From the IMG/VR virus record IMGVR_UViG_3300000439_000022: a stretch of DNA of 64,000 nt. The stretch is one strand, 5' to 3'. The first letter of the stretch is position 1. Every line of letters starts with the position of its first letter. This DNA comes from an uncultured virus (IMG/VR IMGVR_UViG_3300000439_000022) (Duplodnaviria > Heunggongvirae > Uroviricota > Caudoviricetes). Made by a program: the position numbers and the translations under genes. The notes under the pieces are model-generated. The model was given only the letters and a program-made list of their open reading frames with translations, was not told the origin of the DNA and searched no databases. Positions 1 through 64,000 of this stretch are shown in pieces.

Positions 1-35
1 GAAAGAAAAAAAACAAAAGGTTATAAATTTAGTTA

Positions 36-1064
36 TTAACCTTTTGTTTTCATTTTACCAGACACATATTGCAAAAGTTGTGATTTATCGTTTGCAACGG
101 TATCAGAGTAAACAGCATCCATAGCCAACTTCAATCCAAGACCAACTTTTTCGTTTTTAAAGCCCAGACTTTCCAGATCATTACCATTAATAGCTAATTG
201 TTTATATGATATCGGATATCTACCATCTTCGAAAAATGGTAATACGTTATCCAATTCGTTCAATATGAAATAACTATCAAACATTGTCGGCGCAATCTTA
301 TTTACACCAAAAACCATCCATTTATCCTCAAGGTCAGTTCTCACAGGTTTATCCATAACCAATTGTAAGGCTTTCATTTCAGCATGAGTCTTCAAATCAC
401 CTTTCATAACTTTCATGAAATAAGCTGCTGGGTCTTTTGTAATTGGTTGTAATAACCAATAAATAAATTCACTTAGTTTGTTGACATGATTAAATGGTTT
501 GAATGAGCCAAGAAACCTGCTATCAAAAATACCTTCATATAAACCAGACTTAACCAACAAAGTGACACCAACATAGGGTGAACCTTTATCTACAATCTTT
601 TGAAACTCTTCTATAACCCTTTCAAACGCTATTGTTTTGATTGAATCGGCGTTTTTTTGAATCATATCAAAAGTATGAGGCTCAATTGTGAATCCAAACC
701 TCGAAGCAAATTGAACCGATCTTAGCATTCTCAAAGGGTCATCAGCAAAAGCTTCAGGATTTGTTAAACGTATAGTTTTTGTTTTAATATCTTCAATACC
801 CTTGTATGGATCAATTAGATTACCTTCAGCATCCTTAGCTATTGAGTTGATAGTAAAATCACGCCTTTCAAGATCCTTTTCAATTGGTAGAGTATGGTCG
901 GAAGTCACATCAAATCCTTTATGACCAGCTAAATTTTTTATCTTAGTCGGCTTAATTGTTTTATTTAAAAAACTAATTATATTTTCTGGTTTATTGTAAA
1001 CAACTCCGTTAATGACATTGAAACCATTTAATTCTAATAGTTGTAATATTTTTTTCTTATCCAT
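36..1064 (-). CDS. cca: C-terminal part of a split class II CCA-adding enzyme (tRNA nucleotidyltransferase)
   Basis: GHKGF..DLERRDFTINS, DPYKGIEDI, DDPLRMLR and ERVIEEF motifs; lacks the GGAVRD/DxD motif, which lies in 2030..2800. Confidence 0.88.
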   Translation of the reverse strand: MDKKKILQLLELNGFNVINGVVYNKPENIISFLNKTIKPTKIKNLAGHKGFDVTSDHTLPIEKDLERRDFTINSIAKDAEGNLIDPYKGIEDIKTKTIRLTNPEAFADDPLRMLRSVQFASRFGFTIEPHTFDMIQKNADSIKTIAFERVIEEFQKIVDKGSPYVGVTLLVKSGLYEGIFDSRFLGSFKPFNHVNKLSEFIYWLLQPITKDPAAYFMKVMKGDLKTHAEMKALQLVMDKPVRTDLEDKWMVFGVNKIAPTMFDSYFILNELDNVLPFFEDGRYPISYKQLAINGNDLESLGFKNEKVGLGLKLAMDAVYSDTVANDKSQLLQYVSGKMKTKG

Positions 1065-2052
1065 ATATTTTTTTCAATTCGTTAATCTTTTCGTTTAAAT
1101 CATCTGATTCCCAAATAACAATCACTCGCCAACCATTTTGAATATAATCAGATATTCGTTTTTCATCCTTATCCCAAATTTGTTTAGCTGTCATTTTAAT
1201 AAAAGGGTGATAATAGTCACCATTATAAAATTTTGGATTACAATGCCAAAAATCACCATTTAGCTCAATAATAATTTTTTTCTCTAAATCAACCTCATCA
1301 CTTGTGTAATTGTTAACGACAGTTTGTTCCGATTCTGTTATTATATTGTTTTCGATTAACATTTGTTTTAACTTATCATGCCAATTTGAATGACCTGCCG
1401 TTTTATTACCATACGCAACAAACCCACCATATTTTTTTATTATTGTTTCAGCTCGTTTTAAATAAGATTGATTCTTTTCACAAGTAGCTAATCGTTTTTT
1501 AATGATTGCCCTTTTTTCTTCTTGTGTTTTTTCATCGTATATTTGTTTTCTTTTTTCAATAATTTGTGGATTATGTGAGGGGTTATTATACTTTAACATT
1601 TCAGATAATTTTTCTAACCTTGAAACATTAGTTGAAGCGACTTTAGCCGCTTTTTTTGCTAATGTTTGATTTTTAAAACCACCCATTCTTTCAATAAATT
1701 TTTCAGAGTAACGTGACCCTGTATTATTGAGTAAGGTTTGCTTACCCCTGTCAGTTACTTTCTTATTAAAATCATCTGGGTATATATTACTTAATGATTT
1801 TTTTAGCATTGGTAGCGACCCAGTACCAATATTATGATATTTTTTTTGTATGGATTTCAAACCAATACCGTTTCGAATCATATCTTTTATATCATCCAAT
1901 ATTCCAGGATTGTTATAATCAAAATACATCAGATATATATCCGCATTTTCGGATAATTTTAATTCGTGTATGTTATGGTAATGCCTACCAACACCTTTAG
2001 CTGTAGTTTCAAAATCACAAATGTGACATTTAACCTTTAAGTTCTCTTTCAT
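1057..2052 (-). CDS. Putative homing endonuclease with C2H2 Zn finger and C-terminal Vsr/DUF559-like PD-(D/E)xK domain, inserted within cca
   Basis: CHIC..H...H at the N-terminus; DE...IIIELNGDFWHCNP...WDKD..R...GWRVIVIWESD at the C-terminus; overlaps both cca halves. Confidence 0.8.
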   Translation of the reverse strand: MKENLKVKCHICDFETTAKGVGRHYHNIHELKLSENADIYLMYFDYNNPGILDDIKDMIRNGIGLKSIQKKYHNIGTGSLPMLKKSLSNIYPDDFNKKVTDRGKQTLLNNTGSRYSEKFIERMGGFKNQTLAKKAAKVASTNVSRLEKLSEMLKYNNPSHNPQIIEKRKQIYDEKTQEEKRAIIKKRLATCEKNQSYLKRAETIIKKYGGFVAYGNKTAGHSNWHDKLKQMLIENNIITESEQTVVNNYTSDEVDLEKKIIIELNGDFWHCNPKFYNGDYYHPFIKMTAKQIWDKDEKRISDYIQNGWRVIVIWESDDLNEKINELKKIYG

Positions 2053-2800
2053 TCATTGAATCGTTATATTCTATAAATATATCGTTTTGACCTAAAGTTA
2101 CCACGATCTGTTTTTTAGCCTTTTCAGTACGTGGTAAAGCAATATCAATTTCTTCACCACCTGGGGGTGTAAATTTGATAATACCAAATGATGCACCAAC
2201 AAGATCCACTTTACCGTATTTACTCAATATTGATTGTAGTTTATCTGAAGGTACACCAGTAATTAAAATATCAAGGTCTTTAGATGTTTTATTCAAGAAG
2301 GTATCTCGTACAGCACCGCCAACTTGATAGATTTTACCACCAGCTTTTGTTACATCCGATTTAAAGGGTAAATCGTTGATATCCACAATTTCTTTTAAAT
2401 TTTTTTTCATAGGTTGATCAGGTTGTCCCACTTCTTTAATTTGGCCTGTTAGTATAAATTTTTCTTCAATTGGTTGCCAATCAGTTATGTTATTTGACAT
2501 GAATGGTTTACCACCATCTTTTCTATTAACAGCTAATGTTACATGTGGTTGAGTATTTTTGGATTCAAACCCAGAAACACCAATTTCCATAACCATATCG
2601 GTCATACCTAAAGATTCAGCGGTAATAGATTGTTCTGTACCAAGCAAATCAAGTTTTTCCTTGGGTAAAGAACCCATAGTTATTGTCATATGGTGAGCAA
2701 TCCATTCCCAACCATCAGGCATCATTTGCTTATACTTTTCAGCCAATAGTTGTCTGGATTTATTATCCAAAATAATCCCTGTATATGATATATTTTTCAT
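2030..2800 (-). CDS. cca: 2H phosphodiesterase (tRNA-ligase CPDase-like) fused to the N-terminal part of the CCA-adding enzyme
   Basis: HHMT and PHVT 2H motifs, then VGGAVRD...KDLDIL and IDIALPRTE; homology ends at RTEK. Confidence 0.85.
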   Translation of the reverse strand: MKNISYTGIILDNKSRQLLAEKYKQMMPDGWEWIAHHMTITMGSLPKEKLDLLGTEQSITAESLGMTDMVMEIGVSGFESKNTQPHVTLAVNRKDGGKPFMSNNITDWQPIEEKFILTGQIKEVGQPDQPMKKNLKEIVDINDLPFKSDVTKAGGKIYQVGGAVRDTFLNKTSKDLDILITGVPSDKLQSILSKYGKVDLVGASFGIIKFTPPGGEEIDIALPRTEKAKKQIVVTLGQNDIFIEYNDSMNERELKG

Positions 2801-2881
2801 AAATTATAAATATGGGCAAAAATACACAATACTCTTCATTTTTACAATCATTTTTATATATTTATTTTAAATTAAAGTATT

Positions 2882-3172
2882 ATGGAAGACATATCACTAT
2901 TCAATAAGTGGGCTTTGAAATATAATTTGAAATGCGAAACGAATAAACAAACATTTCCGTTTAATACGTTTTACCCAGAATTTATAATAAACGATAAGAT
3001 ATATATCGATATTTATGAAGATTGGGAAATTTCTGAAGATTATTTCAACATTTGTGAAGCATTTAAAAATAGACATGGTATAATAATCATGATACCAATA
3101 GATGGTCTATCAGAATTGTTTAATTATGTAACACCAGAAGATATTGAAAATAAATTTGATATTAAATTTTAA
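2882..3172 (+). CDS. hypothetical protein
   Basis: ORF divergent from cca, ATATTTAT motif upstream. Confidence 0.55.
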   Translation: MEDISLFNKWALKYNLKCETNKQTFPFNTFYPEFIINDKIYIDIYEDWEISEDYFNICEAFKNRHGIIIMIPIDGLSELFNYVTPEDIENKFDIKF

Positions 3173-3585
3173 TGATTTACCTTAATACAACAAATAAGAC
3201 TTTCATGCGTAAATTTTTGCGTAGAAATCCTGACAGAAATAAATTCAATAACATATTTTCTGGTAACTATTATATTCTTAACATATATGAATTTCATATA
3301 TTAGTTGAATACACACAAAACAAATATGGGGAATTTTTGGGTTTTGAAACTCAAAAACTTAAATCATTAATCAAATTCATAGATAAACTATATTTTGTTT
3401 GTGGTATTGATTTTATCAATAATAGCTGGTCATTGGATTATATATTTTTTGATGCACCACTATCAAAAACATTTTTGATGAAGAAAACAGTTATGCATGA
3501 ACTGGATTATTTCTTCACAAATATAAAGATAGATAATATGAGATCAAATTCCTATAATATAACAATATTTAACCCTGAATGTTGA
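3172..3585 (+). CDS. hypothetical protein
   Basis: ORF coupled by TAATG overlap. Confidence 0.55.
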   Translation: MIYLNTTNKTFMRKFLRRNPDRNKFNNIFSGNYYILNIYEFHILVEYTQNKYGEFLGFETQKLKSLIKFIDKLYFVCGIDFINNSWSLDYIFFDAPLSKTFLMKKTVMHELDYFFTNIKIDNMRSNSYNITIFNPEC

Positions 3586-3821
3586 TTTAATCAAAATTTT
3601 TTACTATATTTGTTTTTTAAATCCAAAACCATGGAAAAAGAAACTATTAAAATTAAGTTAAAACAACTTAATATCACTGACGATACTATCAATTCAATTC
3701 ATGAATTTATTGTATCTTTGCAAATTAAAGATGAAGAAATTGAAAAGTTGCTTGCCCTAATTGAAAAAGTTGGGTTACAACACTATATTCGTGAATTTAT
3801 GAAAAAAAATATTAATCTATA

Positions 3822-4451
3822 ATGAGTTTTGACAATAATGAAAAAAAGCTGAGTATCTTCAGGAAGATATTTTTGTGGTGGAAGTTCGAAGGTAAATATT
3901 ACCATAAGGATTTATATCAAGGCATTAGAAATATTATACGTTGGTTCCCTGTAATTTGGAAAGATAGGGACTGGGATGACCATTATATATGGCAAGTAAT
4001 GATGACAAAATTAACATTCCAAGCTAAGTACATTCGTGAAAAGGGTTTACATGTTGATAATGTTCGTGATGCTGAAAAAATGGAGTTGTGTGTTAGATTG
4101 ATGAAGCTCATATCTGATGAATTTTATACTGGCGAATATATGGATTATCATAAATCAAAATTTCATTTTGATCCAGTGACCAAGGAAGAACTTGATGAAA
4201 TGTCTGAAGACAAAAGGAAATTGTATGAGGATTGTTCAACATTAAGGATTGAAGAGATATGGGAAAAGTATGATGATTACTTTAAAAAGTATCCACATGC
4301 CTATAAAGAAGTTACAAAGACAGATAAATATATCTTTGATAATAAATCCAAACAAACTATTGCTATGAATATGGGATATTATTTACACAATAAAGCAAGG
4401 CGTATTTTATTTACGCTATTAGAACGTAATATAGAAAGTTGGTGGGATTAG
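3822..4451 (+). CDS. hypothetical phage protein
   Basis: WKDRDWD and C-terminal WWD motifs; tight gene packing. Confidence 0.65.
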   Translation: MSFDNNEKKLSIFRKIFLWWKFEGKYYHKDLYQGIRNIIRWFPVIWKDRDWDDHYIWQVMMTKLTFQAKYIREKGLHVDNVRDAEKMELCVRLMKLISDEFYTGEYMDYHKSKFHFDPVTKEELDEMSEDKRKLYEDCSTLRIEEIWEKYDDYFKKYPHAYKEVTKTDKYIFDNKSKQTIAMNMGYYLHNKARRILFTLLERNIESWWD

Positions 4452-4911
4452 CATATGTCTTCAAAGATAAATAAGTACAAAGTTGGTGATAAAATAGAAT
4501 TCTATTTTCTGGATGTTCTAAAATGGGGTATTGTTAAAGAAATTAACACTAAGGATAATACTGTCAGCATAATTTCAACCAATAATATTATATATGTGGC
4601 TCATGCCACAGAAAAAGATTCAAAATTTTGTTTTTTGAAAAATAATTAATACTTTTGTAGTATTATGGAAAATGATTTATTTTTGATGTGTGAATGTCAC
4701 ACAGAATCTATGCAGGTTACATTTGAAGAAGAACATAACGAATATTGGTTTGCATATTGGGGTTATGGTTTTAATAATAAAAAATCTTCATTATGGCATC
4801 GAATCAAGAACGCTTATTTGTTATTAAAGACAGGTACGTTACATAAAGATTTCATCATACTTGACAAAGATAAAGCACAACAATTAGCTGACTATATTAA
4901 TAAAAATAACA

Positions 4912-5997
4912 ATGACAATACAAGAACTCAGGGATAATAATTTGATATTATTTGAATGTCTAAGCGGTAGCTATGCATATGGTACAAATAAACCATCAAG
5001 CGATATGGACTATCGTGGTGTTTTTATATTGCCTAAAGATAACATATACGGTTTTAATTATATTGACCAAGTCAACGATGAAACCAATGATATCACCTTT
5101 TATGAAATTGGTAAGTTTCTTGAATTACTTGAAACAAATAACCCCAATATCATCGAGATATTGAATATGCCTCCAGAGAACATTGTGTATAAACATGAAT
5201 TGTTTGACATTATTTTGAATAATAAATCTAAATTCATAACAAAAAAATGTAAAAACACATTTGGTGGTTATGCTTCAACACAAATAAAAAAAGCCAGGGG
5301 ATTGAATAAGAAAATTGTTAATCCTGTTGATAAGGAGCGTAAGTCCATATTAGATTTTTGCTATATTATTGATGGTTACAAGTCAAGACCTCTTAAAGAA
5401 TTTTTGGATAATAGCGGATACAACCAAGCTAAATGTGGATTGGTTAATGTTCCAAATGCCAGAGATGTTTATGCTTTGTTTTACGATGCTTATTCATCTA
5501 AGGAAGGTTCTGGTTTGGGTTATCGTGGGATTATGAATGAAGATGAAACCTCAAATGAGGTTAGACTTAGTTCAGTACCTCAAGGTGAAAAACCAGTGGC
5601 AACTATCATTTACAATAAAGATGGTTATTCTAAATACTGTAAAGACTATAAAGAATATTGGGATTGGGTAGAAAAACGTAATTCTGATAGATATGAAACA
5701 AATGCTTCACATGGCAAGAACTACGATTCAAAAAATATGATGCATTGTCTTAGACTTCTTAGAATGGCAAAGGAAATCGGATTAACTGGTCAAGTAAATG
5801 TTAAAAGGCATGATGTAGCTGATCTGATGTTAGTCAGAAATGGTGAAAAAGAATATGATGATCTTATTGTCGAAGCACAATCAATCATGGATTCTATGGA
5901 AAAAATATATGCCAATTCTAATTTACCTGAAGAGGTGGATCATAACTTTGTAAATAATATGTTAATCATAATCAGAACTTTGTTTTATGAGCGATAA
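4912..5997 (+). CDS. RlaP-like (Pol-beta superfamily) nucleotidyltransferase
   Basis: GSYAYGT...SDMDYRG, NPNIIE and YDSKNMMHCLRLL motifs. Confidence 0.8.
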   Translation: MTIQELRDNNLILFECLSGSYAYGTNKPSSDMDYRGVFILPKDNIYGFNYIDQVNDETNDITFYEIGKFLELLETNNPNIIEILNMPPENIVYKHELFDIILNNKSKFITKKCKNTFGGYASTQIKKARGLNKKIVNPVDKERKSILDFCYIIDGYKSRPLKEFLDNSGYNQAKCGLVNVPNARDVYALFYDAYSSKEGSGLGYRGIMNEDETSNEVRLSSVPQGEKPVATIIYNKDGYSKYCKDYKEYWDWVEKRNSDRYETNASHGKNYDSKNMMHCLRLLRMAKEIGLTGQVNVKRHDVADLMLVRNGEKEYDDLIVEAQSIMDSMEKIYANSNLPEEVDHNFVNNMLIIIRTLFYER

Positions 5998-6772
5998 AAC
6001 ATCTATAAAAAATGTTGATGCGTTTCAATACTTTTTCGAAAAATATACTCGTTTTACTCGTTCAAGTGGAAGTAATATAATTTCTAAAATAGTTAATTTA
6101 AATTTCTCAGAAATAGCAATGTTATATGAACTTAATAATAGCATGTTCAAAGATTATTTCGATCATACAGCATTGAAAATGTTTGCCAAGTATAGAGATA
6201 ATATTAATTTTAATGTTCAAATACAGAAAACCACATTATCAGTTTTTGAAATGACAATTTCAATTGATAACTTTGATAAAAATGATGTTGATGACATTGA
6301 AGAATTATACTCTGAATTTGGAGCCGAAAACTACCCAGCTTACCAATATAAAAATATTGTTGTAAAAGATGAAAATATCGATGGTATGTTTATTGTAAAT
6401 TCAGGTTTAGTTGAAGACTATAATAGTAATGATGGAACACTGGAATTGATATTTTATTAAATAAAATTATTATATGTTAACATTTAGAAAACCAAAGGAT
6501 GTTGATGAAGCTTTTGTGCTTCTCGAAAATAGTGGTTTAAAGGTATTATGGGATATTTGTAATCCCAATAATATTGAATTGAGTAAACAATATTTTGAAA
6601 TGTATAAGCCAATAGTGTTCATATATAAAAAAAACAAATTGGTTGGTGCTGCTCATGGTAAATTTGGTAATCCAGAGGTTATTGGGTTGGATGATGTACC
6701 TGAAACGAAAAAATATTCAAAAAGTGAATTAACCGAAATTGATTTAGCTATAAGACAAATTGAAATATTTTA

Positions 6773-6958
6773 ATGGAAAAATTTGAAAAAACAGAAAAAT
6801 TTACTATTTTTACATCTGAATTTCTTCTTGAAAGAGGATATTGTTGTGGTAATGGGTGCAAACATTGCCCATATGACTATAAAAATGTGCCAGAACCCAG
6901 GAAAAGTAAATTATTAGAAAAAAGAAACGAAAATGAAAAAAGAGAAGTTAGAGCTTAG
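6773..6958 (+). CDS. small Cys-rich protein (DUF5522-like)
   Basis: RGYCCGNGCKHCPY. Confidence 0.7.
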   Translation: MEKFEKTEKFTIFTSEFLLERGYCCGNGCKHCPYDYKNVPEPRKSKLLEKRNENEKREVRA

Positions 6959-7421
6959 AATGTATGGTCTTGTACCGTATAATATTAGTCCGATTCAGCA
7001 AGGTATTCAGTTTGGCCATGCTGTCGTTGAATATGGTTTAAAACACAATAATGAAGCCTATAAAGACTGGGCTAAGAACTGGAAAACATTCATCATACTA
7101 AACGGTGGAACCACAAATACTAAGGCTGATTTGGAAACTGGTTTACCTGTGGGATCGTTAAACAATCATTACTTGAACCTGCACAAGCTTGGAGTTAAGA
7201 CTGCCGTGTTTCATGAACCAGATCTTGGAGATCAGCTTACAGCGGTTGTTTTTTTACTTGATGAGCGTATATTTAATAGAGTGAAATATCCTGATTTCAT
7301 TGAGTGGGCTAAAAATCCAGATACAAAAATCGCAAGAACCCAAGAAAACTGGATAAAAATGATTGGAGGCAAAAACAATGTAAAAATAAGAGATTATATT
7401 TCAAAATTCAGATTAGCATGA
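6933..7421 (+). CDS. peptidyl-tRNA hydrolase 2-like protein
   Basis: QQGIQFGHA, IILNGG and FHEPDLGDQLTAV motifs. Confidence 0.6.
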   Translation: MKKEKLELRMYGLVPYNISPIQQGIQFGHAVVEYGLKHNNEAYKDWAKNWKTFIILNGGTTNTKADLETGLPVGSLNNHYLNLHKLGVKTAVFHEPDLGDQLTAVVFLLDERIFNRVKYPDFIEWAKNPDTKIARTQENWIKMIGGKNNVKIRDYISKFRLA

Positions 7422-8086
7422 AAAACGTATTAGCTTATAAGAAGGTCAACCAAGTTATCCTTAGCTGCGAAAATAAAGAGCAACTAAAATCAGCAAGTAA
7501 CATGGTCGTCAGTTTCTCTAAGCTATACGGTGATAGTGAATTAACAAAAGTTCTTTCAATATTATTAGAAAGAAAACTATATTTTATCGAAATGAAAACA
7601 AAACCTGTGGTATATTTTTTGGTGGGCCCTCCAGGTATTGGTAAGTCAACATACGTAAAAAACGTGTTGTTACCAAATGGGGATTACCATGTCGCTTCCA
7701 CAGATGATATATTAACAAAGAAAGGAAAAGAAATAGGTCTTAATTATAATCAAGCATTTGATCATTTTGACTTTAAGGATTTTAAGGATATTGAAAAGAT
7801 TTTCAGATTCGGAATTATGCGAGCCATAAACGAAAGACTTGATATTGTCATTGATAGAACAAACATGACATTAAAAGGTAGAAACAAATTACTTCGTCTT
7901 TTTCCTGATGATTATATCAAGATTGCCGTTGTTTTTGATTTTTCAAACGCTGAAAAATTAAAGGCTCAGCTTGCAAAACGTGAAAAAGAAGAAGGTAAAG
8001 TGATATCCGATTCTGTCATGTACAAAATGATAAAATCATACGTTGAACCAACAAATAAAGAATTTGATCAAATTATAAAATTATAA
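7418..8086 (+). CDS. P-loop kinase (AAA_33/polynucleotide kinase-like)
   Basis: GPPGIGKS Walker A, STDD, DRTN...R. Confidence 0.8.
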   Translation: MKNVLAYKKVNQVILSCENKEQLKSASNMVVSFSKLYGDSELTKVLSILLERKLYFIEMKTKPVVYFLVGPPGIGKSTYVKNVLLPNGDYHVASTDDILTKKGKEIGLNYNQAFDHFDFKDFKDIEKIFRFGIMRAINERLDIVIDRTNMTLKGRNKLLRLFPDDYIKIAVVFDFSNAEKLKAQLAKREKEEGKVISDSVMYKMIKSYVEPTNKEFDQIIKL

Positions 8087-8088
8087 AT

Positions 8089-8310
8089 ATGTCTTATAAA
8101 CTTGATAAAGTTAATACAAATGTAAAATATAAACATTTTAAAAAAATTATTTCGATGAATAATAATACTGGTGAATCAATCGATTTCAAAAAAGTAAAGG
8201 AAGCTGCGTCATATTATGGTGTAAGCGCCTCTTCAATTTATCAAATATTAAGTAAACAAAGAGAATATATTTATTCATCCAAAGGAAAAATTAATTTTAT
8301 ATATGAGTAA
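8089..8310 (+). CDS. small NUMOD1-like HTH protein
   Basis: F..VKEAASYYGVSASSI pattern. Confidence 0.5.
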   Translation: MSYKLDKVNTNVKYKHFKKIISMNNNTGESIDFKKVKEAASYYGVSASSIYQILSKQREYIYSSKGKINFIYE

Positions 8311-8752
8311 TAAATATCGCCTTTTTTTAGATGATTACAGAATTCCCTTGGATTGCATATCATATATGTACCAAAGGATTGGTAAAATGAATCCAATATA
8401 TCTTGAAAAGGATTGGGTTATTGTTAAAGATCATGATGCTTTTGTTAAGCATATAACAAAATATGGTTTACCTGAAATTGTGTCTTTTGATCATGACCTT
8501 GCTGATGAACATTATGCAACAGAAGCAAATTGGGATAATTATACTGAATGGGTAGAATCTCAGGAATTTAAAGAAAAAACTGGATATGATTGTGCGAAAT
8601 GGTTGATTGATTATTGTATGGAACATAATCAAAAGTTACCCTTTTTTATAGTGCATTCTATGAATCCATCTGGTACTGAAAACATATTGAGTTTATTAAC
8701 AAATTTTAAGAACTTTCAAGAAAGTGAAAACCAAACTACTCAGAAAGATTAG
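8303..8752 (+). CDS. cyclic-phosphate-processing receiver-like (cyREC) protein
   Basis: LFLDDYR, SFDHDL, TGYDCAKWL and HSMNP motifs. Confidence 0.75.
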   Translation: MSNKYRLFLDDYRIPLDCISYMYQRIGKMNPIYLEKDWVIVKDHDAFVKHITKYGLPEIVSFDHDLADEHYATEANWDNYTEWVESQEFKEKTGYDCAKWLIDYCMEHNQKLPFFIVHSMNPSGTENILSLLTNFKNFQESENQTTQKD

Positions 8753-8931
8753 AAATAGGTTTCATGTATCCTATTACCATGATCAATGGCATATCTATGA
8801 TTATAAACTCAAAGATATGTCCAGAAGACCTTATACAGGTTCAGCGGTAGTATTCATGGCTGTCAGATTAAAAATCTATAGTGTTTCCGAAATGACAAAA
8901 ACAAAAATTTGGTCACGAACATATAAATTAT

Positions 8932-9486
8932 ATGAAAAATATTACAAAGATCTTTTTTGATCTTGAATTTACTGGATTACATAAGAACACCACCCCAGTA
9001 TCAATTGGTATTGTAACTGATACTAATAAAAAATTCTATGCAGAATTTAATGATTATGATAAATCACAATGTGATGAATGGATCAATAAAAATGTTATAG
9101 ACAATTTACTATATAATGATTATTTTCATTATCTTCACAATGATGAGGAAAATGATACATTATACATAAAAAATGATTTTCAAACTATTAAACAAGCGTT
9201 AAAAGATTGGTTAAATCAATTTAAGCAAATTGAGTTTTGGGGTGATTGTGTTTTTTGGGATTGGTTTCTCATGGTTGATCTTATTATGGAAGGAAATACC
9301 ATGAGAAAACCGCCAAAAAACTTTACAACAGCGCAACCTTTTGATATATTTACATTATTAAAAACTAAGGGGATTAATCCCAAGGAAAAAAGGCATGTTT
9401 TGTTGGATATGGAGAAACCATTGAATCAACATAATTCACTTTATGATGCTGAGATAACTAAAAAGATTTATGAAAAATATGGGTAA
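8932..9486 (+). CDS. DEDDh 3'-5' exonuclease (Rv2179c/DUF5051-like)
   Basis: FFDLEFTG, SIG, DW and HNSLYDA motifs. Confidence 0.8.
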   Translation: MKNITKIFFDLEFTGLHKNTTPVSIGIVTDTNKKFYAEFNDYDKSQCDEWINKNVIDNLLYNDYFHYLHNDEENDTLYIKNDFQTIKQALKDWLNQFKQIEFWGDCVFWDWFLMVDLIMEGNTMRKPPKNFTTAQPFDIFTLLKTKGINPKEKRHVLLDMEKPLNQHNSLYDAEITKKIYEKYG

Positions 9487-10075
9487 TACACAAAGTGAGT
9501 TTGTTTTAGCTGGTAGAAAAACTGAAGAAAAATTTGTTAATGATTTCGAACAATACGGTGATTATAAAATATCAACGCCAACTCAAGATAGACATGAACA
9601 CTGGGATATTGAAGTAACCCCTTACGATGATTTTCCAAATGAATTAATTATCAAAGATAAAATTAAATATTATTTTGATATTAAATCCATAAAGTCATTT
9701 AATTTCTACGATAAAGGAACACATGAATATATTGATGGTAAAACAGATAAATATCAATATATTGAATGGACAAACCCAGTAGGTAAACCAGGTTATATAC
9801 ATAGTTCTGTAGATTATATAATATTTGAAACTGAAGAAAATTGGCTTTTCATCAAAACAGAAGTTTTAAGGGATTACGCAAGACCTTTCTTTACTGGAGA
9901 TATATGTATATTCGGAAATGTGTTACATGGCGTAAATAAAAGATCTGATGATAACCGCAAATTTAAATATTTCAGAAATCCAGACGGTTCTAAATTCACT
10001 AACAAAGAAGAGATAATGATTTTTAGAACAAGCGAACTTGAGCAAATAACAACATATAAATTGAAAAAAAAATAA
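9470..10075 (+). CDS. putative PD-(D/E)xK nuclease
   Basis: E..F, HWD and FDIKS motifs. Confidence 0.5.
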   Translation: MKNMGNTQSEFVLAGRKTEEKFVNDFEQYGDYKISTPTQDRHEHWDIEVTPYDDFPNELIIKDKIKYYFDIKSIKSFNFYDKGTHEYIDGKTDKYQYIEWTNPVGKPGYIHSSVDYIIFETEENWLFIKTEVLRDYARPFFTGDICIFGNVLHGVNKRSDDNRKFKYFRNPDGSKFTNKEEIMIFRTSELEQITTYKLKKK

Positions 10076-10078
10076 ACA

Positions 10079-10147
10079 ATGAAATTTAATAGTAACGAAA
10101 GAAATATCTGGTTTACATCAGATACACATTAATTTTTCATAAAAATC
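10079..10147 (+). pseudogene. truncated N-terminal copy of the metallophosphoesterase gene
   Basis: MKFNSNERNIWFTSDTH-stop, followed by out-of-frame TTT CAT AAA AAT (FHKN) matching SHKN of the downstream copy. Confidence 0.8.
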
Positions 10148-10180
10148 AGTATATTTATATGTGTATAAAACTATATAAAT

Positions 10181-11068
10181 ATGGAAAAATCATTAAATAG
10201 AATATGTAAAACTTGTGATAAAGTTTTAAAATATAAATCAATTGAAAGTTTTAAATGTTCTGAGAAAGAAGGAACAGAATGTAGGAGCTGCTCAACAAAA
10301 AAATATGTTAAAAGAATTGGTGATGCGAATTATTTGTTAACTGATAATTTAGATACTTATTATTGGGTTGGTTTTATATTAGCTGATGGTCACATCGAAG
10401 ATGGACGGTTATCCATTACCTTATCAGGTAAAGATAAAGAACATTTAAATAAATTATCTGAACATTTATATGTTAAAACACAAGATAAAATTAATAATAA
10501 AAAATATTCGGCTTGCATACTTTCCTTAATGCATAAAGATATTATAAATATTTTTGTTGATCGTTTTGATATTAAATCAAATAAAACTATAAATCCACCA
10601 AATATAAATGTTTTCAAAAACTTGGATTTTGATAAATTATTTAGTATATTTATTGGGTTTACTGATGGTGATGGAAATATTCGTAAATTACATAATAGAT
10701 GCGATTTTCATATAAGAATTAAAACGCATAAAAATTGGTTGCCTGTTTTAGATTATTTTAATAATGTTTTGGATTTAGGTGGACATACAAGAATTAATAA
10801 ATTGGGATATGCTACTTTAGAAATTAGTAATAGTGTATTTTGTAAAAAAATTAAAGAAAAGGCTATTGGTTATAATTTACCTTTCTTGGAAAGAAAATGG
10901 TCTGAAATTGATTTATCCTTTGTTGGTAGAAATGAAAAAGCTGATCAGAATAAAATTGCTATTTTTAGAATGTTAAATGAGGGTTTATCACATAAAGAAA
11001 TTTATAAAAAATTGAATATAAGTAAATCATCCTATTATCAATTAATTAAAAGAAATAATATATGTTAA
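10181..11068 (+). CDS. double-motif LAGLIDADG homing endonuclease with C-terminal HTH
   Basis: YWVGFILADG and FIGFTDGDG motifs. Confidence 0.88.
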   Translation: MEKSLNRICKTCDKVLKYKSIESFKCSEKEGTECRSCSTKKYVKRIGDANYLLTDNLDTYYWVGFILADGHIEDGRLSITLSGKDKEHLNKLSEHLYVKTQDKINNKKYSACILSLMHKDIINIFVDRFDIKSNKTINPPNINVFKNLDFDKLFSIFIGFTDGDGNIRKLHNRCDFHIRIKTHKNWLPVLDYFNNVLDLGGHTRINKLGYATLEISNSVFCKKIKEKAIGYNLPFLERKWSEIDLSFVGRNEKADQNKIAIFRMLNEGLSHKEIYKKLNISKSSYYQLIKRNNIC

Positions 11069-11679
11069 AATTTAAAACAAATACGTCCGAGGCTTCTGCA
11101 AGAAATTTGTGGTTTACCTCGGACACGTGAACACATTATTCTCATAAAAACTTAATTAAAAGCTTAACGACTTGGGAACGTGGTGCCATTCGTGATTTTC
11201 AATCATTGGATGAACATAATCAAACACTTGTTAAGAATATTAATAATACGGTAAAATATGATGATGTTTTATTCATTCTTGGTGATATTGCGTTCGGTGG
11301 TTTTGAAAACGTAAGAAAATTTATGGATCAAATACATTGTCAAGAAAGATATTTGATATTGGGTAATCATGACTCACATATAAAGAATAATCGTGATAAT
11401 TTACAAAATTGCTTCACAAAAGTTTCTAAACAAGAAGATGTTATTATAGATGATGACTTATTCGTTTTATTCCATTATCCTATTCTTGAATGGGAAGCGT
11501 GTCATAAAGGGAGTTATCATCTATATGGTCATCAACATAATTTGCCACAAAACCGTTTTAGCAACGGAAATGGTAGGACGATGGATTGCGGTCTTGACGG
11601 ACATCCAGAATTTCGTCCATACCATTACAATGAAATTATTGAACTACTCAAAAAAAGAGAGATAAAGGTTCATCATTAA
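11062..11679 (+). CDS. calcineurin-like metallophosphoesterase with an in-frame TGA at 11128-11130
   Basis: WFTSDT*THY, LGD, LGNHD, HYP and LYGHQH are all in one frame. Confidence 0.8.
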
Positions 11680-11729
11680 TTTGCTTTTATCAAACCATTT
11701 GATTACTATTGTATTGTAAATAAATATAA

Positions 11730-12518
11730 ATGCGTAAAAAGTTAAGATACGATCTCACACCACCATATGCTATCGAGCAGCTTGCTGAAGTTATGACATA
11801 TGGGTCTGAAAAACATGGTGACAGAACTTGGGAAAACGGTAGAAAGTGGTCAGATGTATTGGCCTGTGCAGAGAGGCATATCAATGCTATAAAACGTGGT
11901 GAGGATTTTGATAAAGAAACAGGTCTTTTGCATTCATCTATGGCAATGACACAACTTGCCTTCCTCACCGAATATTACAAAATATACCCACAAGGTGATG
12001 ACCGAAGACATAGATTCCTTAAACCACCAAAAATTGGTCTCGATATTGACGATACAATAAATAATTTTATTGAGTATTATTGTGATTGGTTTCATTTAGA
12101 TAAACCTCATTTCTGGAGTTTTGATAGAAAAATGGCGGAAAATTTAAAAAAATTAGATAATAATAAAGAATTTTGGTTAAATATACCTCCTAAAATAGAT
12201 CCAAAGTCTTTAGGTTTTTCACCAGATTGCTATATAACAGCCAGATCTATAAGACAAGATTGGACTGAAGAATGGTTAAGTAAATATGGATTTCCATCAG
12301 TCCCTGTTTTTAGTGTTGGCTATGGAAAATCTAAAGTTGATATTGCAAAAAATGAAAATATTGATTTTTTTATTGATGATAGATTTGAAAATTTTGTTGA
12401 ACTAAATGAAAATGGTATTTGTTGTTTTTTATTCGATGCCTTACATAATAAAAAGTATGATGTTGGTTATCGTAGAATTATGGATTTTAATGATTTCGTT
12501 AATAGATTTATAAAATAG
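11730..12518 (+). CDS. DUF5664-like dATP/dGTP diphosphohydrolase fused to a HAD 5'-nucleotidase
   Basis: YGSEKHGDRTW..G...D.ETGLLH, then LDIDDT, YITAR, K and FIDD motifs. Confidence 0.75.
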   Translation: MRKKLRYDLTPPYAIEQLAEVMTYGSEKHGDRTWENGRKWSDVLACAERHINAIKRGEDFDKETGLLHSSMAMTQLAFLTEYYKIYPQGDDRRHRFLKPPKIGLDIDDTINNFIEYYCDWFHLDKPHFWSFDRKMAENLKKLDNNKEFWLNIPPKIDPKSLGFSPDCYITARSIRQDWTEEWLSKYGFPSVPVFSVGYGKSKVDIAKNENIDFFIDDRFENFVELNENGICCFLFDALHNKKYDVGYRRIMDFNDFVNRFIK

Positions 12519-12554
12519 GATTAGATTTACAAAATGTTTTAACTATTAGATAAA

Positions 12555-12791
12555 GTGAATAATCAAAAATTGAAATGTATAAAAAAAGAAGTATTTCTTA
12601 TTAAAGATGGTGAAAAAATAAAGAGATTTGATTCATTGTTAGAATGTGCTAAACAATTTAAAATCTCACCAAGTCATCTATCTAAAATGATTAAACAAAA
12701 TAAATTAATAAATGGTTTATTATTTGTTTTAGGTGAATCTTCTTTTAAAGAAACTCCATATAAAGGAAAATCAAATTTTATAAATAAATAA
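12555..12791 (+). CDS. small NUMOD1-like HTH protein
   Basis: FDSLLECAKQFKIS pattern. Confidence 0.45.
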   Translation: MNNQKLKCIKKEVFLIKDGEKIKRFDSLLECAKQFKISPSHLSKMIKQNKLINGLLFVLGESSFKETPYKGKSNFINK

Positions 12792-12800
12792 ATTAATAAT

Positions 12801-13067
12801 ATGACACGTCAATAAGTTTATGAGGCAATCGATGGTGAGCGGAACTATCAAGAAGCGATGAGTAAAAACAAGTACCGCCCAGACATTATAAAAGATTTTC
12901 ATCTTGGAGATGCATTATCAGCAATCCAACATAATCTTAACAAAGCACATGAAACATGGTACAAAGGTTCTGACCCACATACTAACACCATGGAGCTTTT
13001 CAGAAAAATATCGGCACTATGTGTTGCTCAAATGGAAAAATATGGCGTTGATAAACGTATTGAATAA
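12801..13067 (+). pseudogene. small helical phage protein with a premature TAA at codon 5
   Basis: MTRQ*VYEAIDGERNYQ is in frame with ORF 12858..13067. Confidence 0.65.
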
Positions 13068-13091
13068 TAAAATAAATAAAAATTAAAATTT

Positions 13092-13799
13092 ATGCAAGAA
13101 CAAATTAATGTGGTTGACACAGAAAAAAAATTAAATCAAACCGAAATTGTTGTTATATTGGATCGTTCAGGTTCAATGTCAAGTATTGCTAAAGCAACTG
13201 TTGAGAACTTTAATAAGTTTTTAAACGAACAAAAAAATGCTGAAGGTGAAGCATTTGTAACTTTGGTGCAATTTGATGACAGATATGAATTGAATTATAA
13301 ATCCACACCAATTAAAGACGTTAACGACTTAGTATATGGTGAAACCTATCAACCAAGGGGTTCAACAGCATTACACGATGCTATTGGTAAAACAATCAAT
13401 GAATTGGAAAAAACTGACCGTGATATCATTATGGTAATTATCACTGATGGTGAAGAAAACGCCAGTAGAGAATATAAAGGTAATGCTATCAAAAACATAA
13501 TCGAACAAAAAGAAAAGGATAACTGGAAATTTGTTTACCTGGGTGCAAATCAAGACGCTATTTCTGTTGGTGGCGCAATGGGTATGTCTGATAAAAGTAC
13601 TCTTAGTTGGGCTACAAATGATAATTCGATAGGTGCAACATATGCGGCATTCAGTTCTAATATAAGGTCATATAGAAGCGCTAAAACAGCTTCTTTAAAG
13701 AGCATGAGTGTTGGTGATGAAATAAATTTAAATGCTGTAATGGACAACCTTAAAGATGAATTAAATTTTACTGATAAACAAAGAAAAGAATCTAAATAA
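13092..13799 (+). CDS. vWA domain protein
   Basis: DRSGSM MIDAS motif, GSTALHDA and ITDGEEN. Confidence 0.9.
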   Translation: MQEQINVVDTEKKLNQTEIVVILDRSGSMSSIAKATVENFNKFLNEQKNAEGEAFVTLVQFDDRYELNYKSTPIKDVNDLVYGETYQPRGSTALHDAIGKTINELEKTDRDIIMVIITDGEENASREYKGNAIKNIIEQKEKDNWKFVYLGANQDAISVGGAMGMSDKSTLSWATNDNSIGATYAAFSSNIRSYRSAKTASLKSMSVGDEINLNAVMDNLKDELNFTDKQRKESK

Positions 13800-13800
13800 T

Positions 13801-14112
13801 ATGATAGAAATTAAATCGAAAGCTCAGCTTGATGAAGCTATAGCAAGCAATGACAAAGTTGTTGTTGACTTTTATGCACCATGGTGCGGTCCTTGCAAAA
13901 TGTTAACCCCATTGTTGGAAACAATGTCCAAGGAAAATAATGATGTTGCCTTCTTCAAGGTAAACGTTGATGAAAATGCTGAATTATCAGCAGAATATGG
14001 TATACAATCCATACCCCATGTATTCCTTATGAAAGGTGGTAAAACAATGGAACAATTCAAAGGAATTCAACCAAAGCCTAAGATTAATGAGATGATTAAC
14101 AATTTGAGATAA
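13801..14112 (+). CDS. trxA: thioredoxin
   Basis: WCGPC active site. Confidence 0.95.
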   Translation: MIEIKSKAQLDEAIASNDKVVVDFYAPWCGPCKMLTPLLETMSKENNDVAFFKVNVDENAELSAEYGIQSIPHVFLMKGGKTMEQFKGIQPKPKINEMINNLR

Positions 14113-14133
14113 TTTATCATTAATTAAATTTAT

Positions 14134-14170
14134 AAAACCACCTAAAAAAAATTAGGTGGTTTTTTGTTTT
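14134..14170 (+). terminator. intrinsic terminator
   Basis: AAAACCACCTAA / TTAGGTGGTTTT stem plus T-tract. Confidence 0.8.
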
Positions 14171-14187
14171 TTAAAATTATTATTGTA

Positions 14188-14229
14188 TTTATTATTTAGG
14201 GTACAAATATTTGTACCCTAAATAATAAA
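14188..14229. repeat. perfect 42-bp palindrome with no spacer
   Basis: TTTATTATTTAGGGTACAAAT|ATTTGTACCCTAAATAATAAA. Confidence 0.95.
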
Positions 14230-14232
14230 CTT

Positions 14233-15573
14233 ATGTCATACACAGCAATTGTAACAAGATTAAAAGATGTAAGGCCACATTCAAATGCGGATAAAGTGCA
14301 GTTGGCAACTTGCCATGGTAACCAAGTGGTTATTGGATTGGATTCTAAGGAATCTGAATGGGGTGTGTATTTTCCGTGTGACGGACAATTATCTGACGAA
14401 TTCTGTAAAGCCAATAATCTTTATAGGGATAATACTAAGAACAAAAATACTGAAGCTAAGCCAGGTATGTTTGATGATAACCGTAGGGTTAGGGCTCAAA
14501 AGTTTCGTGGTGAAATTTCAGATGGGTTTTGGGTTCCATTACACTATTTTGCATTCATTGAAATAACTGGTCTTGATGTGGAAGGTTACGAATTCGACAC
14601 TTGGAAAGGTGTACCTATCTGTAATAAATATGTTAATCCAGCAACTGTTAAAGCGGCTAAGGAGAATCAACCAAAGAAAGTTCGCAAAGCAAAAACATCT
14701 GAAATGTTCTTTGAACATATCGATACCAAACATATGATTGTTAACATTGATAAAATCGAACCAAACGATTTAATTATCATCACATCTAAGCAACATGGAA
14801 CATCTGGAAGGGTTGGTCACGTGTTGATTGACAGAAAGTTAACAACAATCGAAAAGATTGCAAAGTTTTTTGGTGCCAAAATCAAAGAAAAGGATTGGTC
14901 ATTTCTAAATGGAACAAGAAGGGTTGTTATTGAGGAAAGCTCAGGAACACAATTCCATGATCCAACAATTCGTGATAAAGCATTCAACCTATTTAAAGAC
15001 AACCTGAGAAAAGGTGAAACGGTATATTTTGAAATTGTTGGATATGAGTCACTTGGCAGACCAATTATGGGTATGGTGGATACAACAAAAATTGGTGACA
15101 AAAACTTCACCAAGTTGTATTCAAATGCTGGTGATAATAAACACATGATTTTCAAGTATGGTTGTGCTGACGGTCAATCAGACGTATTTGTTTACCGTAT
15201 GACAATGACAAATGAAGATGGTAAAATGGTTGACTACTCATGGGATGACGTTAAAAGACGTTGTTCTGAAATCGGTGTTAAACACTCACCAGAACTTGAC
15301 CGTTTTACGGTAAATGAATTTAAATTAAGACATAACATCACTGATGACCGTGATTTTAATGACAAATTCATTGAATATGTTAACCAAGTTTCAGATGGTG
15401 CCGACCCAACTGACTCAACACACTGGTCAGAAGGTTCATGTATCAGACTTGAATCAGGCCTTGCTGTTAGGATCTTCAAACATAAGAACTTCAACTTCAA
15501 AGTGTTAGAAGGAATTATTAAGGATTCTGGGTTTATTGACGAAGAGGAAGCACAATCTGAAGTCATAAATTAA
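14233..15573 (+). CDS. RNA ligase (DRB0094/Rnl5-like) with N-terminal OB-like domain
   Basis: HSNADK N-terminus, KQHGTS motif I, FEIVG, EG and FKHK motifs. Confidence 0.75.
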   Translation: MSYTAIVTRLKDVRPHSNADKVQLATCHGNQVVIGLDSKESEWGVYFPCDGQLSDEFCKANNLYRDNTKNKNTEAKPGMFDDNRRVRAQKFRGEISDGFWVPLHYFAFIEITGLDVEGYEFDTWKGVPICNKYVNPATVKAAKENQPKKVRKAKTSEMFFEHIDTKHMIVNIDKIEPNDLIIITSKQHGTSGRVGHVLIDRKLTTIEKIAKFFGAKIKEKDWSFLNGTRRVVIEESSGTQFHDPTIRDKAFNLFKDNLRKGETVYFEIVGYESLGRPIMGMVDTTKIGDKNFTKLYSNAGDNKHMIFKYGCADGQSDVFVYRMTMTNEDGKMVDYSWDDVKRRCSEIGVKHSPELDRFTVNEFKLRHNITDDRDFNDKFIEYVNQVSDGADPTDSTHWSEGSCIRLESGLAVRIFKHKNFNFKVLEGIIKDSGFIDEEEAQSEVIN

Positions 15574-15594
15574 CAAAAAAAATATGTAATAATT

Positions 15595-15639
15595 GGAGTT
15601 CCTTTACTAATTATATATAGTAGGGGAATTCCTATTTTT
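15595..15639 (+). terminator. probable intrinsic terminator
   Basis: GGAGTTCCTTTACTA / TAGTAGGGGAATTCC stem followed by TATTTTT. Confidence 0.55.
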
Positions 15640-15672
15640 ATATATAATAAGACATATTTTATATTTGTTAAT

Positions 15673-16245
15673 ATGAGTAAAAGTAAGCAAGAAGATTTAG
15701 ATATTGAAGAGCCTTCCAGGGAAATTGTGTTATTTGGTGACATTGATAAGGAAATTGTTGCTGAAGCTGCTAATCTCATATTAATAATTAATGAATATGA
15801 TACAAAAATGGAGAAGGCTGATTCTAAATATGAGAGAATGCCGATAAATTTCCATTTATGTAGTGAGGGTGGTGATGTAGCTGCTGGTGGTGCAATTATT
15901 GGGGTAATAGAGTCATCTAAAACCCCTGTTCATATTTGGTGTTATGGTTCTATTATGTCAATAGCTTTGAATATTGCTGTATCAGGACATTATGTAAAAG
16001 CGCATAGGATGTGTAGATTTATGTATCATGAAACAAGTCTTATCGGAGAGATAAACTCTACCTTGACTACTATGAGTAGTGACCTGAAGGAAAACATGGC
16101 ATTGGATCAATTATATGATGACCATTTGATTGAGAGAACCAAGTTGAGCAGAAGAAAGATGACTTTAGCAAAGAAGATGAAGACAGATTGGTACTTTGGA
16201 GCTGATGAGGCATTGAGGTATGGAATAATTAACGAAATTTTCTAA
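15673..16245 (+). CDS. ClpP-like protease subunit
   Basis: SEGGDV, MSIA, FMYH and DWYFGADEAL..G motifs. Confidence 0.85.
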   Translation: MSKSKQEDLDIEEPSREIVLFGDIDKEIVAEAANLILIINEYDTKMEKADSKYERMPINFHLCSEGGDVAAGGAIIGVIESSKTPVHIWCYGSIMSIALNIAVSGHYVKAHRMCRFMYHETSLIGEINSTLTTMSSDLKENMALDQLYDDHLIERTKLSRRKMTLAKKMKTDWYFGADEALRYGIINEIF

Positions 16246-16250
16246 AAAAA

Positions 16251-16282
16251 TTTGGTTGTTAATTATTTAATGCTTATTTTTG
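16251..16282 (+). promoter_or_regulatory. Bacteroidota sigma70-type promoter (example)
   Basis: TTTG-N20-TATTTTTG. Confidence 0.7.
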
Positions 16283-16298
16283 TAAAAAATTATAAGCG

Positions 16299-17264
16299 AT
16301 GACAGATGTATTAAATCTGGTTAACCCTACAAATAGTATAAAATATGAAATTAGCCGTTTCCCAGACGGTCAGCAGTCATTAAGACTGATAGAAGAAAAT
16401 ATACATACATTCTACGGTATTACAAATCAAACAATACCTATCAAAATTAAATCCAGATTGAATAATTTTCAGGATCTGGAACTTATTATTTGTGCCACAC
16501 AAGCTCTTCGTGGTATAGGTGTAAAATCAATTGAATTATACATTCCATATTGTATGGGTGCCAGAAGTGACAGAAAGTTCATGGAAGGTGGTATTAATTA
16601 CGTTAAACACGTTATTGCTCCTATTATCAATTCTCAAAATTACGAGTCCGTTACTGTGGTTGATCCTCATTCAGATGTGCTTGAGGCATGTATAAATAAC
16701 TTCAAAAAAATTGATAACACTGAGTTGGCACGTTTTGCTTTATCTGATTATCTCAGAACGCAAATCCAGGATGGAAAATTTACCGATGGGGATAAAATAG
16801 CTCTAAATTATGACAATGTTCGTTTTATATCTCCTGATGCTGGTGCTTTGAAAAAAGTATTTCATGTGGCAGAAGCTTTGAAATACAAAAATGAGGTAAT
16901 CATTGCTTCAAAACATCGTAATCTTGATACTGGTAAGATTGATTACACAAATGTTCACATGTCAGTAACAGATGCTGACAAAGATTTCTTTATTTTTGAT
17001 GATATTTGTGATGGTGGTAGAACGTTTATTGAAATTGCAAAAACAATCCAAGAACGTAGAAATTTATCAAGTTCGGTACAACCAAAAGATTACGGCAATA
17101 TTTACTTGGTGGTAACACATGGTATATTTAGTGCTGGTTTATCTGAACTAAGTAAATACTTTACAAAAATCTATTGCACGAATAGTGTTAAAGATAAAGC
17201 TGATATCAATTTTTCAGATATTACCATTAAAGAAGATTTCATTCAACAATTAAATGTTTTTTAA
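16299..17264 (+). CDS. ribose-phosphate pyrophosphokinase-like protein (Prs/Adps candidate)
   Basis: FPDGQ, PY..ARSDR, DPHS, SPDAGA, DDICDGGRTF and VTHG motifs. Confidence 0.9.
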   Translation: MTDVLNLVNPTNSIKYEISRFPDGQQSLRLIEENIHTFYGITNQTIPIKIKSRLNNFQDLELIICATQALRGIGVKSIELYIPYCMGARSDRKFMEGGINYVKHVIAPIINSQNYESVTVVDPHSDVLEACINNFKKIDNTELARFALSDYLRTQIQDGKFTDGDKIALNYDNVRFISPDAGALKKVFHVAEALKYKNEVIIASKHRNLDTGKIDYTNVHMSVTDADKDFFIFDDICDGGRTFIEIAKTIQERRNLSSSVQPKDYGNIYLVVTHGIFSAGLSELSKYFTKIYCTNSVKDKADINFSDITIKEDFIQQLNVF

Positions 17265-17266
17265 AA

Positions 17267-17830
17267 ATGGGTTGCGATATTCATATGTACGTTGAGTACA
17301 CTAATAGAGAAAAATATAATAAATACAATCAGGATATAAAATACTCATCACCTGAAGAAATCAAAAATATTCAGAAACCATATTGGTATTCTTTCGGTGG
17401 TAAATTCAACCCTGGTAGAAATTATGCTATGTTTGGTATTTTATGTGATGGTGTTAGATGTTCTTTTGCAGAATCATTTTCAGCTAAGGGTTTACCACCT
17501 TTGGATGAACTTGGTTTTTATTCAAAGATTGATGCGTATATGTATATTACCGAAGATGGTAAAGGTGAAAATGAATGTACTCTTGAACAGGCCGAAAGAT
17601 GGGGTAATGAAATTATTAAAGATAATTTTGGTAAAACAAGATATACATCACAACCAGATTGGCATTCATTTTCTTGGCTTACAACTCAGGAATTTGCGAA
17701 GGCAATCAAAATCCATGATAAATTGGATACTTTTAATATTGCTATTGAATATCGTGCTATTCTTGCCGCAATGAAGATGCTTGAGAAGGGCAATAATATT
17801 GCCAGAATAGTTTTTTGGTTTGATAATTAA
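17267..17830 (+). CDS. hypothetical phage protein
   Basis: MGCDIH...RIVFWFDN. Confidence 0.65.
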   Translation: MGCDIHMYVEYTNREKYNKYNQDIKYSSPEEIKNIQKPYWYSFGGKFNPGRNYAMFGILCDGVRCSFAESFSAKGLPPLDELGFYSKIDAYMYITEDGKGENECTLEQAERWGNEIIKDNFGKTRYTSQPDWHSFSWLTTQEFAKAIKIHDKLDTFNIAIEYRAILAAMKMLEKGNNIARIVFWFDN

Positions 17831-17833
17831 TTT

Positions 17834-18244
17834 ATGAATAAATTGGAAACAAAATCTTTGGTTGTTAAACAATCAACCATACCTAATGCTGGTAATGGTT
17901 TATTTGCCAAAAGATTTTTTAAGAAAGATAGTATAATTGGATACTTCAAAGGTAATATAATATCGAATGAGGAAGTTAATTCTATAAACGATTCTGGACA
18001 TATTAAAAGATATTATTTAGTTGAACTTGATGATTATAAAACATTGGATACATATGATTATCAATCACCTGTAATTTATGCAAATGATGCTGAAGGGTTG
18101 ACCAAAATTGATGGATTTGCAAATAATTCTTCTATTGGTATAACAAAAAATAGAAGTAGAGCATATATTTACGCAACAAAAGATATACCTGTTGGTTCAG
18201 AAATATTCTTAGAATATGGAGAAGATTATTGGTTAAATTTATAA
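17834..18244 (+). CDS. SET domain protein
   Basis: AGNGLFA, YAND and ATKDIPVGSEIFLEYG motifs. Confidence 0.85.
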   Translation: MNKLETKSLVVKQSTIPNAGNGLFAKRFFKKDSIIGYFKGNIISNEEVNSINDSGHIKRYYLVELDDYKTLDTYDYQSPVIYANDAEGLTKIDGFANNSSIGITKNRSRAYIYATKDIPVGSEIFLEYGEDYWLNL

Positions 18245-18255
18245 AAACATAAAAT

Positions 18256-18582
18256 ATGAAAACACTTTTATTTATTCCCTTGTTGTTTATAACAATATTA
18301 TGTTATTCACAATCAAAACTTGCCGTTCCAAATGCATTTACACCAAATAATGATAATGTGAATGATAGATTCAAAATCGTGAATTTAACATCAGAGAAAA
18401 TATTAGATTTCTGCGTGTTTAACCGTTCTGGTAGATTGATATATCGATCAACAGATAATTCTGGTTGGGATGGCTCCTATAATGGTATTCTTCAAGATAT
18501 GGGTTCATATTACTATCAAATCCGATATACATCTAATGATAGTTTATATATGTTAAAAGGTAATGTAATTCTAATACGATAA
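18256..18582 (+). CDS. stand-alone T9SS type B sorting domain (CHU_C) with signal peptide
   Basis: Signal peptide, then VPNAFTPNNDNVND, FNRSG, WDG, G.YYY and KG.V.LIR. Confidence 0.85.
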   Translation: MKTLLFIPLLFITILCYSQSKLAVPNAFTPNNDNVNDRFKIVNLTSEKILDFCVFNRSGRLIYRSTDNSGWDGSYNGILQDMGSYYYQIRYTSNDSLYMLKGNVILIR

Positions 18583-18732
18583 ATAAAAATATAACGATAA
18601 TATATCAAAGTCCTTTATGATGGAAGAAAATATAAAATTTGGTGGCGGTTCATGGACATGCAAAAATGTGGTATGACTATATATAGTTCGAGCATAATTC
18701 ACGATTGTAAACCTTTATTTAAAAATGAAAAT

Positions 18733-18852
18733 ATGGAAACATTTAATTATGAGTATGATCCTAATATGGAAAGATACATTTCAAGATTAGTTAAGGAATG
18801 GAAGGAACATAAAAAAATTATTTTATGCGTTGACTTTGACGATCAAGGGTAG
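18733..18852 (+). pseudogene. truncated N-terminal copy of the HAD gene at 19599
   Basis: METFNYEYDPNMERYISRLVKEWKEHKKIILCVDFDDQG* closely matches the start of 19599..20048. Confidence 0.88.
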
Positions 18853-18883
18853 AATTTTGTCCTTTTCCCATATATTTATTGTT

Positions 18884-19594
18884 ATGAAAGCAATATATGG
18901 AATAGTAAACAAAATCAACGGTCATAAATATGTGGGATCGGCTGTAAACTTTTATAAACGTAAAACAATACATTTACGACAATTAAAAAAAGAAATACAC
19001 CATTCCGACTATCTGCAAAGAGCCTGGACTAAATATGGTGAGGATAATTTTGAATTTATCATACTTGAAAAGGTCGATAAAAAAGAGGATTTATTGATTC
19101 GTGAACAATGGTGGATCGATAACTCAAACAGCGAATATAATGTTTGTAAAGTTGCTGGCAGTTCGTTAGGCGTTAAACGTAGTGATGAAACAAAGGAAAA
19201 ATGTCGATTGGCACATCTTGGTGAAAAACACCCAGAATGGCGAAGAAAATTAAAATCCGAAGCACAAGGTGGTGAGAAACATTGGCAGTATGGTAAAAAA
19301 ATGCCAGATGAAGTTAAACAAAAAAAATCGGAAAGTATGAAAAAGTTTTTTAAAACAAACACACATCCAATGAAAGGTAAAAAAAGTACTTTAACTGAAC
19401 AAAGCAAAGAATCAATGATTGATAAATTATCAATACCAATTCAACAATATACTAAAGAAGGTGAATATATACGAGATTGGAAAAGTGCAAAAGAGGCTGG
19501 AACTGAATTAAATATATTTCCCACAAACATTACAACTTGTTTGAAGGGTAAAGTTAAAACCGCTGGAAAATTTATTTGGAAATATAAAAATTAA
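18884..19594 (+). CDS. GIY-YIG homing endonuclease with NUMOD3/NUMOD1 domains
   Basis: AIYGI...YVGS..R...H...E..N; AGSSLG.KRSDETKEK; WKSAKEA; ATG at 18884 is the likely start. Confidence 0.9.
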   Translation: MKAIYGIVNKINGHKYVGSAVNFYKRKTIHLRQLKKEIHHSDYLQRAWTKYGEDNFEFIILEKVDKKEDLLIREQWWIDNSNSEYNVCKVAGSSLGVKRSDETKEKCRLAHLGEKHPEWRRKLKSEAQGGEKHWQYGKKMPDEVKQKKSESMKKFFKTNTHPMKGKKSTLTEQSKESMIDKLSIPIQQYTKEGEYIRDWKSAKEAGTELNIFPTNITTCLKGKVKTAGKFIWKYKN

Positions 19595-19598
19595 TACT

Positions 19599-20048
19599 AT
19601 GGAAAATTTTAACTATGAATATCATCCGAATATGGAAAGGTATATTGTAAGGCTTGTTAAGGAATGGAAGGAACATAAAAAAATCTTGTTGGCGATTGAC
19701 TTTGACGATACACTTTCACCCTGGAAATTTGATGACTTTAACTATGAAGAAGTATTCAAATTGGTTAGGGAAGCTAAGGAACTTGGTGCTTATATTGTAA
19801 TTTTTACTGCATGTAAGCCAGATAGATATGATTACATTAAAGATTATTGTTTAACTAAAGGTGGGTTTGAGATTGATGGTGTTAATGAAAACGTTATTGA
19901 ATTACCATATGGTAATAATAGAAAAATATATTATAACCATTTGTTGGATGATCGTACAGCATTGTTACCTGCAATGGCAATATTATCCATTGCCATGATG
20001 CGTGTCAAGACTGATGGTAAAAATGGCGGTGATGATTTTGATGTTTAA
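19599..20048 (+). CDS. HAD-superfamily phosphatase
   Basis: IDFDDT, FTAC, K and LDDR motifs. Confidence 0.8.
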   Translation: MENFNYEYHPNMERYIVRLVKEWKEHKKILLAIDFDDTLSPWKFDDFNYEEVFKLVREAKELGAYIVIFTACKPDRYDYIKDYCLTKGGFEIDGVNENVIELPYGNNRKIYYNHLLDDRTALLPAMAILSIAMMRVKTDGKNGGDDFDV

Positions 20049-20119
20049 AAAAAAATCAATAAAAAGTTTGTAATTTTAAAATAGATTTGTATCTTTACAT
20101 TCTAAAACAAAAAATAAAT

Positions 20120-21673
20120 ATGTTTAAACCTTGTAGTTTATATTATGTAGATGGCTATAAAACAGCGCACAAAGCAATGTTAGCCCCAGGTACAACAAGA
20201 TTGTACGGCACATGGATTCCACGTAGCGTTAAATATGCTCCAGGTGGTATCAAAAAAATTGTATCATTTGGTCAACAATTACTTGTTCGTTGGCTACATG
20301 ACGAGTTCACAGAACATTTCTTTAGCCAACCAAAAGATATCGCTATTAAATTTGGTAAAGACATGTCAATGTATCTTGGAATGGATTATGATGCTTCACA
20401 CTTCGAAGCTCTTCATGATGTTGGTTATTTACCAATTCGAATCAAATCATTACCAGAAGGTATTGAAACATTACCTAATATACCACACATGACATTCATC
20501 AATACAATTGATGGTTTTGCATGGTTAACTTTATATTTGGAAACAATCATTTCATCATTGGCTTGGAAACCATCAACATCAGCAACTATTGCCTTACAAT
20601 ATCGCAGGAATTTAGTTAATTGGGTTATGAAAACAGATCCAGCTAACGCATGGTTAATTCCTTTCCTTGCTCATGATTTCTCTGCTCGTGGTTTATCTCC
20701 TTGGGATATGTTATCAAGTGGTTTAGGACATGCTACTTCATTTAGAGGTTCTGATACAATTATTTGCATCCCAGGCGCTCGTTATTTTTATGATGAACCT
20801 GAAAATGAAGTTTTTATCAATTCAGTAAACGCAAGCGAACATTCAGTTAGTTGTACTAAGATTTTTACAGTTGGTGAACAACAAATGATTGCCGATTGGT
20901 TGCAGATATTCCCTAAAGGTATTCTTTCCATTGTGTCAGATACATTTGATTTGTGGGAGTTGATTACCGAATACTTACCAGCAAACAAAGAAGCTATTAT
21001 GGCTCGTGATGGTAAGTTGGTTATTCGTCCTGACTCAGGTGATCCAGTAGATATTATCTGTGGTTCATTTTTACAAAGTGACCGAGATTTATCGGAAAAC
21101 AAAAATGAAATTTGGACAAGTGAAGAAAAAGGTGTAATCGAATTACTTTGGGAAATCTTCGGTGGTACAGTTAACGAACAAGGTTACAAAGTTCTTGACC
21201 CACACATTGGTGCCATTTACGGTGATTCAATCACATTGGATCGTCAGATTAAAATCTATGAAAGGTTAGCCGCTAAAGGTTTTGCTTCTACTAATATTGT
21301 ACTTGGTGTTGGTTCATTCACATACCAATATAATACTCGTGATACTTTAGGTTTTGCCGCTAAAGGCGCTTGGTTTGAAGTATTGCAAGATGCAACTTCA
21401 CATCCTGACGAAAGCGTATTCCAAATTCGTCAATCATATGACATCTACAAAGAACCAGTAACTGATAGGGATGCTTCTGGTAAGAGCACCAAAAAATCAC
21501 TTAAAGGTAGGGTTTGTGTTACTAAAGATTATGATGGTGAATATATTGTAAATACACAATGTACTCCAGAAATGGAAGCCGCTGGAATTCTACAAACCAT
21601 TTACGAAGATGGTAAATTCTATAACCAAACGACTTTAACCGAGATTCGTAAAAAACTTGAAGAAATATGTTAA
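20120..21673 (+). CDS. nicotinamide phosphoribosyltransferase-like protein (Nampt/Namat candidate)
   Basis: DGYK, HDFSARG, ASEHS, VSDTFD, IRPDSGDP and YGDSI motifs. Confidence 0.92.
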   Translation: MFKPCSLYYVDGYKTAHKAMLAPGTTRLYGTWIPRSVKYAPGGIKKIVSFGQQLLVRWLHDEFTEHFFSQPKDIAIKFGKDMSMYLGMDYDASHFEALHDVGYLPIRIKSLPEGIETLPNIPHMTFINTIDGFAWLTLYLETIISSLAWKPSTSATIALQYRRNLVNWVMKTDPANAWLIPFLAHDFSARGLSPWDMLSSGLGHATSFRGSDTIICIPGARYFYDEPENEVFINSVNASEHSVSCTKIFTVGEQQMIADWLQIFPKGILSIVSDTFDLWELITEYLPANKEAIMARDGKLVIRPDSGDPVDIICGSFLQSDRDLSENKNEIWTSEEKGVIELLWEIFGGTVNEQGYKVLDPHIGAIYGDSITLDRQIKIYERLAAKGFASTNIVLGVGSFTYQYNTRDTLGFAAKGAWFEVLQDATSHPDESVFQIRQSYDIYKEPVTDRDASGKSTKKSLKGRVCVTKDYDGEYIVNTQCTPEMEAAGILQTIYEDGKFYNQTTLTEIRKKLEEIC

Positions 21674-22044
21674 CCAACCAGATAATTATTAATATATTAT
21701 TGATAATTTTTATACATTGGTTTGCTGACTTTTTTTGTCAGACTTCATGGCAAGCTGAAAATAAGAGCAAAAGGTTTGATGCATTAACATTTCATGTGTT
21801 AACCTATGCTCTTATTACAGCAGGTTTCTGGTGGTATGTATTTAAATTATCATTTGCACCAACGGTTTTATTTGTATTTACAATTACCTTTTTTGCACAT
21901 GGTTTAACGGATTTCGTTACCAGTAGAATAACCAGTCCATTATTCGCATCAAAAAATTATCATTGGGCATTCGTAGTCATTGGTATAGATCAATGTCTAC
22001 ATTATTTACAGTTATTTTTAACAGCACAATATTTACATATATAA
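21667..22044 (+). CDS. DUF3307-like membrane protein
   Basis: HWFADFFCQ, H...Y, H..TD and GIDQCLH motifs. Confidence 0.75.
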   Translation: MLTNQIIINILLIIFIHWFADFFCQTSWQAENKSKRFDALTFHVLTYALITAGFWWYVFKLSFAPTVLFVFTITFFAHGLTDFVTSRITSPLFASKNYHWAFVVIGIDQCLHYLQLFLTAQYLHI

Positions 22045-22078
22045 TTGATACAATTATTAAATTCATAAAAAAAAATCT

Positions 22079-22717
22079 ATGTCAAACACAATTACATCTC
22101 TTTTGATTATTTCGCCAATTGTATTATCGGTTCTTATTATTCTTATTATTATGATAAGAAAATTACAAAAAAATGATGATATAGAAAAAAACCATCATCA
22201 TGAACCAGAATCAATAAACTCACAAACGGATTCATTTAAAATGTATGAACCAGTGCCACCGACACAACCTAAATTAAATGATCATATCCAAGAATTAAAT
22301 AAAAAGGGGATTTATTTTGAAAATGAAAAACCGATGATTGATGAAGATGACGATGTTGATGTTGTAACACCTTTAGTTATGGCCGCAGATATTATCATGA
22401 GTAGTCAATCTGATGATTTTGTTCAAGATAATACAGATCCTATTGTACAGGACAATACAGATACTTTCGTTCAGGATAATACTGTACCAATGTCTGATAC
22501 AACATTTACACCTTCTGACCCAGGTTCTACACAACAATCTTGGATTGATTCATCACCATCTTATGATAACTCTCCTTCTTACGATAGCAGTCCTTCTTAT
22601 GACAATAGTTCATCATATGATAGTAGTTCCTCTTCTTCCTCATATGACAGCAGTTCATCTTCTTCATATGACAGTAGTTCATCATCATCATCATTTGATT
22701 CTGGCGGTAGCTGGTAA
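22079..22717 (+). CDS. membrane-anchored protein with Ser/Asp-rich tail
   Basis: N-terminal TM; VQDNT x3 and SYD(S/N)S repeats. Confidence 0.7.
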   Translation: MSNTITSLLIISPIVLSVLIILIIMIRKLQKNDDIEKNHHHEPESINSQTDSFKMYEPVPPTQPKLNDHIQELNKKGIYFENEKPMIDEDDDVDVVTPLVMAADIIMSSQSDDFVQDNTDPIVQDNTDTFVQDNTVPMSDTTFTPSDPGSTQQSWIDSSPSYDNSPSYDSSPSYDNSSSYDSSSSSSSYDSSSSSSYDSSSSSSSFDSGGSW

Positions 22718-22737
22718 TAACATAAATAATTTAAATG

Positions 22738-22778
22738 AATACCCTCAGAAAAAAAAACTGGGGGTATTTTTGTTTTTC
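22738..22778 (+). terminator. intrinsic terminator
   Basis: AATACCCTCAG / CTGGGGGTATT stem plus T-tract. Confidence 0.7.
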
Positions 22779-23247
22779 TGAAATTAATTTTATATCTTTG
22801 TTTAAAATTAATGATTATGAAATGGGGTAAAGACGGACAATACGATTCGCTTGAAGAATATTTTGAGAGTGATGAAGGTAAAGAGTCCTTAAAAGAATTT
22901 GGTTTAAATGAAGAACGTAAAAAAGGCAATCGTGAAAGAGTTAAAAAGTTCTTTAATGGTAATCAAGAATTATTTGACCAATTAATGATTAATATTGAAA
23001 AACGTCACGATGACCGTTGGGATAATGTTTGCTATAAACAAGGTTGTGAACCATATCCGTGGGAAATTTTATACGCTGTATTTAACCTGGCTGAGGCTGA
23101 GGGTACAGAGTTAACAAAACCACTGGATAGTTTAACAAATAATTGGCCATCAGACATCTATGAATATATGGGTTGGCAATTTGCAATTACTCACGGTCAA
23201 GGAAGTGTAATGTCAGTTTATCACAATAAAATATTAAAATTCAGAAT

Positions 23248-24069
23248 ATGAGAAGTTATCCAGATTTAAACAATAAATACGATCAGAAAGATCTCGAACT
23301 ATTGAAAGCCAAAGAATGGCAACTTGAATTACTAAAGAAAAATCCAGACTATCCTTATTGGGGTAACCATGAGGATTATATGATAGGTGAGAATAAGGGT
23401 TGGGGTTCACCACAGGAATTGGAAACATTTGCTGAACATTGGAACCTCGATGATTACAATGAAATTGTAAACTTCTATTTTGAGATTTACCGTGAAAATC
23501 ACGAATGTCCTCATTGTGATGGTGAGGCATTAAATCCAGCCACAAAACGAATATCCGATGATTGGTATGACTTTGGAAATACTGGTCGAAAGTGGTCAGA
23601 TAAAATTACTCAAGATGAAGTTTATGAACTTTTGAAACGCAAAAGATTAGGTGATTTTACTGATTATAATGGTTATTATGATGAGGATTTACAAAAGTGG
23701 TTAGGTTGGGTTGATGGTGAGAAAGTTGAAATTGCTCCCCCAACTCCAGAACAAATACCTTCGGTTGAAACGATTAATCAAGCCCAGCATGGCCGTGGAT
23801 TTGGTCACGATGCTATTAATAAATGGATATGTGTTGAAACAAGGGCAAAACGTCTTGGTGTATATGGTCATTGTGAACATTGCGATGGTGGTCACATCTA
23901 TGATGAACCAGAGGCAAGGGTAGCTTTGCAACTTTGGGTTCTTCACCCAAGGAAGGGAGCATCACGTGGTGTCTACATTAAAAATATAGAAGAACATGAG
24001 GTTCCACAGGTTTTAGCTTACCTAAAAGAAGCTGCTGAACGAAATGCTGATAGATTTTCAAAATTATAA
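23248..24069 (+). CDS. hypothetical protein with two CxxCxG motifs
   Basis: CPHCDG and CEHCDGG. Confidence 0.65.
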   Translation: MRSYPDLNNKYDQKDLELLKAKEWQLELLKKNPDYPYWGNHEDYMIGENKGWGSPQELETFAEHWNLDDYNEIVNFYFEIYRENHECPHCDGEALNPATKRISDDWYDFGNTGRKWSDKITQDEVYELLKRKRLGDFTDYNGYYDEDLQKWLGWVDGEKVEIAPPTPEQIPSVETINQAQHGRGFGHDAINKWICVETRAKRLGVYGHCEHCDGGHIYDEPEARVALQLWVLHPRKGASRGVYIKNIEEHEVPQVLAYLKEAAERNADRFSKL

Positions 24070-24076
24070 ATAAAAT

Positions 24077-24784
24077 ATGAAAAAGTTTTTACTATTATTA
24101 TTGATTCCGACTTTGGGTTATGGTCAAATTAATTATAGCCTTGATAATAACATTACTGGAACATATGCAACCACAAAGGTTGGTGATCAACCAGCATTAA
24201 TGATTAATGGATCAAATCATTTTGATTGTGGTAATTTTGTTTTGGATATCAATCCGTACTATTCATTGAAATATACTGGAACCAAACAAATTGACAATGA
24301 GTTTTTAACCAGAGAAGATATTGGTTACAAAGAAAAAGATATAACCGTATTCGCCTATCATGAATATAACTCATCATTGATTCGTTCAATATCATCAGAT
24401 AATTGGATTGGTTTGGGTGTGGGTAAAAAGTATGTTTTCAGTGATAAATTATTCCTTGCTTTATCTTATTGTTCTGTTTATGAATATAGAAGATATTCTG
24501 AATTGAGTTTACAAACAATATTAAGAAATTCATTCAGAGCAAAATTAAAATTGACATACCCAGCTGTTGCTTTTTCATTCGAATATTACTACCAACCAAG
24601 TGTAAATGATATGAATGATTATAATATGTTTGGTTCATCATCAATTTCATTATTTCCAGGAAAAACCATTTCCTTTGTTGCACAAAATACTTATAATTTC
24701 ATAAGCACAGATAAAGTCAAAACAATCCAATCCACATCATTTGGATTCAAAATAAAGGTTAAAAGCAAAAACGAAAAGTCATGA
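24077..24784 (+). CDS. putative outer-membrane beta-barrel (DUF481-like)
   Basis: Signal peptide, alternating aromatic strands, YYQPS motif. Confidence 0.55.
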   Translation: MKKFLLLLLIPTLGYGQINYSLDNNITGTYATTKVGDQPALMINGSNHFDCGNFVLDINPYYSLKYTGTKQIDNEFLTREDIGYKEKDITVFAYHEYNSSLIRSISSDNWIGLGVGKKYVFSDKLFLALSYCSVYEYRRYSELSLQTILRNSFRAKLKLTYPAVAFSFEYYYQPSVNDMNDYNMFGSSSISLFPGKTISFVAQNTYNFISTDKVKTIQSTSFGFKIKVKSKNEKS

Positions 24785-25299
24785 TGATGCGTTATTATAA
24801 CTTCCACAGAGATACTGCCAGCAAGCTCCATGAAGAAGTTAATCAAAAATATGATAAAACCTTACCATATGTACATCATTTGGATATGGTTGTCTATGTA
24901 TGTAGGCAATTCAAACATCTCATACCACAAAATGAATATTTTGATGTTGAAACTGGTTGTTATTTCCATGATGCAATAGAAGATGCAAGGGTAACATATA
25001 ATGATATTATGGATATAACCAATAGTGAAAAGGTTGCTGAGTATGTTTATGCTGTTACCAACGAAAAAGGTAAGAATAGGTTTGAAAGGGCAAATGCCAA
25101 ATATTATGAAGGTATCAGAAATCTACCTTATGCTACTTATATAAAATTGTGTGATCGTATTGCAAATATGCAATATTCCAAAAATAATGGTTCATCTATG
25201 CATAAAAAATATGTGTTAGAATACCCACATTTCAAGGATTCTTTATATGATGAAACATATAAAGAAATGTTTGAATACATTGAAAATAATTTACTATGA
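24781..25299 (+). CDS. stand-alone SpoT/Mesh1-like HD hydrolase
   Basis: PYVHHL, FHDAIED and IKLCDRIAN motifs. Confidence 0.8.
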   Translation: MMMRYYNFHRDTASKLHEEVNQKYDKTLPYVHHLDMVVYVCRQFKHLIPQNEYFDVETGCYFHDAIEDARVTYNDIMDITNSEKVAEYVYAVTNEKGKNRFERANAKYYEGIRNLPYATYIKLCDRIANMQYSKNNGSSMHKKYVLEYPHFKDSLYDETYKEMFEYIENNLL

Positions 25300-25519
25300 A
25301 AATTTTTAAAATATCAATACTATCTGTCATATTACTAATAATTGTTATATACATTTGGTTATATCAAAAGAATGATACGATGTTGATGAAGCATTGGATC
25401 GAATTATTTGTAATTGAAGCATTTATACAGGAGATTCTGTTTTTATTGAGGAATCCTAAGAAGAATTAACCTTTATTTTTTAATGTTTTATCATATATTT
25501 ATTATTAAACTAAAAATAT

Positions 25520-26176
25520 ATGATGAAAAGAATGATTTTATCGGTAATATTTGTTCTAACTACAATATTATCATTTGCTCAAGTTAGCACAAAGAATTGC
25601 GTTGAGATTAAACATAAGGGTTACACCACATTATTTGACACTGTATTGAAATATCCAGTGTTGGTTAAATGGATTGACACAAAGTCACGTTTATCTTGTG
25701 GTGATGATAAATTATCACGTAAGGATAATTTCCAACCAGATCCAAAATTATATAAAGAAACAAATCTTGGAAAGGATTATGTTGGTTCAGGTTATGATAG
25801 AGGTCATATGTGTCCAGCTGCGGATAACCAATGTGATGCTGATGAAATGGTGGAATGTTTCTATTTTTCCAACATGGCACCACAGCCACATGCAACAAAT
25901 GCTGGTGACTGGAAAACTGTTGAGGAAGACACACGTGATTATACTTTAAAAAATGACTCTGTTTATGTATGGTGCGGTTCAGTGGGTAACGCTAAAAAAG
26001 TTAAATCTTTAACTGTACCTACACAATGCTGGAAAGTTATTTATATTGTTAAAACTAATACTTGGTATGCTTATATCATGAATAACACATTCGATCACCC
26101 AGTTGGAAAATCTAAATGGGTTGTTAAAGTATCTGATGTTGAAAAATTGACAGGTTTTAAATTTGTTAAGTATTAA
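25520..26176 (+). CDS. secreted DNA/RNA non-specific endonuclease (NucA type)
   Basis: Signal peptide; YDRGH and SNMAPQ..N.G.W...E motifs. Confidence 0.9.
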   Translation: MMKRMILSVIFVLTTILSFAQVSTKNCVEIKHKGYTTLFDTVLKYPVLVKWIDTKSRLSCGDDKLSRKDNFQPDPKLYKETNLGKDYVGSGYDRGHMCPAADNQCDADEMVECFYFSNMAPQPHATNAGDWKTVEEDTRDYTLKNDSVYVWCGSVGNAKKVKSLTVPTQCWKVIYIVKTNTWYAYIMNNTFDHPVGKSKWVVKVSDVEKLTGFKFVKY

Positions 26177-26241
26177 TTTGGAATAATCAAAAATGTTTAT
26201 TAATTTTGTCCTACCTACTTAAAGGTGGGACATTTTTTTTT

Positions 26242-26718
26242 ATGAAAAATAGAATATTTACACCCCCAATGAATATTGCAGATAGATACCATAATATTAA
26301 ATCTGTATTTCTTGGTGGGAGCATAGAACAAGGGACAGCCGAAGACTGGCAAAAATATGTTAGTGGAAAATTACAAAGTTCTTTTAACGTATTTAACCCA
26401 AGAAGGAGTGATTGGGATTCCTCTTGGGAACAAAATATAACCAACGCACAATTCTTTCAACAAGTGGAATGGGAATTAAATGCTTTGGAACATTCTGATT
26501 ATATAATCATGAATTTCATTCCTGAAACAATGTCACCCATATCTTTACTTGAACTTGGAAAATTTGCTCAACCTGGTAAAATGTTTGTTTGTTGTCCAGA
26601 AGGTTATTGGCGCAAAGGTAACGTTGACATCTTTTGTTCAAAGTACAATATAGAAATGTTTGATAACATCGACCAATTAATTAACACATTATTTAATTTA
26701 GACCATGATAGAAAATAG
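26242..26718 (+). CDS. nucleoside 2-deoxyribosyltransferase-like protein
   Basis: FLGGSI, NPRR, QVEWE and SPISLLELG motifs; ATG at 26242 preferred. Confidence 0.8.
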   Translation: MKNRIFTPPMNIADRYHNIKSVFLGGSIEQGTAEDWQKYVSGKLQSSFNVFNPRRSDWDSSWEQNITNAQFFQQVEWELNALEHSDYIIMNFIPETMSPISLLELGKFAQPGKMFVCCPEGYWRKGNVDIFCSKYNIEMFDNIDQLINTLFNLDHDRK

Positions 26719-27124
26719 AAAAGCTAAATTTGATTACGAATTTCTGTTTACAGAAACAGCAGGTATCGTATTGCAAAGTTCTGAAATCAAACAATTAAAA
26801 GATGGCAAAGCATCTTTGGTCGATGGCTATTGCTATTTCGATGGTAATGAGTTATATGTTAAAAACTTTAATATCAATGAAGTAAAAACGGCTTATTCTC
26901 ATGATCCAAAGAGAGATAAGAAGTTATTGTTGAATAAAAGTGAATTAAGGAAGTTTAAGCGTGAATTAGATGCCAATCTTACAATTATACCATTAAAGGT
27001 ATTTAGGAACGATAATGGCCTATTTAAGATGGTTATTGCGATGTGTAAGGGTAAGAAGAATTATAATAAGAAAGAGGCGATTAAAGAGAGAGATATAAAA
27101 CGTGATCTTGAAAGAAATTATTAA
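26705..27124 (+). CDS. smpB: SsrA-binding protein
   Basis: NRKAKFDY, AGIVL..SEIK, R.KKLLL and KGKK motifs. Confidence 0.9.
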   Translation: MIENRKAKFDYEFLFTETAGIVLQSSEIKQLKDGKASLVDGYCYFDGNELYVKNFNINEVKTAYSHDPKRDKKLLLNKSELRKFKRELDANLTIIPLKVFRNDNGLFKMVIAMCKGKKNYNKKEAIKERDIKRDLERNY

Positions 27125-27709
27125 TTTTTCAGAACATTGAAAAATTGATACATATTTATTTTCAAAATCACATTACTTAAATGAGAATTTTTCTTATCAA
27201 TATAAAAGGAGCTGGTGTTGACCTTACAGCTGGCAAATTAACAAAGGATCAGGTTAAAAATTGGGATAAGATACAAGCTAACCCAGAATTAATAGATGAC
27301 AATAATCCTATCTTTGAGTTATATGGGACACTTGTTGAAACTGCAACAATTGAGGTTATAGATGATGAAGGTGAGATTGTTGATGTTTATGGGTATAATG
27401 ATTTATTATCCGAAGAGGTTGAAAATATGAACCTAAAATCAGGTTCTCATTATGTAAAAGAAACATATCTTAAAGGTTTATTCCATTCTTTCGAATTATT
27501 TTTGGACAACAGCGAAAGATTTGACATTGATTTGATTACCTTGAAGACGAAGGAATATAAGGGTGAGCAATATATTTGCGCTATGGATTACGATGGTGAT
27601 CCACTCGAATCAATTGAATCCATAACAACTGGTCACGAAAAAAATATTCAAAAAATTATTTGTTAGTTCGAATTAATTGTTTTATCTTTGTCTTATAAAC
27701 AGACAATTT

Positions 27710-28057
27710 ATGATGCGATTAATAGAATTTAAAAAGATGCAAGATCTCTGGTTTGCTATACTACCAGAGTATATTGAGCAAGGTGGCGATTTTAACGACT
27801 GTCTTATGGTCGATGGTGCCCCAGAAATGCTTGATCGATTATCCAATAGTACTGATGAAATTACATTATTACTTTCCACTGAAGAAATTCCGTCTGATTG
27901 TGTATTGTCAAAATACGATGAGGAAATGGATTGGGGTTATTACCTATGCAAATTTCCTAACGATAAAAAAGGCAAACATGTCGCTCTTTGTCCTGTCAAT
28001 TCATTTGTTTGGGTCGGTAAACACCCAAATAAAATTTATATACGTATAAAATCATAA
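27710..28057 (+). CDS. hypothetical protein (DUF6717-like)
   Basis: MVDGAPEMLD...LCP...P..IY. Confidence 0.5.
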   Translation: MMRLIEFKKMQDLWFAILPEYIEQGGDFNDCLMVDGAPEMLDRLSNSTDEITLLLSTEEIPSDCVLSKYDEEMDWGYYLCKFPNDKKGKHVALCPVNSFVWVGKHPNKIYIRIKS

Positions 28058-28059
28058 CT

Positions 28060-28755
28060 ATGCAACGCATAAAAATATCTGCAAGACCAGATTATATTAA
28101 TAAACTGGAAAGTCTGTCATTTGAATTTCATTCCCTTGACAACAAGTATTGGAATGAAGATGCTTATTATAAATTCACAATGGATGAAATAAACACCATT
28201 GAGAATGCTTCAAATGTTGTTTTTGATCTATGTTTACAGGCCGTTCAACACGTTATTGATAATAATTTATTTGATAAATTATTCATCAATCCAGAATTGG
28301 TGCCAATGATTATACGATCATGGGACAATGAAGAACCAAGTTTTTATGGCCGTTTTGACTTTGCAATGGGCAAGGATGGAATACCAAAGATGCTTGAGTT
28401 CAATGCCGACACCCCAACGTCTTTATATGAAGCCGCTGTTGTCCAATGGTATTGGTTAAACGATGTTTTTCCTGATAATGACCAATTCAACTCCATGCAT
28501 GAGAAGTTATTGAACTATTTCCAGGGTTGTCATCAATATTTCCACGGTCAAACATTGCATTTTGCTTGTATTAAAGATAGTATTGAGGATTTTACAACAA
28601 CGGAATATATTCGTGATGTTGCATCACAAGCAGGTTTGAATCAAAACAAATTTATGTTGATGAGCCTGTTGAGCAAGGTAAAATTTCAGATAGCTGGGGT
28701 GATACTATTGGTTATTGGGTTAGATATAAACGAACCTATAGTAATGGTAAAGTAA
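28060..28755 (+). pseudogene. glutathionylspermidine synthase-like ATP-grasp gene, C-terminally truncated
   Basis: YW.E..YY, YGRFDF and LEFNADTPTSLYEA present; homology stops near AGL, C-terminal KLYPWE and KP..GREG motifs absent. Confidence 0.75.
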
Positions 28756-29448
28756 CTTATGTAGAAAAAGATTATAAATAAAATTTATGAGACTATTTAA
28801 CTTGAATCAAGTTTGCACAATGCGAACAATAATTGACGAGTACAATGCAGATTTTGAACATATTACTAAACCAACTAAACCTGGATTTTTTGCTCGTTTA
28901 AGAGGTGAAAAACCTCAGCCACAAGATCATTATGAATATTACAAAAATGGTTTATCTGGTCAAATATTAGGTTATGAACCAGACATGATAATCGATTCAG
29001 ATAAGATTGATGATTTTGTTAAATCACATAATTCTTATGTTGACCCATCTGATAAAAATGTATATTATAAACCACATATTTTTATGCGATTCTCCAACGG
29101 AAATACTCGTAACAAGTATTTTGATACAGTTGAAGACATGACTTCCTATATTACCTCAACTCAAAATAAATACCCAAATATCCAAATCCTTTAAAAAGTG
29201 GATAACTAATTTTGTTTCTATCAATTATTATTAATAAATTTGTAAAAAAATATAAAGATGAAAACTATTCTGGATCTTGAAAATGATATACCTGCGGATT
29301 TTGTTGAAATGGTCAAAAAGATGCTTAAAACTGATGTGAGAACTATAGTATTATCACATAAGGCGTTTGACATAGAAGAAACAGACATTTTTGGTAAAAC
29401 CATCAAATACGCTTGTATGCATGGGATAACTGTTAATATTGTAGGTAG

Positions 29449-30086
29449 TTAAGTTAATACGACATGTTTGTCTTTCTTAATAAACCTATTTTGATAACTA
29501 CATAGTGGCTTTAGATTAGTGTAATGATTTAAAGCTATTATGTCGTTCTCATTTTGCGCTGTGGCTAATGGTATTACATGATCGATATCCCATGTTTTAT
29601 TAGGGGTGTAGATATTGTCTTTTGGGTTTCCGTAATTGTCCCAAGACATCCAGGGCTCAAATAGATTCTCAAGATGTGTTTTAAACACATCAAATGTGCA
29701 ACCAAGAATTGTTTCAGATTTACTATTCTTTTTATATCCACCTTTTTTAATTGCATTGACAATTGAACATCTCATATTGGCTTTTAAATTAAACAGAGGA
29801 TCTTTTTCTTTTCGGCTACTATTATAAGCATTACGATAAGCTCTGATTTTAAGTTTATTATCAGATCTATATTGGGCTTCTTTTACCTTAATATGTTCTT
29901 TGTTAAGTTCGTTATATTTAGTTTGCGTTCTTTGTTTTTCTCACGATATTCCTTGGTATAGCTTTTCAATTTATCAATGTTTTTATCGTAATATTTTTTA
30001 TCTGATTTTTTCTTTTGTTCTTTAAGCGCTTCTTTGTTTTTTTTACGGTACTGGCGCATATATTCGTTTTTTAAAGTTTTACTCAT
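29449..30086 (-). pseudogene. HNH endonuclease gene split by a -1 frameshift
   Basis: ORF 29883..30086 continues in the -1 frame (TKYNELNKEH...KDPLFNLKANMR) into LGC...WDNYG...WDIDHVIP...HYTNL. Confidence 0.75.
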
Positions 30087-30719
30087 AAAGTTGTTTTAAT
30101 CGAAATTTTTAATTATTTTTGTAACCTAAAGATAAATAATATGAAATGTATCAAAGTACAAGACACTTACAAGCGTGTAAGTAATGAAGTTGCTGACAAT
30201 GAGGTTAGCTTTGGCCGTGCTACCTATGCACCAAAATCAGAATGGAAGAAAAATGTCCGTGAAATTTCTAAACCAGCTACTGTTTCTGTTGCCGATGAAA
30301 AAGGTAAGGAAACAAAATCAAAGAAAGCGGAAAAAGCTGCTAAGCTGAAAGAAAAACAGCACCCAAAAGAATATTCTGACAATATACTAAAATAACATTT
30401 CTAATATGCTACCATCAGATATGTTTGATGAAAACGGTTTATTTAAACCATTAGTTTTTGAGCCATACAAAAACCCTAACGAAAGGTATTATTCATGTAC
30501 AGCTACAAAAACAATTAAAGCAACAAAAAATGCAATATCTATTATTGTATATGGCTTTACCAAATCTGTAAAAGTTATACCATTATCAAGTATAACTTCT
30601 TTCAGTCTTGATGGTATGTTTGGTGTTAGAACTGTACGAATCAAAACATTAACCGAAAGTTTTGATTTCATGTTAAGCAAAAAAGATGCTTACGATTTAC
30701 AAGATTTTATATTTTAATT

Positions 30720-31742
30720 ATGGCATACGATAGCAAAGCTGATACACTCGAACATATTCGCAAAGTATCACAAAATTTAAACAATTTTTCAAAAGAATTA
30801 TTAGTAAGGGCTAATATTCATGATGAATCTAAGTTACATTCACCAGAAAAGGAATTATTCGATGAGTTAACTCCAAGACTGTCAAATATGACATATGGTT
30901 CAGATGAATATAAAGCCAGTCTTAAAGAATTAGAAGTGGCATTAGACCACCACTATGCTAATAACTCTCATCACCCACAATTTGTGGAGTTTAATGAATT
31001 GTGGATGGATATTTCTGGTTATGTTGGTATATATCAAATATCATCACGTGGTAGGGTTAAGCGATTATCAACAATAATCCATAGAGAATCACAAGGTGAT
31101 TTTATTGGTAAGGAAATGATAATGAAAGCACATGTAACACCAAAAGGTTATGCGAGAATTAGATTACAAACTAATAATATTGGTAAAAACTTTTTCATAC
31201 ATTCATTGGTTGCTAATGCTTTTCTACCATCACCACCAAATGATAGATATCAAGTTAATCATAAAAATGGCAGAAAGCTTGAAAATTACATTGAAAACCT
31301 GGAATGGTTAACACCATCAGAAAATTTACAACATGCCTATGATACTGGTTTAGCCACGCCAAATGTAAAATATGTTGTTCAATGTAATGAATTAGATTTT
31401 ATTACATTTGGTACTGAGAAAATGGAGAAGGAATTAATTTCTCGTGGGTATTTAAATGCTTCTTCGGCTGGTATTTGGAGATGTATAACATCTGACGATC
31501 CAACAAACACACATTTAGATCTAACATTTAAATCATGGAATATTGATGAATATCGAGAATTAAATAGCCCAGTAAGTGATATGACATTGCAAGATATTGT
31601 TGAAATGTATTGTGATTGGAAAGCGGCTATTGAAAGAACAAAAGATGGTGATTTTAATAAAAGTTTGGAAATTAACGAAAAGCGTTTCAGTATAAGTCCA
31701 CAATTAATTCAAATATTCAGAAACACATATGAAAGAGGTTAA
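30720..31742 (+). CDS. DUF5662-like HD-type protein with an in-frame NUMOD4-HNH insertion
   Basis: HIRKV/HDESK/HHY..NSHHP, then W.DI.GY.G.YQIS and VNHKNG...N...NLEW, then DIVEMYCDWKAA. Confidence 0.8.
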   Translation: MAYDSKADTLEHIRKVSQNLNNFSKELLVRANIHDESKLHSPEKELFDELTPRLSNMTYGSDEYKASLKELEVALDHHYANNSHHPQFVEFNELWMDISGYVGIYQISSRGRVKRLSTIIHRESQGDFIGKEMIMKAHVTPKGYARIRLQTNNIGKNFFIHSLVANAFLPSPPNDRYQVNHKNGRKLENYIENLEWLTPSENLQHAYDTGLATPNVKYVVQCNELDFITFGTEKMEKELISRGYLNASSAGIWRCITSDDPTNTHLDLTFKSWNIDEYRELNSPVSDMTLQDIVEMYCDWKAAIERTKDGDFNKSLEINEKRFSISPQLIQIFRNTYERG

Positions 31743-32235
31743 AGAGATAGAGCGTAGATTTCTTATGAAGAAATTACCATCATTTCCAGTACAATGGGAT
31801 AAAATTTATGGTATTAGTCAATATTATTTACATGATGGTGATTTAGTTAAGAGAGTTCGACAAAAAATTGATCTAACGGATTGGCCAAATAATGTCCATG
31901 AATCATATGAATATCTGCATAAAATACAGAAAGGAATTGGTGAATACGTTGAAATGCATGAGGATATCGATCAATTAAAATTCGAAGAATTAAGCAATAA
32001 AGTTTTTAAAGGCCTTTATAAACAAAGATATGTTCATTTTGCAAATGGTTTTCATTTTGAGTTCGATGAAATTGATGGTACAAACTTAACAATACTTGAA
32101 GTCGAGCTTGAGGATATCAATCAGGAAATTATTTTTCCACAAGAAATCAAAGATTTAATCATAATGGAGGTTACTGGTATCAAAGAATTAAGTAACTTTG
32201 CATTAGCAACAAAATTAGAACATGTCAATCAATAA
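31729..32235 (+). CDS. CYTH/triphosphate tunnel protein
   Basis: EIERRFL, K.R, EFD and LEVE motifs. Confidence 0.8.
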   Translation: MKEVKEIERRFLMKKLPSFPVQWDKIYGISQYYLHDGDLVKRVRQKIDLTDWPNNVHESYEYLHKIQKGIGEYVEMHEDIDQLKFEELSNKVFKGLYKQRYVHFANGFHFEFDEIDGTNLTILEVELEDINQEIIFPQEIKDLIIMEVTGIKELSNFALATKLEHVNQ

Positions 32236-32869
32236 TTTCGAAATAATAAATTCATTGTTAGATTTCAATATACCTAACACCATGTACCTGATACAAGTGC
32301 TCAAAAGAAGGAAGGATAATCGTGAGATGGAAACTGGTGTAAAGGTTGTTGATAACTACTATCTTTACAAACCAGACGATCTTTTGAAATTACAAGATCG
32401 TATCATAAATAATTGTAAAGATAAGAATGCTCGTGCTTATATCAATCTTAACAGATTAGATACAGAAAAGATTGCATTATACACAATGAAGATTATTACG
32501 GATTATATCATCAATCAACAATATGTTCAGGTTAAAAATGCTTATTCCATGGCCTGTGGTTCGCATCACTCTGAAGAAAACAAAAGGTGGATTGTTGATA
32601 TTGATTTGATTGATCCTGTTACCAAGGAGGTTATTCCTGATATGAGTGATAAATATAATGCCATTATTCATTTCATTAATAAAGAACATAATGAAATGAA
32701 TAACAAAAATCCTGGTGTTTCCTCTAAATGGAGATCGATAATTGCTGAGATACCTACTAAGCATGGTACGCATATCATAACAAATCCATTTAACCTGAAA
32801 TTATTTGGTGATAAATTTCCTGGTATTGATGTTAATAAAAACTCACCAACCATACTCTATATACCATGA
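32222..32869 (+). CDS. hypothetical protein, possible AEP/PrimPol-like fold
   Basis: WIVDID and TKHGTH motifs. Confidence 0.45.
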   Translation: MSINNFEIINSLLDFNIPNTMYLIQVLKRRKDNREMETGVKVVDNYYLYKPDDLLKLQDRIINNCKDKNARAYINLNRLDTEKIALYTMKIITDYIINQQYVQVKNAYSMACGSHHSEENKRWIVDIDLIDPVTKEVIPDMSDKYNAIIHFINKEHNEMNNKNPGVSSKWRSIIAEIPTKHGTHIITNPFNLKLFGDKFPGIDVNKNSPTILYIP

Positions 32870-33444
32870 TTACATTTCAGAATGAAACAAGTTTGGAAGA
32901 ACTGATAGTATTATGTAAAAAAAATGATTTAAAAGCTCAAAAAGCTTTGTATAATAGATACAATATCTTATTTGTATCATATATTGCAAAAAAATCAGAA
33001 TTTTATGATTATGCTGATGAAATTATAAATATAGCTTTCAACAAAATCTTTATGAAAATACATTTGTATAGCTATAAAGGTTCTTTTGAAGGTTTTATGA
33101 TACGCATTTTAAAAAATACTATATATGATTTCAGACAATCTAATAGTAAATTTTATGATAACACAGTTCAATTTTCTGATTATTCTCTTGAAGACGAAGA
33201 TAATGGGCGTGAAATAACTTTTAAACCCAAGATAGATAATGAATGTGATTCAAAATTAAATTATGACGCATTGATTAATACTATTCACAGTGTTTTGTCA
33301 GATAAAGAATTAATTGTATTTATGATGTTTTTCAATGGGTATTCACATAAAGATATAGCCGAGCGATTAGATATATGTGTTAATACCTCTAAATGGCATC
33401 TAAGCGAAGCGAGAATAAAATTAAAAAAGTATATTAAACGATGA
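32866..33444 (+). CDS. ECF-type RNA polymerase sigma factor
   Basis: AQKALY, GSFEG...RI..N and GYSHKDIAERL.I...TSK motifs. Confidence 0.85.
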   Translation: MITFQNETSLEELIVLCKKNDLKAQKALYNRYNILFVSYIAKKSEFYDYADEIINIAFNKIFMKIHLYSYKGSFEGFMIRILKNTIYDFRQSNSKFYDNTVQFSDYSLEDEDNGREITFKPKIDNECDSKLNYDALINTIHSVLSDKELIVFMMFFNGYSHKDIAERLDICVNTSKWHLSEARIKLKKYIKR

Positions 33445-33980
33445 AGACATTAATTGTCAATTTTTTTGGAGGGCCTGGCGCAGGTAAAAGTAAAATGGGT
33501 TTAAGATTAACCTCTGATATTAAAAATCTTGGATATTCTGTAGATTTTACTGGTGAGTATGCCAAAGATATGACTTGGCAAAAATCACATCATGTTTTAG
33601 CTAATCAAAATTATATCTTTGCCAAACAACAACATCGTATTTGGCGTTTGGAAAATCAAGTAGAAATTATCGTTAGTGATTCGCCACTTATCAATAGCGT
33701 AATCTATGGTAAAGATGATACTACTGACTTATTTAAGTATTATGTGCATGAGGAATTCTCAAAGAGAAATAACCTTAACATTAACCTTTTAAGGGGCATA
33801 CATTATGATCCAAAGGGAAGAAATCAAACTTTGGATGAAGCTATTCAACTTGATAACGAAATATTTGACGTTATGGTAAAAAATTATGGCGGATTTCATA
33901 AAACTATACCTGGAGAGTTGGAATATTCAGAAGAAATTCTTAATTTTGTAATCGAAGAATTTAAAAAATTGAATAAATGA
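33441..33980 (+). CDS. P-loop nucleotide kinase (NadR/AAA_28-like)
   Basis: GGPGAGKS, EYAK and DSPL motifs. Confidence 0.75.
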   Translation: MKTLIVNFFGGPGAGKSKMGLRLTSDIKNLGYSVDFTGEYAKDMTWQKSHHVLANQNYIFAKQQHRIWRLENQVEIIVSDSPLINSVIYGKDDTTDLFKYYVHEEFSKRNNLNINLLRGIHYDPKGRNQTLDEAIQLDNEIFDVMVKNYGGFHKTIPGELEYSEEILNFVIEEFKKLNK

Positions 33981-34331
33981 AAATAGTTGACAGATTATTA
34001 GCGGTTGCACCTCATAATGGGTTTATCGTTTATCAACCAGAAGATATATTATACATAATCCAAACGCTTACTGGTTTTCCACAACAAGAACAAGATGGAC
34101 ATCTTGAAGAACTTGATTTAGAAAATTACGGATTTGTTGAAATATCCGAAAATAAAATACATTTCTTTGGTGGTGGCGATTGGCAAAAACCAATGGAGGT
34201 TGTTCTTGAATTTATTGATAACAAATTTGTTTTCACAAAAGCAGAGATTATCACCAATATCGAAATATTATATGGAAAGCAACTCGATGATGATATTGTT
34301 TGTGAATTAATGGATTTACCACCACTGTAAT

Positions 34332-35075
34332 ATGAAAGCGTATCTATATAAAGCTGGTGACCAGATAGCTGATGATTATATACATTCAGCATATCTTGGA
34401 TTTTGTCAAAGAGGTATTGAAGTTGTATTTGTTGATGATCCAATGGAAGTACCCAGCATTAACTTAAATAAACAACCATCAGAACAACCAATATTTATTG
34501 GTTCAATTGAAGATACCAAAACGTATTTTAATAAATGCGGTATTGAGGTTCCTAAACCTTTGCATATACCTGAATGTTTAATAAAGTATTGTGATCGTGA
34601 AATAAAATTTACCACATTGGGTGAATTAAAAAGCGAAAGGAAAGTACCATTATTCATAAAATCGATTGATTTAAAACTATTCCCAAGTGGGGTGATAAGG
34701 AAAGAAAGTAGTTATGATACTCTTTTTTCATATCCTGATGATACAAAAATAATTACATCTGAAGTTGTAAATTTTAGTTCTGAATATCGTGTTTTCATTA
34801 ATAAGGGTCAGATTGTTGGTATCAAGAATTATACTGGCGATTGTACAAAATTCCCTTATCTAACTGATTTACCTAAGCTGATTAACGATTATGAAAATGC
34901 GCCAATATCATATACCATAGACTTAGGTATTATGGATGATAATGATCCATTCATATATACCTCTTTAATTGAATTAAATGATGGTTGGTCATTAGGTTCT
35001 TATGGTCTCGATCCTCAAATATACACAAGATTCTTGATGGATAGATGGTTCGAAATAATATATAATAAAAAATAA
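34332..35075 (+). CDS. ATP-grasp protein (DUF4343/R2K-like)
   Basis: FIKS, SEYRVF, D.G and IELND..S.G.YG motifs. Confidence 0.75.
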   Translation: MKAYLYKAGDQIADDYIHSAYLGFCQRGIEVVFVDDPMEVPSINLNKQPSEQPIFIGSIEDTKTYFNKCGIEVPKPLHIPECLIKYCDREIKFTTLGELKSERKVPLFIKSIDLKLFPSGVIRKESSYDTLFSYPDDTKIITSEVVNFSSEYRVFINKGQIVGIKNYTGDCTKFPYLTDLPKLINDYENAPISYTIDLGIMDDNDPFIYTSLIELNDGWSLGSYGLDPQIYTRFLMDRWFEIIYNKK

Positions 35076-35080
35076 AATAA

Positions 35081-35467
35081 ATGAAAAGATCGGCAGTTTG
35101 TTGCATCATAGTTGATGATGAGATTTTATTATTAGAAAGGCCACCAAAAGATAGGACTATTACAGGTTGGTGTTTGCCTGGTGGAAAAATTGAAAGTGGT
35201 GAAACTGAAATTGATGGTGCCATTAGAGAAACATTTGAGGAAACTGGTATTACAATAAAAGCACCAAAGTATGCTGGTGATTATATCTCAGCAAAAAAAC
35301 ATAATATCGTTAGTGTTTATTTTAAGGTTCTTGATAAAAAACCTGAGGTTACCATATCAGATGAACATTTATCATATCAATGGGTTAAACCAAAAGATCT
35401 TAATAATTATGATCTTGCAGGTAATACAGGAATGTTTATAAAAGCAATTTTTAGTAATTTAAAATAA
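35081..35467 (+). CDS. NUDIX hydrolase
   Basis: GGKIESGETEIDGAIRETFEETG Nudix box. Confidence 0.92.
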   Translation: MKRSAVCCIIVDDEILLLERPPKDRTITGWCLPGGKIESGETEIDGAIRETFEETGITIKAPKYAGDYISAKKHNIVSVYFKVLDKKPEVTISDEHLSYQWVKPKDLNNYDLAGNTGMFIKAIFSNLK

Positions 35468-35878
35468 TATAATATGAAGCATAAAATAAAAATCTGGTAT
35501 ACTACAGGTGATTCATTTGGTAGTCAAGATAGAGATGAAATCCTTGAAATGGGGTGGGATAATCTCGATATTGCTAAAGCTAATCTCAAACGTATTAAAG
35601 AACATTATATACGCTATAAGGTTGATAATGATTTTTATGGTAAAAAAGGTTATTATTATAAAAGTTTGTCACCAGAAGATAAATTAATCTATGATACCAA
35701 AAAAACAAGAGATTGGGATAATTATCACTATTCAATATGTTTAAAGGCAGATAATGGTAATGATTGGATTATCTCACCATTTTGGGTTGGCTATTTCGAA
35801 ACTTTAAATTCGGCACAAATCATATCAGATGATAATGATATGAGCATATCTTTTCAATAAAAAAAAATATAATATAGT

Positions 35879-36913
35879 ATGTCAGTAGTACAAATAAATA
35901 AAGTTTTTAAATTAATGGATATCACTGATACTTTTGATAAAGTACCAGTTGGTGTTTACACTTTGGATTATGAGCCAAGGAATAATGAATATTATTTAAC
36001 CAGGCAATCCGATTTTATTTTACCCTCAAAAATATATGGTACCAATACTGATATCATAAATCGTTTTAAAAAGTCTTATGAGGTAAACTCCGATAAGAAT
36101 ATGGGTATTATTCTTTCAGGTATAAAGGGTGGTGGTAAAACCATAACTGCTCAGAAGTTCTGTATTGAGATGAATAAACCAGTTATTCTTATCAACACAC
36201 CTTATGAAGGTTCGGATTTTATAAGCTTTTTGGTTAACCCAAAAATTGGTGAATGTATTATATTCATCGATGAATTTGAGAAGATATATAATCATGACCA
36301 TTATGAAAGCAGAAATAGTTCCAGGGATTTATTGGCGTTAATGGATGGTACATATCAAACAAAATTAATATTTCTATTAACAGTTAATACATATAATCTT
36401 GGTGATTATTTTGTCAACCGTCTTAATAGAATAAAATACCGTAAGGATTTCAATGACCTCGATACCGATACAATCACTGAGGTTATCAACGACATGTTGA
36501 TTAATAAAGACCATACCGAAAGCATACATGTGTTTTTCAAAATGATTAACATGTGTACATTTGACCTATTGGTTAACTTGATTAAGGAAATGAACCTATT
36601 CAATGAAGATGCGCTAACAGTTGGTAAATATTTGAATCTAAGGTCGGAGCCAAAGAAATACTTGGTTTATGAAGAATCTGGTGGTAAAGATTATAAATGT
36701 AGGGACATCCTAATGACCCCAAGTGATAAAGCATTAATCATAAGTAGGGAAGATACTAATTATTTACCTGACTCAATGGAAGATGATTATCATTTGACAG
36801 TAAAATTGTCTGATGCTGAAATTATCAAACTTGATAATGCATCTTTCATCCTAAAACATCATGATTTTAAGTTCAAATTTTTTGAGATTACGACAACAAA
36901 TTTATTTATTTAA
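35879..36913 (+). CDS. AAA+ ATPase
   Basis: GIKGGGKT, IFIDEFEK and LMDG motifs. Confidence 0.85.
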   Translation: MSVVQINKVFKLMDITDTFDKVPVGVYTLDYEPRNNEYYLTRQSDFILPSKIYGTNTDIINRFKKSYEVNSDKNMGIILSGIKGGGKTITAQKFCIEMNKPVILINTPYEGSDFISFLVNPKIGECIIFIDEFEKIYNHDHYESRNSSRDLLALMDGTYQTKLIFLLTVNTYNLGDYFVNRLNRIKYRKDFNDLDTDTITEVINDMLINKDHTESIHVFFKMINMCTFDLLVNLIKEMNLFNEDALTVGKYLNLRSEPKKYLVYEESGGKDYKCRDILMTPSDKALIISREDTNYLPDSMEDDYHLTVKLSDAEIIKLDNASFILKHHDFKFKFFEITTTNLFI

Positions 36914-36920
36914 AAATAAA

Positions 36921-36952
36921 TTTGGTTTTTAAAAAAAGAGTTTCTATATTTG
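36921..36952 (+). promoter_or_regulatory. Bacteroidota sigma70-type promoter
   Basis: TTTG-N20-TATATTTG. Confidence 0.7.
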
Positions 36953-36971
36953 TATTCTAAATTTAAATCTA

Positions 36972-37850
36972 ATGAAAAAAATAATCTTTATTGCATCCTT
37001 TTTAGGATTGTCACTCGGACTACATTCATGTGGTGAACCACAAGTTAGCGCACAAACTAACAATGTCACTATTAATCAGTCCCAACCAAGTAACATTGAT
37101 GTCCAAACCGCAAATGTGCCAGGTTTCGATGTAAATGAATTTGCCAATTTGTTGAAGAATACAAAGGATCCGCAAACAATAGAACAAGCAATCAACCAAT
37201 CAAACAACAAGATCAATAATCTTGATCTTAACAATGATGGTAACATCGACTATCTTAAAGTTGTCGAATCAGCCAATCATACACTCACCGTTGTTGACGA
37301 AACAAGTGCAACCAATTCTGTAACAGTTGCAACCCTAACTGTTAATCCCCAACAACAAACAATGCAAATTGCTGGTAATCAAGCATATTGCGGAAATACA
37401 TATATGTACACTTCTCACTACACTGTAGGTGATTGGTTATTCATGTCTTATTTCTTATATCCGCACCCATACTATGTACCAATGTACCACTGGGGTTACT
37501 ATCCTCGCTATTACCATCCATATCGTTCTTATTATGGTTATGGTTATTCTCGACCATATTACAGACAAACATATCGCACAACTAATGTTTACCACAATAC
37601 CTATAGGACATCTAACTATCGTAGCGGTAGCGGATATCGTCCAGCTTCATCTTATACCCCTCGTCAATCAATAAGTTCACCAACAACCTCACAACGTTCA
37701 TTCAGTGTGCGTAATACATCAGCCCCTGTTCGTAGTGGTGGTTTCGGAAGGTCTTCTTCAGGATTTTCATCGAGCAGGTCATCCTTTGGTGGTGGCAGGT
37801 CTTCATTCGGAGGTGGGCGTTCTTCATTTGGCGGTGGCCGTAGACGTTAA
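36972..37850 (+). CDS. lipoprotein with DxNxDG motif and Tyr/Arg/Ser/Gly low-complexity tail
   Basis: Lipobox LHSC; DLNNDGNID; RSGGFG; SSFGGGR x3. Confidence 0.75.
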   Translation: MKKIIFIASFLGLSLGLHSCGEPQVSAQTNNVTINQSQPSNIDVQTANVPGFDVNEFANLLKNTKDPQTIEQAINQSNNKINNLDLNNDGNIDYLKVVESANHTLTVVDETSATNSVTVATLTVNPQQQTMQIAGNQAYCGNTYMYTSHYTVGDWLFMSYFLYPHPYYVPMYHWGYYPRYYHPYRSYYGYGYSRPYYRQTYRTTNVYHNTYRTSNYRSGSGYRPASSYTPRQSISSPTTSQRSFSVRNTSAPVRSGGFGRSSSGFSSSRSSFGGGRSSFGGGRSSFGGGRRR

Positions 37851-38201
37851 AAATAAAAATATATGAAAAAAATTATTGTATTTGCAATTTCTTTTTGTAT
37901 GATTATATCATGTTCATCCACAAAAAAACATTTAAAAAATGTTCACAGAAATGAACTTGGTTGTTACCACAAAAAACATTAAAATGTTAAACTTCAAAAG
38001 CATTAAACAATCAAAAACGCTTAAAATAGCGTTGATAGCCTTAATAGTATTTGTAATACTTGGGTTCACAGATTTATCATTCATATTGATGAATATGGCT
38101 TCCACACCTGCCTTTATAATTGGTCACATTTTATTAATCATTTCTTTTGGTTTACCAATTGAATATGTTTATCACAAATATCTAAAGCGTAAAAATAAAT
38201 A

Positions 38202-39074
38202 ATGAAAAAGTTAACTTACGGAGTAGCTCTACTCCTTATATTGAGCACAAGTATTTCAATGGAATCTTGTACAAGAATTAGCCCAACAGAGGCTGGTTTT
38301 AAGATTAGCAATTCAGGTAACTATCGTGGTTTGGATAGTTTGCCATTATTAACTGGTTGGCAGTTCTTTTTCCCTGGCCAAAGCCAAATTATAACTATAC
38401 CAACAACCATGCAACATGAGGTATGGACTGATGCAAAAAATGAAGGTCAAGAAGGTCTTCAAGCTATTACAATTGCTTGTCAAGGTGGTGCTGGTTTCAG
38501 GGTTGATGTTGGTTTAAACTATCATGTTGATGCAACTAAAGCATCTCACATTTATCTTAAATGGAGAAATGATGATCTTGAATCAATTACAAATCAGTAT
38601 ATTAAGAACATTGTTCGTGGTTGTATGCAAGATGTATCAGGTCATATAACAGTTGATAGCATACTTACTAATTTACCAGCCTATGAACATGATGTAGCCA
38701 ACAACATTAGCAAAAAACTTGCAAACGATGGTTTCATTGTGGATGGTTTCAATATTACATCACAACCTCGCCCAACAGATGCAAACTTAGCGGCATCAAT
38801 CAATGCAAAGGTTAAAGCTAAACAAGATGCTGAAACATCGGTTATGCAATTGCAAATGTCTGTAGCTGAAGCAAATAAAAAGATTGCTGATGCTCGTGGT
38901 GATTCAGCTTCCAAGGTAATTACAGCCGCAGGTGAAGCCGCTGCTATTCGTTTGAAACAACAAGTTGTAACACCAACATATGTTGAGTATATCAAAGCAA
39001 GCACCTGGGATGGTAAACTACCTAATGTTATGACAGGTTCTGGTGGTACTATGTTAAATATCTCAGCAAAATAA
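38202..39074 (+). CDS. SPFH/band 7 domain protein
   Basis: Signal/lipobox, AEA-rich coiled coil, WDGKLP. Confidence 0.85.
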   Translation: MKKLTYGVALLLILSTSISMESCTRISPTEAGFKISNSGNYRGLDSLPLLTGWQFFFPGQSQIITIPTTMQHEVWTDAKNEGQEGLQAITIACQGGAGFRVDVGLNYHVDATKASHIYLKWRNDDLESITNQYIKNIVRGCMQDVSGHITVDSILTNLPAYEHDVANNISKKLANDGFIVDGFNITSQPRPTDANLAASINAKVKAKQDAETSVMQLQMSVAEANKKIADARGDSASKVITAAGEAAAIRLKQQVVTPTYVEYIKASTWDGKLPNVMTGSGGTMLNISAK

Positions 39075-39090
39075 ATTATTATAAAAAACA

Positions 39091-39486
39091 TGTTGAGTAA
39101 TTGTCCGAGTTGCGATGGCTACCTTAACGGTTCCACTTTCTAAACAGAGTAATCGGAAATGAAGTATCAGCAAATTATTAGACAGGACTGGGGAGCCTAT
39201 AATAGAGTAAGTACCAAGTCAAAAAAGTTTTATCAGGCGCAATTGAAGTTTCTTTTTTGGCGAATAGTTTAAAGATATTAACTCACATAGTGTAGAAGAT
39301 ACGATCAATAAATTGCACGTTCAGTAGTCAGTGAATCCTTAACAATACATATAGGGAGTATTGGACTGAAAAGTATAGGGTGGAGAATTGGGAACCCCTC
39401 GGTGAGTTATAATAGTTCCAGTTTAATCTTTAAAACTGGTGGTGGCACTTACGACCCAGAGTTACACTTCTCTTTAAAAAAGTGAA
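39091..39486 (+). ncRNA. candidate large structured non-coding RNA
   Basis: ORF-free, raised GC, many helices (TCCGA/TCGGA, TTCAGT/ACTGAA, CCAGTTT/AAACTGG, long-range TAACTCAC/GTGAGTTA). Confidence 0.6.
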
Positions 39487-39488
39487 AT

Positions 39489-39610
39489 AGTCAGGTGGCG
39501 GAATTGGTAGACGCATGTATGTTGGGTTACTGCAAGAATAACTTACCAACAACATTATACAACGCAGCAGTTTTTACTGAGTTATGATGGTTCGAATCCA
39601 TCCCTGACTA
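39489..39610 (+). tRNA. tRNA-like gene (Leu-type body) with oversized anticodon arm; CCA not encoded
   Basis: AGTCAGG/CCTGACT acceptor stem, GGCGGAATTGGTAGACGC D arm, GATGG-TTCGAAT-CCATC T arm, long variable arm; 122 nt. Confidence 0.8.
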
Positions 39611-39795
39611 CAAACTTCAATAGGAGTACCTGTTCAAGGGATTTCGAAGTCCCCCTATTGATTAAAAACTACTGATGTAAGTTACGTTTGGATTTGGATG
39701 ATTTTATTGATGTTATTTACGATTTTAAAAAATAATTGAATAAAACTTTGTTTATACTGAAATAATACGTACATTTGTAAAAAAAAATAAAAACT

Positions 39796-40560
39796 ATGTC
39801 AAATTTTATGATTGCATTAATTATTGTAGGTGGTATGCTTGCAATACTCGGAGTAAGTTTCAGAAAACGTCTTGCTCTAATTTTTAAGGCTAAAGCCAAC
39901 ACTATTGCCGATACACTGGAAAACCCAGTTGAGATGGCAGACCAGATCCTTCGTGAATTACGCACAAAGTTGCAACAAGGTATCGAAGGTGAAGCACAAA
40001 TCAAAGCTATGGTTCTTGGTCTTCGTGCTGATGAAGCAAAATTCAGAGCAAAGGCTGATGAATGGGAAACCAAAGCAAATGCATTGCTTGATAAAATGGA
40101 ACAACCTGGTGCTGATGTTGAGAATTTAACCAAATTGGCAGAAACAGCCGCAACTGAACACCAAAACGCATTAACACAGGCTGAAACTTATGCCAAAAAT
40201 GCCACAACTCAGGAAGCTAAATTGGCTAAACTTGATGCCACTATCAAGGAATTACGTAATACCATTACCAAGACCGAAACTGATGTTAAGATGCTTAAAT
40301 CTGAAAAGCAAATCGCCGATGCTTCTCTTACCATCAACAAAACAATGTCAAGTGTTGATACCGATGGTTTAATGCAGACAATGAAACGTATGCAAGAAAA
40401 GGTATCTCAAACAGCACTTACATCTGAAGCATATGCGGAAGTTAGCGACTCTACAATGAGTTCTGCACAAGAAATCGATAAAGTTCTTGGTTCAAGTTCT
40501 GGTTCTGATGCTCTTGCGGCATTAAAAAATAAAAGAAACGGATCAGTAAAAGCTAATTAA
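39796..40560 (+). CDS. PspA/IM30 family protein with N-terminal TM
   Basis: ENPVEM..Q, long coiled coil, C-terminal LAALK. Confidence 0.8.
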   Translation: MSNFMIALIIVGGMLAILGVSFRKRLALIFKAKANTIADTLENPVEMADQILRELRTKLQQGIEGEAQIKAMVLGLRADEAKFRAKADEWETKANALLDKMEQPGADVENLTKLAETAATEHQNALTQAETYAKNATTQEAKLAKLDATIKELRNTITKTETDVKMLKSEKQIADASLTINKTMSSVDTDGLMQTMKRMQEKVSQTALTSEAYAEVSDSTMSSAQEIDKVLGSSSGSDALAALKNKRNGSVKAN

Positions 40561-40586
40561 TACACAACAGTAAAAGCTAATTAATC

Positions 40587-41348
40587 ATGAGTACTAACGA
40601 AGCTAAAACCTTTCAGGCGATTATATTGTTAAATGAAATACTTAACAATAATCGCAAATTTAAAACGATTATGAATGAAGATGATCATATTCTTGAGCCA
40701 TTGTTCATTGATTTATTATCCAAAGGTTATGTTAAGATCACTGGTGACCAATACACCATAACTGAACTGGGTAAAAAAGTGTTTGACACATTCATGGTTC
40801 GTTATCAGGAATATCTCAAGATATATGATATATTCTCATTTGTTGACTTGGAAAAAGGTGAGTTTGCTTTTGCAAAATACTTTGATTTCAACACAGATGC
40901 TGAGTTTGATGCATATAAGGTTGATGAACGTTTTGATGATGTTCGCATAGCCGTTTCAAGGTTCAAAAAAATGAACTCATTCGAGATTGTTTTCATGAGT
41001 TTCATAAATGAAAATCGTTTTGACACTACCAAAACAGGCTGGCAAATTGATTTATTATCGGATGATATCTGGATGGAAATTGATGATATTGTTAAGACAG
41101 CAATTTCAATTGAACAACTTGGTGGTGAAGATGTAATCAAAGATATTGTTGAACAGGGTTCAAAACTTATGATTGAACTTATCAAGCAAGAAGCAGAATT
41201 GCGTAAGCAAGATTTAATCAACAATGATAATCCTGTTGAAGAAACTGAAACCATCGAGGTTATAGAGGAAGAGGTGGTTTACTATGAATCATACTATGAT
41301 CCTTACTATGTATCTCCAGTTTGGTTTGCACCATTATTTATATGGTAA
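40587..41348 (+). CDS. hypothetical protein downstream of the PspA-like gene
   Basis: Long ORF with wHTH-like Y.ITELG motif. Confidence 0.65.
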   Translation: MSTNEAKTFQAIILLNEILNNNRKFKTIMNEDDHILEPLFIDLLSKGYVKITGDQYTITELGKKVFDTFMVRYQEYLKIYDIFSFVDLEKGEFAFAKYFDFNTDAEFDAYKVDERFDDVRIAVSRFKKMNSFEIVFMSFINENRFDTTKTGWQIDLLSDDIWMEIDDIVKTAISIEQLGGEDVIKDIVEQGSKLMIELIKQEAELRKQDLINNDNPVEETETIEVIEEEVVYYESYYDPYYVSPVWFAPLFIW

Positions 41349-41404
41349 TAAAAAATTAGTCTTTATTAAAAGAAATGTCAGCACTATTCTTAGTGCTTAT
41401 TTTT

Positions 41405-41436
41405 TTTGGTTATTTGAAAAACATTTCTTATATTTG
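41405..41436 (+). promoter_or_regulatory. Bacteroidota sigma70-type promoter, probably leaderless
   Basis: TTTG-N20-TATATTTG with ATG 5 nt downstream. Confidence 0.65.
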
Positions 41437-41441
41437 TAAAT

Positions 41442-42074
41442 ATGAAAGTGATTTTTTTGGATATCGATGGCGTATTAAATCATCAAGCTTTTTATCATAA
41501 GGTAAGCAAAAGCAAAAGAATACAGGCCAGATTTGATTTGAATGATGAATGGGGTGAAATGTTTTGTCCTAAATCAACTGAATTGCTTAATGAACTTATA
41601 AGCAAGACTGATGCTAAGATTGTTATATCCAGTTCAAAACGTTTTACCAGCTTTATAACAGAATCCTATGATGCTAATTTGAATTGTATAAAACATATGT
41701 GGAAAAATAGGGGTTTTGTTGGGGAAGTTATTGGTACAACACCACATTTATGGATTGATGGTAGAAAGACCTACCATATTGGCTATAATAGCACAATACC
41801 AAGAGGGTGTGAAATTGAAGCATTCCTGGAAAAACATCTACATTTTCACCATATTAATTGGTCAAAGGAAGAACAATTAAAATATATGGAAAAATCTAAT
41901 ATTGAAAATTATATTATAATTGATGATGATTCTGATATGTTATATACACAAAGGAATCATTTTGTTCATGTATTACCAAGCCCAAGGAATGTATCTGGTT
42001 TCAATAAAAAATATCAAAAGATTGCTTTAAATAAACTAAGTAAAACTATAATTGATTTGAATTATGACTACTAA
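41442..42074 (+). CDS. HAD-domain protein (Swiss-army-knife RNA repair type)
   Basis: FLDIDGVLN, IVISSS, RG.EI and IIDDD motifs. Confidence 0.8.
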   Translation: MKVIFLDIDGVLNHQAFYHKVSKSKRIQARFDLNDEWGEMFCPKSTELLNELISKTDAKIVISSSKRFTSFITESYDANLNCIKHMWKNRGFVGEVIGTTPHLWIDGRKTYHIGYNSTIPRGCEIEAFLEKHLHFHHINWSKEEQLKYMEKSNIENYIIIDDDSDMLYTQRNHFVHVLPSPRNVSGFNKKYQKIALNKLSKTIIDLNYDY

Positions 42075-42802
42075 CACTAAAGATTCTAAAGCTTTCTTAA
42101 TTGAGGGACAACTTTTGCATCAAATAAGAAAACAACAAAAACGTCTCAATGAAATTAATGCAATGCGTAATGCCAATCCCAGGGAAATAAGTGAGGAGGG
42201 TTATTGGGCAGCTTTTTATAGTTGTAATGGAGCTATAACACAATTGATGATATGTTTAACTGCTTATGATAACCCATTAAGCAATTTCATTCACGAAGAA
42301 GAAGTTGAAAGAAAAAAACAAGAAGAAAAACTTGGAAAAAATAAAAAAAAGAAGTAAATTTGTATAATAAAAAATAAATATCATGGCAATTTCACCAAAT
42401 AGTTTAAATGAAGCTTTTCTTAAAGAAGTGGATTTTTACGAAAAGAAATTTGATGTAATATTATCATCTCAAAAATTAAGTTTAGGTGGTATTTTAGCAA
42501 TAGATTCTATACCATCTGGTTATACTTTGGAGCATCACAAAATAATTGTTGAGAGATACAAAAAAGCTGGGTGGAAAGATGTTGTTTGGAATAGCGATCA
42601 GCGTGATGGTGATTGGTTAACTTTTAAATCTTAATTATATGAGATATTTTGCATTATTTATGATATGTGCCATTATATTATTAATGGTTATACCACACAT
42701 CATTGGTTTTTTATTCTCATTGATGTGGACAATTTTTGATATACTTATTATATTGTTGCTGGCATATTTTGCCACTCAAGCCATAAAAAATCGTTTTAGG
42801 AA

Positions 42803-43396
42803 ATGAACTATGAGATTCATATAACGGTCAATACAACTGATATTGATAAATTTAAATCCGATTGTGAATCAATTGGCCTTAAAGCTATTGTCATTGAAAC
42901 TGAGAACAACAATAACTTTGAAAACCAGGTTATGACCTCATCCAAACATTCTGGAGATGATTATAAACCTAAATTGGATAGTATTGTTTGCAAGTTACAG
43001 GAAATCGGTTACACTATTCTCCGCCAAAAGGTTGAGATAGAGCCCTGCATGACAAGAAAAAAACATCCAGACCATTTATATTATGAAACTCATTTTAGGT
43101 TAAAATTACCCATTGGTTTTGATTTAGATTTCCATAAAAATGATATCAAAAGCCTATCGTATCATTTAAGTAAAAACGTGTTTAAAAAAGATGACACTCA
43201 TTATTATCAAATGATAACTTACAGAAATCGTAAAAGTGAGGATTATTTTTATTTTATGTTTTTTATAAATATGATGTTGATTTCAAGATATCTCAAATAT
43301 TATAATATCAAATATGATAAAATTGAGATCGAGGAATGTATTTATGATACCAATATATCGGTTGACCAATCATGGTTATACGATTCGGTATTATAA
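42803..43396 (+). CDS. hypothetical protein
   Basis: YEIHITV and YYETHF paired motifs. Confidence 0.6.
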   Translation: MNYEIHITVNTTDIDKFKSDCESIGLKAIVIETENNNNFENQVMTSSKHSGDDYKPKLDSIVCKLQEIGYTILRQKVEIEPCMTRKKHPDHLYYETHFRLKLPIGFDLDFHKNDIKSLSYHLSKNVFKKDDTHYYQMITYRNRKSEDYFYFMFFINMMLISRYLKYYNIKYDKIEIEECIYDTNISVDQSWLYDSVL

Positions 43397-43427
43397 TAAA
43401 AAATATATCAAAATAGTTCAATTAAAT

Positions 43428-43458
43428 TTTGGCATCTTGTTATAATTTATTACTTTTG
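43428..43458 (+). promoter_or_regulatory. Bacteroidota sigma70-type promoter, probably leaderless
   Basis: TTTG-N19-TACTTTTG with ATG 4 nt downstream. Confidence 0.65.
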
Positions 43459-43462
43459 TAAC

Positions 43463-44236
43463 ATGAAAGCAAATAAGAACTCTCTCGAATTTAATCCAAA
43501 GTTTAACTTACACAAGATTGCTGATAGATTGTATTGTGTGGAAATGCCATCCATGTATGACCTATCTATGTTATTTGTTAGGTATCAGGAGTACTACGAA
43601 TCTCCTAATCCAGAGGTAAGAAATAAAGCTTATGACCTTGAGTTATATAAGCGTTGGTATGCAACAAGCAAACAACGTAGATACGTTCTTGGTTCTGATA
43701 ATTCATTTTCTTATACATTGGACTTTGCTGGTTTCAATGTACCATCTCATGTTTTAACAGATATATTACTTGATTTTAAATATTATGGTTCATTAAATGT
43801 CTACGATTATTTAATGAAACGTATATATAACACCATTATAGCCGATATTGGTGGCGAATACCCTTTTTATCTTATCGGCACACAAAAGATGAAATCTGAT
43901 GTATTGAAGCATGAAATTGCTCATGGATTTTATCATCTTATTCCAGAGTATAAGGAAACTATGGATAACCTCATTAATACCATTTTAACTCCAAGTAAAA
44001 TCAAGAAATTCAAAAAATCTTTGGTTCAATACCATTATACAGAAGAAGTAATGTATGATGAGATGCAAGCTTATTTATCAACAGAAAAAAATCTGGATGG
44101 TTTCCCTGAAGTTGACATGACAGAGTTCAAAAAGTTTTATAATAAACACTATAAAACCGTTAAACCTAAGTTGATGAAAAAAATCAATTTGGAATTACAT
44201 CATGATGATAAAAGAATACCAGGTCTTGGTTGTTAA
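43463..44236 (+). CDS. HExxH zincin-like protein
   Basis: HEIAH with downstream DE.QAY. Confidence 0.55.
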   Translation: MKANKNSLEFNPKFNLHKIADRLYCVEMPSMYDLSMLFVRYQEYYESPNPEVRNKAYDLELYKRWYATSKQRRYVLGSDNSFSYTLDFAGFNVPSHVLTDILLDFKYYGSLNVYDYLMKRIYNTIIADIGGEYPFYLIGTQKMKSDVLKHEIAHGFYHLIPEYKETMDNLINTILTPSKIKKFKKSLVQYHYTEEVMYDEMQAYLSTEKNLDGFPEVDMTEFKKFYNKHYKTVKPKLMKKINLELHHDDKRIPGLGC

Positions 44237-44618
44237 AGAATATTAGATTATGGAAATAAAAATTATAGAACTTAAGAAACCTTATGTTATGATAAATAAC
44301 ATTATCGATAACTTTGATTTTGAAAAGGTTAACAAAGTCATGATTTTTCTTGATTGGCACTGGCATTGGGCAGAGGATGGGGTTCCCAATATATCAGAAT
44401 TAAAAAAATTAGCTACAAGACATTTATTTAATACCGTTAAAGATTTGGAGATGAATAATGATAGTGATGCTCAAAGCACAGTTCATTCTGGTGGAATCAA
44501 AGTAATTGGTAATAAAAGGGATGGTAAAATAACTGATTTAACTTTGGAATTTATCATTGAAGATTGGTATGATACGAATGAGATTTATGAAAATAATAAA
44601 GAAGATTAAAAATATAAT

Positions 44619-45884
44619 ATGAACAAATTATCACATTTTGCTGAAGAAATAATCGGCTCAGAAATAATCGCTTTGAATCAGAAGATCAAAGATAACCCAA
44701 ACAGTAAAGATATTTTCAATTACACCATCGGTGACTTTGACCCAACATATCATCCAATTCCATCTACATTGAAAAATATGATAATTGATCATTATGAGAA
44801 TGATGATACCAATTATCCACCATCACAGGGTATACAATCTCTTAGGGAATCTCTATCTGATTTTTATTCATCATATCATGGTTATAAGTATGGTGCCAAT
44901 GAATTTCTAATTGGCGGTGGTGTTAGACCATTAATTTATACCATATTTAAAACAATACTCAGTCCCTCTGACCTTGTTATATATGCCGTACCGTCATGGA
45001 ACAATAACCATTATTCGTTTTTACATGATGTTGATAGCATAGAAATTTCTACAAAGCCAGAAAATAACTTTTTGCTTTTGGCCAAAGACATTAAAAAATT
45101 TATCTCTATTGTTCATCTTATCTGTTTATGTTCGCCACAAAACCCAACTGGTGCAACATATACCAAAGAACAATTAAAAGATATTATCGATTTGGTATTA
45201 GCTGAAAATGAAAAAAGAAAAAAGGAAGAAACAAACTATAAACCTGTTTATATATTCTTTGACCAAATATATAATGATCTATCACACTCAACACCTGAAC
45301 ACCCATTATTAATTAATGAAAATATCAAAGAATATTTAATATGTGCTGATGGTATATCTAAATCACTTTGTGCTACTGGTGTTAGGGTTGGTTGGATAAT
45401 GGCACCATATTATATCATCGATAAAGCCACACAGATATATTCGCATATTGGCGCTTGGGCACCAAAGCCTGAACAACTTGCCGTTGCAAGATATCTCAAG
45501 GATATCGATCTGGATGATGATGATTACGTTTTATTCTGCGATGAAAAGGTAAAACAATTCAGCATGATGCAACAAGAGTTCATAAATATACTCAATGATG
45601 AAGATAACATTGGTAAGTTTGATTATATCCAACCTGGTGGCGGTATTTACCTAACTATTATGATGCCATACAAGAAATATTTCACTAACATTGATGATTT
45701 TATGACATTTTTGATTAATGAGTGTAATTTTGCTATGGTTCCATTTAAATCATTTGGTGTCCAAGATAGTGAGTGGTTTAGAATATCGTTTGGAACATCT
45801 GATCCATTTGCATTTGAACCAAATAAAAAGAATTTTAAATCCATGTTAACAAAATTCAACATGTTAAATGGAAATAAAATTTGA
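44619..45884 (+). CDS. class I/II PLP-dependent aminotransferase
   Basis: SPQNPTG, DQIY, SKS...G.RVG and R.SF motifs. Confidence 0.9.
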   Translation: MNKLSHFAEEIIGSEIIALNQKIKDNPNSKDIFNYTIGDFDPTYHPIPSTLKNMIIDHYENDDTNYPPSQGIQSLRESLSDFYSSYHGYKYGANEFLIGGGVRPLIYTIFKTILSPSDLVIYAVPSWNNNHYSFLHDVDSIEISTKPENNFLLLAKDIKKFISIVHLICLCSPQNPTGATYTKEQLKDIIDLVLAENEKRKKEETNYKPVYIFFDQIYNDLSHSTPEHPLLINENIKEYLICADGISKSLCATGVRVGWIMAPYYIIDKATQIYSHIGAWAPKPEQLAVARYLKDIDLDDDDYVLFCDEKVKQFSMMQQEFINILNDEDNIGKFDYIQPGGGIYLTIMMPYKKYFTNIDDFMTFLINECNFAMVPFKSFGVQDSEWFRISFGTSDPFAFEPNKKNFKSMLTKFNMLNGNKI

Positions 45885-45929
45885 TTTTGTCAAAAATAAT
45901 TATTACCTTTAAAAAAAAATAGAAATTTT

Positions 45930-46916
45930 ATGTATCTTATTAAAGAACTTCAAATTATTAAAGATGACCATTTAATATTCAAACCAGAATATGTTTCTCT
46001 TGGTTATGTTGAAACTGAAGCTGATGCTTTAAGTTATACCAAAGGATGTAAAATATACACATCTAAAGACCATAAACGTTTACCACGTGGAAGTGCTTGG
46101 CCAAGTTTCATAGGTGTGAAGATAAAACTTCTTAAAAGCAATCCGCTTAATATTTCATCTGATTCTGTTAAGGATGAAATTCCTGATACAAAATTGAAAA
46201 TAGAAATTATTGAGGTTCCTATTGATGTGACGGAGTTCACACTACATGAACTTGCTGGTATGATGCACAAAAACAAAGGTAATGTGTATAATATTCCAGA
46301 TACCCCTCAAGATGTTTTGAGATCGACCCAATGGTTTAATAATACCCCCATTGATCTTCATGTGGTAATTAATGACAAGCCAAAAATTGGGGACTGGTGT
46401 ATTGATAAGAATTTCCATATCCGAAAATTTGATGGTCTATCAGTACATAATGATGATCTCAAACCGATTCTTGAGTCAACAAATAAAGCTATCAAATTAC
46501 CTTTATCTAAAGAAGCGCTTAATAAAATTTTGGGTAAAACTAACACAAATGATTTGAAAAAGTATTTTACCGAATATATATCTAAAACAGCTAAAGATGA
46601 ATTACATGAAAATACATGGAAAACATTTGATGGCAAGGTATTAAAATATGATGAGTTAGATCATCAGCATTTATCGAACATTTACTGGTACAATATGATT
46701 TGTTTGAACAACAAGCCACTTAATATTGTTAATATTATCAATAATAGATTTTATGGGGAAATACTTCCATATAAACCAATGCTAAAATTCAAAGATGAAA
46801 TAGCATTTTTGGAATCACGTGGATATTTGGTTTGGACAGATAAGGGTGATTATTTCTTAGGTGAAATTTTCCTCAAAAATAAAGGAAGAATAGGAACATT
46901 ATATAAACTTAAATAA
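45930..46916 (+). CDS. hypothetical protein
   Basis: 328-aa ORF in a co-directional array. Confidence 0.6.
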   Translation: MYLIKELQIIKDDHLIFKPEYVSLGYVETEADALSYTKGCKIYTSKDHKRLPRGSAWPSFIGVKIKLLKSNPLNISSDSVKDEIPDTKLKIEIIEVPIDVTEFTLHELAGMMHKNKGNVYNIPDTPQDVLRSTQWFNNTPIDLHVVINDKPKIGDWCIDKNFHIRKFDGLSVHNDDLKPILESTNKAIKLPLSKEALNKILGKTNTNDLKKYFTEYISKTAKDELHENTWKTFDGKVLKYDELDHQHLSNIYWYNMICLNNKPLNIVNIINNRFYGEILPYKPMLKFKDEIAFLESRGYLVWTDKGDYFLGEIFLKNKGRIGTLYKLK

Positions 46917-46917
46917 A

Positions 46918-47670
46918 ATGAAAATTGTTTGCATAACAGATACACACAATAAACATAAATACCTTACAAGCAAAGCATATGGAGATTTATTGCCACATGG
47001 TGATTTGTTATGTCATTGTGGTGATTTAACCAACCTTGGTAAAAAGGGAGAAGTTGAGGACATATTTAAATGGTTTGAAAGCATTGTTGATAGATATACA
47101 TATGGTATTGTCTTCATATGCGGCAACCATGATAAAACATTTGACCCAAAGTTCGGTGATTACCAAATTGATGATGTTAATGGTGAATTGCCCAAGATTA
47201 AGCCATATTGGTTAAAACAAATGATAAACAATTTGCCAGGTAATATCCATTATCTTGAAAACAGTGATATAACAATCAATGGATTAAAGATATGGGGTTC
47301 TCCAGTATCTCCGTGGTTTCATGGTGATCGCTGGGGTTTTAATAAGTACAGAGGTGATGAAATTGATGAGGTATGGAAACAAATACCACTTGATACTGAT
47401 ATCATAATGACTCATACACCAGTATCTTATAAGTTGGATTATTTACCTGATCAAAACGAATATCTTGGTTGTGAACAATTGAGATATAGGGTTAAAGAAA
47501 TCAAACCATTGGTTCATATGTGTGGTCACATTCACCCTGGTCGCAATGTTGATTATGATGAAAACACAACGTATGTAAATGCTTGCATACTTGATGATGG
47601 TCATAATTTTGTTAACAAACCAATTGTTATTGAGGTAAATAAAGAAGAACGAGAAGTTAAAATTTTATAA
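46918..47670 (+). CDS. metallophosphoesterase
   Basis: DTH, GD, GNHD, THTP and GHIH motifs. Confidence 0.9.
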   Translation: MKIVCITDTHNKHKYLTSKAYGDLLPHGDLLCHCGDLTNLGKKGEVEDIFKWFESIVDRYTYGIVFICGNHDKTFDPKFGDYQIDDVNGELPKIKPYWLKQMINNLPGNIHYLENSDITINGLKIWGSPVSPWFHGDRWGFNKYRGDEIDEVWKQIPLDTDIIMTHTPVSYKLDYLPDQNEYLGCEQLRYRVKEIKPLVHMCGHIHPGRNVDYDENTTYVNACILDDGHNFVNKPIVIEVNKEEREVKIL

Positions 47671-47800
47671 CTATGAAAACAGAAAACATTCTACTTAGAT
47701 TACTCCAAATAATAATGGTTTTTGGTGTAATATTTTTGGCCTTCAACAATAAAGAAGGTTGGGGTTGGTTATTATTCATTTTAGTCTTATCATTATAATT

Positions 47801-50800
47801 ATGGCATTTAGCAGAATAAACTACAAAGAATCAAAACAAAGCACATACGAATCGATAGAACTAAGTTATCAAGAAAAAGGTAAAGAAAAAAGAAAGTTTT
47901 TCGACTCAGGAAATATCATTATTGATTATTATGATTATATGAGATTTATTGGTAATCAACCAGATTCTTGGTATAATGAAAATTTTCATATAATTGGTTC
48001 TTCTTCATGGGATCATTTCTTTATGGGTGGTAATAAATATACCCAAAGTTATTTTGACCCTGAAACTGGTGAGTTCATGGATTGGCGCAAAGCTTTTGAT
48101 GAAAAGAATTTTGAGCTTTACCATGATATTGTTGATAAAGGTAAATATCCAATAGTAATACATCTTTCATGTCATAAGAATTTTAATGACGTAAAACGAT
48201 ATTATAAAAAGAAAACAAAATAAATTTGGTTATATCATTATCATGTTTTATCTTTGTACTATTAAATAATTAGAATATGATATTCCAAACAAAATATGAC
48301 CCAGGTGATGAGGTTTACACAATTGTCGGTTCAGATGCGAAAGCAAGAATCGTATCACCAAAAATTAGTTCTATTGATAATGTTGTCATGGCTATCAGTG
48401 GTATCAAGGTAACTTATAATTTATCTGTAAGTCGTAAAGATACTGATACCTATGTTAATGGTATGCCAGAATATTATAGTGTACAGAGAACAGAAGATAG
48501 TATATATGGTACATTTGATGAGTGTCTTGCTGTACAGACAGAAAAATTAAAAAGATTCAAAAAATAATTCTTAACTTTATAAAATCAAATATTATGTCAT
48601 ATATTGTTGCACTACTCATTGCCTTGTTTTTTATAATTATCTATTCCGCATTTTCATGGGGATATGTATTAAATGTCATGTATTATTGGTTTATTTTACC
48701 AGCAATGCCTACATTACCACATTTCACAATACTTCAGTTTGTAGGTATTAGCTTATTTGTGAATGCTTTAATAAGGTCTAATTATTCTTCAAATAAAGAA
48801 GATGATAAGAATAATATAGTTTTTGGGTTATTATTACCTTGGATTACATTAGGTATCTCATGGATGATTCACGGTTTATTCTTTTAATCATGGGAAATTT
48901 AATACCCATTCTCGCATATGCCTGGGTTGTTGTCCTATGCATAAGTATGCTCTTAGCTAAATTTGATCTTCCACTTATGGATAGATTCTTCATAAAGTTG
49001 ATGAGTTTATTTACATTAATATTTATTTTATCTACTTTATTCTAAAATATATTTATGTATATAAATAAGAAATTATTAGCCGAAATTTTTATTGAAAAAC
49101 TTAAAGCCTGTAATGAGGATATTGGTTCTTGTTACTATCATATTTTTAGTAAATTATTAACCGATGATGAGCTACAAGATATGATTAACAATTTATACGA
49201 TAGGTATACATTTATTCATAACTTAGATAAACTTTGTGGTGTAACCAAAACTGAGAAAGATGAATGGTTCTATAAATTCCATAAAAGTATCAGACAATCT
49301 GATTTTTTTGAGAACATTAAAAAACATTATTATGTGAATGAGTTAACGGAAGATGAAAATAAACGCATGAACGAATTAAAAGCTATGTTACCTCAACATA
49401 AAAAATTCTATGAAGCTGTAGATGGAAAAGAAGCCAGAGAAACTGGACTTGAAGTAGAATTGAATGAATATTACAGTTTATTTAACAAAAAAAGGGTTAA
49501 GAAAACAAAGGATGTTTCTGGTTGTATAGATATGATTTTGTGGAATCTTATTCACATTGACGTAAATAATCTTTTACAAAAAGTAATGGTTAGCACATTT
49601 AAACAGTATAATTTCGAACAAGAAAGTTAAATTTGCTTTCCTCAAATTTGTTTATTACTATTGTAGTATTATGAAAAAATTATTAATAGCATTATTATTT
49701 CTATCATCATGTGATGGCTATTTTTTTAAATCGAATGATACAGAAAAAACCTTCACTGTAAATTCTAAAGAATATACCATCTATAAAGGTTCAGATAGTT
49801 GTGAATATTATGCCGTACCCATGACATCTAACTACAGTAAAGACAAACAATATTTTCATTATCCCCAATGTTCATTTTGTAAAAAACATAAATAATGTCT
49901 AAAAAAATATACTACAAGATAGTTGAAATTAACGATAAAGGTCAATTCCTTACATTATTTCATGGTATTGGTGGCACCAGGGTATTACCTATAGGAAAAA
50001 CTATTAAAGCCGAAATAAAGGAAAATGTAATGGATGGTAAAGGTACTAAATATACATCTGGTTTACATGTTATTGATGGTTATGATAATGCTTTAGATTA
50101 CTTAGAAAGGTTTAAAAGAACTGATCGTGTTATTGTTACATGTACCGCAAAAGGGCTTAAACATAAAACAAAAAGTAAACCATATGTTTATCTTGCTGAT
50201 GAAATCGTAATTATTAATTCTGGTTACACAAAAATTGAAAAATAGATTATGCCTTTAAATATAAATTATGTTGTTGTACAATATTATTGTGACACTTTAG
50301 TAGATATCTTTCATTCGCTAAGCGAAGAAGAACAAGAGAAATTAGCAGATACTCTTGAAGAATTATGTGATAAATTTAAAGATAAAATTAATGAAAACGA
50401 AGAAGAATAACGAAAAACAAATATGGGTACCATATAATCTCGCACTTTTATTAAAAAATAAAGGTTTTGATAAACAATGTAGATATCATTACAAGGTCAG
50501 TATAGAAGATGAAACAAAACATTCCAATATACCAACATTTGTTTTGGCTGAACCATATGGTAAAAACCACAACACCATGCCTACAAGAATATCCGCTCCA
50601 GAGTGGAGTTTGGCATGTGACTGGATTTACGAAAAATATGAAATTATTGTTATATATAACCCATCCTTTGATTTGGAATTTTTAACATCAGAATTTGAAA
50701 ACGCACTAAAAAATAAATAATATGAGTATAAGTATAGATGTTGATATTGATGCGGATGATATTGTATATAATTGTAGCCGTAGCGATAAAGAAGAACTTC

Positions 50801-51024
50801 TTAAAGTCTTAATTGATAATATGAATGATGAAGATATCATGGATGTATTAAGACAATATAAATCTGAAAATGATAATACAATTCATTTTTTCAGTAGAGT
50901 AAATGGTAATGATACCCCAGGGTATTCCTATTTCAATCAGGCACTAATGAGGTTATCAAGAGCTTACTACCAATTAAGCAATGATGATATAAATGATATT
51001 GAAAACTTGTCAAAAAAATATTAA
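47801..51024 (+). other. array of small hypothetical, membrane and lipoprotein genes
   Basis: Tightly packed co-directional short ORFs with host-type promoters (e.g. 48225-48256). Confidence 0.6.
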
Positions 51025-51284
51025 TATGAACGAAATAGAATCATTGAGCCATTTACACCCAGCTGTGGCTTGTACAGTTGTTATTTGTGTTGCAGCTGTT
51101 ACATGCGTATTCATATGGGGTTTTTTTAGTTACCTTAAAAAATTTTTTGATTAATGAAAAAATATGTAACCCCAGGTAATGTCTTATGGGCATTATCAAT
51201 CATCATGCTCATTTGGTATATGAACCATGATCATTTGCAACATTTCAATCAAATTGTTGAAGGAGTCAAAAACTTATTAAAATA

Positions 51285-51866
51285 ATGATAAAAAAATTAA
51301 CAAAAGAGCATGTTGGCTCCAAAAGGATTAAATTCGAACAATACAGGCGTATTGATATCCAGCATATATTATGGAAAACGAACCCACAAAACTGTGGTGT
51401 GTATTGGCTCATGAGAAACAATAAAATCGTTTATATTGGTTTCAGTGAGAATCTTAAAAAAAGAATTAGAACACATTCTTCATATAATCCAAACAACAAG
51501 AAACATTGGAATAAATGTGAATATGCAATAATCGGTAATTCTGATTTATCCAGAGCAATTGAAACCGCAATGATCATGCGATTTAAACCAGAGTATAATA
51601 ATCCTGTTACATATAAATCTCATATTAATATGAATAACCCTCAAAAGTCATTCAATTCATATAAGAATTATATCAAGTCAAAGATGAAAAGCGAAAATGA
51701 ATATTTGAGTGAACTTATGGTTAATAGAAATAAAAACCAAACAGAGATCAAAAATGTTCTAACTATTATCCGTAAATTAAAGAAACATATGGATATGTCC
51801 TACACTGAGTTTCTCATAAATCATAAAAAAAAGGTACAAGGTAGACCGCATAAATTATATAAGTAA
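51285..51866 (+). CDS. GIY-YIG nuclease domain protein
   Basis: GVY...YIG...R..H...E...P.YN. Confidence 0.75.
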   Translation: MIKKLTKEHVGSKRIKFEQYRRIDIQHILWKTNPQNCGVYWLMRNNKIVYIGFSENLKKRIRTHSSYNPNNKKHWNKCEYAIIGNSDLSRAIETAMIMRFKPEYNNPVTYKSHINMNNPQKSFNSYKNYIKSKMKSENEYLSELMVNRNKNQTEIKNVLTIIRKLKKHMDMSYTEFLINHKKKVQGRPHKLYK

Positions 51867-52079
51867 TGCCAGAATTATATATTGTTCAAGTAATGGCCAA
51901 GAAAAAGTTTATTCATCCAACACTTCACGGTCATTTATATGGCCAGGAAAGAATAAAAATACACCCAGTCGAAGCGGAAAGTGGACAAGAAGCCATGACC
52001 AAGATTGAGAAGTATTATAAGGAGAATAAACCTGATTGGAAAATGTATGTTGTTGACACAGAAGTCTTAGTTAAATAAT

Positions 52080-52631
52080 ATGGGACATTTAATATACAAA
52101 GATAACAAGTATTTGGATATCGATAGTGGTGAAGTCTTCATTCCAAAAGATAGGGATGAAGAATTTCTGCTTAATTTCAGGGTTCGTCTTGAACCAGAAA
52201 CCAAATTATGGTTTGGTAAACATAAGGATAAAACAATGGCTGAAACACTTCATGAAGATAGATCATATATCTATTGGCTCCATGACAAAGGTTTTAATTT
52301 ATCCAAAGACCTCAAGAAGATGTCCAATGATATCACAAGAGAACATTATCGTATGTTAAAGAATGATGGTGAAGAATTGGAAAATATTGATGTGCCAGAA
52401 GAAATGACACATGATGAAAAAACATATGCATCATTAACTTATATTGGTGGCGGCAAGATTATGCATGTTCCAGATTTTGCTTTCAATAAATGGGCAAAGC
52501 AATTCAAATCCCATCTTGATGAAACCGTTTTATGTAAACATCATCCTGGTGGTGATCGTGATGATGATGAGTGGGGATTAATGCCAGGTGATGCTGATAG
52601 TATAAACGATTGTTTTGATTTTAATTTTTAG
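52080..52631 (+). CDS. protein with exodeoxyribonuclease X C-terminal-like motif
   Basis: FGKHK...YI.WL. Confidence 0.5.
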   Translation: MGHLIYKDNKYLDIDSGEVFIPKDRDEEFLLNFRVRLEPETKLWFGKHKDKTMAETLHEDRSYIYWLHDKGFNLSKDLKKMSNDITREHYRMLKNDGEELENIDVPEEMTHDEKTYASLTYIGGGKIMHVPDFAFNKWAKQFKSHLDETVLCKHHPGGDRDDDEWGLMPGDADSINDCFDFNF

Positions 52632-53282
52632 TATATGAATCAGAAAAAATGGAAATTTGTTGGTTTCAATACCAATAGACTTGAAATGAAGGATGAATAT
52701 GGTCAAATATGGCATATACCAGAACATTATTTGGTTGATGAATTTAATAATCAATTTAAATCGAAACACACACTCAATAAAATCATTAATCATCCCAGGG
52801 GTTATTTGACCAACAATGAGATAAAGGTCGCAATGAGTATGTTGCAATGGTTAGGAACAAATGTTGGCAGTGAATTTTATGAGACAGCAATGAAAAAGGC
52901 TTCGGATAAAACTCAGAAGCTTGATTTTATTTACAGAATCATCAACCCAATTAAGAATAAAGCCAAATGCGATAAAAAACCTATATCAATTCATAATGAT
53001 ATATATAACTTTTATTATTATACTAATGGTACTAATAACACATTAACATTATATGGATCAAACGCAGAAAACAATTGAGAACTTTAAGATAAGGTTCCCA
53101 GCCGCATATAAAATTTATATGGATGGCGATAACCAGCTTGAGATGTTAAGATGGATTATCGATAATCTTGATAAGATAGCCCTAAACACTGAAAAAAATA
53201 AAAACATCAAAAAATAAAATATCCCAAATTTTATTTTGTTGCTAATTCGTTTTGTTGTATCTTTGTACGACAAAACGATTTT

Positions 53283-54320
53283 ATGTTAATTGAATATCCA
53301 AAAAATATTAGGTTTGGTTTTGAATCAACCTGGAGATTAAAGAATAAGGAACGTCAAAAAAATATTGATGACAACGGATCTTACTTAGACAAAACTGAAC
53401 TTACTAAGAATAAAAAGTTCATGACCAAATTTGCTAAGCTTGACCAATTCAGAGAGATTGATGTTGACCCATATAATATTGAAATTCCAACTGTTAAGGT
53501 TGTGAATAAAAAATTATTGCTTGATCAATTCACCAAGTTATCAAAATTAATGGATGAATATGGTTATATAGAATCAAGTCGTTCATTTAATAATAATTTT
53601 GAAGGGGGCGGACATATTCATATAGACTATACTGGTATATTCACTAAGTTAGGATATGGTGTAGAATTGAATTTGTGGCTTAAAAAGATATTTAATCACA
53701 CCGATGAAACATTAAATAAATTGGGCATGGGTTCGGAACCAACCTCTTCAGTATTTTTTGCTCCATTTTCATTATTTGTTCATAATCTCAATACCTTTAT
53801 AATCAATAATCCATGGATTCCATGGACATTTAATGATCCAAACGATAATTTAAATGCCATCAATAACATTATCAATAATTCATTGAATAAAGATATTGTT
53901 CAAATAAAAAAAGATGGTTTGATGCGTAGCGCCAATCTTAGTATTGATATAAAGAAATGGGCAATAACTGTAAGACCAGAATTCGGTACAATTGAGTTTC
54001 GTTTCTTTGGTATGCCCAAAAATGCTGATGAGTTGGAAACAAACATCGATTTAGCCATGGCTATTTACAAATACTGCTTTGACTTAACGGCAAAGGGAAT
54101 CAAATTAGAAAGCCATTACAAGTCATGGAAAGATTTTCGTAACATAAGTTACCCACAAGCAACCAGAGGCCTCAGAAAGGTCTGCAAATTGCTTAAAATC
54201 GATTATAATAAACTTAAAGATACTGGTAAAGTTAATAACATGAAAATAAGATACGCTTTTCATGAAACACTTATCAAATCTAAAGATTGGAATAAACTTA
54301 CGCATCAAATATTAAATTAA
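53283..54320 (+). CDS. putative amidoligase (COOH-NH2 ligase fold)
   Basis: GFE, E.PT, GGHIH and TIEFR motifs. Confidence 0.65.
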   Translation: MLIEYPKNIRFGFESTWRLKNKERQKNIDDNGSYLDKTELTKNKKFMTKFAKLDQFREIDVDPYNIEIPTVKVVNKKLLLDQFTKLSKLMDEYGYIESSRSFNNNFEGGGHIHIDYTGIFTKLGYGVELNLWLKKIFNHTDETLNKLGMGSEPTSSVFFAPFSLFVHNLNTFIINNPWIPWTFNDPNDNLNAINNIINNSLNKDIVQIKKDGLMRSANLSIDIKKWAITVRPEFGTIEFRFFGMPKNADELETNIDLAMAIYKYCFDLTAKGIKLESHYKSWKDFRNISYPQATRGLRKVCKLLKIDYNKLKDTGKVNNMKIRYAFHETLIKSKDWNKLTHQILN

Positions 54321-56116
54321 TAAATATTTGTTTAGTAATTTTATTTATATTAATTTTGTGCTATGACAGTTAAAGAATTTCAACAAGCTAAAATAGCTGT
54401 AGAATTGCAAATAGAAGCAATCTTAAATGATTTCAATCAAGTATGTGTTGTGAACGATTTTCAACTGGAAAAGGTTCAGATAAAAACAATCGGTACTGAT
54501 GAAGATAGAATATTCAGCGTAGATTTATTAGTATTATAATCAAAAATAAAATATATGAAACAAAATACATTAGCTTTAGTCCTCCTTATTATGTTAATAT
54601 TCATTTGGACTGTGATTTTTACATCATGCAATACACATAAAGATGCGGATCAATATTATAAAAAAAATATTGACTCATTGGTAATACTTGACCATAGCAA
54701 AATCCCTGATTCATTACCAAATAATGTTCGTGACACACCTGTTTGGGAATAAGAAAGTTATCTATTACTAAAAGAAATATTCGTTTTTTATAAAAACATA
54801 GCATATCTTTGATTTATGAAAAAGATAAACAATTATTTTGATCACTTTTTTGAAAATCTTCACCTATTCAAAGTATGGGTTATTTTTTGTATTGTATGTA
54901 CAATTATGTTCTTTTTAATATGGACAAGTATGGATAATCTTTTATCTACATCAAATGCTGATAAACTATCAAATCATCTTAAAGACCCAATTGCTTTTTA
55001 TCTTACATTAGGTACTGTTATGGGTAGTTTGGGAACAATGTTGTTATCTCTTGGTCGTTATGCTCAAAAGTTTTATAGAGAGGCTGATATGATTGAGCAA
55101 TTGGTTAAGACAGCTAATACCAAAGAGGAATTGGAACACATATGGGCTAATGAGTTCAAAGCTCTTGCAAATAAAAGTTTTCATCAACAAACTGGTTCCA
55201 GATTGCTTGAGATAAAAACTATCATCAAAACAAAATACGAAATATTTAAATAAATAATATATGAGAATAAGTGCTATATTTTGGAATATCATTTATGTTG
55301 TTGTAAACTTAATTTTATTTCTAACAATTAAGGATTATATTTATCCTTATTGTATTTTTTCGTCCATTCTTGCTTATGCTTTCGCTTTTGCTTTCGCTTT
55401 TGATATATTAAGTAGGTCTAATAATTTCAAAAACCAACCATGGATTTTTTTAACGCCAATTGGTTTGATAGGTTTGGCTTTTGCTGGAATTTATTATATC
55501 GTTCTTTTGGTTGAAGATAAATTTATTATACCCTTCAATAAGTGGATAAATGAAATAAATAGTGAAGTTGAAAATAACGAACCAGATTATCATTAATAAA
55601 AATATATATGAAACACAAAATTTTTAAAGGTTTATTAACATTTTTATTGTTAATATTAACATGTTCAATACTCACATTTCTTGGTTGGATGTTTATTTAT
55701 CATCTTTTAATATCTGAGTTAATAATGGTAGGTGTTTTACTATTGCGGATTTTAATTATTTGGTTCAAATGGACATATAATATAATATCAAAAGTTTACG
55801 ATAATTACAGATTAAATAAATAATATGAAAAAAATAATTACAGATTGGGAATGGCTCTCATTAAGAATCATTACCTTATTCGCTTTGGCGATGTTAATAT
55901 CATTCACACCAGAACTACTTCGTGGATTTTTTGGCGATGAATTATATGTTCCTCAAGGCGGCTTTGTTTCCTTATTCAGTTCTAATGGTGGTGGTTTTTT
56001 TTACCTTTAAATGGTATATTAATGAGTGATAAAAAATTTTGGAATGAGGATTTGCCGATTGGTTTGATTATCCTTATAGTTATTGCGTTAGCGATATACC
56101 TATCATTCTCAACTAT

Positions 56117-56410
56117 ATGAATATAATTAACAATCAAAATATTGTCGATAAAACGCCTGTTATTACGGTTTTTTTATTGGAGGGTGCAAACATATCCCAG
56201 ATACATAGAATGTGGACAGAACACAGTGCAAATGGGCAATCCTTGCAAGGTTGGATATTTGTTACCATAGCTCTTATACTTTGGGCAAACTTTTATAGGG
56301 TGTGTTGTAAAGACCAAAAATGGGCATATTATACCACATTATTCGGAATATTTATAAATTTATTGTTAGTATTAACAGTAATATATTTTAGATACATACA
56401 TCACCAATGA
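56117..56410 (+). CDS. small PQ-loop/SemiSWEET-like membrane protein
   Basis: Three TM segments; SQI...SA.G.S motif. Confidence 0.45.
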   Translation: MNIINNQNIVDKTPVITVFLLEGANISQIHRMWTEHSANGQSLQGWIFVTIALILWANFYRVCCKDQKWAYYTTLFGIFINLLLVLTVIYFRYIHHQ

Positions 56411-58462
56411 ACTTATTCTAAGTTCTAAAAATTATATAATTTATGATATTTTTATTCCGTTGGTTTAAAAGATTGCTTGGCTTGATACTATTTGTTTGAT
56501 TTGTTTTTGAGGCAATGTTATATGTTTTAACATTAGGTATTTACGATCCATGGGATTTTTATGGCAATCCAGATTCAAAATTATTTAGATTGGCATTAAA
56601 ACTTTTGGAAAGTTAAATTAGTTTCCATATCTTTGTATTATGAACGCAACAGAATATGAAAAGCGCAGAGATTACTTTTTAAAAGTTATGCGCAAACAAA
56701 ATGCCATGTGGGAACGCAATATTGAAATGGAAGAAAAGGCCAGGAAACCACTTAGACAAAAAACATCGTCTGATATTCATAAACGTGTACCAACCAAAAG
56801 GTTTGTATGATTAACATTAATACTAAAACAAGACGTGATTTTGTTTCACCTGCATATACAACAAACTGGAATGAATTACCAATAGCATTTTAAAAGATAT
56901 GGAATTTAATAAACTACAACGATTCGGAAACGATCCAAAGATACCAACAGAGTTGCCAATATATCAAAAGAATATTATTGAAGCAATGCGCAACGGTAGT
57001 TTCATTTGGCAAGATGATTTTGATAAAGTCACCTACCATATCAGAATTGGTAAAAAAATTCATACTTTGATTGAACCATTAATATGCACATTGATTTTCA
57101 GGAATCTAATATCCGATATTGATTATTCACTCACTGAATATGGCGAAAAAGTTAAATTAATTTAATAATAAATAATATGACATTAGAATCAATTAATAAA
57201 CAAATCCAAGAATTGGAAGCTAAGAAAAAAGAACTCTTAGAACAACTTGAATACGTTAAAAAGTTAAGCCCAGCTCAACGTCTGGCTGACCTGCTTCATT
57301 CAAAACAATGTCATTTTGCACACGAAGACCAATGCGGTTGGTTTTATGAATCATGGGACAACCCAGGTTATTCTCGCAATGAATACCTTTCAAAAGCAAA
57401 TAAAATGCTAAGGGAATTTGATTTCGATACCTGCTGTAAAATGGTCAACTTCGTTTAATCATGACAGAACTTCAAACATTAAAAGAGGCTGAGATTATTC
57501 TTGCTGGTAATTATTGGGAAAACTTTAAATTTCAAAAGGATATTGCTATGTTCATGGGTGGTAATCACCCACGATTATTGAAACTTATTGATGAAACCAA
57601 TAAAATACAAAAGGAGTGGCATGAAATAAAAGCAAAGATTGCTGCTCTTGAAAAATAAATTTGGTTGTTCCAAAATTGTTTCATATCTTTATGTTCTCAA
57701 ACAAAATCTTATGAACATATCAAACAATACAACAACCGAAACTTGGTTAGATACATTCGTAAAAGCAACCTATAAAGGTTGGGAATGTTATATGGACTTC
57801 AATGGTGTTATGACCTGGTGGTGCAATGGCGCTCCAGGTTTTTGCCTTTTGGCAACTCCTGATTGGATCGGTTGTGGTTTCACACCAGTTGATTATACAA
57901 CAGATTTGGATTATTATAATCTTGGAAAGATTGATAAATCAGACTTTAAAGACTTCACCGAATATGCCCAAGCAATTGAACCTTATCTTAATATCTTTTT
58001 AACTGAGGATGAAACAAACGATTTTTTAAATCATTAAAAATGAACAAAAATAAACTTATTGCCAAATTTATGGGTTACATCACCGATGATACCCTTCTTG
58101 ATAATTTTGATGAAACATATCCTGTACATAAGGATTGGAATCTATTATTTACTGTATTAGAAAAAATTGAATCACTTGGTTATCATCCAACTATATCAAA
58201 GCGACAATTCCAAGTATATTCATCAAACTGGAAAATGATAATTGATTCAGATTTTTATGATTCTTTCTTGGAAAATGCCTATCATGGTGTTAATGCCTTT
58301 ATTAAATTTTATAACGAAAAAAATGGTTCCATATGAGAAAATCTCGATTCTGGCTTGAAGACTTGCCACTTGCATTATTATATATAATGTTTTTTGTTTG
58401 TATATTCTTATTTGGATATCTAACCTTCACATCACTTATTAATTAATATAAAATATAATAAT

Positions 58463-59029
58463 ATGTCAGATTTATTAAAATTGGTAAAATTTTGCTTAAA
58501 CGATAAAGATTTTTATTTATCAAAATCAAAAAAGAAATCTATTAAACGTTATTTTGTAGATGATTACGGTTCAGATGCGATTAGATGTGATATAGATTTT
58601 GATTCTATTCAACCAACTATTAAAAACAAATATATCTTAGATTTAAAATCTAAAATGTATCAATCAATCAGAAAGACATTTGATTTATCTAAAAGATTAT
58701 CACCAGAGTCTTGTTTAGAAATAAATTTTGAAGATCAGCCGCCAATCAATATATTTGATGCCTTTAAAGTTAACGAGAGTAAACCATTTGATGCTAAATT
58801 TACCATAGATAAAAAATTCCCTTTCTTTAAGAAAGAAATCGAATATACATTTAACTATGTTGCAAATTTCGTGGTTAAGAAATATTATATATCTTGCGGT
58901 TCAATTAAAGAAGAAATAACACATGAACAATTTTTAGAATTGGTCAAATTATTTGAAGATAATAAGAAAATACTTCGAGAAGAGGCTGATAGGGAAAAAA
59001 TTAGCAAAAGACTAAGCAATTATCAATAA
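58463..59029 (+). CDS. hypothetical protein, paralog of 60904..61527
   Basis: Shared FCLNDK.FY, IQP, INF.D.PP.NI and YTFNY. Confidence 0.7.
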   Translation: MSDLLKLVKFCLNDKDFYLSKSKKKSIKRYFVDDYGSDAIRCDIDFDSIQPTIKNKYILDLKSKMYQSIRKTFDLSKRLSPESCLEINFEDQPPINIFDAFKVNESKPFDAKFTIDKKFPFFKKEIEYTFNYVANFVVKKYYISCGSIKEEITHEQFLELVKLFEDNKKILREEADREKISKRLSNYQ

Positions 59030-59545
59030 CATTACATAAATGTCCAATATCAAAATTTTCAATTTATTAGGTATACGCCATACTGGTGAGGTATTATACT
59101 CTGATGATAAAAGATTCTATTGTTATGAGGATATTATCGTTGATTTGCATAATAAAAAATCAATACAATTAACAGAGTTAACACCAACTAATCTACTATC
59201 CAAACAACTTGGATTGGATTTAGAATACATTATTGTTTATGTTGAAAATGATTTCGATAGTGAACTTTGTAACGGACAAGACGGTATTCGTTATGGTGCT
59301 TATAACCGTCTTGTATTTAAATTGGATGATTTTGAAATAGAGATTAATGAACATCCAAATGGTCAAAAATATTACATTCATTATAATGATAGTTATAATA
59401 AAAATATTAAACCAACAACTATAAGATTTGTGTGTTATAAGTGGGAAGAAAATATTTGGATCAAAGAAATAATCTTTGATTTATATAGTGAAAAAATAAA
59501 TTATAAAAAATATCCAGATTTGATTAAAAGAAATATCAATAGATA

Positions 59546-60739
59546 TCAATAATTAATCATATCTTTCATTCTATCCAAAGACTCATTCAAAGACTCATTA
59601 GATTTCTTACCCCATTTGCTACCCTTTTTAGGCGTACCACAAGATGCTGGTGTTGGTCTGCAAGCTGGATATTTTCTATTCTCTCCAGGTTTTCTACCAC
59701 AGGCTTTGCAGGTCTTTCTTCCAGATGGATTAGTTTTGCATGTATTACAATCAACCCAACCTTTTGATCCTCCGCCACCTTTTCTTGAAAACCAACCATG
59801 TAAACCCTGGGATTTCTCCTTTGAATAATCCGTTTTCTTTGCTTCATCCATATCATTCAATTCGGTTGTATCATCGATAAGATATTGATTTGCCTTTTCA
59901 AAATTGAATATTACATATTCATAATGTCCTTGCTGCATACCATCATAACCTAACTTTAAAATAAGCTCCGACCAAAGTTTATCTGTATCCCAGCTTATTT
60001 TATTACTAAATATTCTCCACCCATACCATATAGATTCACGACCAATCAATTTTTTAAAAATATCAGCAATAAAATCATACATAGAACCTAAATGGATATT
60101 AATATCCATGGTTTCTTTTGCTATTTGTTCGATATTATTTACTAATGTTTCATCTATCTTATCATTTAAATCTAAAATATTAAGATTAGATATATCTAAT
60201 TTAGTAATTTCTTTACCGTAGTCTTTAGCTTTATATACGCTCGATGAAAAATATGTACCCCAACCTAAATTAGCTCTTAACCCACCTCTAATAGAATCAG
60301 GATCCAATTTGGTAATTTTTTTGTCACCACCGTGATATACAATTTCAGGACTTGAAAATTCAGCTTCACTCACAGATTTTGAACTGGTTTCACCACCAGC
60401 TTGTCTTTTCTTTCTGCCAGCACAATGAGCTTTTTGACTAAAACCCTTTGGATGTGAACAATCTATACTTTTCTTGTACTTTTTTGTCCATTTTTCAGCA
60501 ATTTCTTCATCGGTTTCTTCCAAACCTTCAGATTTGCTACCCCAATTGCTTGCCCCAGCTTTGCGACATTTAACCAATGCACCACTGGCATAAGCAGATG
60601 GCCATACCTTGTATCTGCTCTTAACCTTATAGTAACACGCATCCTTTTTCTCAGCAAGTTGTTCTTCGCTAAGTTCTGAATCATCAGCAATTTCCAATAA
60701 TCTGTTAATTTGTTCTTCTGAAAGTTTAAATTTTGACAT
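59546..60739 (-). CDS. multidomain protein: Cys/Lys-rich modules flanking an ADP-ribosyltransferase-like domain
   Basis: WPSAYASG, SIDC..PKGFSQKAHC, YHG..G.GTYFS..A..YG..GYDG..EYVIF and YPACRP motifs. Confidence 0.65.
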   Translation of the reverse strand: MSKFKLSEEQINRLLEIADDSELSEEQLAEKKDACYYKVKSRYKVWPSAYASGALVKCRKAGASNWGSKSEGLEETDEEIAEKWTKKYKKSIDCSHPKGFSQKAHCAGRKKRQAGGETSSKSVSEAEFSSPEIVYHGGDKKITKLDPDSIRGGLRANLGWGTYFSSSVYKAKDYGKEITKLDISNLNILDLNDKIDETLVNNIEQIAKETMDINIHLGSMYDFIADIFKKLIGRESIWYGWRIFSNKISWDTDKLWSELILKLGYDGMQQGHYEYVIFNFEKANQYLIDDTTELNDMDEAKKTDYSKEKSQGLHGWFSRKGGGGSKGWVDCNTCKTNPSGRKTCKACGRKPGENRKYPACRPTPASCGTPKKGSKWGKKSNESLNESLDRMKDMINY

Positions 60740-60903
60740 TTGTAATGAAGAATTTTATATAAATATTTGGTATTTCGGTTAAAAACACATATCTTTGTGT
60801 TCAAAATCAATAAAAATAACAAAAATTCTCCCTCTATATTTGTTTGAATTAAAAAAATTGTTTACCTTTATATTATGATACCAAAATTTACAAATATTAA
60901 TAT

Positions 60904-61527
60904 ATGAAAGAAAAATTAATACAATTGGCAAGCTTTTGCCTGAATGACAAATCATTTTATAATCAAATGGTAATTTATAATCAAATGGTAATCTCAAAAA
61001 AAGATATCCAAAAGACCTTTGGTACAGGTTATGAAACTTTTTATTCCCATAAAAGGGATTATAATATTGATAGCTCAACCATTCAACCCAAAGTTAGTGA
61101 TAAGATTAAATCAACTATACTCAATACTTTTCATGAAGAACTTCAAAAAAATAATGAGCCTATTGAGTGTACTATTCCAATGCTAACCATAAACTTTTCA
61201 GATATGCCACCGTTAAATATTTACAGGAGATATTTGACAATAGGTCAAACTGATAAAGTTGGTTATGTTACTATAAATAAAAAAATACTGTTTTTTAATA
61301 TTCCAAAAGTATATACCTTTAATTATACCGAATATACTCGTGGTATTCAATATTTTATAAAATCAGCGACAGTTGAAGAACAAGTAACTGAAGAGGAATA
61401 TTATAAACTAATTGATTTATATGACAAAACCTTTACTGAAGTTGAGGATGAGAATGCTCAACTAAAAATTAAAAATGATATATTAAAGGTTGATGAAAGA
61501 TTATCCGTATATTTGCAAAATAAATAA
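60904..61527 (+). CDS. hypothetical protein, paralog of 58463..59029
   Basis: Shared motifs as above. Confidence 0.7.
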   Translation: MKEKLIQLASFCLNDKSFYNQMVIYNQMVISKKDIQKTFGTGYETFYSHKRDYNIDSSTIQPKVSDKIKSTILNTFHEELQKNNEPIECTIPMLTINFSDMPPLNIYRRYLTIGQTDKVGYVTINKKILFFNIPKVYTFNYTEYTRGIQYFIKSATVEEQVTEEEYYKLIDLYDKTFTEVEDENAQLKIKNDILKVDERLSVYLQNK

Positions 61528-61534
61528 AAACACA

Positions 61535-62077
61535 ATGTCAAAAACAATTGAAATATCCGATGAAATGTATGGCAAGTTAATTGAACTTGCAACGGAAATG
61601 ACCACACAAAACCCAAGATGCACTCGTATGCCCCATATATTTCAAATTAGAAATTGGAAAAAGGTATACGATGCTGAATTGAATGGAGACATTCACATCT
61701 TTTTGGATAGAGGTAATGGTATTGAGATAGAAACAGTCGAACAACTTATTAACTACCTGAATGATTCTAATGTCGAATTCGTTGAGGCGGAAGTTAAAGA
61801 GATGTGGGATAACCGTTCCGAATACTCATGGCAAGATGACCTTAAAGATTGGTTAGAGGAACGAGTTCCAGATCTTGAGGTATATTCATACTCATTAGTA
61901 CCAGAATATACCAATTGTTTCTTAACAGCCAAGGCCGCTGAGGAACATCTTAAACTTAACCATTACCACTACCATGCGAATGCTGATGTTTATCTTAATC
62001 ATGCCTGGAGAAACCCAGAAGCAGAATTAGTTAGCACATTCCTATGCAATTTGATTGGCAAAGATTTGCACACATAA
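61535..62077 (+). CDS. hypothetical phage protein
   Basis: TQNPR.T..P and FLT..AA..H...N.YHY motifs. Confidence 0.6.
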   Translation: MSKTIEISDEMYGKLIELATEMTTQNPRCTRMPHIFQIRNWKKVYDAELNGDIHIFLDRGNGIEIETVEQLINYLNDSNVEFVEAEVKEMWDNRSEYSWQDDLKDWLEERVPDLEVYSYSLVPEYTNCFLTAKAAEEHLKLNHYHYHANADVYLNHAWRNPEAELVSTFLCNLIGKDLHT

Positions 62078-62175
62078 TGTCCGTGGAAAACAAATATAAA
62101 ACTAAAAAATTTATCGATGGTTGTATGTTAGCATATAACGCAAAAGAAAATATTGATTTTCATTAAAATAACATT

Positions 62176-62364
62176 ATGACTTTAGAAGAAGCAAGAGTTG
62201 CAATTTCAGAGGGTAAAAAAGTAACCCACAGATACTTCACCGATGATGAATATATTCACATGGGTAAGAACGGTATTTCCTTTGAGGATGGTGTTAAAGT
62301 CCCAGCTGATTGGTGGGACAAAGATTATTTAAAAACAGATTGGAGCATATATCAAAAAGATTAA
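62176..62364 (+). CDS. small DUF2829/Tad2-like protein
   Basis: MTLEEA..AI..GKKV...DW.IY framework. Confidence 0.45.
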   Translation: MTLEEARVAISEGKKVTHRYFTDDEYIHMGKNGISFEDGVKVPADWWDKDYLKTDWSIYQKD

Positions 62365-63693
62365 TATGGAAAAGAAATATATAATAACTCAAGAACAATT
62401 TGAACAGATTGGACATTATAAAAGAATGTTCGAACTTAATGCACAATGCATATCAGACTTATGCAATTGCGAAAAAGATGATATTGTTTATGGTTTTGAA
62501 CTTGGCAAAATGCATACACACCTCAGAGATTGTTATATTGAGATGATGGAGCTGGAAAATGAAATTAAGGAACAGAAAATGTGAAAAGATGGAATATAAA
62601 TTAACAAAAAAATATCAACATAGCAAAAAATGCAATGATAACAGAAGAAGAAATTTCTTAATCTTCTTCCTTAATGATATACAAATATTTAAACAAAAAG
62701 TTCCATATGATGAAAACTTTGACCATGGTTGCCAAAACAGAACATCATTTGATAATATCTATCTTTTAAACGGTTATATTAACCAAAAAAGACAATCTGA
62801 TGCTAATGTTAGCTGTTTCGGAAATGAGAGAAGTAAAATATCCTGTATCAAAAAAGATATTGGAACAATTCAATATACCAAAAGATCTTAAAATTAAATT
62901 GTCAAATGATTAAATGTACAGATAAAGGCATGTGGACTTGTATCGGAAAAAACGGTACACCAAAAAAACAATTCCCAGATGATAAATCGGCAATATCTGC
63001 CGCCAAACTTATCAATGAGAATAACCCACAACCATTTACAAAACTCGTTGCGTATAAATGCACACAATGTAACAAATATCATCTAACTACCAGAAATAAG
63101 AAAATTTAATATGAAAAGAGACTTAAAATTATTGATGGTAATCTTATTAGCACCAATAATAATTATTAGTTGTAAAAATACGGATACGAAAACAATCTAT
63201 TATAAAGAATCAACCGAATGTTTAATTTATGGCGATTCTTATACAACAACAGACATTACAATGATGCCGTCTGGAATACCTATGGGTGATGGATTATACC
63301 TAAGCTCAAGTGAACACCGACATTGTAATATTGAAAAAGTAGATGCAACTTGGTTCACGATAGATAGTAATTGGAATAGAATTATTGTTAAACAAACATC
63401 TTTTGAACGTAAACTAAATTAACAAAATTTAAAATGAAAACCGAACAAGAAATAAAAGAATTAGCTAATAAGATATATAAACATGATGGCATAATCACAA
63501 GTGGATTAGATTATGAGATTGTGGATTCAATACAAGATAAAAAGGAAGGTTTTGTACGTGCATACATGCTTGCTCAAACCGATATGCAAGCTCATTTTAT
63601 AAATGAAGCTATTGGATTTGCAGAGTGGATAGTAGGTTTTATTGGACTTGTAATTGATGTAAAAGACATTTATAAACGCAAAAATAATAACAT

Positions 63694-64000
63694 ATGACAC
63701 CATATAAATTAACGGATGAAAAAATACAATTCAATTTCAAAACACTTTACCGTATTGAATTAACAGAAGATTGCATATGGGGAAAAGCTGGAACAAAAGG
63801 TGGTTTTATTGAGAAAGTGAGTAACTTATTGGATGATGCTTGGGTATCTGGTAATGCTCACGTATATGGTAATGCTTATGTATCTGGTAATGCTTGGGTA
63901 TTAGGTAATGCTCAGGTATATGGTAATGCTCACGTATCTGGTAATGCTCAGGTATTTGATAATGCTTGGGTATCTGGTAATGCTCACGTATCTGGTAATG
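63694..64000 (+). CDS. hexapeptide-repeat protein (partial, runs off the window)
   Basis: LYRI...GGFIE..SNL, then A(W/H/Q/Y)V(S/Y)GN repeats. Confidence 0.8.
   Translation, partial: MTPYKLTDEKIQFNFKTLYRIELTEDCIWGKAGTKGGFIEKVSNLLDDAWVSGNAHVYGNAYVSGNAWVLGNAQVYGNAHVSGNAQVFDNAWVSGNAHVSGN
63838..64000 (+). repeat. 18-bp coding tandem repeat
   Basis: About 9 GCTnnnGTATnTGGTAAT units. Confidence 0.85.

Follow-up and report, generated by a model that had tools for sequence, protein, structure and literature searches.

Four homing endonucleases at enzyme active-site codons of an uncultured tailed phage, with a candidate natural stop-hop in a metallophosphoesterase gene

Results and Discussion

The window, by which we mean the whole 64,000-nucleotide stretch of DNA analysed here, is from an AT-rich tailed phage, probably one of Flavobacteriia. 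It carries four homing endonuclease genes of four families, each at the catalytic-motif region of an enzyme gene. The best explanation of the whole, to which we give a probability of about 0.7, is that the four endonucleases entered catalytic-motif codons and that the mobile cassettes carry their own non-splicing repair. In one of these genes, a metallophosphoesterase (MPE), ribosomes appear to hop over a 6-base insert containing a stop codon, thereby keeping the enzyme working. A sequence-only reading of this DNA had placed the endonucleases in active-site regions; all four ORFs lie where it had located them, and stubs and junctions map the insertion points in the MPE, HAD, cca and DUF5662 genes to catalytic-motif regions. 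It had also named four routes (gene fission, N-terminal replacement, domain fusion and possible recoding), each of which was matched by tool results, the LAGLIDADG case being N-terminal replacement and recoding together. Its view that the lineage tolerates splicing-free homing stands as regards the lack of splicing, but, rather than being merely tolerated by the lineage, the repairs seem to come with the mobile cassettes.

Intron and intein searches

That the endonucleases come without any intron or intein was checked with Rfam intron models and Pfam Hint/intein families, both with negative outcome. At the gathering score Rfam gave no match across the whole window. With the cut-off relaxed to E<=10, weak matches numbered 5, 2, 5 and 6 in the four sub-regions searched; group I and group II intron families were not among them, and no Hint or intein family was matched by 13 proteins in Pfam at E<=0.01. 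By computation, splicing would appear to be excluded for the four insertions. Rfam intron models are known to miss divergent introns with long ORFs, and outside its ORF the cca insert has flanks that add up to ~185 nt; both points favour the view that at least one of the four is an atypical intein or group I intron, self-splicing but cryptic, that the libraries miss. We nevertheless hold this to be very improbable. Other phages conserve the cca tails at the protein level, and these tails are bounded by a stop and an ATG; a HINT fold would not fit into their 29 and 42 aa, and no nucleophile is conserved, the tail opening with A, S, I or L. Moreover, at both HAD and MPE a complete copy with an ATG of its own follows downstream, whilst the HNH insert is in frame across 65 listed clusters, which introns need not be, and has no Cys/Ser/Thr-type junctions.

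The metallophosphoesterase locus

The features of this locus are as follows.

10079..10132 (+), MPE copy A, a 17-codon 5' stub with S-D-T-H as its last residues and TAA at 10130-10132
10181..11068 (+), LAGLIDADG homing endonuclease gene, two motifs and a C-terminal HTH
11062..11127 (+), MPE ORF1, 22 codons, ending at the proposed take-off codon ACG 11125-11127
11085..11124 (+), 5' hairpin, arms 11085-11092 / 11117-11124, 8 bp with 6 G-C, abutting the take-off codon
11128..11133 (+), proposed hop coding gap, stop TGA 11128-11130 and landing codon ACA 11131-11133
11134..11679 (+), MPE ORF2, remainder of the metallophosphoesterase, motif I His to stop

The LAGLIDADG ORF, which matches LAGLIDADG_3 and LAGLIDADG_1 (E 1e-4 to 4e-4) and HTH_23 in Pfam, sits between the 17-codon stub and a full MPE copy whose D-T-H codons read ACG TGA ACA CAT. 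The stub resembles the N-termini of two uninterrupted relatives (L006 and L008), and decayed MPE similarity runs past it to ~10150. ORF1 consists of a new N-terminus and a replacement of the parental ...WFTSDT. Its ATG lies within the LAGLIDADG ORF but in a different frame, giving an overlap of 7 nt in the window; the corresponding overlap in L090 is 22 nt. The claimed position of the LAGLIDADG at the DxH motif is borne out by a stub that ends ...SDTH and a full copy that carries a stop at the D-T-H codons, and the order of 5' stub, endonuclease gene and complete copy agrees with N-terminal replacement. Comparison of 21 distinct genes backs recoding as a further route at this site. Stop-codon reassignment was set aside in favour of a ribosomal hop of 5-6 nt, the better reading of that comparison; in the window TGA serves as a normal stop, at the end of 14/95 ORFs.

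The site fits a natural programmed "stop-hop" that travels with a homing cassette, and would be a minimal counterpart to T4 mobA/gene 60. The cassette would comprise the LAGLIDADG gene, the new start and N-terminus, the replacement ...WFTSDT codons and the 6-nt insert. It would have entered at the D-x-H codons, leaving the old 5' end as the 17-codon stub, and we infer that the insert ACG TGA ACA destroys the endonuclease's own target. In the proposed hop, peptidyl-tRNA-Thr would leave ACG while the stop codon occupies the A site, the G+C-rich 5' hairpin would refold behind the ribosome and pull the mRNA forward, and the tRNA would re-pair at the next Thr codon. Decoding would then resume at His (CAT 11134), with S-D-T-H restored.

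Insert-bearing relatives

Uninterrupted MPE homologues read FTSDTHYSH or FMSDPHYDH at this position. Among 80 unselected related loci, 79 are uninterrupted and only L007 carries an insert (ACG TA ACG CAC); its downstream frame is shifted, so readthrough cannot rescue it. Pattern scans gave 21 distinct phage MPE genes with a 5- or 6-nt insert at the D-x-H codon in the order Thr codon, TAA or TGA, second Thr codon, a signature that is partly imposed, since the patterns forced F-T-S-D-T, a TAA or TGA stop and His-Tyr/Phe, and the first of them also TCGGACACG. The landing triplet was left free and is ACN in 20/21, the exception being ATT in L121. The Ser codon, for which TCN was allowed, is TCG in 20/20 sites of a table covering 20 insert-bearing genes, to which L126 (6-nt gap, take-off ACT, stop TGA, landing ACT) was added as the twenty-first. 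The gap measures 5 nt in 17 of the 21 genes and 6 nt in the other 4. Downstream of it the full MPE frame is open in all 21, and before it an ATG-started frame ending ...TSDT is kept.

Strong 5' hairpins are present in most insert-bearing genes, that of the window folding at -19.7 kcal/mol (z -2.6). Mean folding energy was -21.0 kcal/mol over the first 8 sites against -5.9 over 62 distinct uninterrupted genes (Mann-Whitney p 2e-6), and a homologous LAGLIDADG lies directly upstream in 8/20 insert-bearing against 1/79 uninterrupted loci (Fisher p 6e-6), p-values that overstate independence because the sites are related. None of the 62 uninterrupted genes folds below -10.6 kcal/mol; the mean over 20 insert-bearing sites is -18.9, including four weak hairpins of -7.6 to -11.6 kcal/mol (L111, L115, L116 and L089). 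One stem position covaries, from C-G to A-U, and the 5' arm occurs in two different reading frames. LAGLIDADG homologues were found directly upstream of insert-bearing MPE genes in 7 contigs besides that of the window, and a second MPE stub was seen in L131.

Downstream of the insert, related pairs give dN/dS of 0.14 and 0.25 with synonymous differences of 0.61-0.97, from which this part of the MPE frame is judged to be under purifying selection. Synonymous differences in the 20-22 codons upstream are just 0.13-0.15, which could reflect recent transfer rather than RNA-level constraint. Between the window and L007, 80/90 columns are identical in the block that begins 18 nt ahead of the ATG and ends with the landing codon, compared with 102/157 past the landing codon and 9/25 before that block. 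The upstream peptides of insert-bearing genes have no conservation beyond the enzyme motif, and therefore give no evidence of a nascent-peptide signal of the gene 60 kind.

How the stop is passed, if at all, can be read in other ways. By sequence alone a hop looks no different from skipping the stop and decoding the next Thr codon afresh, and the 6-nt class is in frame. The stop might thus be passed with no re-pairing of the tRNA, by readthrough for 6 nt and a +2/-1 shift for 5 nt, leaving one or two extra residues in D-x-H. We think this unlikely: one conserved site would need two different mechanisms, the insert-bearing sites have no slippery heptamer, and Asp and His are separated by precisely one residue in 79/79 uninterrupted relatives. 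As a hop requires, moreover, a Thr codon precedes His in 20/21 insert-bearing sites. Slightly less likely still, the insert-bearing genes could be dead and make no full-length enzyme, the insert being a scar or immunity mutation left after endonuclease attack. An in-frame or frame-shifting stop within an essential metal-binding motif would suit such a fate, as would the decayed stub of the window and the rarity of the insert among unselected relatives (1/80). Against it, 21 distinct genes retain both the complete open frame past the gap and the ATG-started frame before it, the Thr landing codon and hairpin are kept, and downstream dN/dS stays at 0.14-0.25 despite near-saturated synonymous sites.

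Finally, the 5-6 nt might be removed from the RNA by hairpin-promoted micro-splicing, editing or polymerase slippage of an unknown kind, or the stub might be an exon 1 spliced past the landing codon. A strong hairpin does adjoin the site, and upstream in the window and L131 a stub ends exactly at D-T-H. We give this very little credence, as there is no Rfam intron match, the possible splice junctions have neither an intron-terminal G nor a GUGYG start, no homopolymer would permit slippage, and a motif search found the stub in just 2/13 insert-bearing loci examined. To our knowledge, no such RNA mechanism is known in phages.

Comparison with known bypass systems

As described in the Manning & Atkins preprint (10.1101/2022.08.31.505936), the T4 gene 60/MobA cassette has the same order as the MPE cassette: an endonuclease gene, an N-terminal extension overlapping its ORF out of frame, replacement parental codons and then a bypass element. 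Both have a stop adjoining the take-off codon, a matched landing codon, a 5' stem-loop upstream of take-off and copies that retain the bypass without the endonuclease. They differ in gap length (5-6 nt in MPE; 50 nt in gene 60, 20 in one clade), endonuclease family (LAGLIDADG; HNH) and host gene (metallophosphoesterase; topoisomerase). Unlike gene 60, the MPE has neither a stem-loop for take-off inside its gap nor a Shine-Dalgarno-like element, and a nascent-peptide signal is not evident; its hairpin abuts the take-off codon where that of T4 lies 9 nt upstream, and its parental 5' part is a useless stub where that of T4 is a second subunit. The two share no sequence homology. The preprint states that the gene 60 bypass cassette "remains unique".

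Synthetic "stop-hops" in Escherichia coli, in which 9 nt specify one residue, are described in PMC5009743 and 10.1101/2024.12.09.627546, and ACG TGA ACA has exactly their form. In synthetic constructs, according to the same sources, unassisted stop-hops are low-level, which counts against an MPE hop, and the 2016 review (PMC5009743) gives natural in-frame stop hopping as without known occurrence. The MPE sites differ in being natural, in occurring in 21 genes, in having also a 5-nt out-of-frame form and in their conserved hairpin. A phage gene with a 10-nt gap likewise has a short frame-disrupting insert, flanks that match uninterrupted homologues and a slow-to-decode A-site codon; there, however, a rare sense codon is the trigger, a regulatory role is proposed and there is no endonuclease link.

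The HAD locus

18733..18852 (+), HAD copy A, a 39-codon 5' stub with D-F-D-D-Q-G as its last residues and TAG at 18850-18852
18884..19594 (+), GIY-YIG homing endonuclease gene, with GIY-YIG, NUMOD3 and I-HmuI-type NUMOD domains
19599..20048 (+), intact HAD-family gene (copy B and remainder), DFDDT present

ORF 18830/18884-19594 matches GIY-YIG (4e-11), NUMOD3 and an I-HmuI NUMOD-like domain in Pfam and is flanked by a 123-nt direct repeat (18721-18843 and 19587-19709). The stub is homologous to the intact copy up to and including the DFDD codons and no further, in agreement with a GIY-YIG insertion at the HAD DxD motif, and N-terminal replacement is again indicated by a 5' stub, an endonuclease gene and a complete copy with its own ATG. 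The cassette, a GIY-YIG gene with a replacement 5' end, would have inserted right after the DFDD codons, leaving behind the stub of 39 codons together with a gene that is intact. Identity between the stub and the 5' end of the gene in a relative is 93%, as against ~72-75% for the remainder of the gene, a contrast for which this insertion model does not fully account.

A split cca gene

2030..2800 (-), cca piece 1, 2H-phosphoesterase-like N-terminus and first half of the nucleotidyltransferase head
2033-2119 (-), added C-terminal tail (CTE) of piece 1, its last 29 residues
1057..2052 (-), free-standing Vsr-like endonuclease ORF (weak assignment), 331 aa
36..1064 (-), cca piece 2, N-terminal tail, then second half of head and body
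939-1064 (-), added N-terminal tail (NTE) of piece 2, ~42 residues

A Vsr/DUF559-like nuclease had been said to split cca. The split holds: in Pfam the PolyA_pol head domain is divided, ORF 2030-2800(-) covering profile positions 1-74 of 126 and ORF 36-1064(-) positions 82-126 plus PolyA_pol_RNAbd, whilst the closest relative (L099) has an unsplit cca of 719 aa in a single ORF, against which the break maps between PRTEK and xxAGHKGFDV. The Vsr label is weaker. ORF 1057-2052, which overlaps the two pieces by 23 nt and 8 nt, has no Pfam match; a PDB sequence search gave Vsr chains at E 0.27-0.34 (residues 257-316), it matches the PHROG "endonuclease" phrog_13076 (1.8e-5), and no close relative was found in viral_contigs beyond the contig of the window itself. 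Gene fission is supported further by the same tails in other phages. The CTE is also present in P0121-P0123, with a variant form in P0124, and the NTE is 77-93% identical in P0241-P0243 as against 56-75% for their whole proteins.

The Vsr-like gene would thus have cut cca into two ORFs, adding the 29-aa CTE and ~42-aa NTE, and we infer that the two polypeptides reassemble, like those of MobE-split nrdA. In the Aeh1 MobE-split nrdA and MobA-split topoisomerase, as presented in 10.1101/2022.08.31.505936, a free-standing endonuclease gene also cuts a catalytic domain, and both pieces gain CTE/NTE tails conserved wherever the split occurs; for cca the host is a tRNA nucleotidyltransferase, the endonuclease Vsr-like and the association of the pieces putative. 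The "fractured genes" of Dassa et al. (2009; PMC2677866) likewise have a Vsr-like free-standing endonuclease between enzyme gene halves, but with a split intein, whereas the 29 + ~42 aa tails of cca have no HINT match. A literature search found no report of a split cca.

An HNH endonuclease within a DUF5662 protein

30720..31742 (+), DUF5662 protein with an in-frame I-HmuI-like NUMOD4-HNH in a loop
roughly 30984-31571 (+), HNH insert in the DUF5662 protein, ~residues 89-284

The Pfam match of ORF 30720-31742 to DUF5662 (1e-28) falls into two parts, and NUMOD4 and HNH_3 are matched between them, in keeping with the proposed in-frame fusion of a NUMOD4-HNH within a host protein; the HNH is placed between NSHHPQ and MTLQDIVEMYCDW. 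Domain fusion as a route is corroborated by the same DUF5662::HNH architecture, in frame, in 65 protein clusters among the matches listed, the window's own included, and by invariant DUF5662 host residues that are kept despite the insert. The I-HmuI-like HNH would be translated in frame as a domain within a permissive loop. The ShiLan domain of a phage methylase, as reported in PMC11855218, is similarly an in-frame insertion, neither intron nor intein, for which looping out of the host fold is predicted; its HNH, however, lies in another frame, whereas that of DUF5662 shares the frame of the host and belongs to its polypeptide.

The phage and its endonuclease genes

The window has a G+C content of 28-35% and contains 95 non-overlapping ORFs of at least 80 aa, 90 of which lie densely packed on the + strand. 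Its sequence is identical to parts of a 120-kb IMG/VR contig and a 144-kb metagenome contig, and the nearest named relatives of its metallophosphoesterase (MPE) are those of Flavobacterium phage immuto and Cellulophaga phages phi17:2 and phi4:1, at 38-40% identity. The window therefore derives from a large tailed phage, probably with Flavobacteriia as its host group. A nucleotide search with the first 12 kb found no match among GenBank phages. Four host genes carry an endonuclease:

1057-2052, Vsr-like endonuclease ORF splitting cca
10181-11068, LAGLIDADG endonuclease gene at the MPE gene
18884-19594, GIY-YIG endonuclease gene at a HAD-family gene
about 30984-31560, NUMOD4-HNH insert in frame within a DUF5662 gene

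The sequence-only reading had assigned these places and domains, and both were borne out by Pfam and PHROG, the 'Vsr-like' label being the sole weak one. The LAGLIDADG gene contains LAGLIDADG_3 at residues 60-96 and LAGLIDADG_1 at residues 158-227 (both with Pfam scores near cut-off), matches phrog_4645 'endonuclease' (1.7e-13) and would by its domains be a two-motif LAGLIDADG homing endonuclease. The GIY-YIG gene combines its catalytic domain (Pfam, 4e-11) with NUMOD-type DNA-binding modules and a match to phrog_314 'homing endonuclease' (1e-32), consistent with a GIY-YIG homing endonuclease. The HNH insert has the NUMOD4 and HNH fold (Pfam) of an I-HmuI-type HNH homing endonuclease. The Vsr-like ORF is similar to PDB Vsr chains only weakly (E 0.27-0.34, over residues 257-316), has no Pfam match and hits phrog_13076 'endonuclease' at 1.8e-5; close relatives were not found in viral contigs beyond the window's own.

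That none of the four relies on splicing had also been claimed, and the sequence searches support this. Rfam covariance models gave no match of any family over the whole window at the gathering score, and at E<=10 the weak matches in the four regions (five at 1-3000, two at 9900-11400, six at 18500-19750 and five at 30600-31850) included no intron family, and group I and group II introns were rejected on this basis. Inteins and split inteins were rejected likewise, as Pfam identified no Hint/intein family in 13 proteins and the junction residues are variable or non-nucleophilic. Junctions were mapped against endonuclease-free relatives for cca, MPE, HAD and DUF5662.

A candidate stop-hop in metallophosphoesterase genes

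Upstream of the LAGLIDADG gene lies a stub, the leftover 5′ end of the host gene: a 17-codon ORF from ATG 10079 to ...WFTSDTH, then TAA, whose sequence matches the N-termini of two uninterrupted relatives (loci L006 and L008). A new start, ATG 11062, overlaps the last LAGLIDADG codons out of frame and opens 22 codons to ...WFTSDT, followed by TGA and then ACA CAT, after which the rest of the enzyme continues in the same frame as the upstream codons. Alignment shows that the two-codon insert is absent from MPE homologues, and a G+C-rich hairpin of 8 bp ends exactly at the Thr codon preceding the stop. We propose that the ribosome skips the insert, leaving the Thr take-off codon, passing the stop and landing on a second Thr codon (ACG TGA ACA in the window). 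More broadly, we would give odds of about two in three (0.65), judged from sequence comparison, that natural programmed stop-hops of 5-6 nt form a family in phage MPE genes, each driven by a refolding hairpin and borne by a LAGLIDADG cassette with the insert as its immunity mark.

Other explanations for the interrupted frame fare poorly. An intron joining the stub to the gene was rejected from the sequence for lack of usable splice-site bases, and most insert-bearing genes have no stub (a second one was found at L131, another MPE locus). Global reassignment of TGA is ruled out since TGA terminates 14 of the 95 ORFs and the standard code yields 86% coding density; moreover, no tRNA gene, suppressor tRNAs included, was detected in the window. 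Readthrough of the stop can be judged from related loci fetched by protein profile without selection, of which 79/80 are uninterrupted. The exception, L007, encodes an enzyme 67% identical to the window's with the same N-terminus and hairpin, reads ACG TA ACG CAC and resumes in another frame. Therefore, readthrough cannot serve there. A shift of the Thr-tRNA by 5 nt to the second ACG, as the hop proposes, can restore the L007 frame.

Pattern scans of viral and metagenome contigs raised the count to 21 distinct sites, 20 in the main tabulation plus L126 (take-off ACT, stop TGA, landing ACT, 6-nt gap). The patterns required F-T-S-D-T, a stop of the given class and His-Tyr/Phe; they placed no constraint on the landing triplet, on whether Ser was encoded by TCG, on the hairpin, on an upstream ATG or on the downstream frame. 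The census is biased toward the starting motif, and its sites are related to each other.

Table. Composition of the 21 insert-bearing MPE sites
Gap length: 5 nt, 17 sites; 6 nt, 4 sites
Take-off codon: ACG, 8; ACC, 6; ACT, 7
Stop codon: TAA, 13; TGA, 8
Landing triplet: ACT, 16; ACA, 2; ACG, 2; ATT, 1

Thr codons occupy both take-off and landing positions at 20/21 sites, the remaining one (L121) landing on ATT, a pattern consistent with the same tRNA serving both positions as in programmed bypassing. The stop next to the take-off codon is TAA or TGA throughout, but the patterns demanded TRA; L007, the sole site found without such a pattern, has TAA. Ser is encoded by TCG at all 20 tabulated sites. 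Two further matches were set aside as chance: L123, one of 17 matches to a general 5-nt pattern, and L107, the single match of the hop pattern in a scan of genome contigs, which lies in a high-GC MAG and is not an MPE gene.

The hairpin is predicted at -17 to -25 kcal/mol in 16 of the 20 sites and is weak in the other four, compared with an average of -5.9 in uninterrupted genes, so that a candidate stimulatory mRNA structure is present 5′ of the hop, its effect on hopping being putative. One stem position has changed in a compensatory manner, and the 5′ arm persists although it is read in two different frames; stem pairs were judged from a pair table, as the loops are too unequal in length for an alignment-based covariation test. 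The downstream MPE frames have neither a start codon of their own nor the Asp of motif I. Their dN/dS is low (0.14 for L004 versus L096, 0.25 for L087 versus L090) and they are therefore likely to be translated. Once the gap is taken out, the sequence is colinear with uninterrupted homologues, and the frame beyond it is under selection. Four uninterrupted genes (L021, L022, L045 and L047) have an 8-bp hairpin ending at these Ser-Asp codons too, A+T-rich and weaker (about -9 to -11 kcal/mol), and a pre-existing palindrome may have been the origin of the hop hairpin.

Association of the insert with the LAGLIDADG cassette

Homologues of the window's LAGLIDADG gene (34-43% identical) are found directly upstream of, and in the same orientation as, the MPE gene in seven further insert-bearing loci. 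This amounts to 8/20 insert-bearing loci, the window included, versus 1/79 uninterrupted loci. The one is L008, where the homologue lies at 1709-2398 and the MPE motif is VCSDPH; a substitution, not an insert, may confer immunity there. The window and L007 share 89% identity in a block that starts 18 nt upstream of the ATG and runs through the landing codon, compared with 36% and 65% in the flanks, and downstream third codon positions match in only 16/52. Therefore, L007 probably keeps the right end of the cassette and has lost the endonuclease gene.

The layout consists of an endonuclease gene, an overlapping out-of-frame start, a new N-terminus, replacement of the parental codons and a putative bypass ending at the landing codon. 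The same layout is reported for MobA elements in the preprint by Manning & Atkins (10.1101/2022.08.31.505936), the MPE version being built of unrelated parts with a gap tenfold shorter. By homology it falls outside that group, since the parts here are LAGLIDADG and MPE, not HNH MobA and topoisomerase. The MPE element thus seems to work like MobA/gene 60 without being a member of that group.

Two further LAGLIDADG observations concern these loci. L007 (3015-3884, - strand) and L006 (3018-3884, - strand) share another LAGLIDADG gene, with 79% identity between the contigs, in antisense orientation at the MPE 3′ end, one MPE host gene of the pair having the hop insert and the other not. On L132, the contig of L110, the LAGLIDADG homologue contains four in-frame TGA codons, and the hop site there uses TAA; either the gene is decayed or this phage reads TGA as sense.

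The other three host genes

The closest relative of the window's cca, L099, lies on the same contig as L006 and encodes a single 719-aa protein in which the CCA-adding enzyme is preceded by a 2H-phosphoesterase-like domain and followed by a C-terminal HAD-like domain. Relative to L099, the break in the window gene falls between ...PRTEK and (K)xxAG(H/Y)KGFDV, with zero host residues lost. Tails have been added, 29 aa on the first piece and about 42 residues on the second, after which the parental PRTEK segment is weakly echoed. Among the best six relatives of the N-terminal piece, three (P0121-P0123) are 252-259 aa long, 53-69% identical overall and end in nearly the same tail, one (P0124) has a variant tail, and two (P0125 and P0126) are uninterrupted and read straight through. 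Moreover, the first 60 residues of the second piece retrieved three proteins whose tails are 77-93% identical, versus 56-75% for the whole proteins. The split with its tails therefore recurs in several phages, and conservation is higher in the tails than in the enzyme, as would be the case for tails that move together with the endonuclease cassette. The same pattern is described for the MobE/nrdA and MobA/topoisomerase splits in 10.1101/2022.08.31.505936, and by analogy the two cca pieces would associate. Just before window position 1, on the window's own contig, a second LAGLIDADG gene of 334 aa (L098 4026-5030, minus strand relative to cca) parts the cca body from a 176-aa HAD-like ORF (L098 5079-5609). 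As the latter is the C-terminal domain of the same protein in L099, cca is in three pieces.

At the HAD locus direct repeats of 123 nt, with 80% identity, lie on either side of the GIY-YIG gene. The left one is a stub of 39 codons with homology ending right after the DFDD codons and the right one is the start of the intact gene; three relatives are single uninterrupted genes without GIY-YIG upstream. This locus requires no recoding. The stub (18721-18843, compared with L104) shares 93% identity with the HAD gene's 5′ end on the L007 contig, against 72-76% in other shared regions, a difference that the insertion model does not account for and that points to recent exchange of this short segment.

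The HNH insert leaves its host protein in frame, with HNH-free homologues aligning to both ends. Of 120 proteins listed, 65 (the window's own included) combine DUF5662 with NUMOD4 and/or HNH_3 at 96-100% query coverage and 42-61% identity, and the remaining 55 have plain DUF5662. When 18 chimeras were aligned with 10 plain proteins, the insert fell in one and the same loop throughout and every invariant DUF5662 residue was retained. The flanks of P0002 (chimera) and P0076 (plain) are nearly identical, a presence/absence polymorphism. In an AlphaFold model (pLDDT 90.5) the two ends together form a helical host domain and the insert is beta-rich, with I-HmuI (1u3e, E 5e-10) as its top structural match by Foldseek. 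A search of five related contigs for DUF5662 gave two weak partial matches. The ShiLan insertion (PMC11855218) is a related case.

Proposed mechanism and significance

We hypothesise that each cassette enters at a double-strand break made by its own endonuclease in conserved catalytic codons, and that each would carry whatever keeps the host gene useful. Near the 5′ end of a gene the cassette would bring a fresh 5′ end, the old one staying behind as a stub and also serving as a promoter source; in mid-gene it would bring tails (cca) or remain in frame (DUF5662). In MPE, substitution at the target codons would harm the enzyme and the self-immunity mark would therefore be an insertion that the ribosome hops over. 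Refolding of the hairpin, with its 5′ arm already emerged, would pull the mRNA forward a few bases, a driver also proposed for T4 gene 60.

To our knowledge, there are very few cases of efficient programmed bypassing, namely T4 gene 60 and its homologues, yeast mitochondria and candidates in Streptomyces phages. A full-text literature search, with subscription journals outside its coverage, returned no report of bypass in a metallophosphoesterase gene, of a natural stop-hop, of a split cca or of DUF5662 insertions. A 2016 review (PMC5009743) describes natural stop-hops as long expected, with none known. If our reading is correct, the MPE site would be the first of these and would have reinvented the T4 mobA/gene 60 solution independently and in minimal form. 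Cassettes of several endonuclease families would then routinely bring a non-splicing repair kit, which may take the form of protein tails, a fresh 5′ end, a domain kept in frame or a bypass. Endonuclease-plus-bypass cassettes, with the bypass as proposed here, would have arisen more than once, which would support bypass inserts as a form of self-immunity for homing endonucleases that target unchangeable codons. The 21 diverged natural sites, with their 5-6 nt gap, simple hairpin and three take-off codons, make up a small mutable system, a candidate for asking why a ribosome leaves a codon and lands on the next matching one. On the practical side, insert-bearing MPE genes are annotated as truncated or split and so the enzyme is missed, as is the case for split cca.

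The window may be read as a compact catalogue of homing-element life inside catalytic codons without introns or inteins, and it holds further ORFs of possible relevance. Two small ones of 73 and 78 aa (8089-8310 and 12555-12791, both +) resemble by eye the DNA-binding tails of homing endonucleases and may be remnants of such genes; neither has a significant family match. A 108-aa ORF on the minority strand (29449-29775, -) has an HNH-like motif by eye (DIDHV...N...N) without a Pfam or PHROG match. An ORF at 26705-27124 (+) resembles by eye the tmRNA-binding protein SmpB, and L007 likewise has an SmpB-resembling ORF (1968-2399) immediately before its insert-bearing MPE gene. Lastly, a further GIY-YIG ORF is located at 51285-51863 (+; Pfam 2.4e-6).

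Follow-up and report, generated by a model that had tools for sequence, protein, structure and literature searches.

Organization of the locus

In the window, the whole 64,000-nucleotide stretch of DNA that was analyzed, the ORF listing places three overlapping open reading frames on the minus strand, at 2800..2030, 2052..1057 and 1064..36. In this order, their products are the initial portion of a class II CCA-adding enzyme (N-half), a homing endonuclease that is Vsr-like (EDxHD-type), and the remainder of the enzyme (C-half). Thus, the CCA-adding enzyme is encoded as two proteins because a homing endonuclease gene occupies its catalytic loop. The first two genes overlap by 23 nt (2030-2052) and the last two by 8 nt (1057-1064). 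The first-pass annotation had described intact overlapping ORFs split in the flexible loop with the endonuclease gene in between, and the ORF listing and the Pfam and PHROG matches bear this out, including the size of both overlaps. The nearest record (G001) is identical to the window over positions 1..3200. The features of the locus are the following:

2030..2800, minus strand: N-half gene (256 aa), encoding a 2H phosphoesterase-like domain, part 1 of the CCA head domain and the cassette tail (Pfam, PHROG)
2411..2800, minus strand: 2H (cyclic phosphodiesterase-like) domain, residues 1-130, with two H-x-T motifs (HMTIT and HVTLA)
2120..2332, minus strand: CCA head part 1, from motif A (GGAVRD, DLD) to RTE plus K227 (ORF, Pfam, alignment)
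2033..2119, minus strand: cassette-encoded C-terminal tail of the N-half, 29 aa (residues 228-256), predicted beta-hairpin (conservation, AF2)
2050..2079, minus strand: RNA hairpin with the endonuclease AUG (2052..2050) paired in its 3' arm (folding of 2140..2020)
1057..2052, minus strand: free-standing Vsr-like (EDxHD-type) homing endonuclease gene, 331 aa (NCBIfam, PHROG, PDB, homologues)
36..1064, minus strand: C-half gene, 342 aa
927..1064, minus strand: cassette-encoded N-terminal extension of the C-half, 46 aa (ORF, relatives, AF2)
36..926, minus strand: enzyme remainder, with most of the flexible loop (AGHKGFDVTSDHTLPIEK), RRDFTIN, DDPLR and the neck, body and tail domains (Pfam, NCBIfam, AF2)
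9..51, minus strand: terminator-like hairpin followed by a U-run, spanning the C-half stop codon

The chain is broken directly 3' of the basic-x-acidic motif RTE, inside the flexible loop. Motif A (GGAVRD at residues 161-166 and DLD at 175-177) and RTE (residues 224-226) are located on the N-half, and motif B (DLERRD) and the templating residues of motif D (DDPLR, residues 108-112) on the C-half, in which 46 residues precede GHKGF and are followed by RRDFTIN and DDPLR. Up to RTEK, the N-half shows 51% identity to an uninterrupted megaphage homologue. Positions 1-74 of the 126-position Pfam profile PolyA_pol match residues 157-231 of the N-half (E 5.2e-9) and positions 82-126 match residues 56-99 of the C-half (E 7.1e-11), where PolyA_pol_RNAbd follows at residues 124-180. 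PHROG 2244 (tRNA nucleotidyltransferase) is divided likewise, with profile positions 3-69 on the N-half and 71-241 on the C-half. Because the Pfam and PHROG profiles break at the same place, one head domain is cleanly divided in two.

No single polypeptide attains a curated family score, the enzyme being made up of two ORFs: NCBIfam NF009814 matches the C-half (E 1.8e-35), and the best NCBIfam scores are 122.7 bits for the C-half (cut-off 290) and 28.5 bits for the N-half (cut-off 438.8). The AF2 model of the C-half (pLDDT 82) resembles 1miv, 7oqx, 3h37 and 4x4w and shows the neck and body fold; that of the N-half is of low quality (pLDDT 60). The 2H domain of the N-half gives a Pfam tRNA_lig_CPD match at residues 30-130 that stays below the cut-off of 23 (E 0.0017, 18.3 bits), and PF08302 is present in stand-alone relatives of this domain of about 145 residues.

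Between RTE and DLERRD, 19 of the 22 loop positions are retained, one on the N-half and 18 on the C-half (reference L004). CC-adding enzymes lack the flexible loop (Hoffmeier et al. 2010, PMC2910056, text available in part), whereas it is almost fully kept here; the earlier proposal of an altered CC versus CCA specificity is therefore unsupported.

The endonuclease has an N-terminal Cys/His motif and a C-terminal nuclease with a Vsr-like catalytic domain. It matches PHROG 22677 and 13076 and aligns with the PDB Vsr chains 1odg and 1vsr (E 0.06). The NCBIfam Vsr model TIGR00632 matches residues 252-317 (E 2.9e-6); as its 27.5 bits are below the cut-off of 97.85, the protein is a Vsr relative and not a Vsr equivalog. 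PF18741 and NUMOD3 are present in related endonucleases. In an alignment with 58 invariant columns, E263, D267 and H270 are invariant in all six homologues, and these residues may correspond to the "EDxHD" residues. When this alignment was used to scan metagenomes, 80 loci were found with distant Vsr-like nucleases only, none of which has a CCA half next to it.

The first-pass annotation had placed a promoter for the endonuclease gene in the tail. However, on the strand that carries the gene, the interval 2052-2140 showed no promoter-like site, and the sole TATAAATA in it is at 2072-2079 on the opposite strand; over positions 1..3200 of the window, 20 promoter-like sites were detected against 18.9 expected. 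What covers the endonuclease start codon instead is the predicted RNA hairpin; the fold of 2140..2020 has an energy of -22 kcal/mol (z -2.56; 3 of 200 shuffles as good). In the related phage locus L087, described below, a predicted hairpin hides a GGAGG upstream of the endonuclease AUG (z -2.0; 7 of 200 shuffles as good). The terminator-like hairpin at 9..51 has an energy of -15.1 kcal/mol (z -4.38; 0 of 200 shuffles as good).

Distribution and conservation of the split gene

Among 55 related IMG/VR loci, the gene is uninterrupted in 53, with 13-34 nt between the two blocks and both in a single frame, and split in two. Because so many relatives keep both blocks together in one frame, the split is more than chance. 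The two split loci are on the contig of the window itself and on a phage contig of 299 kb (L087/L128). L087 carries this cassette in a diverged form, with an equal three-ORF layout and overlaps of 4 and 14 nt; P0232 and P0233, which resemble the L087 endonuclease, show 37-38% identity to the endonuclease of the window. Five split N-halves ending in the tail and five split C-halves beginning with the extension were present, each among 120 matches listed. No further split loci came up when viral sequences and genomes were scanned with P0006, the L087 endonuclease, P0233 or P0250.

Identity between relatives is mosaic. The extension of P0002 is 100% identical to that of the window and the rest of the protein 75% identical, with stretches ranging from 40 to 85%. 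The uninterrupted P0003 shows 90-100% identity over C-half residues 121-300 and just 40-60% over residues 41-120, which adjoin the cassette. As judged from these alignments, this is the pattern expected if co-conversion tracts had accompanied the insertion.

The split enzymes are well conserved at their catalytic sites. GG.VRD, SKDLD and PR are invariant in the seven split N-halves, and EKDLERRDFT.N and DPLRMLR in the six split C-halves, with identities going down to 39-58% in both sets. These data bear on the possibility that the insertion killed the gene, leaving two fragmentary ORFs in decay and a phage dependent on the CCA-adding enzyme of its host. The insertion does fall within the catalytic core, such splits are rare (2/55 IMG/VR relatives), and neither half reaches the NCBIfam equivalog cut-off, although this is expected for halves. 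However, both ORFs are intact and contain every catalytic motif between them, the split persists with invariant motifs in lineages at 39-58% identity, and the start/stop overlaps are kept in two diverged cassettes. We therefore consider a dead gene improbable.

Cassette peptides at the break

The 29-residue tail at the end of the N-half is absent from the 53 uninterrupted loci. It is kept in P0122-P0125, P0129 and L087, that is in seven N-halves counting that of the window, and the extension recurs in six C-halves. Their lengths are also kept (22-29 residues for the tails at seven loci and 41-46 for the six extensions). In comparisons with other cassette types, 19, 0, 61, 0 and 0 of 1000 shuffles were as good for the tail, and 0, 30, 1 and 2 of 1000 for the extension; between cassette types both peptides are less conserved than the endonuclease or the enzyme. 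AF2 places strands at residues 231-236 and 239-244 of the tail, yet with pLDDT below 40. For the extension, it predicts a helix (3-12), a hairpin (17-22) and a second helix (26-36) at pLDDT 71-79, i.e. a compact helix-hairpin-helix. The extension also supplies the ATG of the C-half, which is located within the last codons of the endonuclease gene.

A related protein, P0250, is a single chain that has no endonuclease, and 85 residues are inserted in it where the cassette lies at the split loci. The first 26 residues of this insert are tail-like (9 of 1000 shuffles as good) and the last 48 extension-like (0 of 1000), so that tail-like and extension-like peptides are fused in frame in one chain. 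These sequence comparisons indicate that tail and extension are conserved cassette peptides and no random read-through. The first-pass annotation had correctly noted some 30 residues after ALPRTEK (29) and some 45 before GHKGF (46). Its view of the former as unrelated read-through does not hold, because the peptide is conserved across diverged cassettes, and the latter are a conserved extension, fused with the tail in P0250, and not filler.

Other origins for the peptides were also considered. That they are degenerate duplicates of head-domain segments was rejected for those of the window, for which 86 and 134 of 200 shuffles were as good against a profile of 119 head regions; the same profile was marginal only for the extensions of P0035 and P0047 (0 and 4 of 200 shuffles as good). 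Searches of the ESM Atlas with the extension and the P0250 insert gave nothing above the bar of the tool. Among sets of 247 and 131 proteins, the peptide pair did not occur at a second break point. Separately, a profile of the extension matched the C-terminal helix of CCA-adding enzymes many times but weakly (<11 bits); these matches count as one weak observation because the proteins matched are all kin.

Two explanations would restore a single enzyme chain by splicing. The endonuclease gene could lie within a group I (or II) intron, with mRNA splicing restoring a single frame, and the insertion at a conserved, functionally critical site is indeed typical of introns. However, Rfam gave no intron family in 1..4000 (E up to 1) or 850..2250 (E up to 10) of the window or in 2700..4300 of L087 (E up to 10), and hence no catalytic intron RNA core around the endonuclease ORF at either locus. 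Moreover, there is no non-coding room for one, the flanks (29 and 46 codons) being open, overlapping and conserved at the protein level, and both flanks are translated as protein in P0250. An intron is thus very unlikely.

Alternatively, tail and extension could be a split intein that ligates the halves by protein trans-splicing, as occurs in most fractured genes. A beta-hairpin pattern in the tail, and in some of the extension, may resemble that of intein end blocks. The arrangement also equals that of split-intein fractured genes with Vsr-like endonucleases, as far as these are described in the available text of Dassa et al. 2009 (PMC2677866). Against this, no Hint or intein family was detected around the endonuclease by Pfam (E up to 0.01) or NCBIfam (E up to 10). 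A Hint fold takes about 130 residues, for which 29 plus 46 are too few. In addition, the residue that opens the tail is not constant (A, S, I, L, K or R), there is no conserved Cys, Ser or Thr after the extension, and the candidate terminal Asn is replaced by Gly or Ser in relatives. These features make a split intein hardly credible. Given motifs that are invariant in both sets of halves (seven N- and six C-halves), and as neither an intron nor an intein was detected, the two-chain enzyme proposed in the first-pass annotation is the best-supported reading.

The role of the peptides is a separate question. The halves may associate via the natural interface of the split head alone, with tail and extension as tolerated by-products that have no role in assembly: the tail as read-through into the regulatory hairpin of the endonuclease, the extension as start-codon donor. 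In line with this, the most conserved stretch of the tail (I-x-I-E/K-Y) overlaps the RNA hairpin at the endonuclease start, and part of the tail conservation may therefore stem from a constraint on the RNA and not on the protein. The lower conservation of the peptides between cassette types points the same way. So does their absence beside the 80 other Vsr-like endonuclease genes, from which it follows that tail and extension are no general attribute of this endonuclease family. Further, the fragments of the split NrdA of phage Aeh1 paired without their tails (Crona et al. 2011, PMC3045599, text available in part). On the other hand, the by-product explanation does not account for the conserved lengths, nor for sequence patterns kept across cassettes whose endonucleases are less than 40% identical. 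The extension lies outside any regulatory region of the endonuclease, yet has a confidently predicted fold, and P0250 retains both peptides in frame without an endonuclease. We regard by-products as a possible explanation, if not the one we favor.

Proposed mechanism and relation to known systems

Taken together, we consider it probable that this locus is a homing-endonuclease "fractured gene" that gives rise to a non-covalent two-chain CCA-adding enzyme, with the cassette peptides probably aiding assembly. A mobile cassette around a Vsr-like endonuclease gene would have been copied into the flexible-loop codons of a jumbo-phage CCA gene, just after RTE(K), most likely by endonuclease-driven gene conversion. 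The cassette would have brought the tail and stop codon of the N-half, the endonuclease gene, and the start codon and extension of the C-half. The three ORFs are probably on one transcript that would end at the hairpin past the last stop codon. Because its start codon lies in an RNA hairpin, translation of the endonuclease gene is probably restrained, being either low or tied to ribosomes completing the N-half. Neither RNA nor protein would be spliced. The head domain would be re-formed non-covalently by one chain with the 2H domain, head part 1 and the tail, and another with the extension, the loop and the remainder of the enzyme. In this assembly, tail (beta-hairpin) and extension (helix-hairpin-helix-strand) probably co-fold as a small module at the break.

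A more far-reaching idea, to which we give not quite even chances, is that tail and extension are the halves of one alpha/beta module, a portable "clasp" that holds the loop ends together across the break, so that the endonuclease could invade an essential core at no cost. The clasp would persist in P0250 as the in-loop insertion left after endonuclease loss. If so, selfish elements would gain a route for donating new insertion domains to enzymes.

A loop that is cut in nature yet conserved across diverged phages, together with a fused-peptide relative, offers a ready-made test system. It would make it possible to address whether the loop "lever" requires covalent continuity, and whether peptides of mobile elements act as assembly tags of split proteins, a role for which experimental evidence so far comes only from the Aeh1 ribonucleotide reductase (PMC3045599, available text). 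Our results also extend the range of host genes that EDxHD-type homing endonucleases target to those for tRNA-repair enzymes.

Gene splitting by a homing endonuclease is a known arrangement; we found no report of it for a CCA-adding enzyme, and the available text of PMC2677866 has no occurrence of "nucleotidyltransferase" or "CCA". The same text describes one intein-less fractured gene, an SbcD-like locus with start-proximal hairpins and overlaps of 6-69 bp. As no intein was found here, our locus groups with that single example. Both have a free-standing Vsr-like endonuclease gene that divides the gene for a phage-type enzyme into two ORFs on one strand, and a hairpin at the endonuclease start is common to the SbcD-like locus, the window and L087. 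The overlap between the 3' end of the endonuclease gene and the ORF that follows it measures 6-69 bp in that study, compared with 8 here and 14 in L087. Break-end insertions are 25 and 9 residues long in the SbcD-like locus and 29 and 46 here. Our locus thus differs in its host gene, a CCA-adding enzyme, in a much longer downstream extension that is predicted to fold, and in peptides that are conserved across diverged cassettes and fused in one relative.

The nrdA-a/mobE/nrdA-b locus of Aeromonas phage Aeh1, with its split NrdA, is also similar and serves as a precedent for our reading, as described in the available text of PMC3045599. There too, the insertion of an endonuclease gene fragments an enzyme gene without RNA or protein splicing, unique C- and N-terminal tails at the break came with the insertion, and RNA structure restrains endonuclease translation. 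However, MobE is of the HNH family and the host enzyme is a ribonucleotide reductase, compared with a Vsr-like endonuclease and a CCA-adding enzyme here. The cassette-derived tails of Aeh1 were proven essential by experiment, whereas our case is built on sequence. Moreover, the Aeh1 tails are needed for the later dimerization of heterodimers and are dispensable for fragment pairing, which makes the analogy a loose one.

I-Bth0305I, the EDxHD prototype (Taylor et al. 2011, PMC3239194, text available in part), is likewise phage-borne and has a Vsr-like C-terminal nuclease, and its target in the host gene is a functionally critical loop. It resides in a group I intron in recA, whereas the endonuclease described here is free-standing and intron-less, with weak similarity to Vsr. 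Finally, the separate CC- and A-adding enzymes of some bacteria, as far as covered by the available text of PMC2910056, also divide the work between two polypeptides with the flexible loop at issue. Those are complete paralogues with partial activities, whereas the two proteins encoded here are fragments that share one catalytic core and keep the loop.

The divided CCA-adding enzyme

The region 36..2800 of the window contains three minus-strand ORFs, each overlapping the next:

2800..2030, minus strand: N-half of a class II CCA-adding enzyme, 256 aa, intact
2052..1057, minus strand: endonuclease, 331 aa, intact
1064..36, minus strand: C-half of the CCA-adding enzyme, 342 aa, intact

The overlaps of 23 and 8 nt given in the first-pass annotation match this listing. 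The three ORFs look like one unit, because the final stop codon lies within a hairpin that has a U-run behind it (51..9; z -4.38, equalled by 0 of 200 shuffles). According to Pfam, aa 157-231 of the N-half correspond to positions 1-74 of the 126 positions of the PolyA_pol head domain, and aa 56-99 of the C-half to positions 82-126, followed by the RNA-binding domain. PHROG 2244 (tRNA nucleotidyltransferase) is divided likewise, with profile positions 3-69 in the N-half and 71-241 in the C-half. The AF2 model of the C-half (pLDDT 82) matches solved class II CCA-adding enzymes (1miv, 7oqx, 3h37 and 4x4w). At an overall identity of 39-58%, all seven split N-halves keep GG.VRD, SKDLD and PR unchanged, and all six split C-halves keep EKDLERRDFT.N and DPLRMLR, which argues indirectly that enzyme function is kept.

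The N-terminus of the N-half (2411-2800, minus strand) contains two H-x-T motifs and forms a 2H phosphoesterase-like (cyclic phosphodiesterase-like) domain; its match to Pfam tRNA_lig_CPD (E 0.0017) is below the cut-off. In the related proteins P0035 and P0303 this domain is instead found at the C-terminus of the CCA protein, and its relatives include many stand-alone proteins of ~145 aa and also kinase fusions. These placements suggest a shuffled tRNA 3'-end healing module.

In uninterrupted relatives, such as L001 (a megaphage record), L004 (an IMG/VR contig) and protein P0005, PRTEK is followed by 3 to 5 residues and then G[HY][KQ]GF. In the window, RTEK is followed by 29 extra residues (the tail), and GHKGF is preceded by 46 residues (the extension); tail, endonuclease gene and extension together are referred to as the cassette. 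The available text of Hoffmeier et al. (2010, PMC2910056) places the flexible loop between the basic-x-acidic motif and motif B (DxxRRD). It also describes this loop as required for A addition, and as lost from CC-adding enzymes, and reports that with a Gly10 spacer substituted for it CC addition alone remains. With RTE as the basic-x-acidic motif, the chain is broken where the flexible loop begins. The loop of the window is cut but mostly present: 19 of the 22 loop positions of L004 are kept, K227 in the N-half and AGHKGFDVTSDHTLPIEK in the C-half. The altered CC versus CCA specificity raised as a possibility in the first-pass annotation is therefore unsupported: CC-only activity may occur, but a loop that is cut rather than deleted gives no ground for predicting it. 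The CCA C-part ORF of P0312 (396 aa) starts only 14 residues ahead of the loop motif and lacks an extension like that of the window; either the gene is split in a different way or the gene call may have been cut short.

The endonuclease and the distribution of the cassette

The 331-aa middle protein has no Pfam match. Matches to the last 70 residues are PHROG 22677, an "endonuclease" PHROG, NCBIfam Vsr at E 2.9e-6, far below the Vsr cut-off, and, weakly, E. coli Vsr structures (E 0.06). More distant relatives match PF18741 and NUMOD3, and some are named Vsr endonucleases by their sources. An alignment of six homologues has 58 invariant columns, among them E263, D267, W269, H270 and the WES block, and we infer that these residues correspond to the motif of the EDxHD family, the name given to this Vsr-like family by Taylor et al. 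(2011, PMC3239194). The same family has been found in "fractured genes" (Dassa et al. 2009, PMC2677866), where, according to the available text, 15 of 16 endonuclease leaders form start hairpins and 15 loci have downstream-gene overlaps of 6-69 bp.

A hairpin in the window (2079..2050; z -2.56, 3 of 200 shuffles) pairs the endonuclease start codon. In L087, a locus on a 299-kb phage contig with a diverged cassette, a hairpin CCUCC ... GGAGG (3080-3116; z -2.0, 7 of 200) pairs the GGAGG just ahead of the endonuclease start. This GGAGG is Shine-Dalgarno-like and lies 6 nt upstream of the AUG; inspection by eye revealed no comparable purine-rich site for the three ORFs of the window.

The endonuclease gene is very unlikely to lie inside an intron. 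Rfam intron families gave no match in 1..4000 (E up to 1), in 850..2250 or in L087 (both E up to 10), and the locus has no non-coding room, because both flanks of the endonuclease are open reading frames that overlap its gene. Nor are the tail and extension likely to be parts of an intein: neither half matches a Hint/intein family (Pfam; NCBIfam at E up to 10), an intein fold needs more than 29 + 46 residues, and relatives differ in the residue that opens the tail (A, S, I, L, K or R).

We retrieved 55 IMG/VR loci with a C-half alignment. Both enzyme blocks are in one frame, 13-34 nt apart, in 53 of them; the two split loci are the window's own contig and the 299-kb contig (L087/L128). The layout of L087 is as in the window, with overlaps of 4 and 14 nt, and its endonuclease is a full-length match to the profile of the window endonuclease family:

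L087 2762..3118: N-half
L087 3115..4014: endonuclease
L087 4001..5005: C-half

Among the protein matches listed, the tail ends 5 of 120 N-half matches (P0122-P0125 and P0129) and the extension begins 5 of 120 C-half matches (P0002, P0006, P0009, P0035 and P0047). Identity along the C-half is a mosaic. P0002 is 100% identical to the window over the extension and 40-85% beyond it, and P0003, which is uninterrupted, shares 90-100% of residues with it at aa 121-300 and only 40-60% over the cassette-adjoining aa 41-120. Gene conversion that brought in the cassette and co-converted ~80 flanking codons would be expected to leave this pattern, and we infer that the cassette homes.

The tail and extension peptides

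The first-pass annotation had described the tail residues as unrelated and those of the extension as extra. That the two peptides are filler is contradicted by their kept lengths (tail, 22-29 residues across seven loci; extension, 41-46 across six) and by their similarity between cassettes. When the profile of one cassette type was scored on the peptides of other types, scores were above those of shuffled peptides, with 0, 30, 1 and 2 of 1000 shuffles as good for the extension and 19, 0, 61, 0 and 0 for the tail. In the AF2 model, based on six sequences only, the extension forms a helix (3-12), a short hairpin (17-22) and a second helix (26-36) with pLDDT 71-79. The tail is modelled weakly as a beta-hairpin (pLDDT below 40). 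The loop region 43-70 that follows the extension has pLDDT below 50, as expected because the C-half was modelled without its partner chain.

A profile search of 1.84 billion representatives gave 43,123 matches, of which the best 150 were examined. Among these, P0035 alone has its first residue aligned to profile position 1. Another of the 150 is conspicuous: P0250, a 778-aa single chain without endonuclease in which 85 inserted residues separate PRTEK from GYQNF. The initial 26 of these resemble the tail (9 of 1000 shuffles score as well), and the final 48 resemble the extension (22 bits; 0 of 1000). The site therefore occurs in three states among relatives: empty, occupied by the cassette with its endonuclease, or filled by tail, linker and extension in one frame. 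As read from its sequence, P0250 shows that tail and extension can adjoin each other within the loop while the rest of the enzyme is conserved, and it is the best available pointer, though a hint, that they form one module. Many relatives (loci L088-L090, 929-4957; representatives P0249-P0368) carry the CCA domain as a single module within very long proteins, of 1342 aa in L088 and of up to 2398 aa among the best 150.

The tail stretch I-x-I-E/K-Y coincides in the window with the RNA hairpin at the endonuclease start. Because of this coincidence, and because hairpins are common in endonuclease leaders (PMC2677866), part of the tail conservation may come from RNA-level constraint. At 80 other Vsr-like endonuclease loci, neither peptide was found next to the gene, and for the window there was no support for an origin by duplication and decay of the adjacent head-domain segments. 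Through positions 14-34 of its profile, the extension (window 927-1064, minus strand) has many weak matches, all below 11 bits, to the C-terminal helix of CCA enzymes that are not interrupted; this likeness may be chance or may point to the origin of the peptide.

Genome neighbourhood, proposed working and known systems

The window is part of a 120-kb viral contig; the nearest record (67 kb) is rated 20% complete, so that the phage genome is probably several hundred kb long. The gene neighbourhood agrees with a role of the CCA enzyme in tRNA or RNA end repair:

4912..5997, plus strand: nucleotidyltransferase (PHROG 388)
7418..8086, plus strand: polynucleotide-kinase-like ATPase
14233..15573, plus strand: RNA ligase (PHROG 968, E 1e-58)
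16299-17264 and 20087-21673, plus strand: NAD-salvage pair of ribose-phosphate pyrophosphokinase and nicotinamide phosphoribosyltransferase (the latter E 1e-151)
18830..19594, plus strand: GIY-YIG-type homing endonuclease (PHROG 314)
30720..31742, plus strand: HNH homing endonuclease (PHROG 59)

The GIY-YIG gene sits between the PRPP-synthetase-like and NAMPT genes, and both of these further homing endonucleases belong to families other than that of the Vsr-like middle gene.

In the working that we propose, the three ORFs would be on one transcript and the N-half would be translated normally. Translation of the endonuclease would be repressed by the hairpin, or would rely on ribosomes unwinding it while completing the tail, and the C-half would start at the ATG within the last codons of the endonuclease gene. 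The two enzyme chains would then re-form the head domain, with tail and extension probably packing together at the break.

The arrangement itself is already known, as fractured genes (Dassa et al. 2009, PMC2677866) and as genes in pieces with functional tails (Crona et al. 2011, PMC3045599). Our literature search, which covered titles, abstracts and main texts, found no published report of such splitting in a CCA-adding enzyme. The available text of Dassa et al. (PMC2677866) has zero occurrences of "nucleotidyltransferase" or "CCA", and, by title and abstract opening, none of the papers found to name both "CCA-adding enzyme" and "homing endonuclease" concerns a split enzyme. Among systems studied by experiment, the nearest precedent is the ribonucleotide reductase of Aeh1, in which the tails brought by the mobE insertion are essential for activity; according to the available text, these tails serve dimerisation, and not the pairing of fragments (PMC3045599).

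Follow-up and report, generated by a model that had tools for sequence, protein, structure and literature searches.

The window, i.e. the whole stretch of 64,000 nucleotides analysed from an uncultured virus (IMG/VR record IMGVR_UViG_3300000439_000022), contains a gene for a calcineurin-type metallophosphoesterase (MPE; 11062-11679) with an in-frame TGA inside the D-x-H motif. This gene is probably decoded by a programmed short stop-hop, a form of translational bypass borne on a mobile endonuclease cassette, as a miniature of the T4 gene 60/MobA system. Pattern scans detected the same design in 45 distinct MPE genes from phages or metagenomes. In each of them a leader some 20 codons long, with a hairpin, closes with W-x-T-S-D-T, and its last Thr codon is followed by a stop, a short gap and a His codon. 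The features of the window are listed in Table 1.

Table 1. Positions of the interrupted MPE gene, the associated endonuclease gene and the putative recoding elements in the window.
Feature	Position	Strand	Characteristics
Remnant of the 5' end of the resident MPE gene	10079-10132	+	17 codons to D-T-H, then TAA; no hairpin
Putative LAGLIDADG homing endonuclease gene (295 aa, C-terminal helix-turn-helix)	10181-11068	+	Profile matches; stop codon overlaps leader ATG
Leader ORF of the putatively recoded MPE gene	11062-11127	+	ATG at 11062, 22 codons, ends TCG GAC ACG
RNA hairpin (predicted)	11085-11124	+	Fold prediction; covariation in 45 sequences; absent from 60 uninterrupted homologues
Putative take-off codon ACG (Thr)	11125-11127	+	Preceded by Asp codon GAC of D-x-H
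Putative coding gap, 6 nt	11128-11133	+	Stop TGA (11128-11130) and landing codon ACA (11131-11133)
MPE body	11134-11679	+	Resume codon CAT (11134-11136, His of D-x-H) to TAA (11677-11679); 181 codons

The sequence was re-read at the site, and the TGA reported between two Thr codons (ACG and ACA) in the earlier, sequence-only reading is exact. So is the perfect 8-bp stem described there just 5' of the site (GTCCGAGG, 11085-11092; CCTCGGAC, 11117-11124), which ends at the Asp codon, its 3' arm being the Thr-Ser-Asp codons directly before the take-off codon. The upstream copy, for which the absence of this stem had been claimed, is real, uses ACA TCA GAT and lacks the stem. An inner helix of 6 bp (11096-11101 / 11107-11112) was predicted with RNAfold, and the minimum free energy (MFE) of the hairpin was -19.7 kcal/mol (z = -2.6), 3 of 200 shuffles folding equally well. 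The G+C content of the window is 30.5%. Record G001 and an IMG/VR contig of 120 kb both carry a segment of 1901 bases covering the site at 100% identity, so that the 6-nt insert is not an error of a single assembly. Searches for the loci of close relatives with the MPE body and the endonuclease as queries retrieved the same phage only, and a search of the INPHARED phages with positions 9900-11800 gave two irrelevant 78-nt matches and nothing else. When the entire window was searched for further gaps with a hairpin and a stop, the MPE site was the sole result, besides two ordinary gene boundaries (14219 and 57656).

The MPE body matched the phosphoesterase family phrog_547 (E 4.2e-38), and 101 homologues were found. 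With Pfam PF00149 the window body alone scored 17 bits, under the cut-off of 21.5, but its homologues do carry this domain; among solved structures, chain 1xm7_A comes closest (E 9.4e-7). The invariant columns of the alignment of homologues include all the motifs, D-x-H, GD, GNH[DE], H and GHxH, and every catalytic motif is at least 90% conserved. The catalytic motifs had been said to persist in the rest of the ORF, and GD, GNHD, H and GHxH are indeed present downstream of the gap. The Asp of D-x-H is encoded in the leader frame only, and the motif of the window is complete solely if the gap is skipped. A single residue separates D and H in 24/24 aligned homologues, and extra residues there would occur in the window alone. 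Decay of the downstream ORF, which would have spoken against recoding, was not observed. All 37 complete downstream ORFs are intact (173-220 aa), four others reach the end of their contig before any stop codon, and the dN/dS of the MPE bodies has a median of 0.183 and a maximum of 0.378. Judged from these comparisons, the MPE body is under purifying selection and the downstream ORF is in use.

The pattern scans gave 55 distinct matches, of which 10 lacking such a gap followed by an MPE frame were dropped (L191, L196, L197, L199, L206, L207, L218, L226, L236 and L239; by their appearance mostly G+C-rich chance matches), leaving 45. One of those dropped, L199, nonetheless holds an MPE locus. Four sites of MPE type at contig ends (L203, L212, L217 and L238) were read by eye and are included in the 45 genes but not in the set of 41 used for several counts. 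The stop follows the Thr codon directly in 45/45 genes, the search patterns having demanded T-R-R at this position; among the 41 genes it is TAA in 18, TGA in 12 and TAG in 11, and three of the 45 have two consecutive stop codons. The gap before the His codon lies at the same codon in all 45 genes; most often it measures 5 nt (31 genes), less often 6 nt (11 genes) or 9 nt (three genes). In the window the stop is followed by A, a context that is not particularly weak for termination, and in 29/30 of the 5-nt class by C.

Take-off codons across the family are ACT, ACG, ACC or ACA, and take-off and landing codons are identical in just 12 of 41 genes. The landing triplet is ACN in 34/45 genes and ATT (5), ATG (2), GCT (3) or GCA (1) in the rest. 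All 11 exceptions depart from ACN by one or other of the two transitions that still allow G.U pairing to an NGU anticodon, with no transversion among them, and they are G.U-compatible with the tRNA-Thr anticodon at codon positions 1-2. The ACN-stop-ACN arrangement for which conservation in relatives had been proposed as a check is kept at the landing side in the 34 genes, and in all 45 a Thr codon and a stop are followed by a triplet able to pair with tRNA-Thr. Leaders comprise 18-34 codons in the 41 relatives, all of which retain the W-x-T-S-D codons as well as the start codon and frame of the leader. The W-x-T-S-D strand is the sole conserved part of the leader and is common to all homologues. 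A conserved nascent-peptide signal like that of gene 60 was not found in these leaders, which have about 20 residues and a middle part read in three frames.

The covariation of the stem that the sequence-only reading suggested looking for is present in relatives, at two outer and two inner pairs. Outer pair 1 is GC in 33 sequences, AU in 9, GU in 2 and another combination in 1 (n = 45), outer pair 6 is AU in 37 and GU in 8, and outer pair 7 is GC in 43 and CG in 2; the inner-helix pairs are CG 18, UA 6, GC 1 and CG 16, AU 3, UA 3. This covariation was equalled in 0/500 shuffles, a figure that, like the Fisher probabilities below, overstates independence because the 45 sequences are related, and that includes 29 sequences ascertained with patterns fixing four of the eight stem pairs. 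The stem has 7 to 13 bp across the family. For the 5' arm all three reading frames are used (frame 0 in 31 of the 41 genes, frame 1 in five and frame 2 in five), so selection acts on the nucleotides and not on the peptide; the G.U pairs in the stem point to RNA rather than DNA.

The hairpin is also specific to the interrupted genes. The MFE of the 50-nt segment has a median of -21.0 in the 45 interrupted genes (weakest -16.1) versus -4.65 in 60 uninterrupted homologues (strongest -10.6), and the codons ACC/ACG-TCG-GAY occur in 0/60 of the latter. In two scans that did not demand the 5' arm, this arm was present in 19/19 MPE-homologous loci with a stop at this place. The hairpin pattern together with an uninterrupted D-T-H was found in one viral contig, in which only 6 bp are paired. 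These analyses point to an mRNA structure under selection, with a putative stimulatory role.

The ORF at the 5' side of the leader is a putative LAGLIDADG homing endonuclease gene, for which two domains of LAGLIDADG type would be expected. LAGLIDADG_3 scored 22.5 bits, exactly at its cut-off of 22.5 (residues 60-96), LAGLIDADG_1 scored 21.7 bits, under its cut-off of 23.1 (residues 158-227), and HTH_23 scored 26.5 bits (cut-off 24.6); the ORF also matched the endonuclease family phrog_4645 (E 1.7e-13), and its homologue in L093 scores 39.7. Upstream of it, the remnant of the resident gene reads MKFNSNERNIWFTSDTH followed by a stop, with a degenerate likeness to the following codons until about position 10150. 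The 17 residues of the remnant are the N-terminus of P0001, an uninterrupted allele of 197 aa, and residues 17-197 of P0001 are identical to the window MPE body (181/181). Remnants of resident gene heads ending exactly at the His codon were found in the window and in two other loci (L205 and L214).

Homologues of the window-type LAGLIDADG gene lie immediately upstream in 7/41 interrupted loci, and in uninterrupted loci a homologue (31% identical) is upstream of the MPE gene in 1/79 (L008; p = 0.002). Seven further interrupted loci, and no control locus, have a member of another endonuclease-like family (NUMOD3, phrog_23051) upstream. Either family is thus present in 14/41 interrupted versus 1/79 uninterrupted loci (Fisher, p = 6e-7, subject to the overstated independence indicated above). 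In the remaining 27 of the 41 interrupted loci, neither an endonuclease gene nor a remnant was found upstream of the MPE gene within flanks of 1.5-2.5 kb. The gap has a patchy distribution, near-identical alleles occurring with and without the cassette, and the tree of gene bodies, obtained by a quick search, has at least 7 gap gains or losses on well-supported branches and 14 at minimum. The best reading of these sequences is that leader, hairpin and gap travel with the homing endonuclease gene as a mobile cassette. The gap may also shield its carrier from the endonuclease as an immunity; the link with the endonuclease is suggested by the linkage and by the remnants ending at the His codon.

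According to the preferred explanation, a ribosome starting at the leader ATG would pause with ACG (Thr) in the P site and TGA in the A site. The peptidyl-tRNA-Thr would then release ACG, the mRNA would be drawn through by 6 nt, and the tRNA would re-pair on ACA; decoding would restart at CAT, nine bases being read as one Thr, and the product would have an intact D-T-H. Re-zipping of the hairpin at the mRNA exit may drive this slide, because the distance of the complete stem from the P site, once the mRNA has moved by 5-9 nt, would equal that of a Shine-Dalgarno duplex. Before the hop, however, the 3' arm of the stem would lie in and next to the E site, so that the putative role of the hairpin as a driver is argued from the geometry of other systems. 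The gap would be placed in the centre of the endonuclease target and protect the carrier, the hop preserving the enzyme. A stop-hop between matched Thr codons aided by a 5' stem, as the sequence-only reading had proposed, is supported by the site conserved in 45/45 genes, the covarying stem, the intact bodies and the 5-nt gaps of 31 genes, which exclude readthrough. Less favourable to it are the 11 non-Thr landing triplets, the small share of identical take-off and landing codons, the lack of a nascent-peptide signal, the A after the TGA of the window and the 27 loci without an upstream endonuclease gene. Anatomy, conservation, covariation, selection and linkage are thus shown by the sequences, and the hop itself, its efficiency, the driving role of the hairpin and the immunity to the endonuclease are inferred from them.

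Inactivation of the gene is an unlikely alternative explanation. The insert would then have been left behind by endonuclease cutting or by invasion of the cassette and would protect the site from further cutting, translation would stop after 22 codons, and the MPE would be dispensable or a body with an internal start would suffice. The position of the stop in a catalytic motif and the frequent dispensability of accessory phage genes of this kind are compatible with such a loss, and possible internal starts exist: a TTG at 11206 opens a 157-aa ORF, and L009 has a GTG 5' of the gap that shares the frame of the body. However, no internal start is common to the family, and termination followed by reinitiation was likewise rejected, the start codon not being shared. 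If the body lacked the first strand and the Asp of D-x-H, it would miss a metal ligand, and the intactness of all 37 complete bodies at saturated dS (dN/dS about 0.18), the retention of the leader elements in 41/41 genes and the covarying hairpin speak against a dead gene. Removal of the gap at the RNA level is decidedly improbable. In this case the stable hairpin of the nascent transcript would cause the RNA polymerase to skip 5-9 template bases and realign on the ACN repeat, or an endonuclease and a ligase would excise them, giving a collinear mRNA. Much as a terminator stem would, the hairpin stops 3 nt short of the repeated triplets, the ACN...ACN repeats suit realignment of an RNA 3' end, and a phage RNA ligase gene is located at 14233-15573. 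Nevertheless, realignment between DNA and RNA fails to predict non-ACN landings that keep the G.U pairing with the tRNA, a stop codon initial to the gap in 45/45 genes is relevant to the ribosome only, and Rfam shows no intron or ribozyme in 9800-11900. To our knowledge, neither introns of 5 nt nor discontinuous synthesis by a DNA-dependent RNA polymerase have a precedent.

It is very improbable that the TGA of the window is read through, suppressed or a sense codon in the phage or its host, with D-T-x-T-H in the product. The gap of the window, being of 6 nt and in frame, would permit a full-length protein in this manner, but the gaps are frame-shifting, of 5 nt, in 31/45 genes and three genes have tandem stops. 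All three stop codons are used at the site, and together with the mostly frame-shifting gaps this means that neither readthrough nor a changed code explains the gaps; reassignment of the stop codon was rejected on the same variety of stops and on the use of TGA to end long ORFs. In the window TGA closes eight of the ORFs of at least 150 aa (TAA 40, TGA 8, TAG 5), no tRNA genes are present, and the added residues would depart from the one-residue D-H spacing of the aligned homologues. Frameshifting of -1 or +2 was rejected as well, since it would disrupt the D-x-H spacing and the site has no slippery sequence. The least probable explanation, with hardly any credence, is that positions 10130-11136 are a self-splicing intron containing the endonuclease gene, exon 1 being the remnant (10079-10129) and exon 2 starting at TAT 11137, so that the P0001 protein would be produced exactly. 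LAGLIDADG genes are frequent inside group I introns, remnant and body together equal P0001 residue for residue, and exon 1 would end in U. Against this, a group I or II intron was rejected by the covariance models, with no Rfam intron match in 9800-11900 even at E <= 10 and two sub-threshold snoRNA matches only. The endonuclease ORF has flanks of only about 50 and 68 nt, no allowed junction register gives an intron with a 3'-terminal G, and leader, hairpin and gap exist in the 27 loci without upstream endonuclease gene or remnant, which are readable only from the leader ATG.

The stop-hop favoured here resembles the bypass of T4 gene 60, for which the MobA/gene 60 mobile element has been described (10.1101/2022.08.31.505936), in that a stop follows the take-off codon and the peptidyl-tRNA would re-pair at a landing triplet beside the resume codon. 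Several characters differ. The gap has 5-9 nt in the MPE family versus 50 nt in gene 60, and, unlike in gene 60, there is no take-off stem-loop containing the stop, no internal Shine-Dalgarno and no evident conserved nascent-peptide signal. The stem abuts the take-off codon in the MPE family, whereas it lies 9 nt 5' of it in gene 60. The endonucleases are of LAGLIDADG or NUMOD3 type at the MPE loci and of MobA-type HNH at gene 60, and the host gene encodes a phosphoesterase instead of a topoisomerase subunit, the MPE bypass being a prediction from sequence. Pairing of the exiting mRNA has been argued to be a forward driver, and how such structure drives the ribosome is an open question in the gene 60 field (10.1101/2024.12.09.627546).

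Synthetic stop-hops in E. coli were described by Weiss, Dunn, Atkins and Gesteland in 1987, with +5 and +6 events in the title (cited in PMC5009743). As in ACG TGA ACA of the window, matched codons surround a stop and nine bases are read as one amino acid, but those events were low-level, artificial and without stimulators, while the MPE family comprises 45 natural genes with a covarying hairpin. According to the relevant section of a 2016 review by Atkins and colleagues, shorter natural bypasses had long been presumed and a natural in-frame stop-hop was not known (PMC5009743). In the large terminase gene of Streptomyces phage Hau3 there are two 10-nt coding gaps, and mass spectrometry demonstrated bypassing at one of them in E. 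coli (PMC10732093). That system is similar in its short frame-disrupting blocks between sequences that are contiguous in uninterrupted relatives, in a slow-to-decode A-site codon that begins the gap and in local RNA structure (PMC10732093). It differs in that the Hau3 gaps begin with the rare sense codon UUA, proposed as a sensor of the host growth state, and the MPE gaps with a stop; moreover, gaps of Hau3 type were found in just 3/100 terminase genes, the excerpted text mentions no endonuclease linkage, and the gene and phages are different (PMC10732093).

Mitochondria of Magnusiomyces capitatus contain many short untranslated inserts in coding sequences that are skipped by ribosomes (PMC5009743). 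Unlike the MPE family, these elements are mitochondrial, of another type and without an endonuclease cassette. The bypass inserts of M. capitatus have 27-55 nt.

Natural bypassing is rare as a mode of gene reading. Among the cases covered by the works cited, T4 gene 60, with its homologues, and the terminase of Hau3 have been studied at the bench; the yeast mitochondrial inserts are also named (PMC5009743; PMC10732093). In the literature no report was found of a bypass in a phosphoesterase gene, nor of a natural family of stop-hops. A broader proposal, tentative and held at somewhat less than even confidence, is that leader, hairpin and stop-led gap constitute a minimal portable bypass device, which unrelated endonucleases (LAGLIDADG and NUMOD3-type) would repeatedly copy as a self-immunity patch into a catalytic motif of the genes they invade. 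If so, and if similar gaps recur in other phage genes, short stop-hops would be a common mode of decoding in environmental phages that has been overlooked. Besides genome content, decoding too appears to be shaped by homing endonucleases. The 45 natural variants, in which gap, take-off, landing and stem all vary, are a ready-made mutational series, suited to reporter tests of how a structure in the exiting mRNA might push the ribosome forward. Gene callers cut these interrupted MPE enzymes short.

To describe the interruption of the calcineurin-type metallophosphoesterase (MPE) gene in the window, its features were located on the sequence and compared with those of related loci. The sequence-only reading had placed a TGA between the Thr codons ACG and ACA with a stem just 5′ of it, and a copy of the MPE 5′ end without the stem upstream; all coordinates were confirmed, and its interpretation as a stop-hop is supported by the comparisons described here. 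Positions are detailed in the table.

Features of the interrupted MPE locus, its surroundings and related loci (plain coordinates refer to the window; L-numbers are related loci)
Feature	Position	Strand	Details and evidence
Leader ORF	11062–11127	+	ATG, 22 codons, ends TCG GAC ACG; sequence
Gap	TGA 11128–11130	+	then ACA, before CAT; sequence
MPE body	from CAT to TAA 11677–11679	+	181 codons open; sequence; phrog_547, E 4.2e-38
Outer stem	GTCCGAGG 11085–11092 / CCTCGGAC 11117–11124	+	perfect pairing; sequence
Predicted LAGLIDADG-type endonuclease ORF	10181–11068	+	helix-turn-helix tail, stop overlaps ATG of leader; profile matches
Remnant of MPE 5′ end	10079–10132	+	17 codons, stop right after D-T-H, no stem; sequence
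Bases past His of remnant	10130–10150		about 20 bases
262-aa protein	11730–12518		N-terminus PF18909, E 2.7e-26
RNA ligase-like protein	14233–15573		PF21189 and PF09414, weak
3′-5′ exoribonuclease-like protein	8932–9486		PF16473
SmpB	L009 2036–2467		PF01668, E 3.7e-43
Second-family ORF	L169 525–1463		at LAGLIDADG position of window
Second-family ORF	L244 549–1487		same position
Second-family ORF	L214 494–1471		same position
Second-family ORF	L220 541–1470		same position
Second-family ORF	L216 356–1261	−	same position
Uninterrupted MPE gene	L008 1760–2449		C-S-D-P-H
LAGLIDADG gene	L113 ~744–1472		upstream of recoded MPE
Double MPE head	L199 ~1440–2100	−	leader ends W-F-T-S-D-T + stop

The 3′ arm of the stem comprised the tail of a Thr codon and the Ser and Asp codons, directly before the take-off codon (the Thr codon preceding the stop). 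A 6-bp inner helix was added by RNAfold, and the hairpin had a minimum free energy (MFE) of −19.7 kcal/mol (z = −2.6; 3 of 200 shuffles equally stable); the G+C content of the window was 30.5%. An identical stretch of 1901 bases (100%) was present in record G001 and in a 120-kb IMG/VR contig. Additionally, the database protein P0001 (197 aa, from a 1310-base contig) had the same 17 N-terminal residues as the upstream remnant and was identical to the window body in the remainder (181/181), thus matching remnant plus body and indicating two alleles with one gene body, one carrying endonuclease and gap and the other neither.

The database search with the window body gave 101 homologues. The best 80 relatives of the protein on viral contigs included one, L009 (on a 321-kb contig), with a leader and a stem like those of the window; its gap is of 5 nt, with ACG and ACG flanking TA, and shifts the frame. 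Pattern scans with the stem alone, with W-x-T-S-D-T plus a stop without demanding the 5′ arm, and with both features combined (metagenome collection) yielded 55 distinct matches, 45 of them MPE genes; the other 10 were dropped for lacking such a gap and MPE frame and mostly look like G+C-rich chance matches, one of them (L199) being an MPE locus of different layout. Enough downstream DNA was available for 41 of the 45 sites, and the four at contig ends were read by eye. Gaps were of 5 nt (30 genes), 6 nt (8) or 9 nt (3), the contig-end sites adding one of 5 nt and three of 6 nt. Among the 41 genes, the stops were TAA (18), TGA (12) and TAG (11), and the take-off codons ACT (22), ACG (13), ACC (4) and ACA (2). 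The ACN-stop-ACN design recurred in relatives, with a stop-led gap in 45 MPE genes and an ACN landing triplet, directly before the His codon, in 34.

The remaining landing triplets were ATT (5), ATG (2), GCT (3) and GCA (1). All 11 differ from ACN by C-to-U at codon position 2 or A-to-G at position 1, the sole single changes retaining a G.U pair with an NGU anticodon, and no transversion occurred among the 45 sites. On the sequences compared, this pattern is predicted by a P-site tRNA-Thr seeking a landing site, and not by explanations at the DNA or RNA level. Take-off and landing codons were identical in only 12 of 41 pairs, which counts against a strict matched-codon rule.

In the covariation analysis (alignment A2, 45 sites), the outer stem was 98.9% paired; the sequences are related, and in 29 of the 45 the search patterns had fixed four stem pairs. 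The closing pair was mostly GC (33), otherwise AU (9) or GU (2), with one site unpaired; pair 6 was AU in 37 and GU in 8, and pair 7 was GC in 43 and CG in 2. Two inner-helix pairs covaried as well (CG 18, UA 6, GC 1; CG 16, AU 3, UA 3), and none of 500 shuffles matched the observed covariation, bearing out the covariation that had been sought in relatives. Slid controls were 20–47% paired, against 91–95% in register, and the 5′ arm was translated in all three frames (31, 5 and 5 of 41 genes). Median MFE was −4.65 kcal/mol (strongest −10.6) in 60 uninterrupted homologues, none of which had the arm-forming codons, versus −21.0 (weakest −16.1) in interrupted genes. In the two scans without the 5′-arm demand, every MPE-homologous locus carrying a stop at the site (19 of 19) had the arm, and the sole additional one, L116, had TGG in place of the stop. 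Combined with an uninterrupted D-T-H, the hairpin pattern occurred once in the viral collection, where only 6 bp pair. Judged from these patterns, the hairpin is under selection as RNA.

Production of the full-length enzyme by a ribosomal hop is considered likely, the remaining probability being shared by a dead or truncated gene, removal at the RNA level, readthrough and an intron. A decaying gene is at odds with the downstream ORFs, intact in all 37 complete cases (173–220 aa; 4 further ones are still open at the contig end), and with a median dN/dS of 0.183 (maximum 0.378) for pairs with computable dS among 68 pairs at 55–99.5% amino-acid identity, many saturated. The catalytic motifs GD, GNHD, H and GHxH, noted as kept in the window, were each at least 90% conserved in the bodies, and the MPE body is, on this coding constraint, probably expressed. 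As to a truncated product, no start codon after the gap common to the family was found, and the Asp of D-x-H is encoded solely in the leader frame. Two consecutive stops were present in all three 9-nt gaps; readthrough and code reassignment are therefore excluded for the MPE family. In the window, TGA terminates 8 long ORFs, and no tRNA genes were found.

For the ribosomal hop, we infer the following steps from the conserved anatomy. The ribosome would pause when ACN occupies the P site and the stop is in the A site; the base after the stop was C in 29 of 30 genes of the 5-nt class, and C is the weakest termination context in Escherichia coli. The 5′ arm would already be outside the ribosome, with the 3′ arm at positions −8 to −1. 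The stem could then zip from the loop side, drawing the mRNA out by 5–9 nt, as required for the arm to clear the E-site region; the peptidyl-tRNA would slide and re-pair with the first triplet able to pair. For gene 60, Wills, Parsawar and Atkins have argued that the mRNA is driven forward by pairing as it exits (10.1101/2024.12.09.627546).

The closest systems are T4 gene 60/MobA (10.1101/2022.08.31.505936), the synthetic stop-hops described by Weiss et al. (1987; via PMC5009743) and the 10-nt gaps of the Hau3 terminase (PMC10732093), and no natural in-frame stop-hop was known to the review (PMC5009743). The literature search retrieved no report of one since that review and nothing on phosphoesterase genes. 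The interrupted MPE genes would form a natural family of short stop-hops, aided by a hairpin and carried on endonuclease cassettes, as a variation on these known systems.

In 7 of the 41 interrupted loci, a homologue of the LAGLIDADG gene of the window ends where the leader begins, versus one LAGLIDADG homologue upstream of MPE in 79 uninterrupted loci (p = 0.002). That single control breaking the association, L008, carries a 31%-identical homologue. A second family (~310 aa) occupies the same position in 7 more interrupted loci, with fragments in 2 others, and was absent from the 80 control loci. Its N-terminus has Cys-rich repeats, its C-terminus has a stretch resembling H-N-H when read by eye, and L214 has a NUMOD3 motif; of the five ORFs in the table, four (all except L244) matched phrog_23051 (function unknown). 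The family probably represents uncharacterised homing endonucleases. Both families combined gave 14 of 41 interrupted versus 1 of 79 uninterrupted loci (p = 6e-7). The window, L205 and L214 contain remnants of the resident 5′ end that stop at the His codon and lie upstream of the endonuclease. With 37 interrupted and 67 uninterrupted bodies, a quick tree needed 14 state changes, at least 7 on well-supported branches, with several interrupted genes 0.02–0.1 substitutions/site from uninterrupted ones. Linkage, remnants and tree are the signature of a cassette repeatedly invading and lost, and the gap would lie within the target of the endonuclease, as had been proposed.

The bases past the His codon of the window remnant resemble the next codons of the gene, with small insertions and an immediate TAA, and look as though the cassette had inserted with an imprecise left junction. 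L009, L140, L194 and L227 had other endonuclease genes, located at the 3′ end of MPE, the L009 type being present in the uninterrupted L007 too. In L113, an in-frame stop precedes the first LAGLIDADG-like stretch, leaving a 181-aa ORF; the gene appears broken, which fits endonuclease decay after fixation. In L199, a hairpin leader is followed by a LAGLIDADG-type ORF and then by another MPE head. The stem of this second head is a different one, of 9 bp (MFE −31 kcal/mol over 100 nt), and its gap, of 7 nt, comes after the His codon and has no stop at its start; the locus has the look of successive invasion by two cassettes and of a different gap design.

Several neighbouring genes were also recorded. 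In L009, the gene immediately upstream of the recoded MPE encodes a phage SmpB, a protein that acts with tmRNA to rescue ribosomes. Genes for an RNA ligase-like and an exoribonuclease-like protein are near the MPE locus of the window. The 262-aa protein matched phrog_37590 over its whole length and, at its N-terminus, the N-terminal domain of dATP/dGTP diphosphohydrolase; in some phages, enzymes of this type are associated with DNA containing modified bases.
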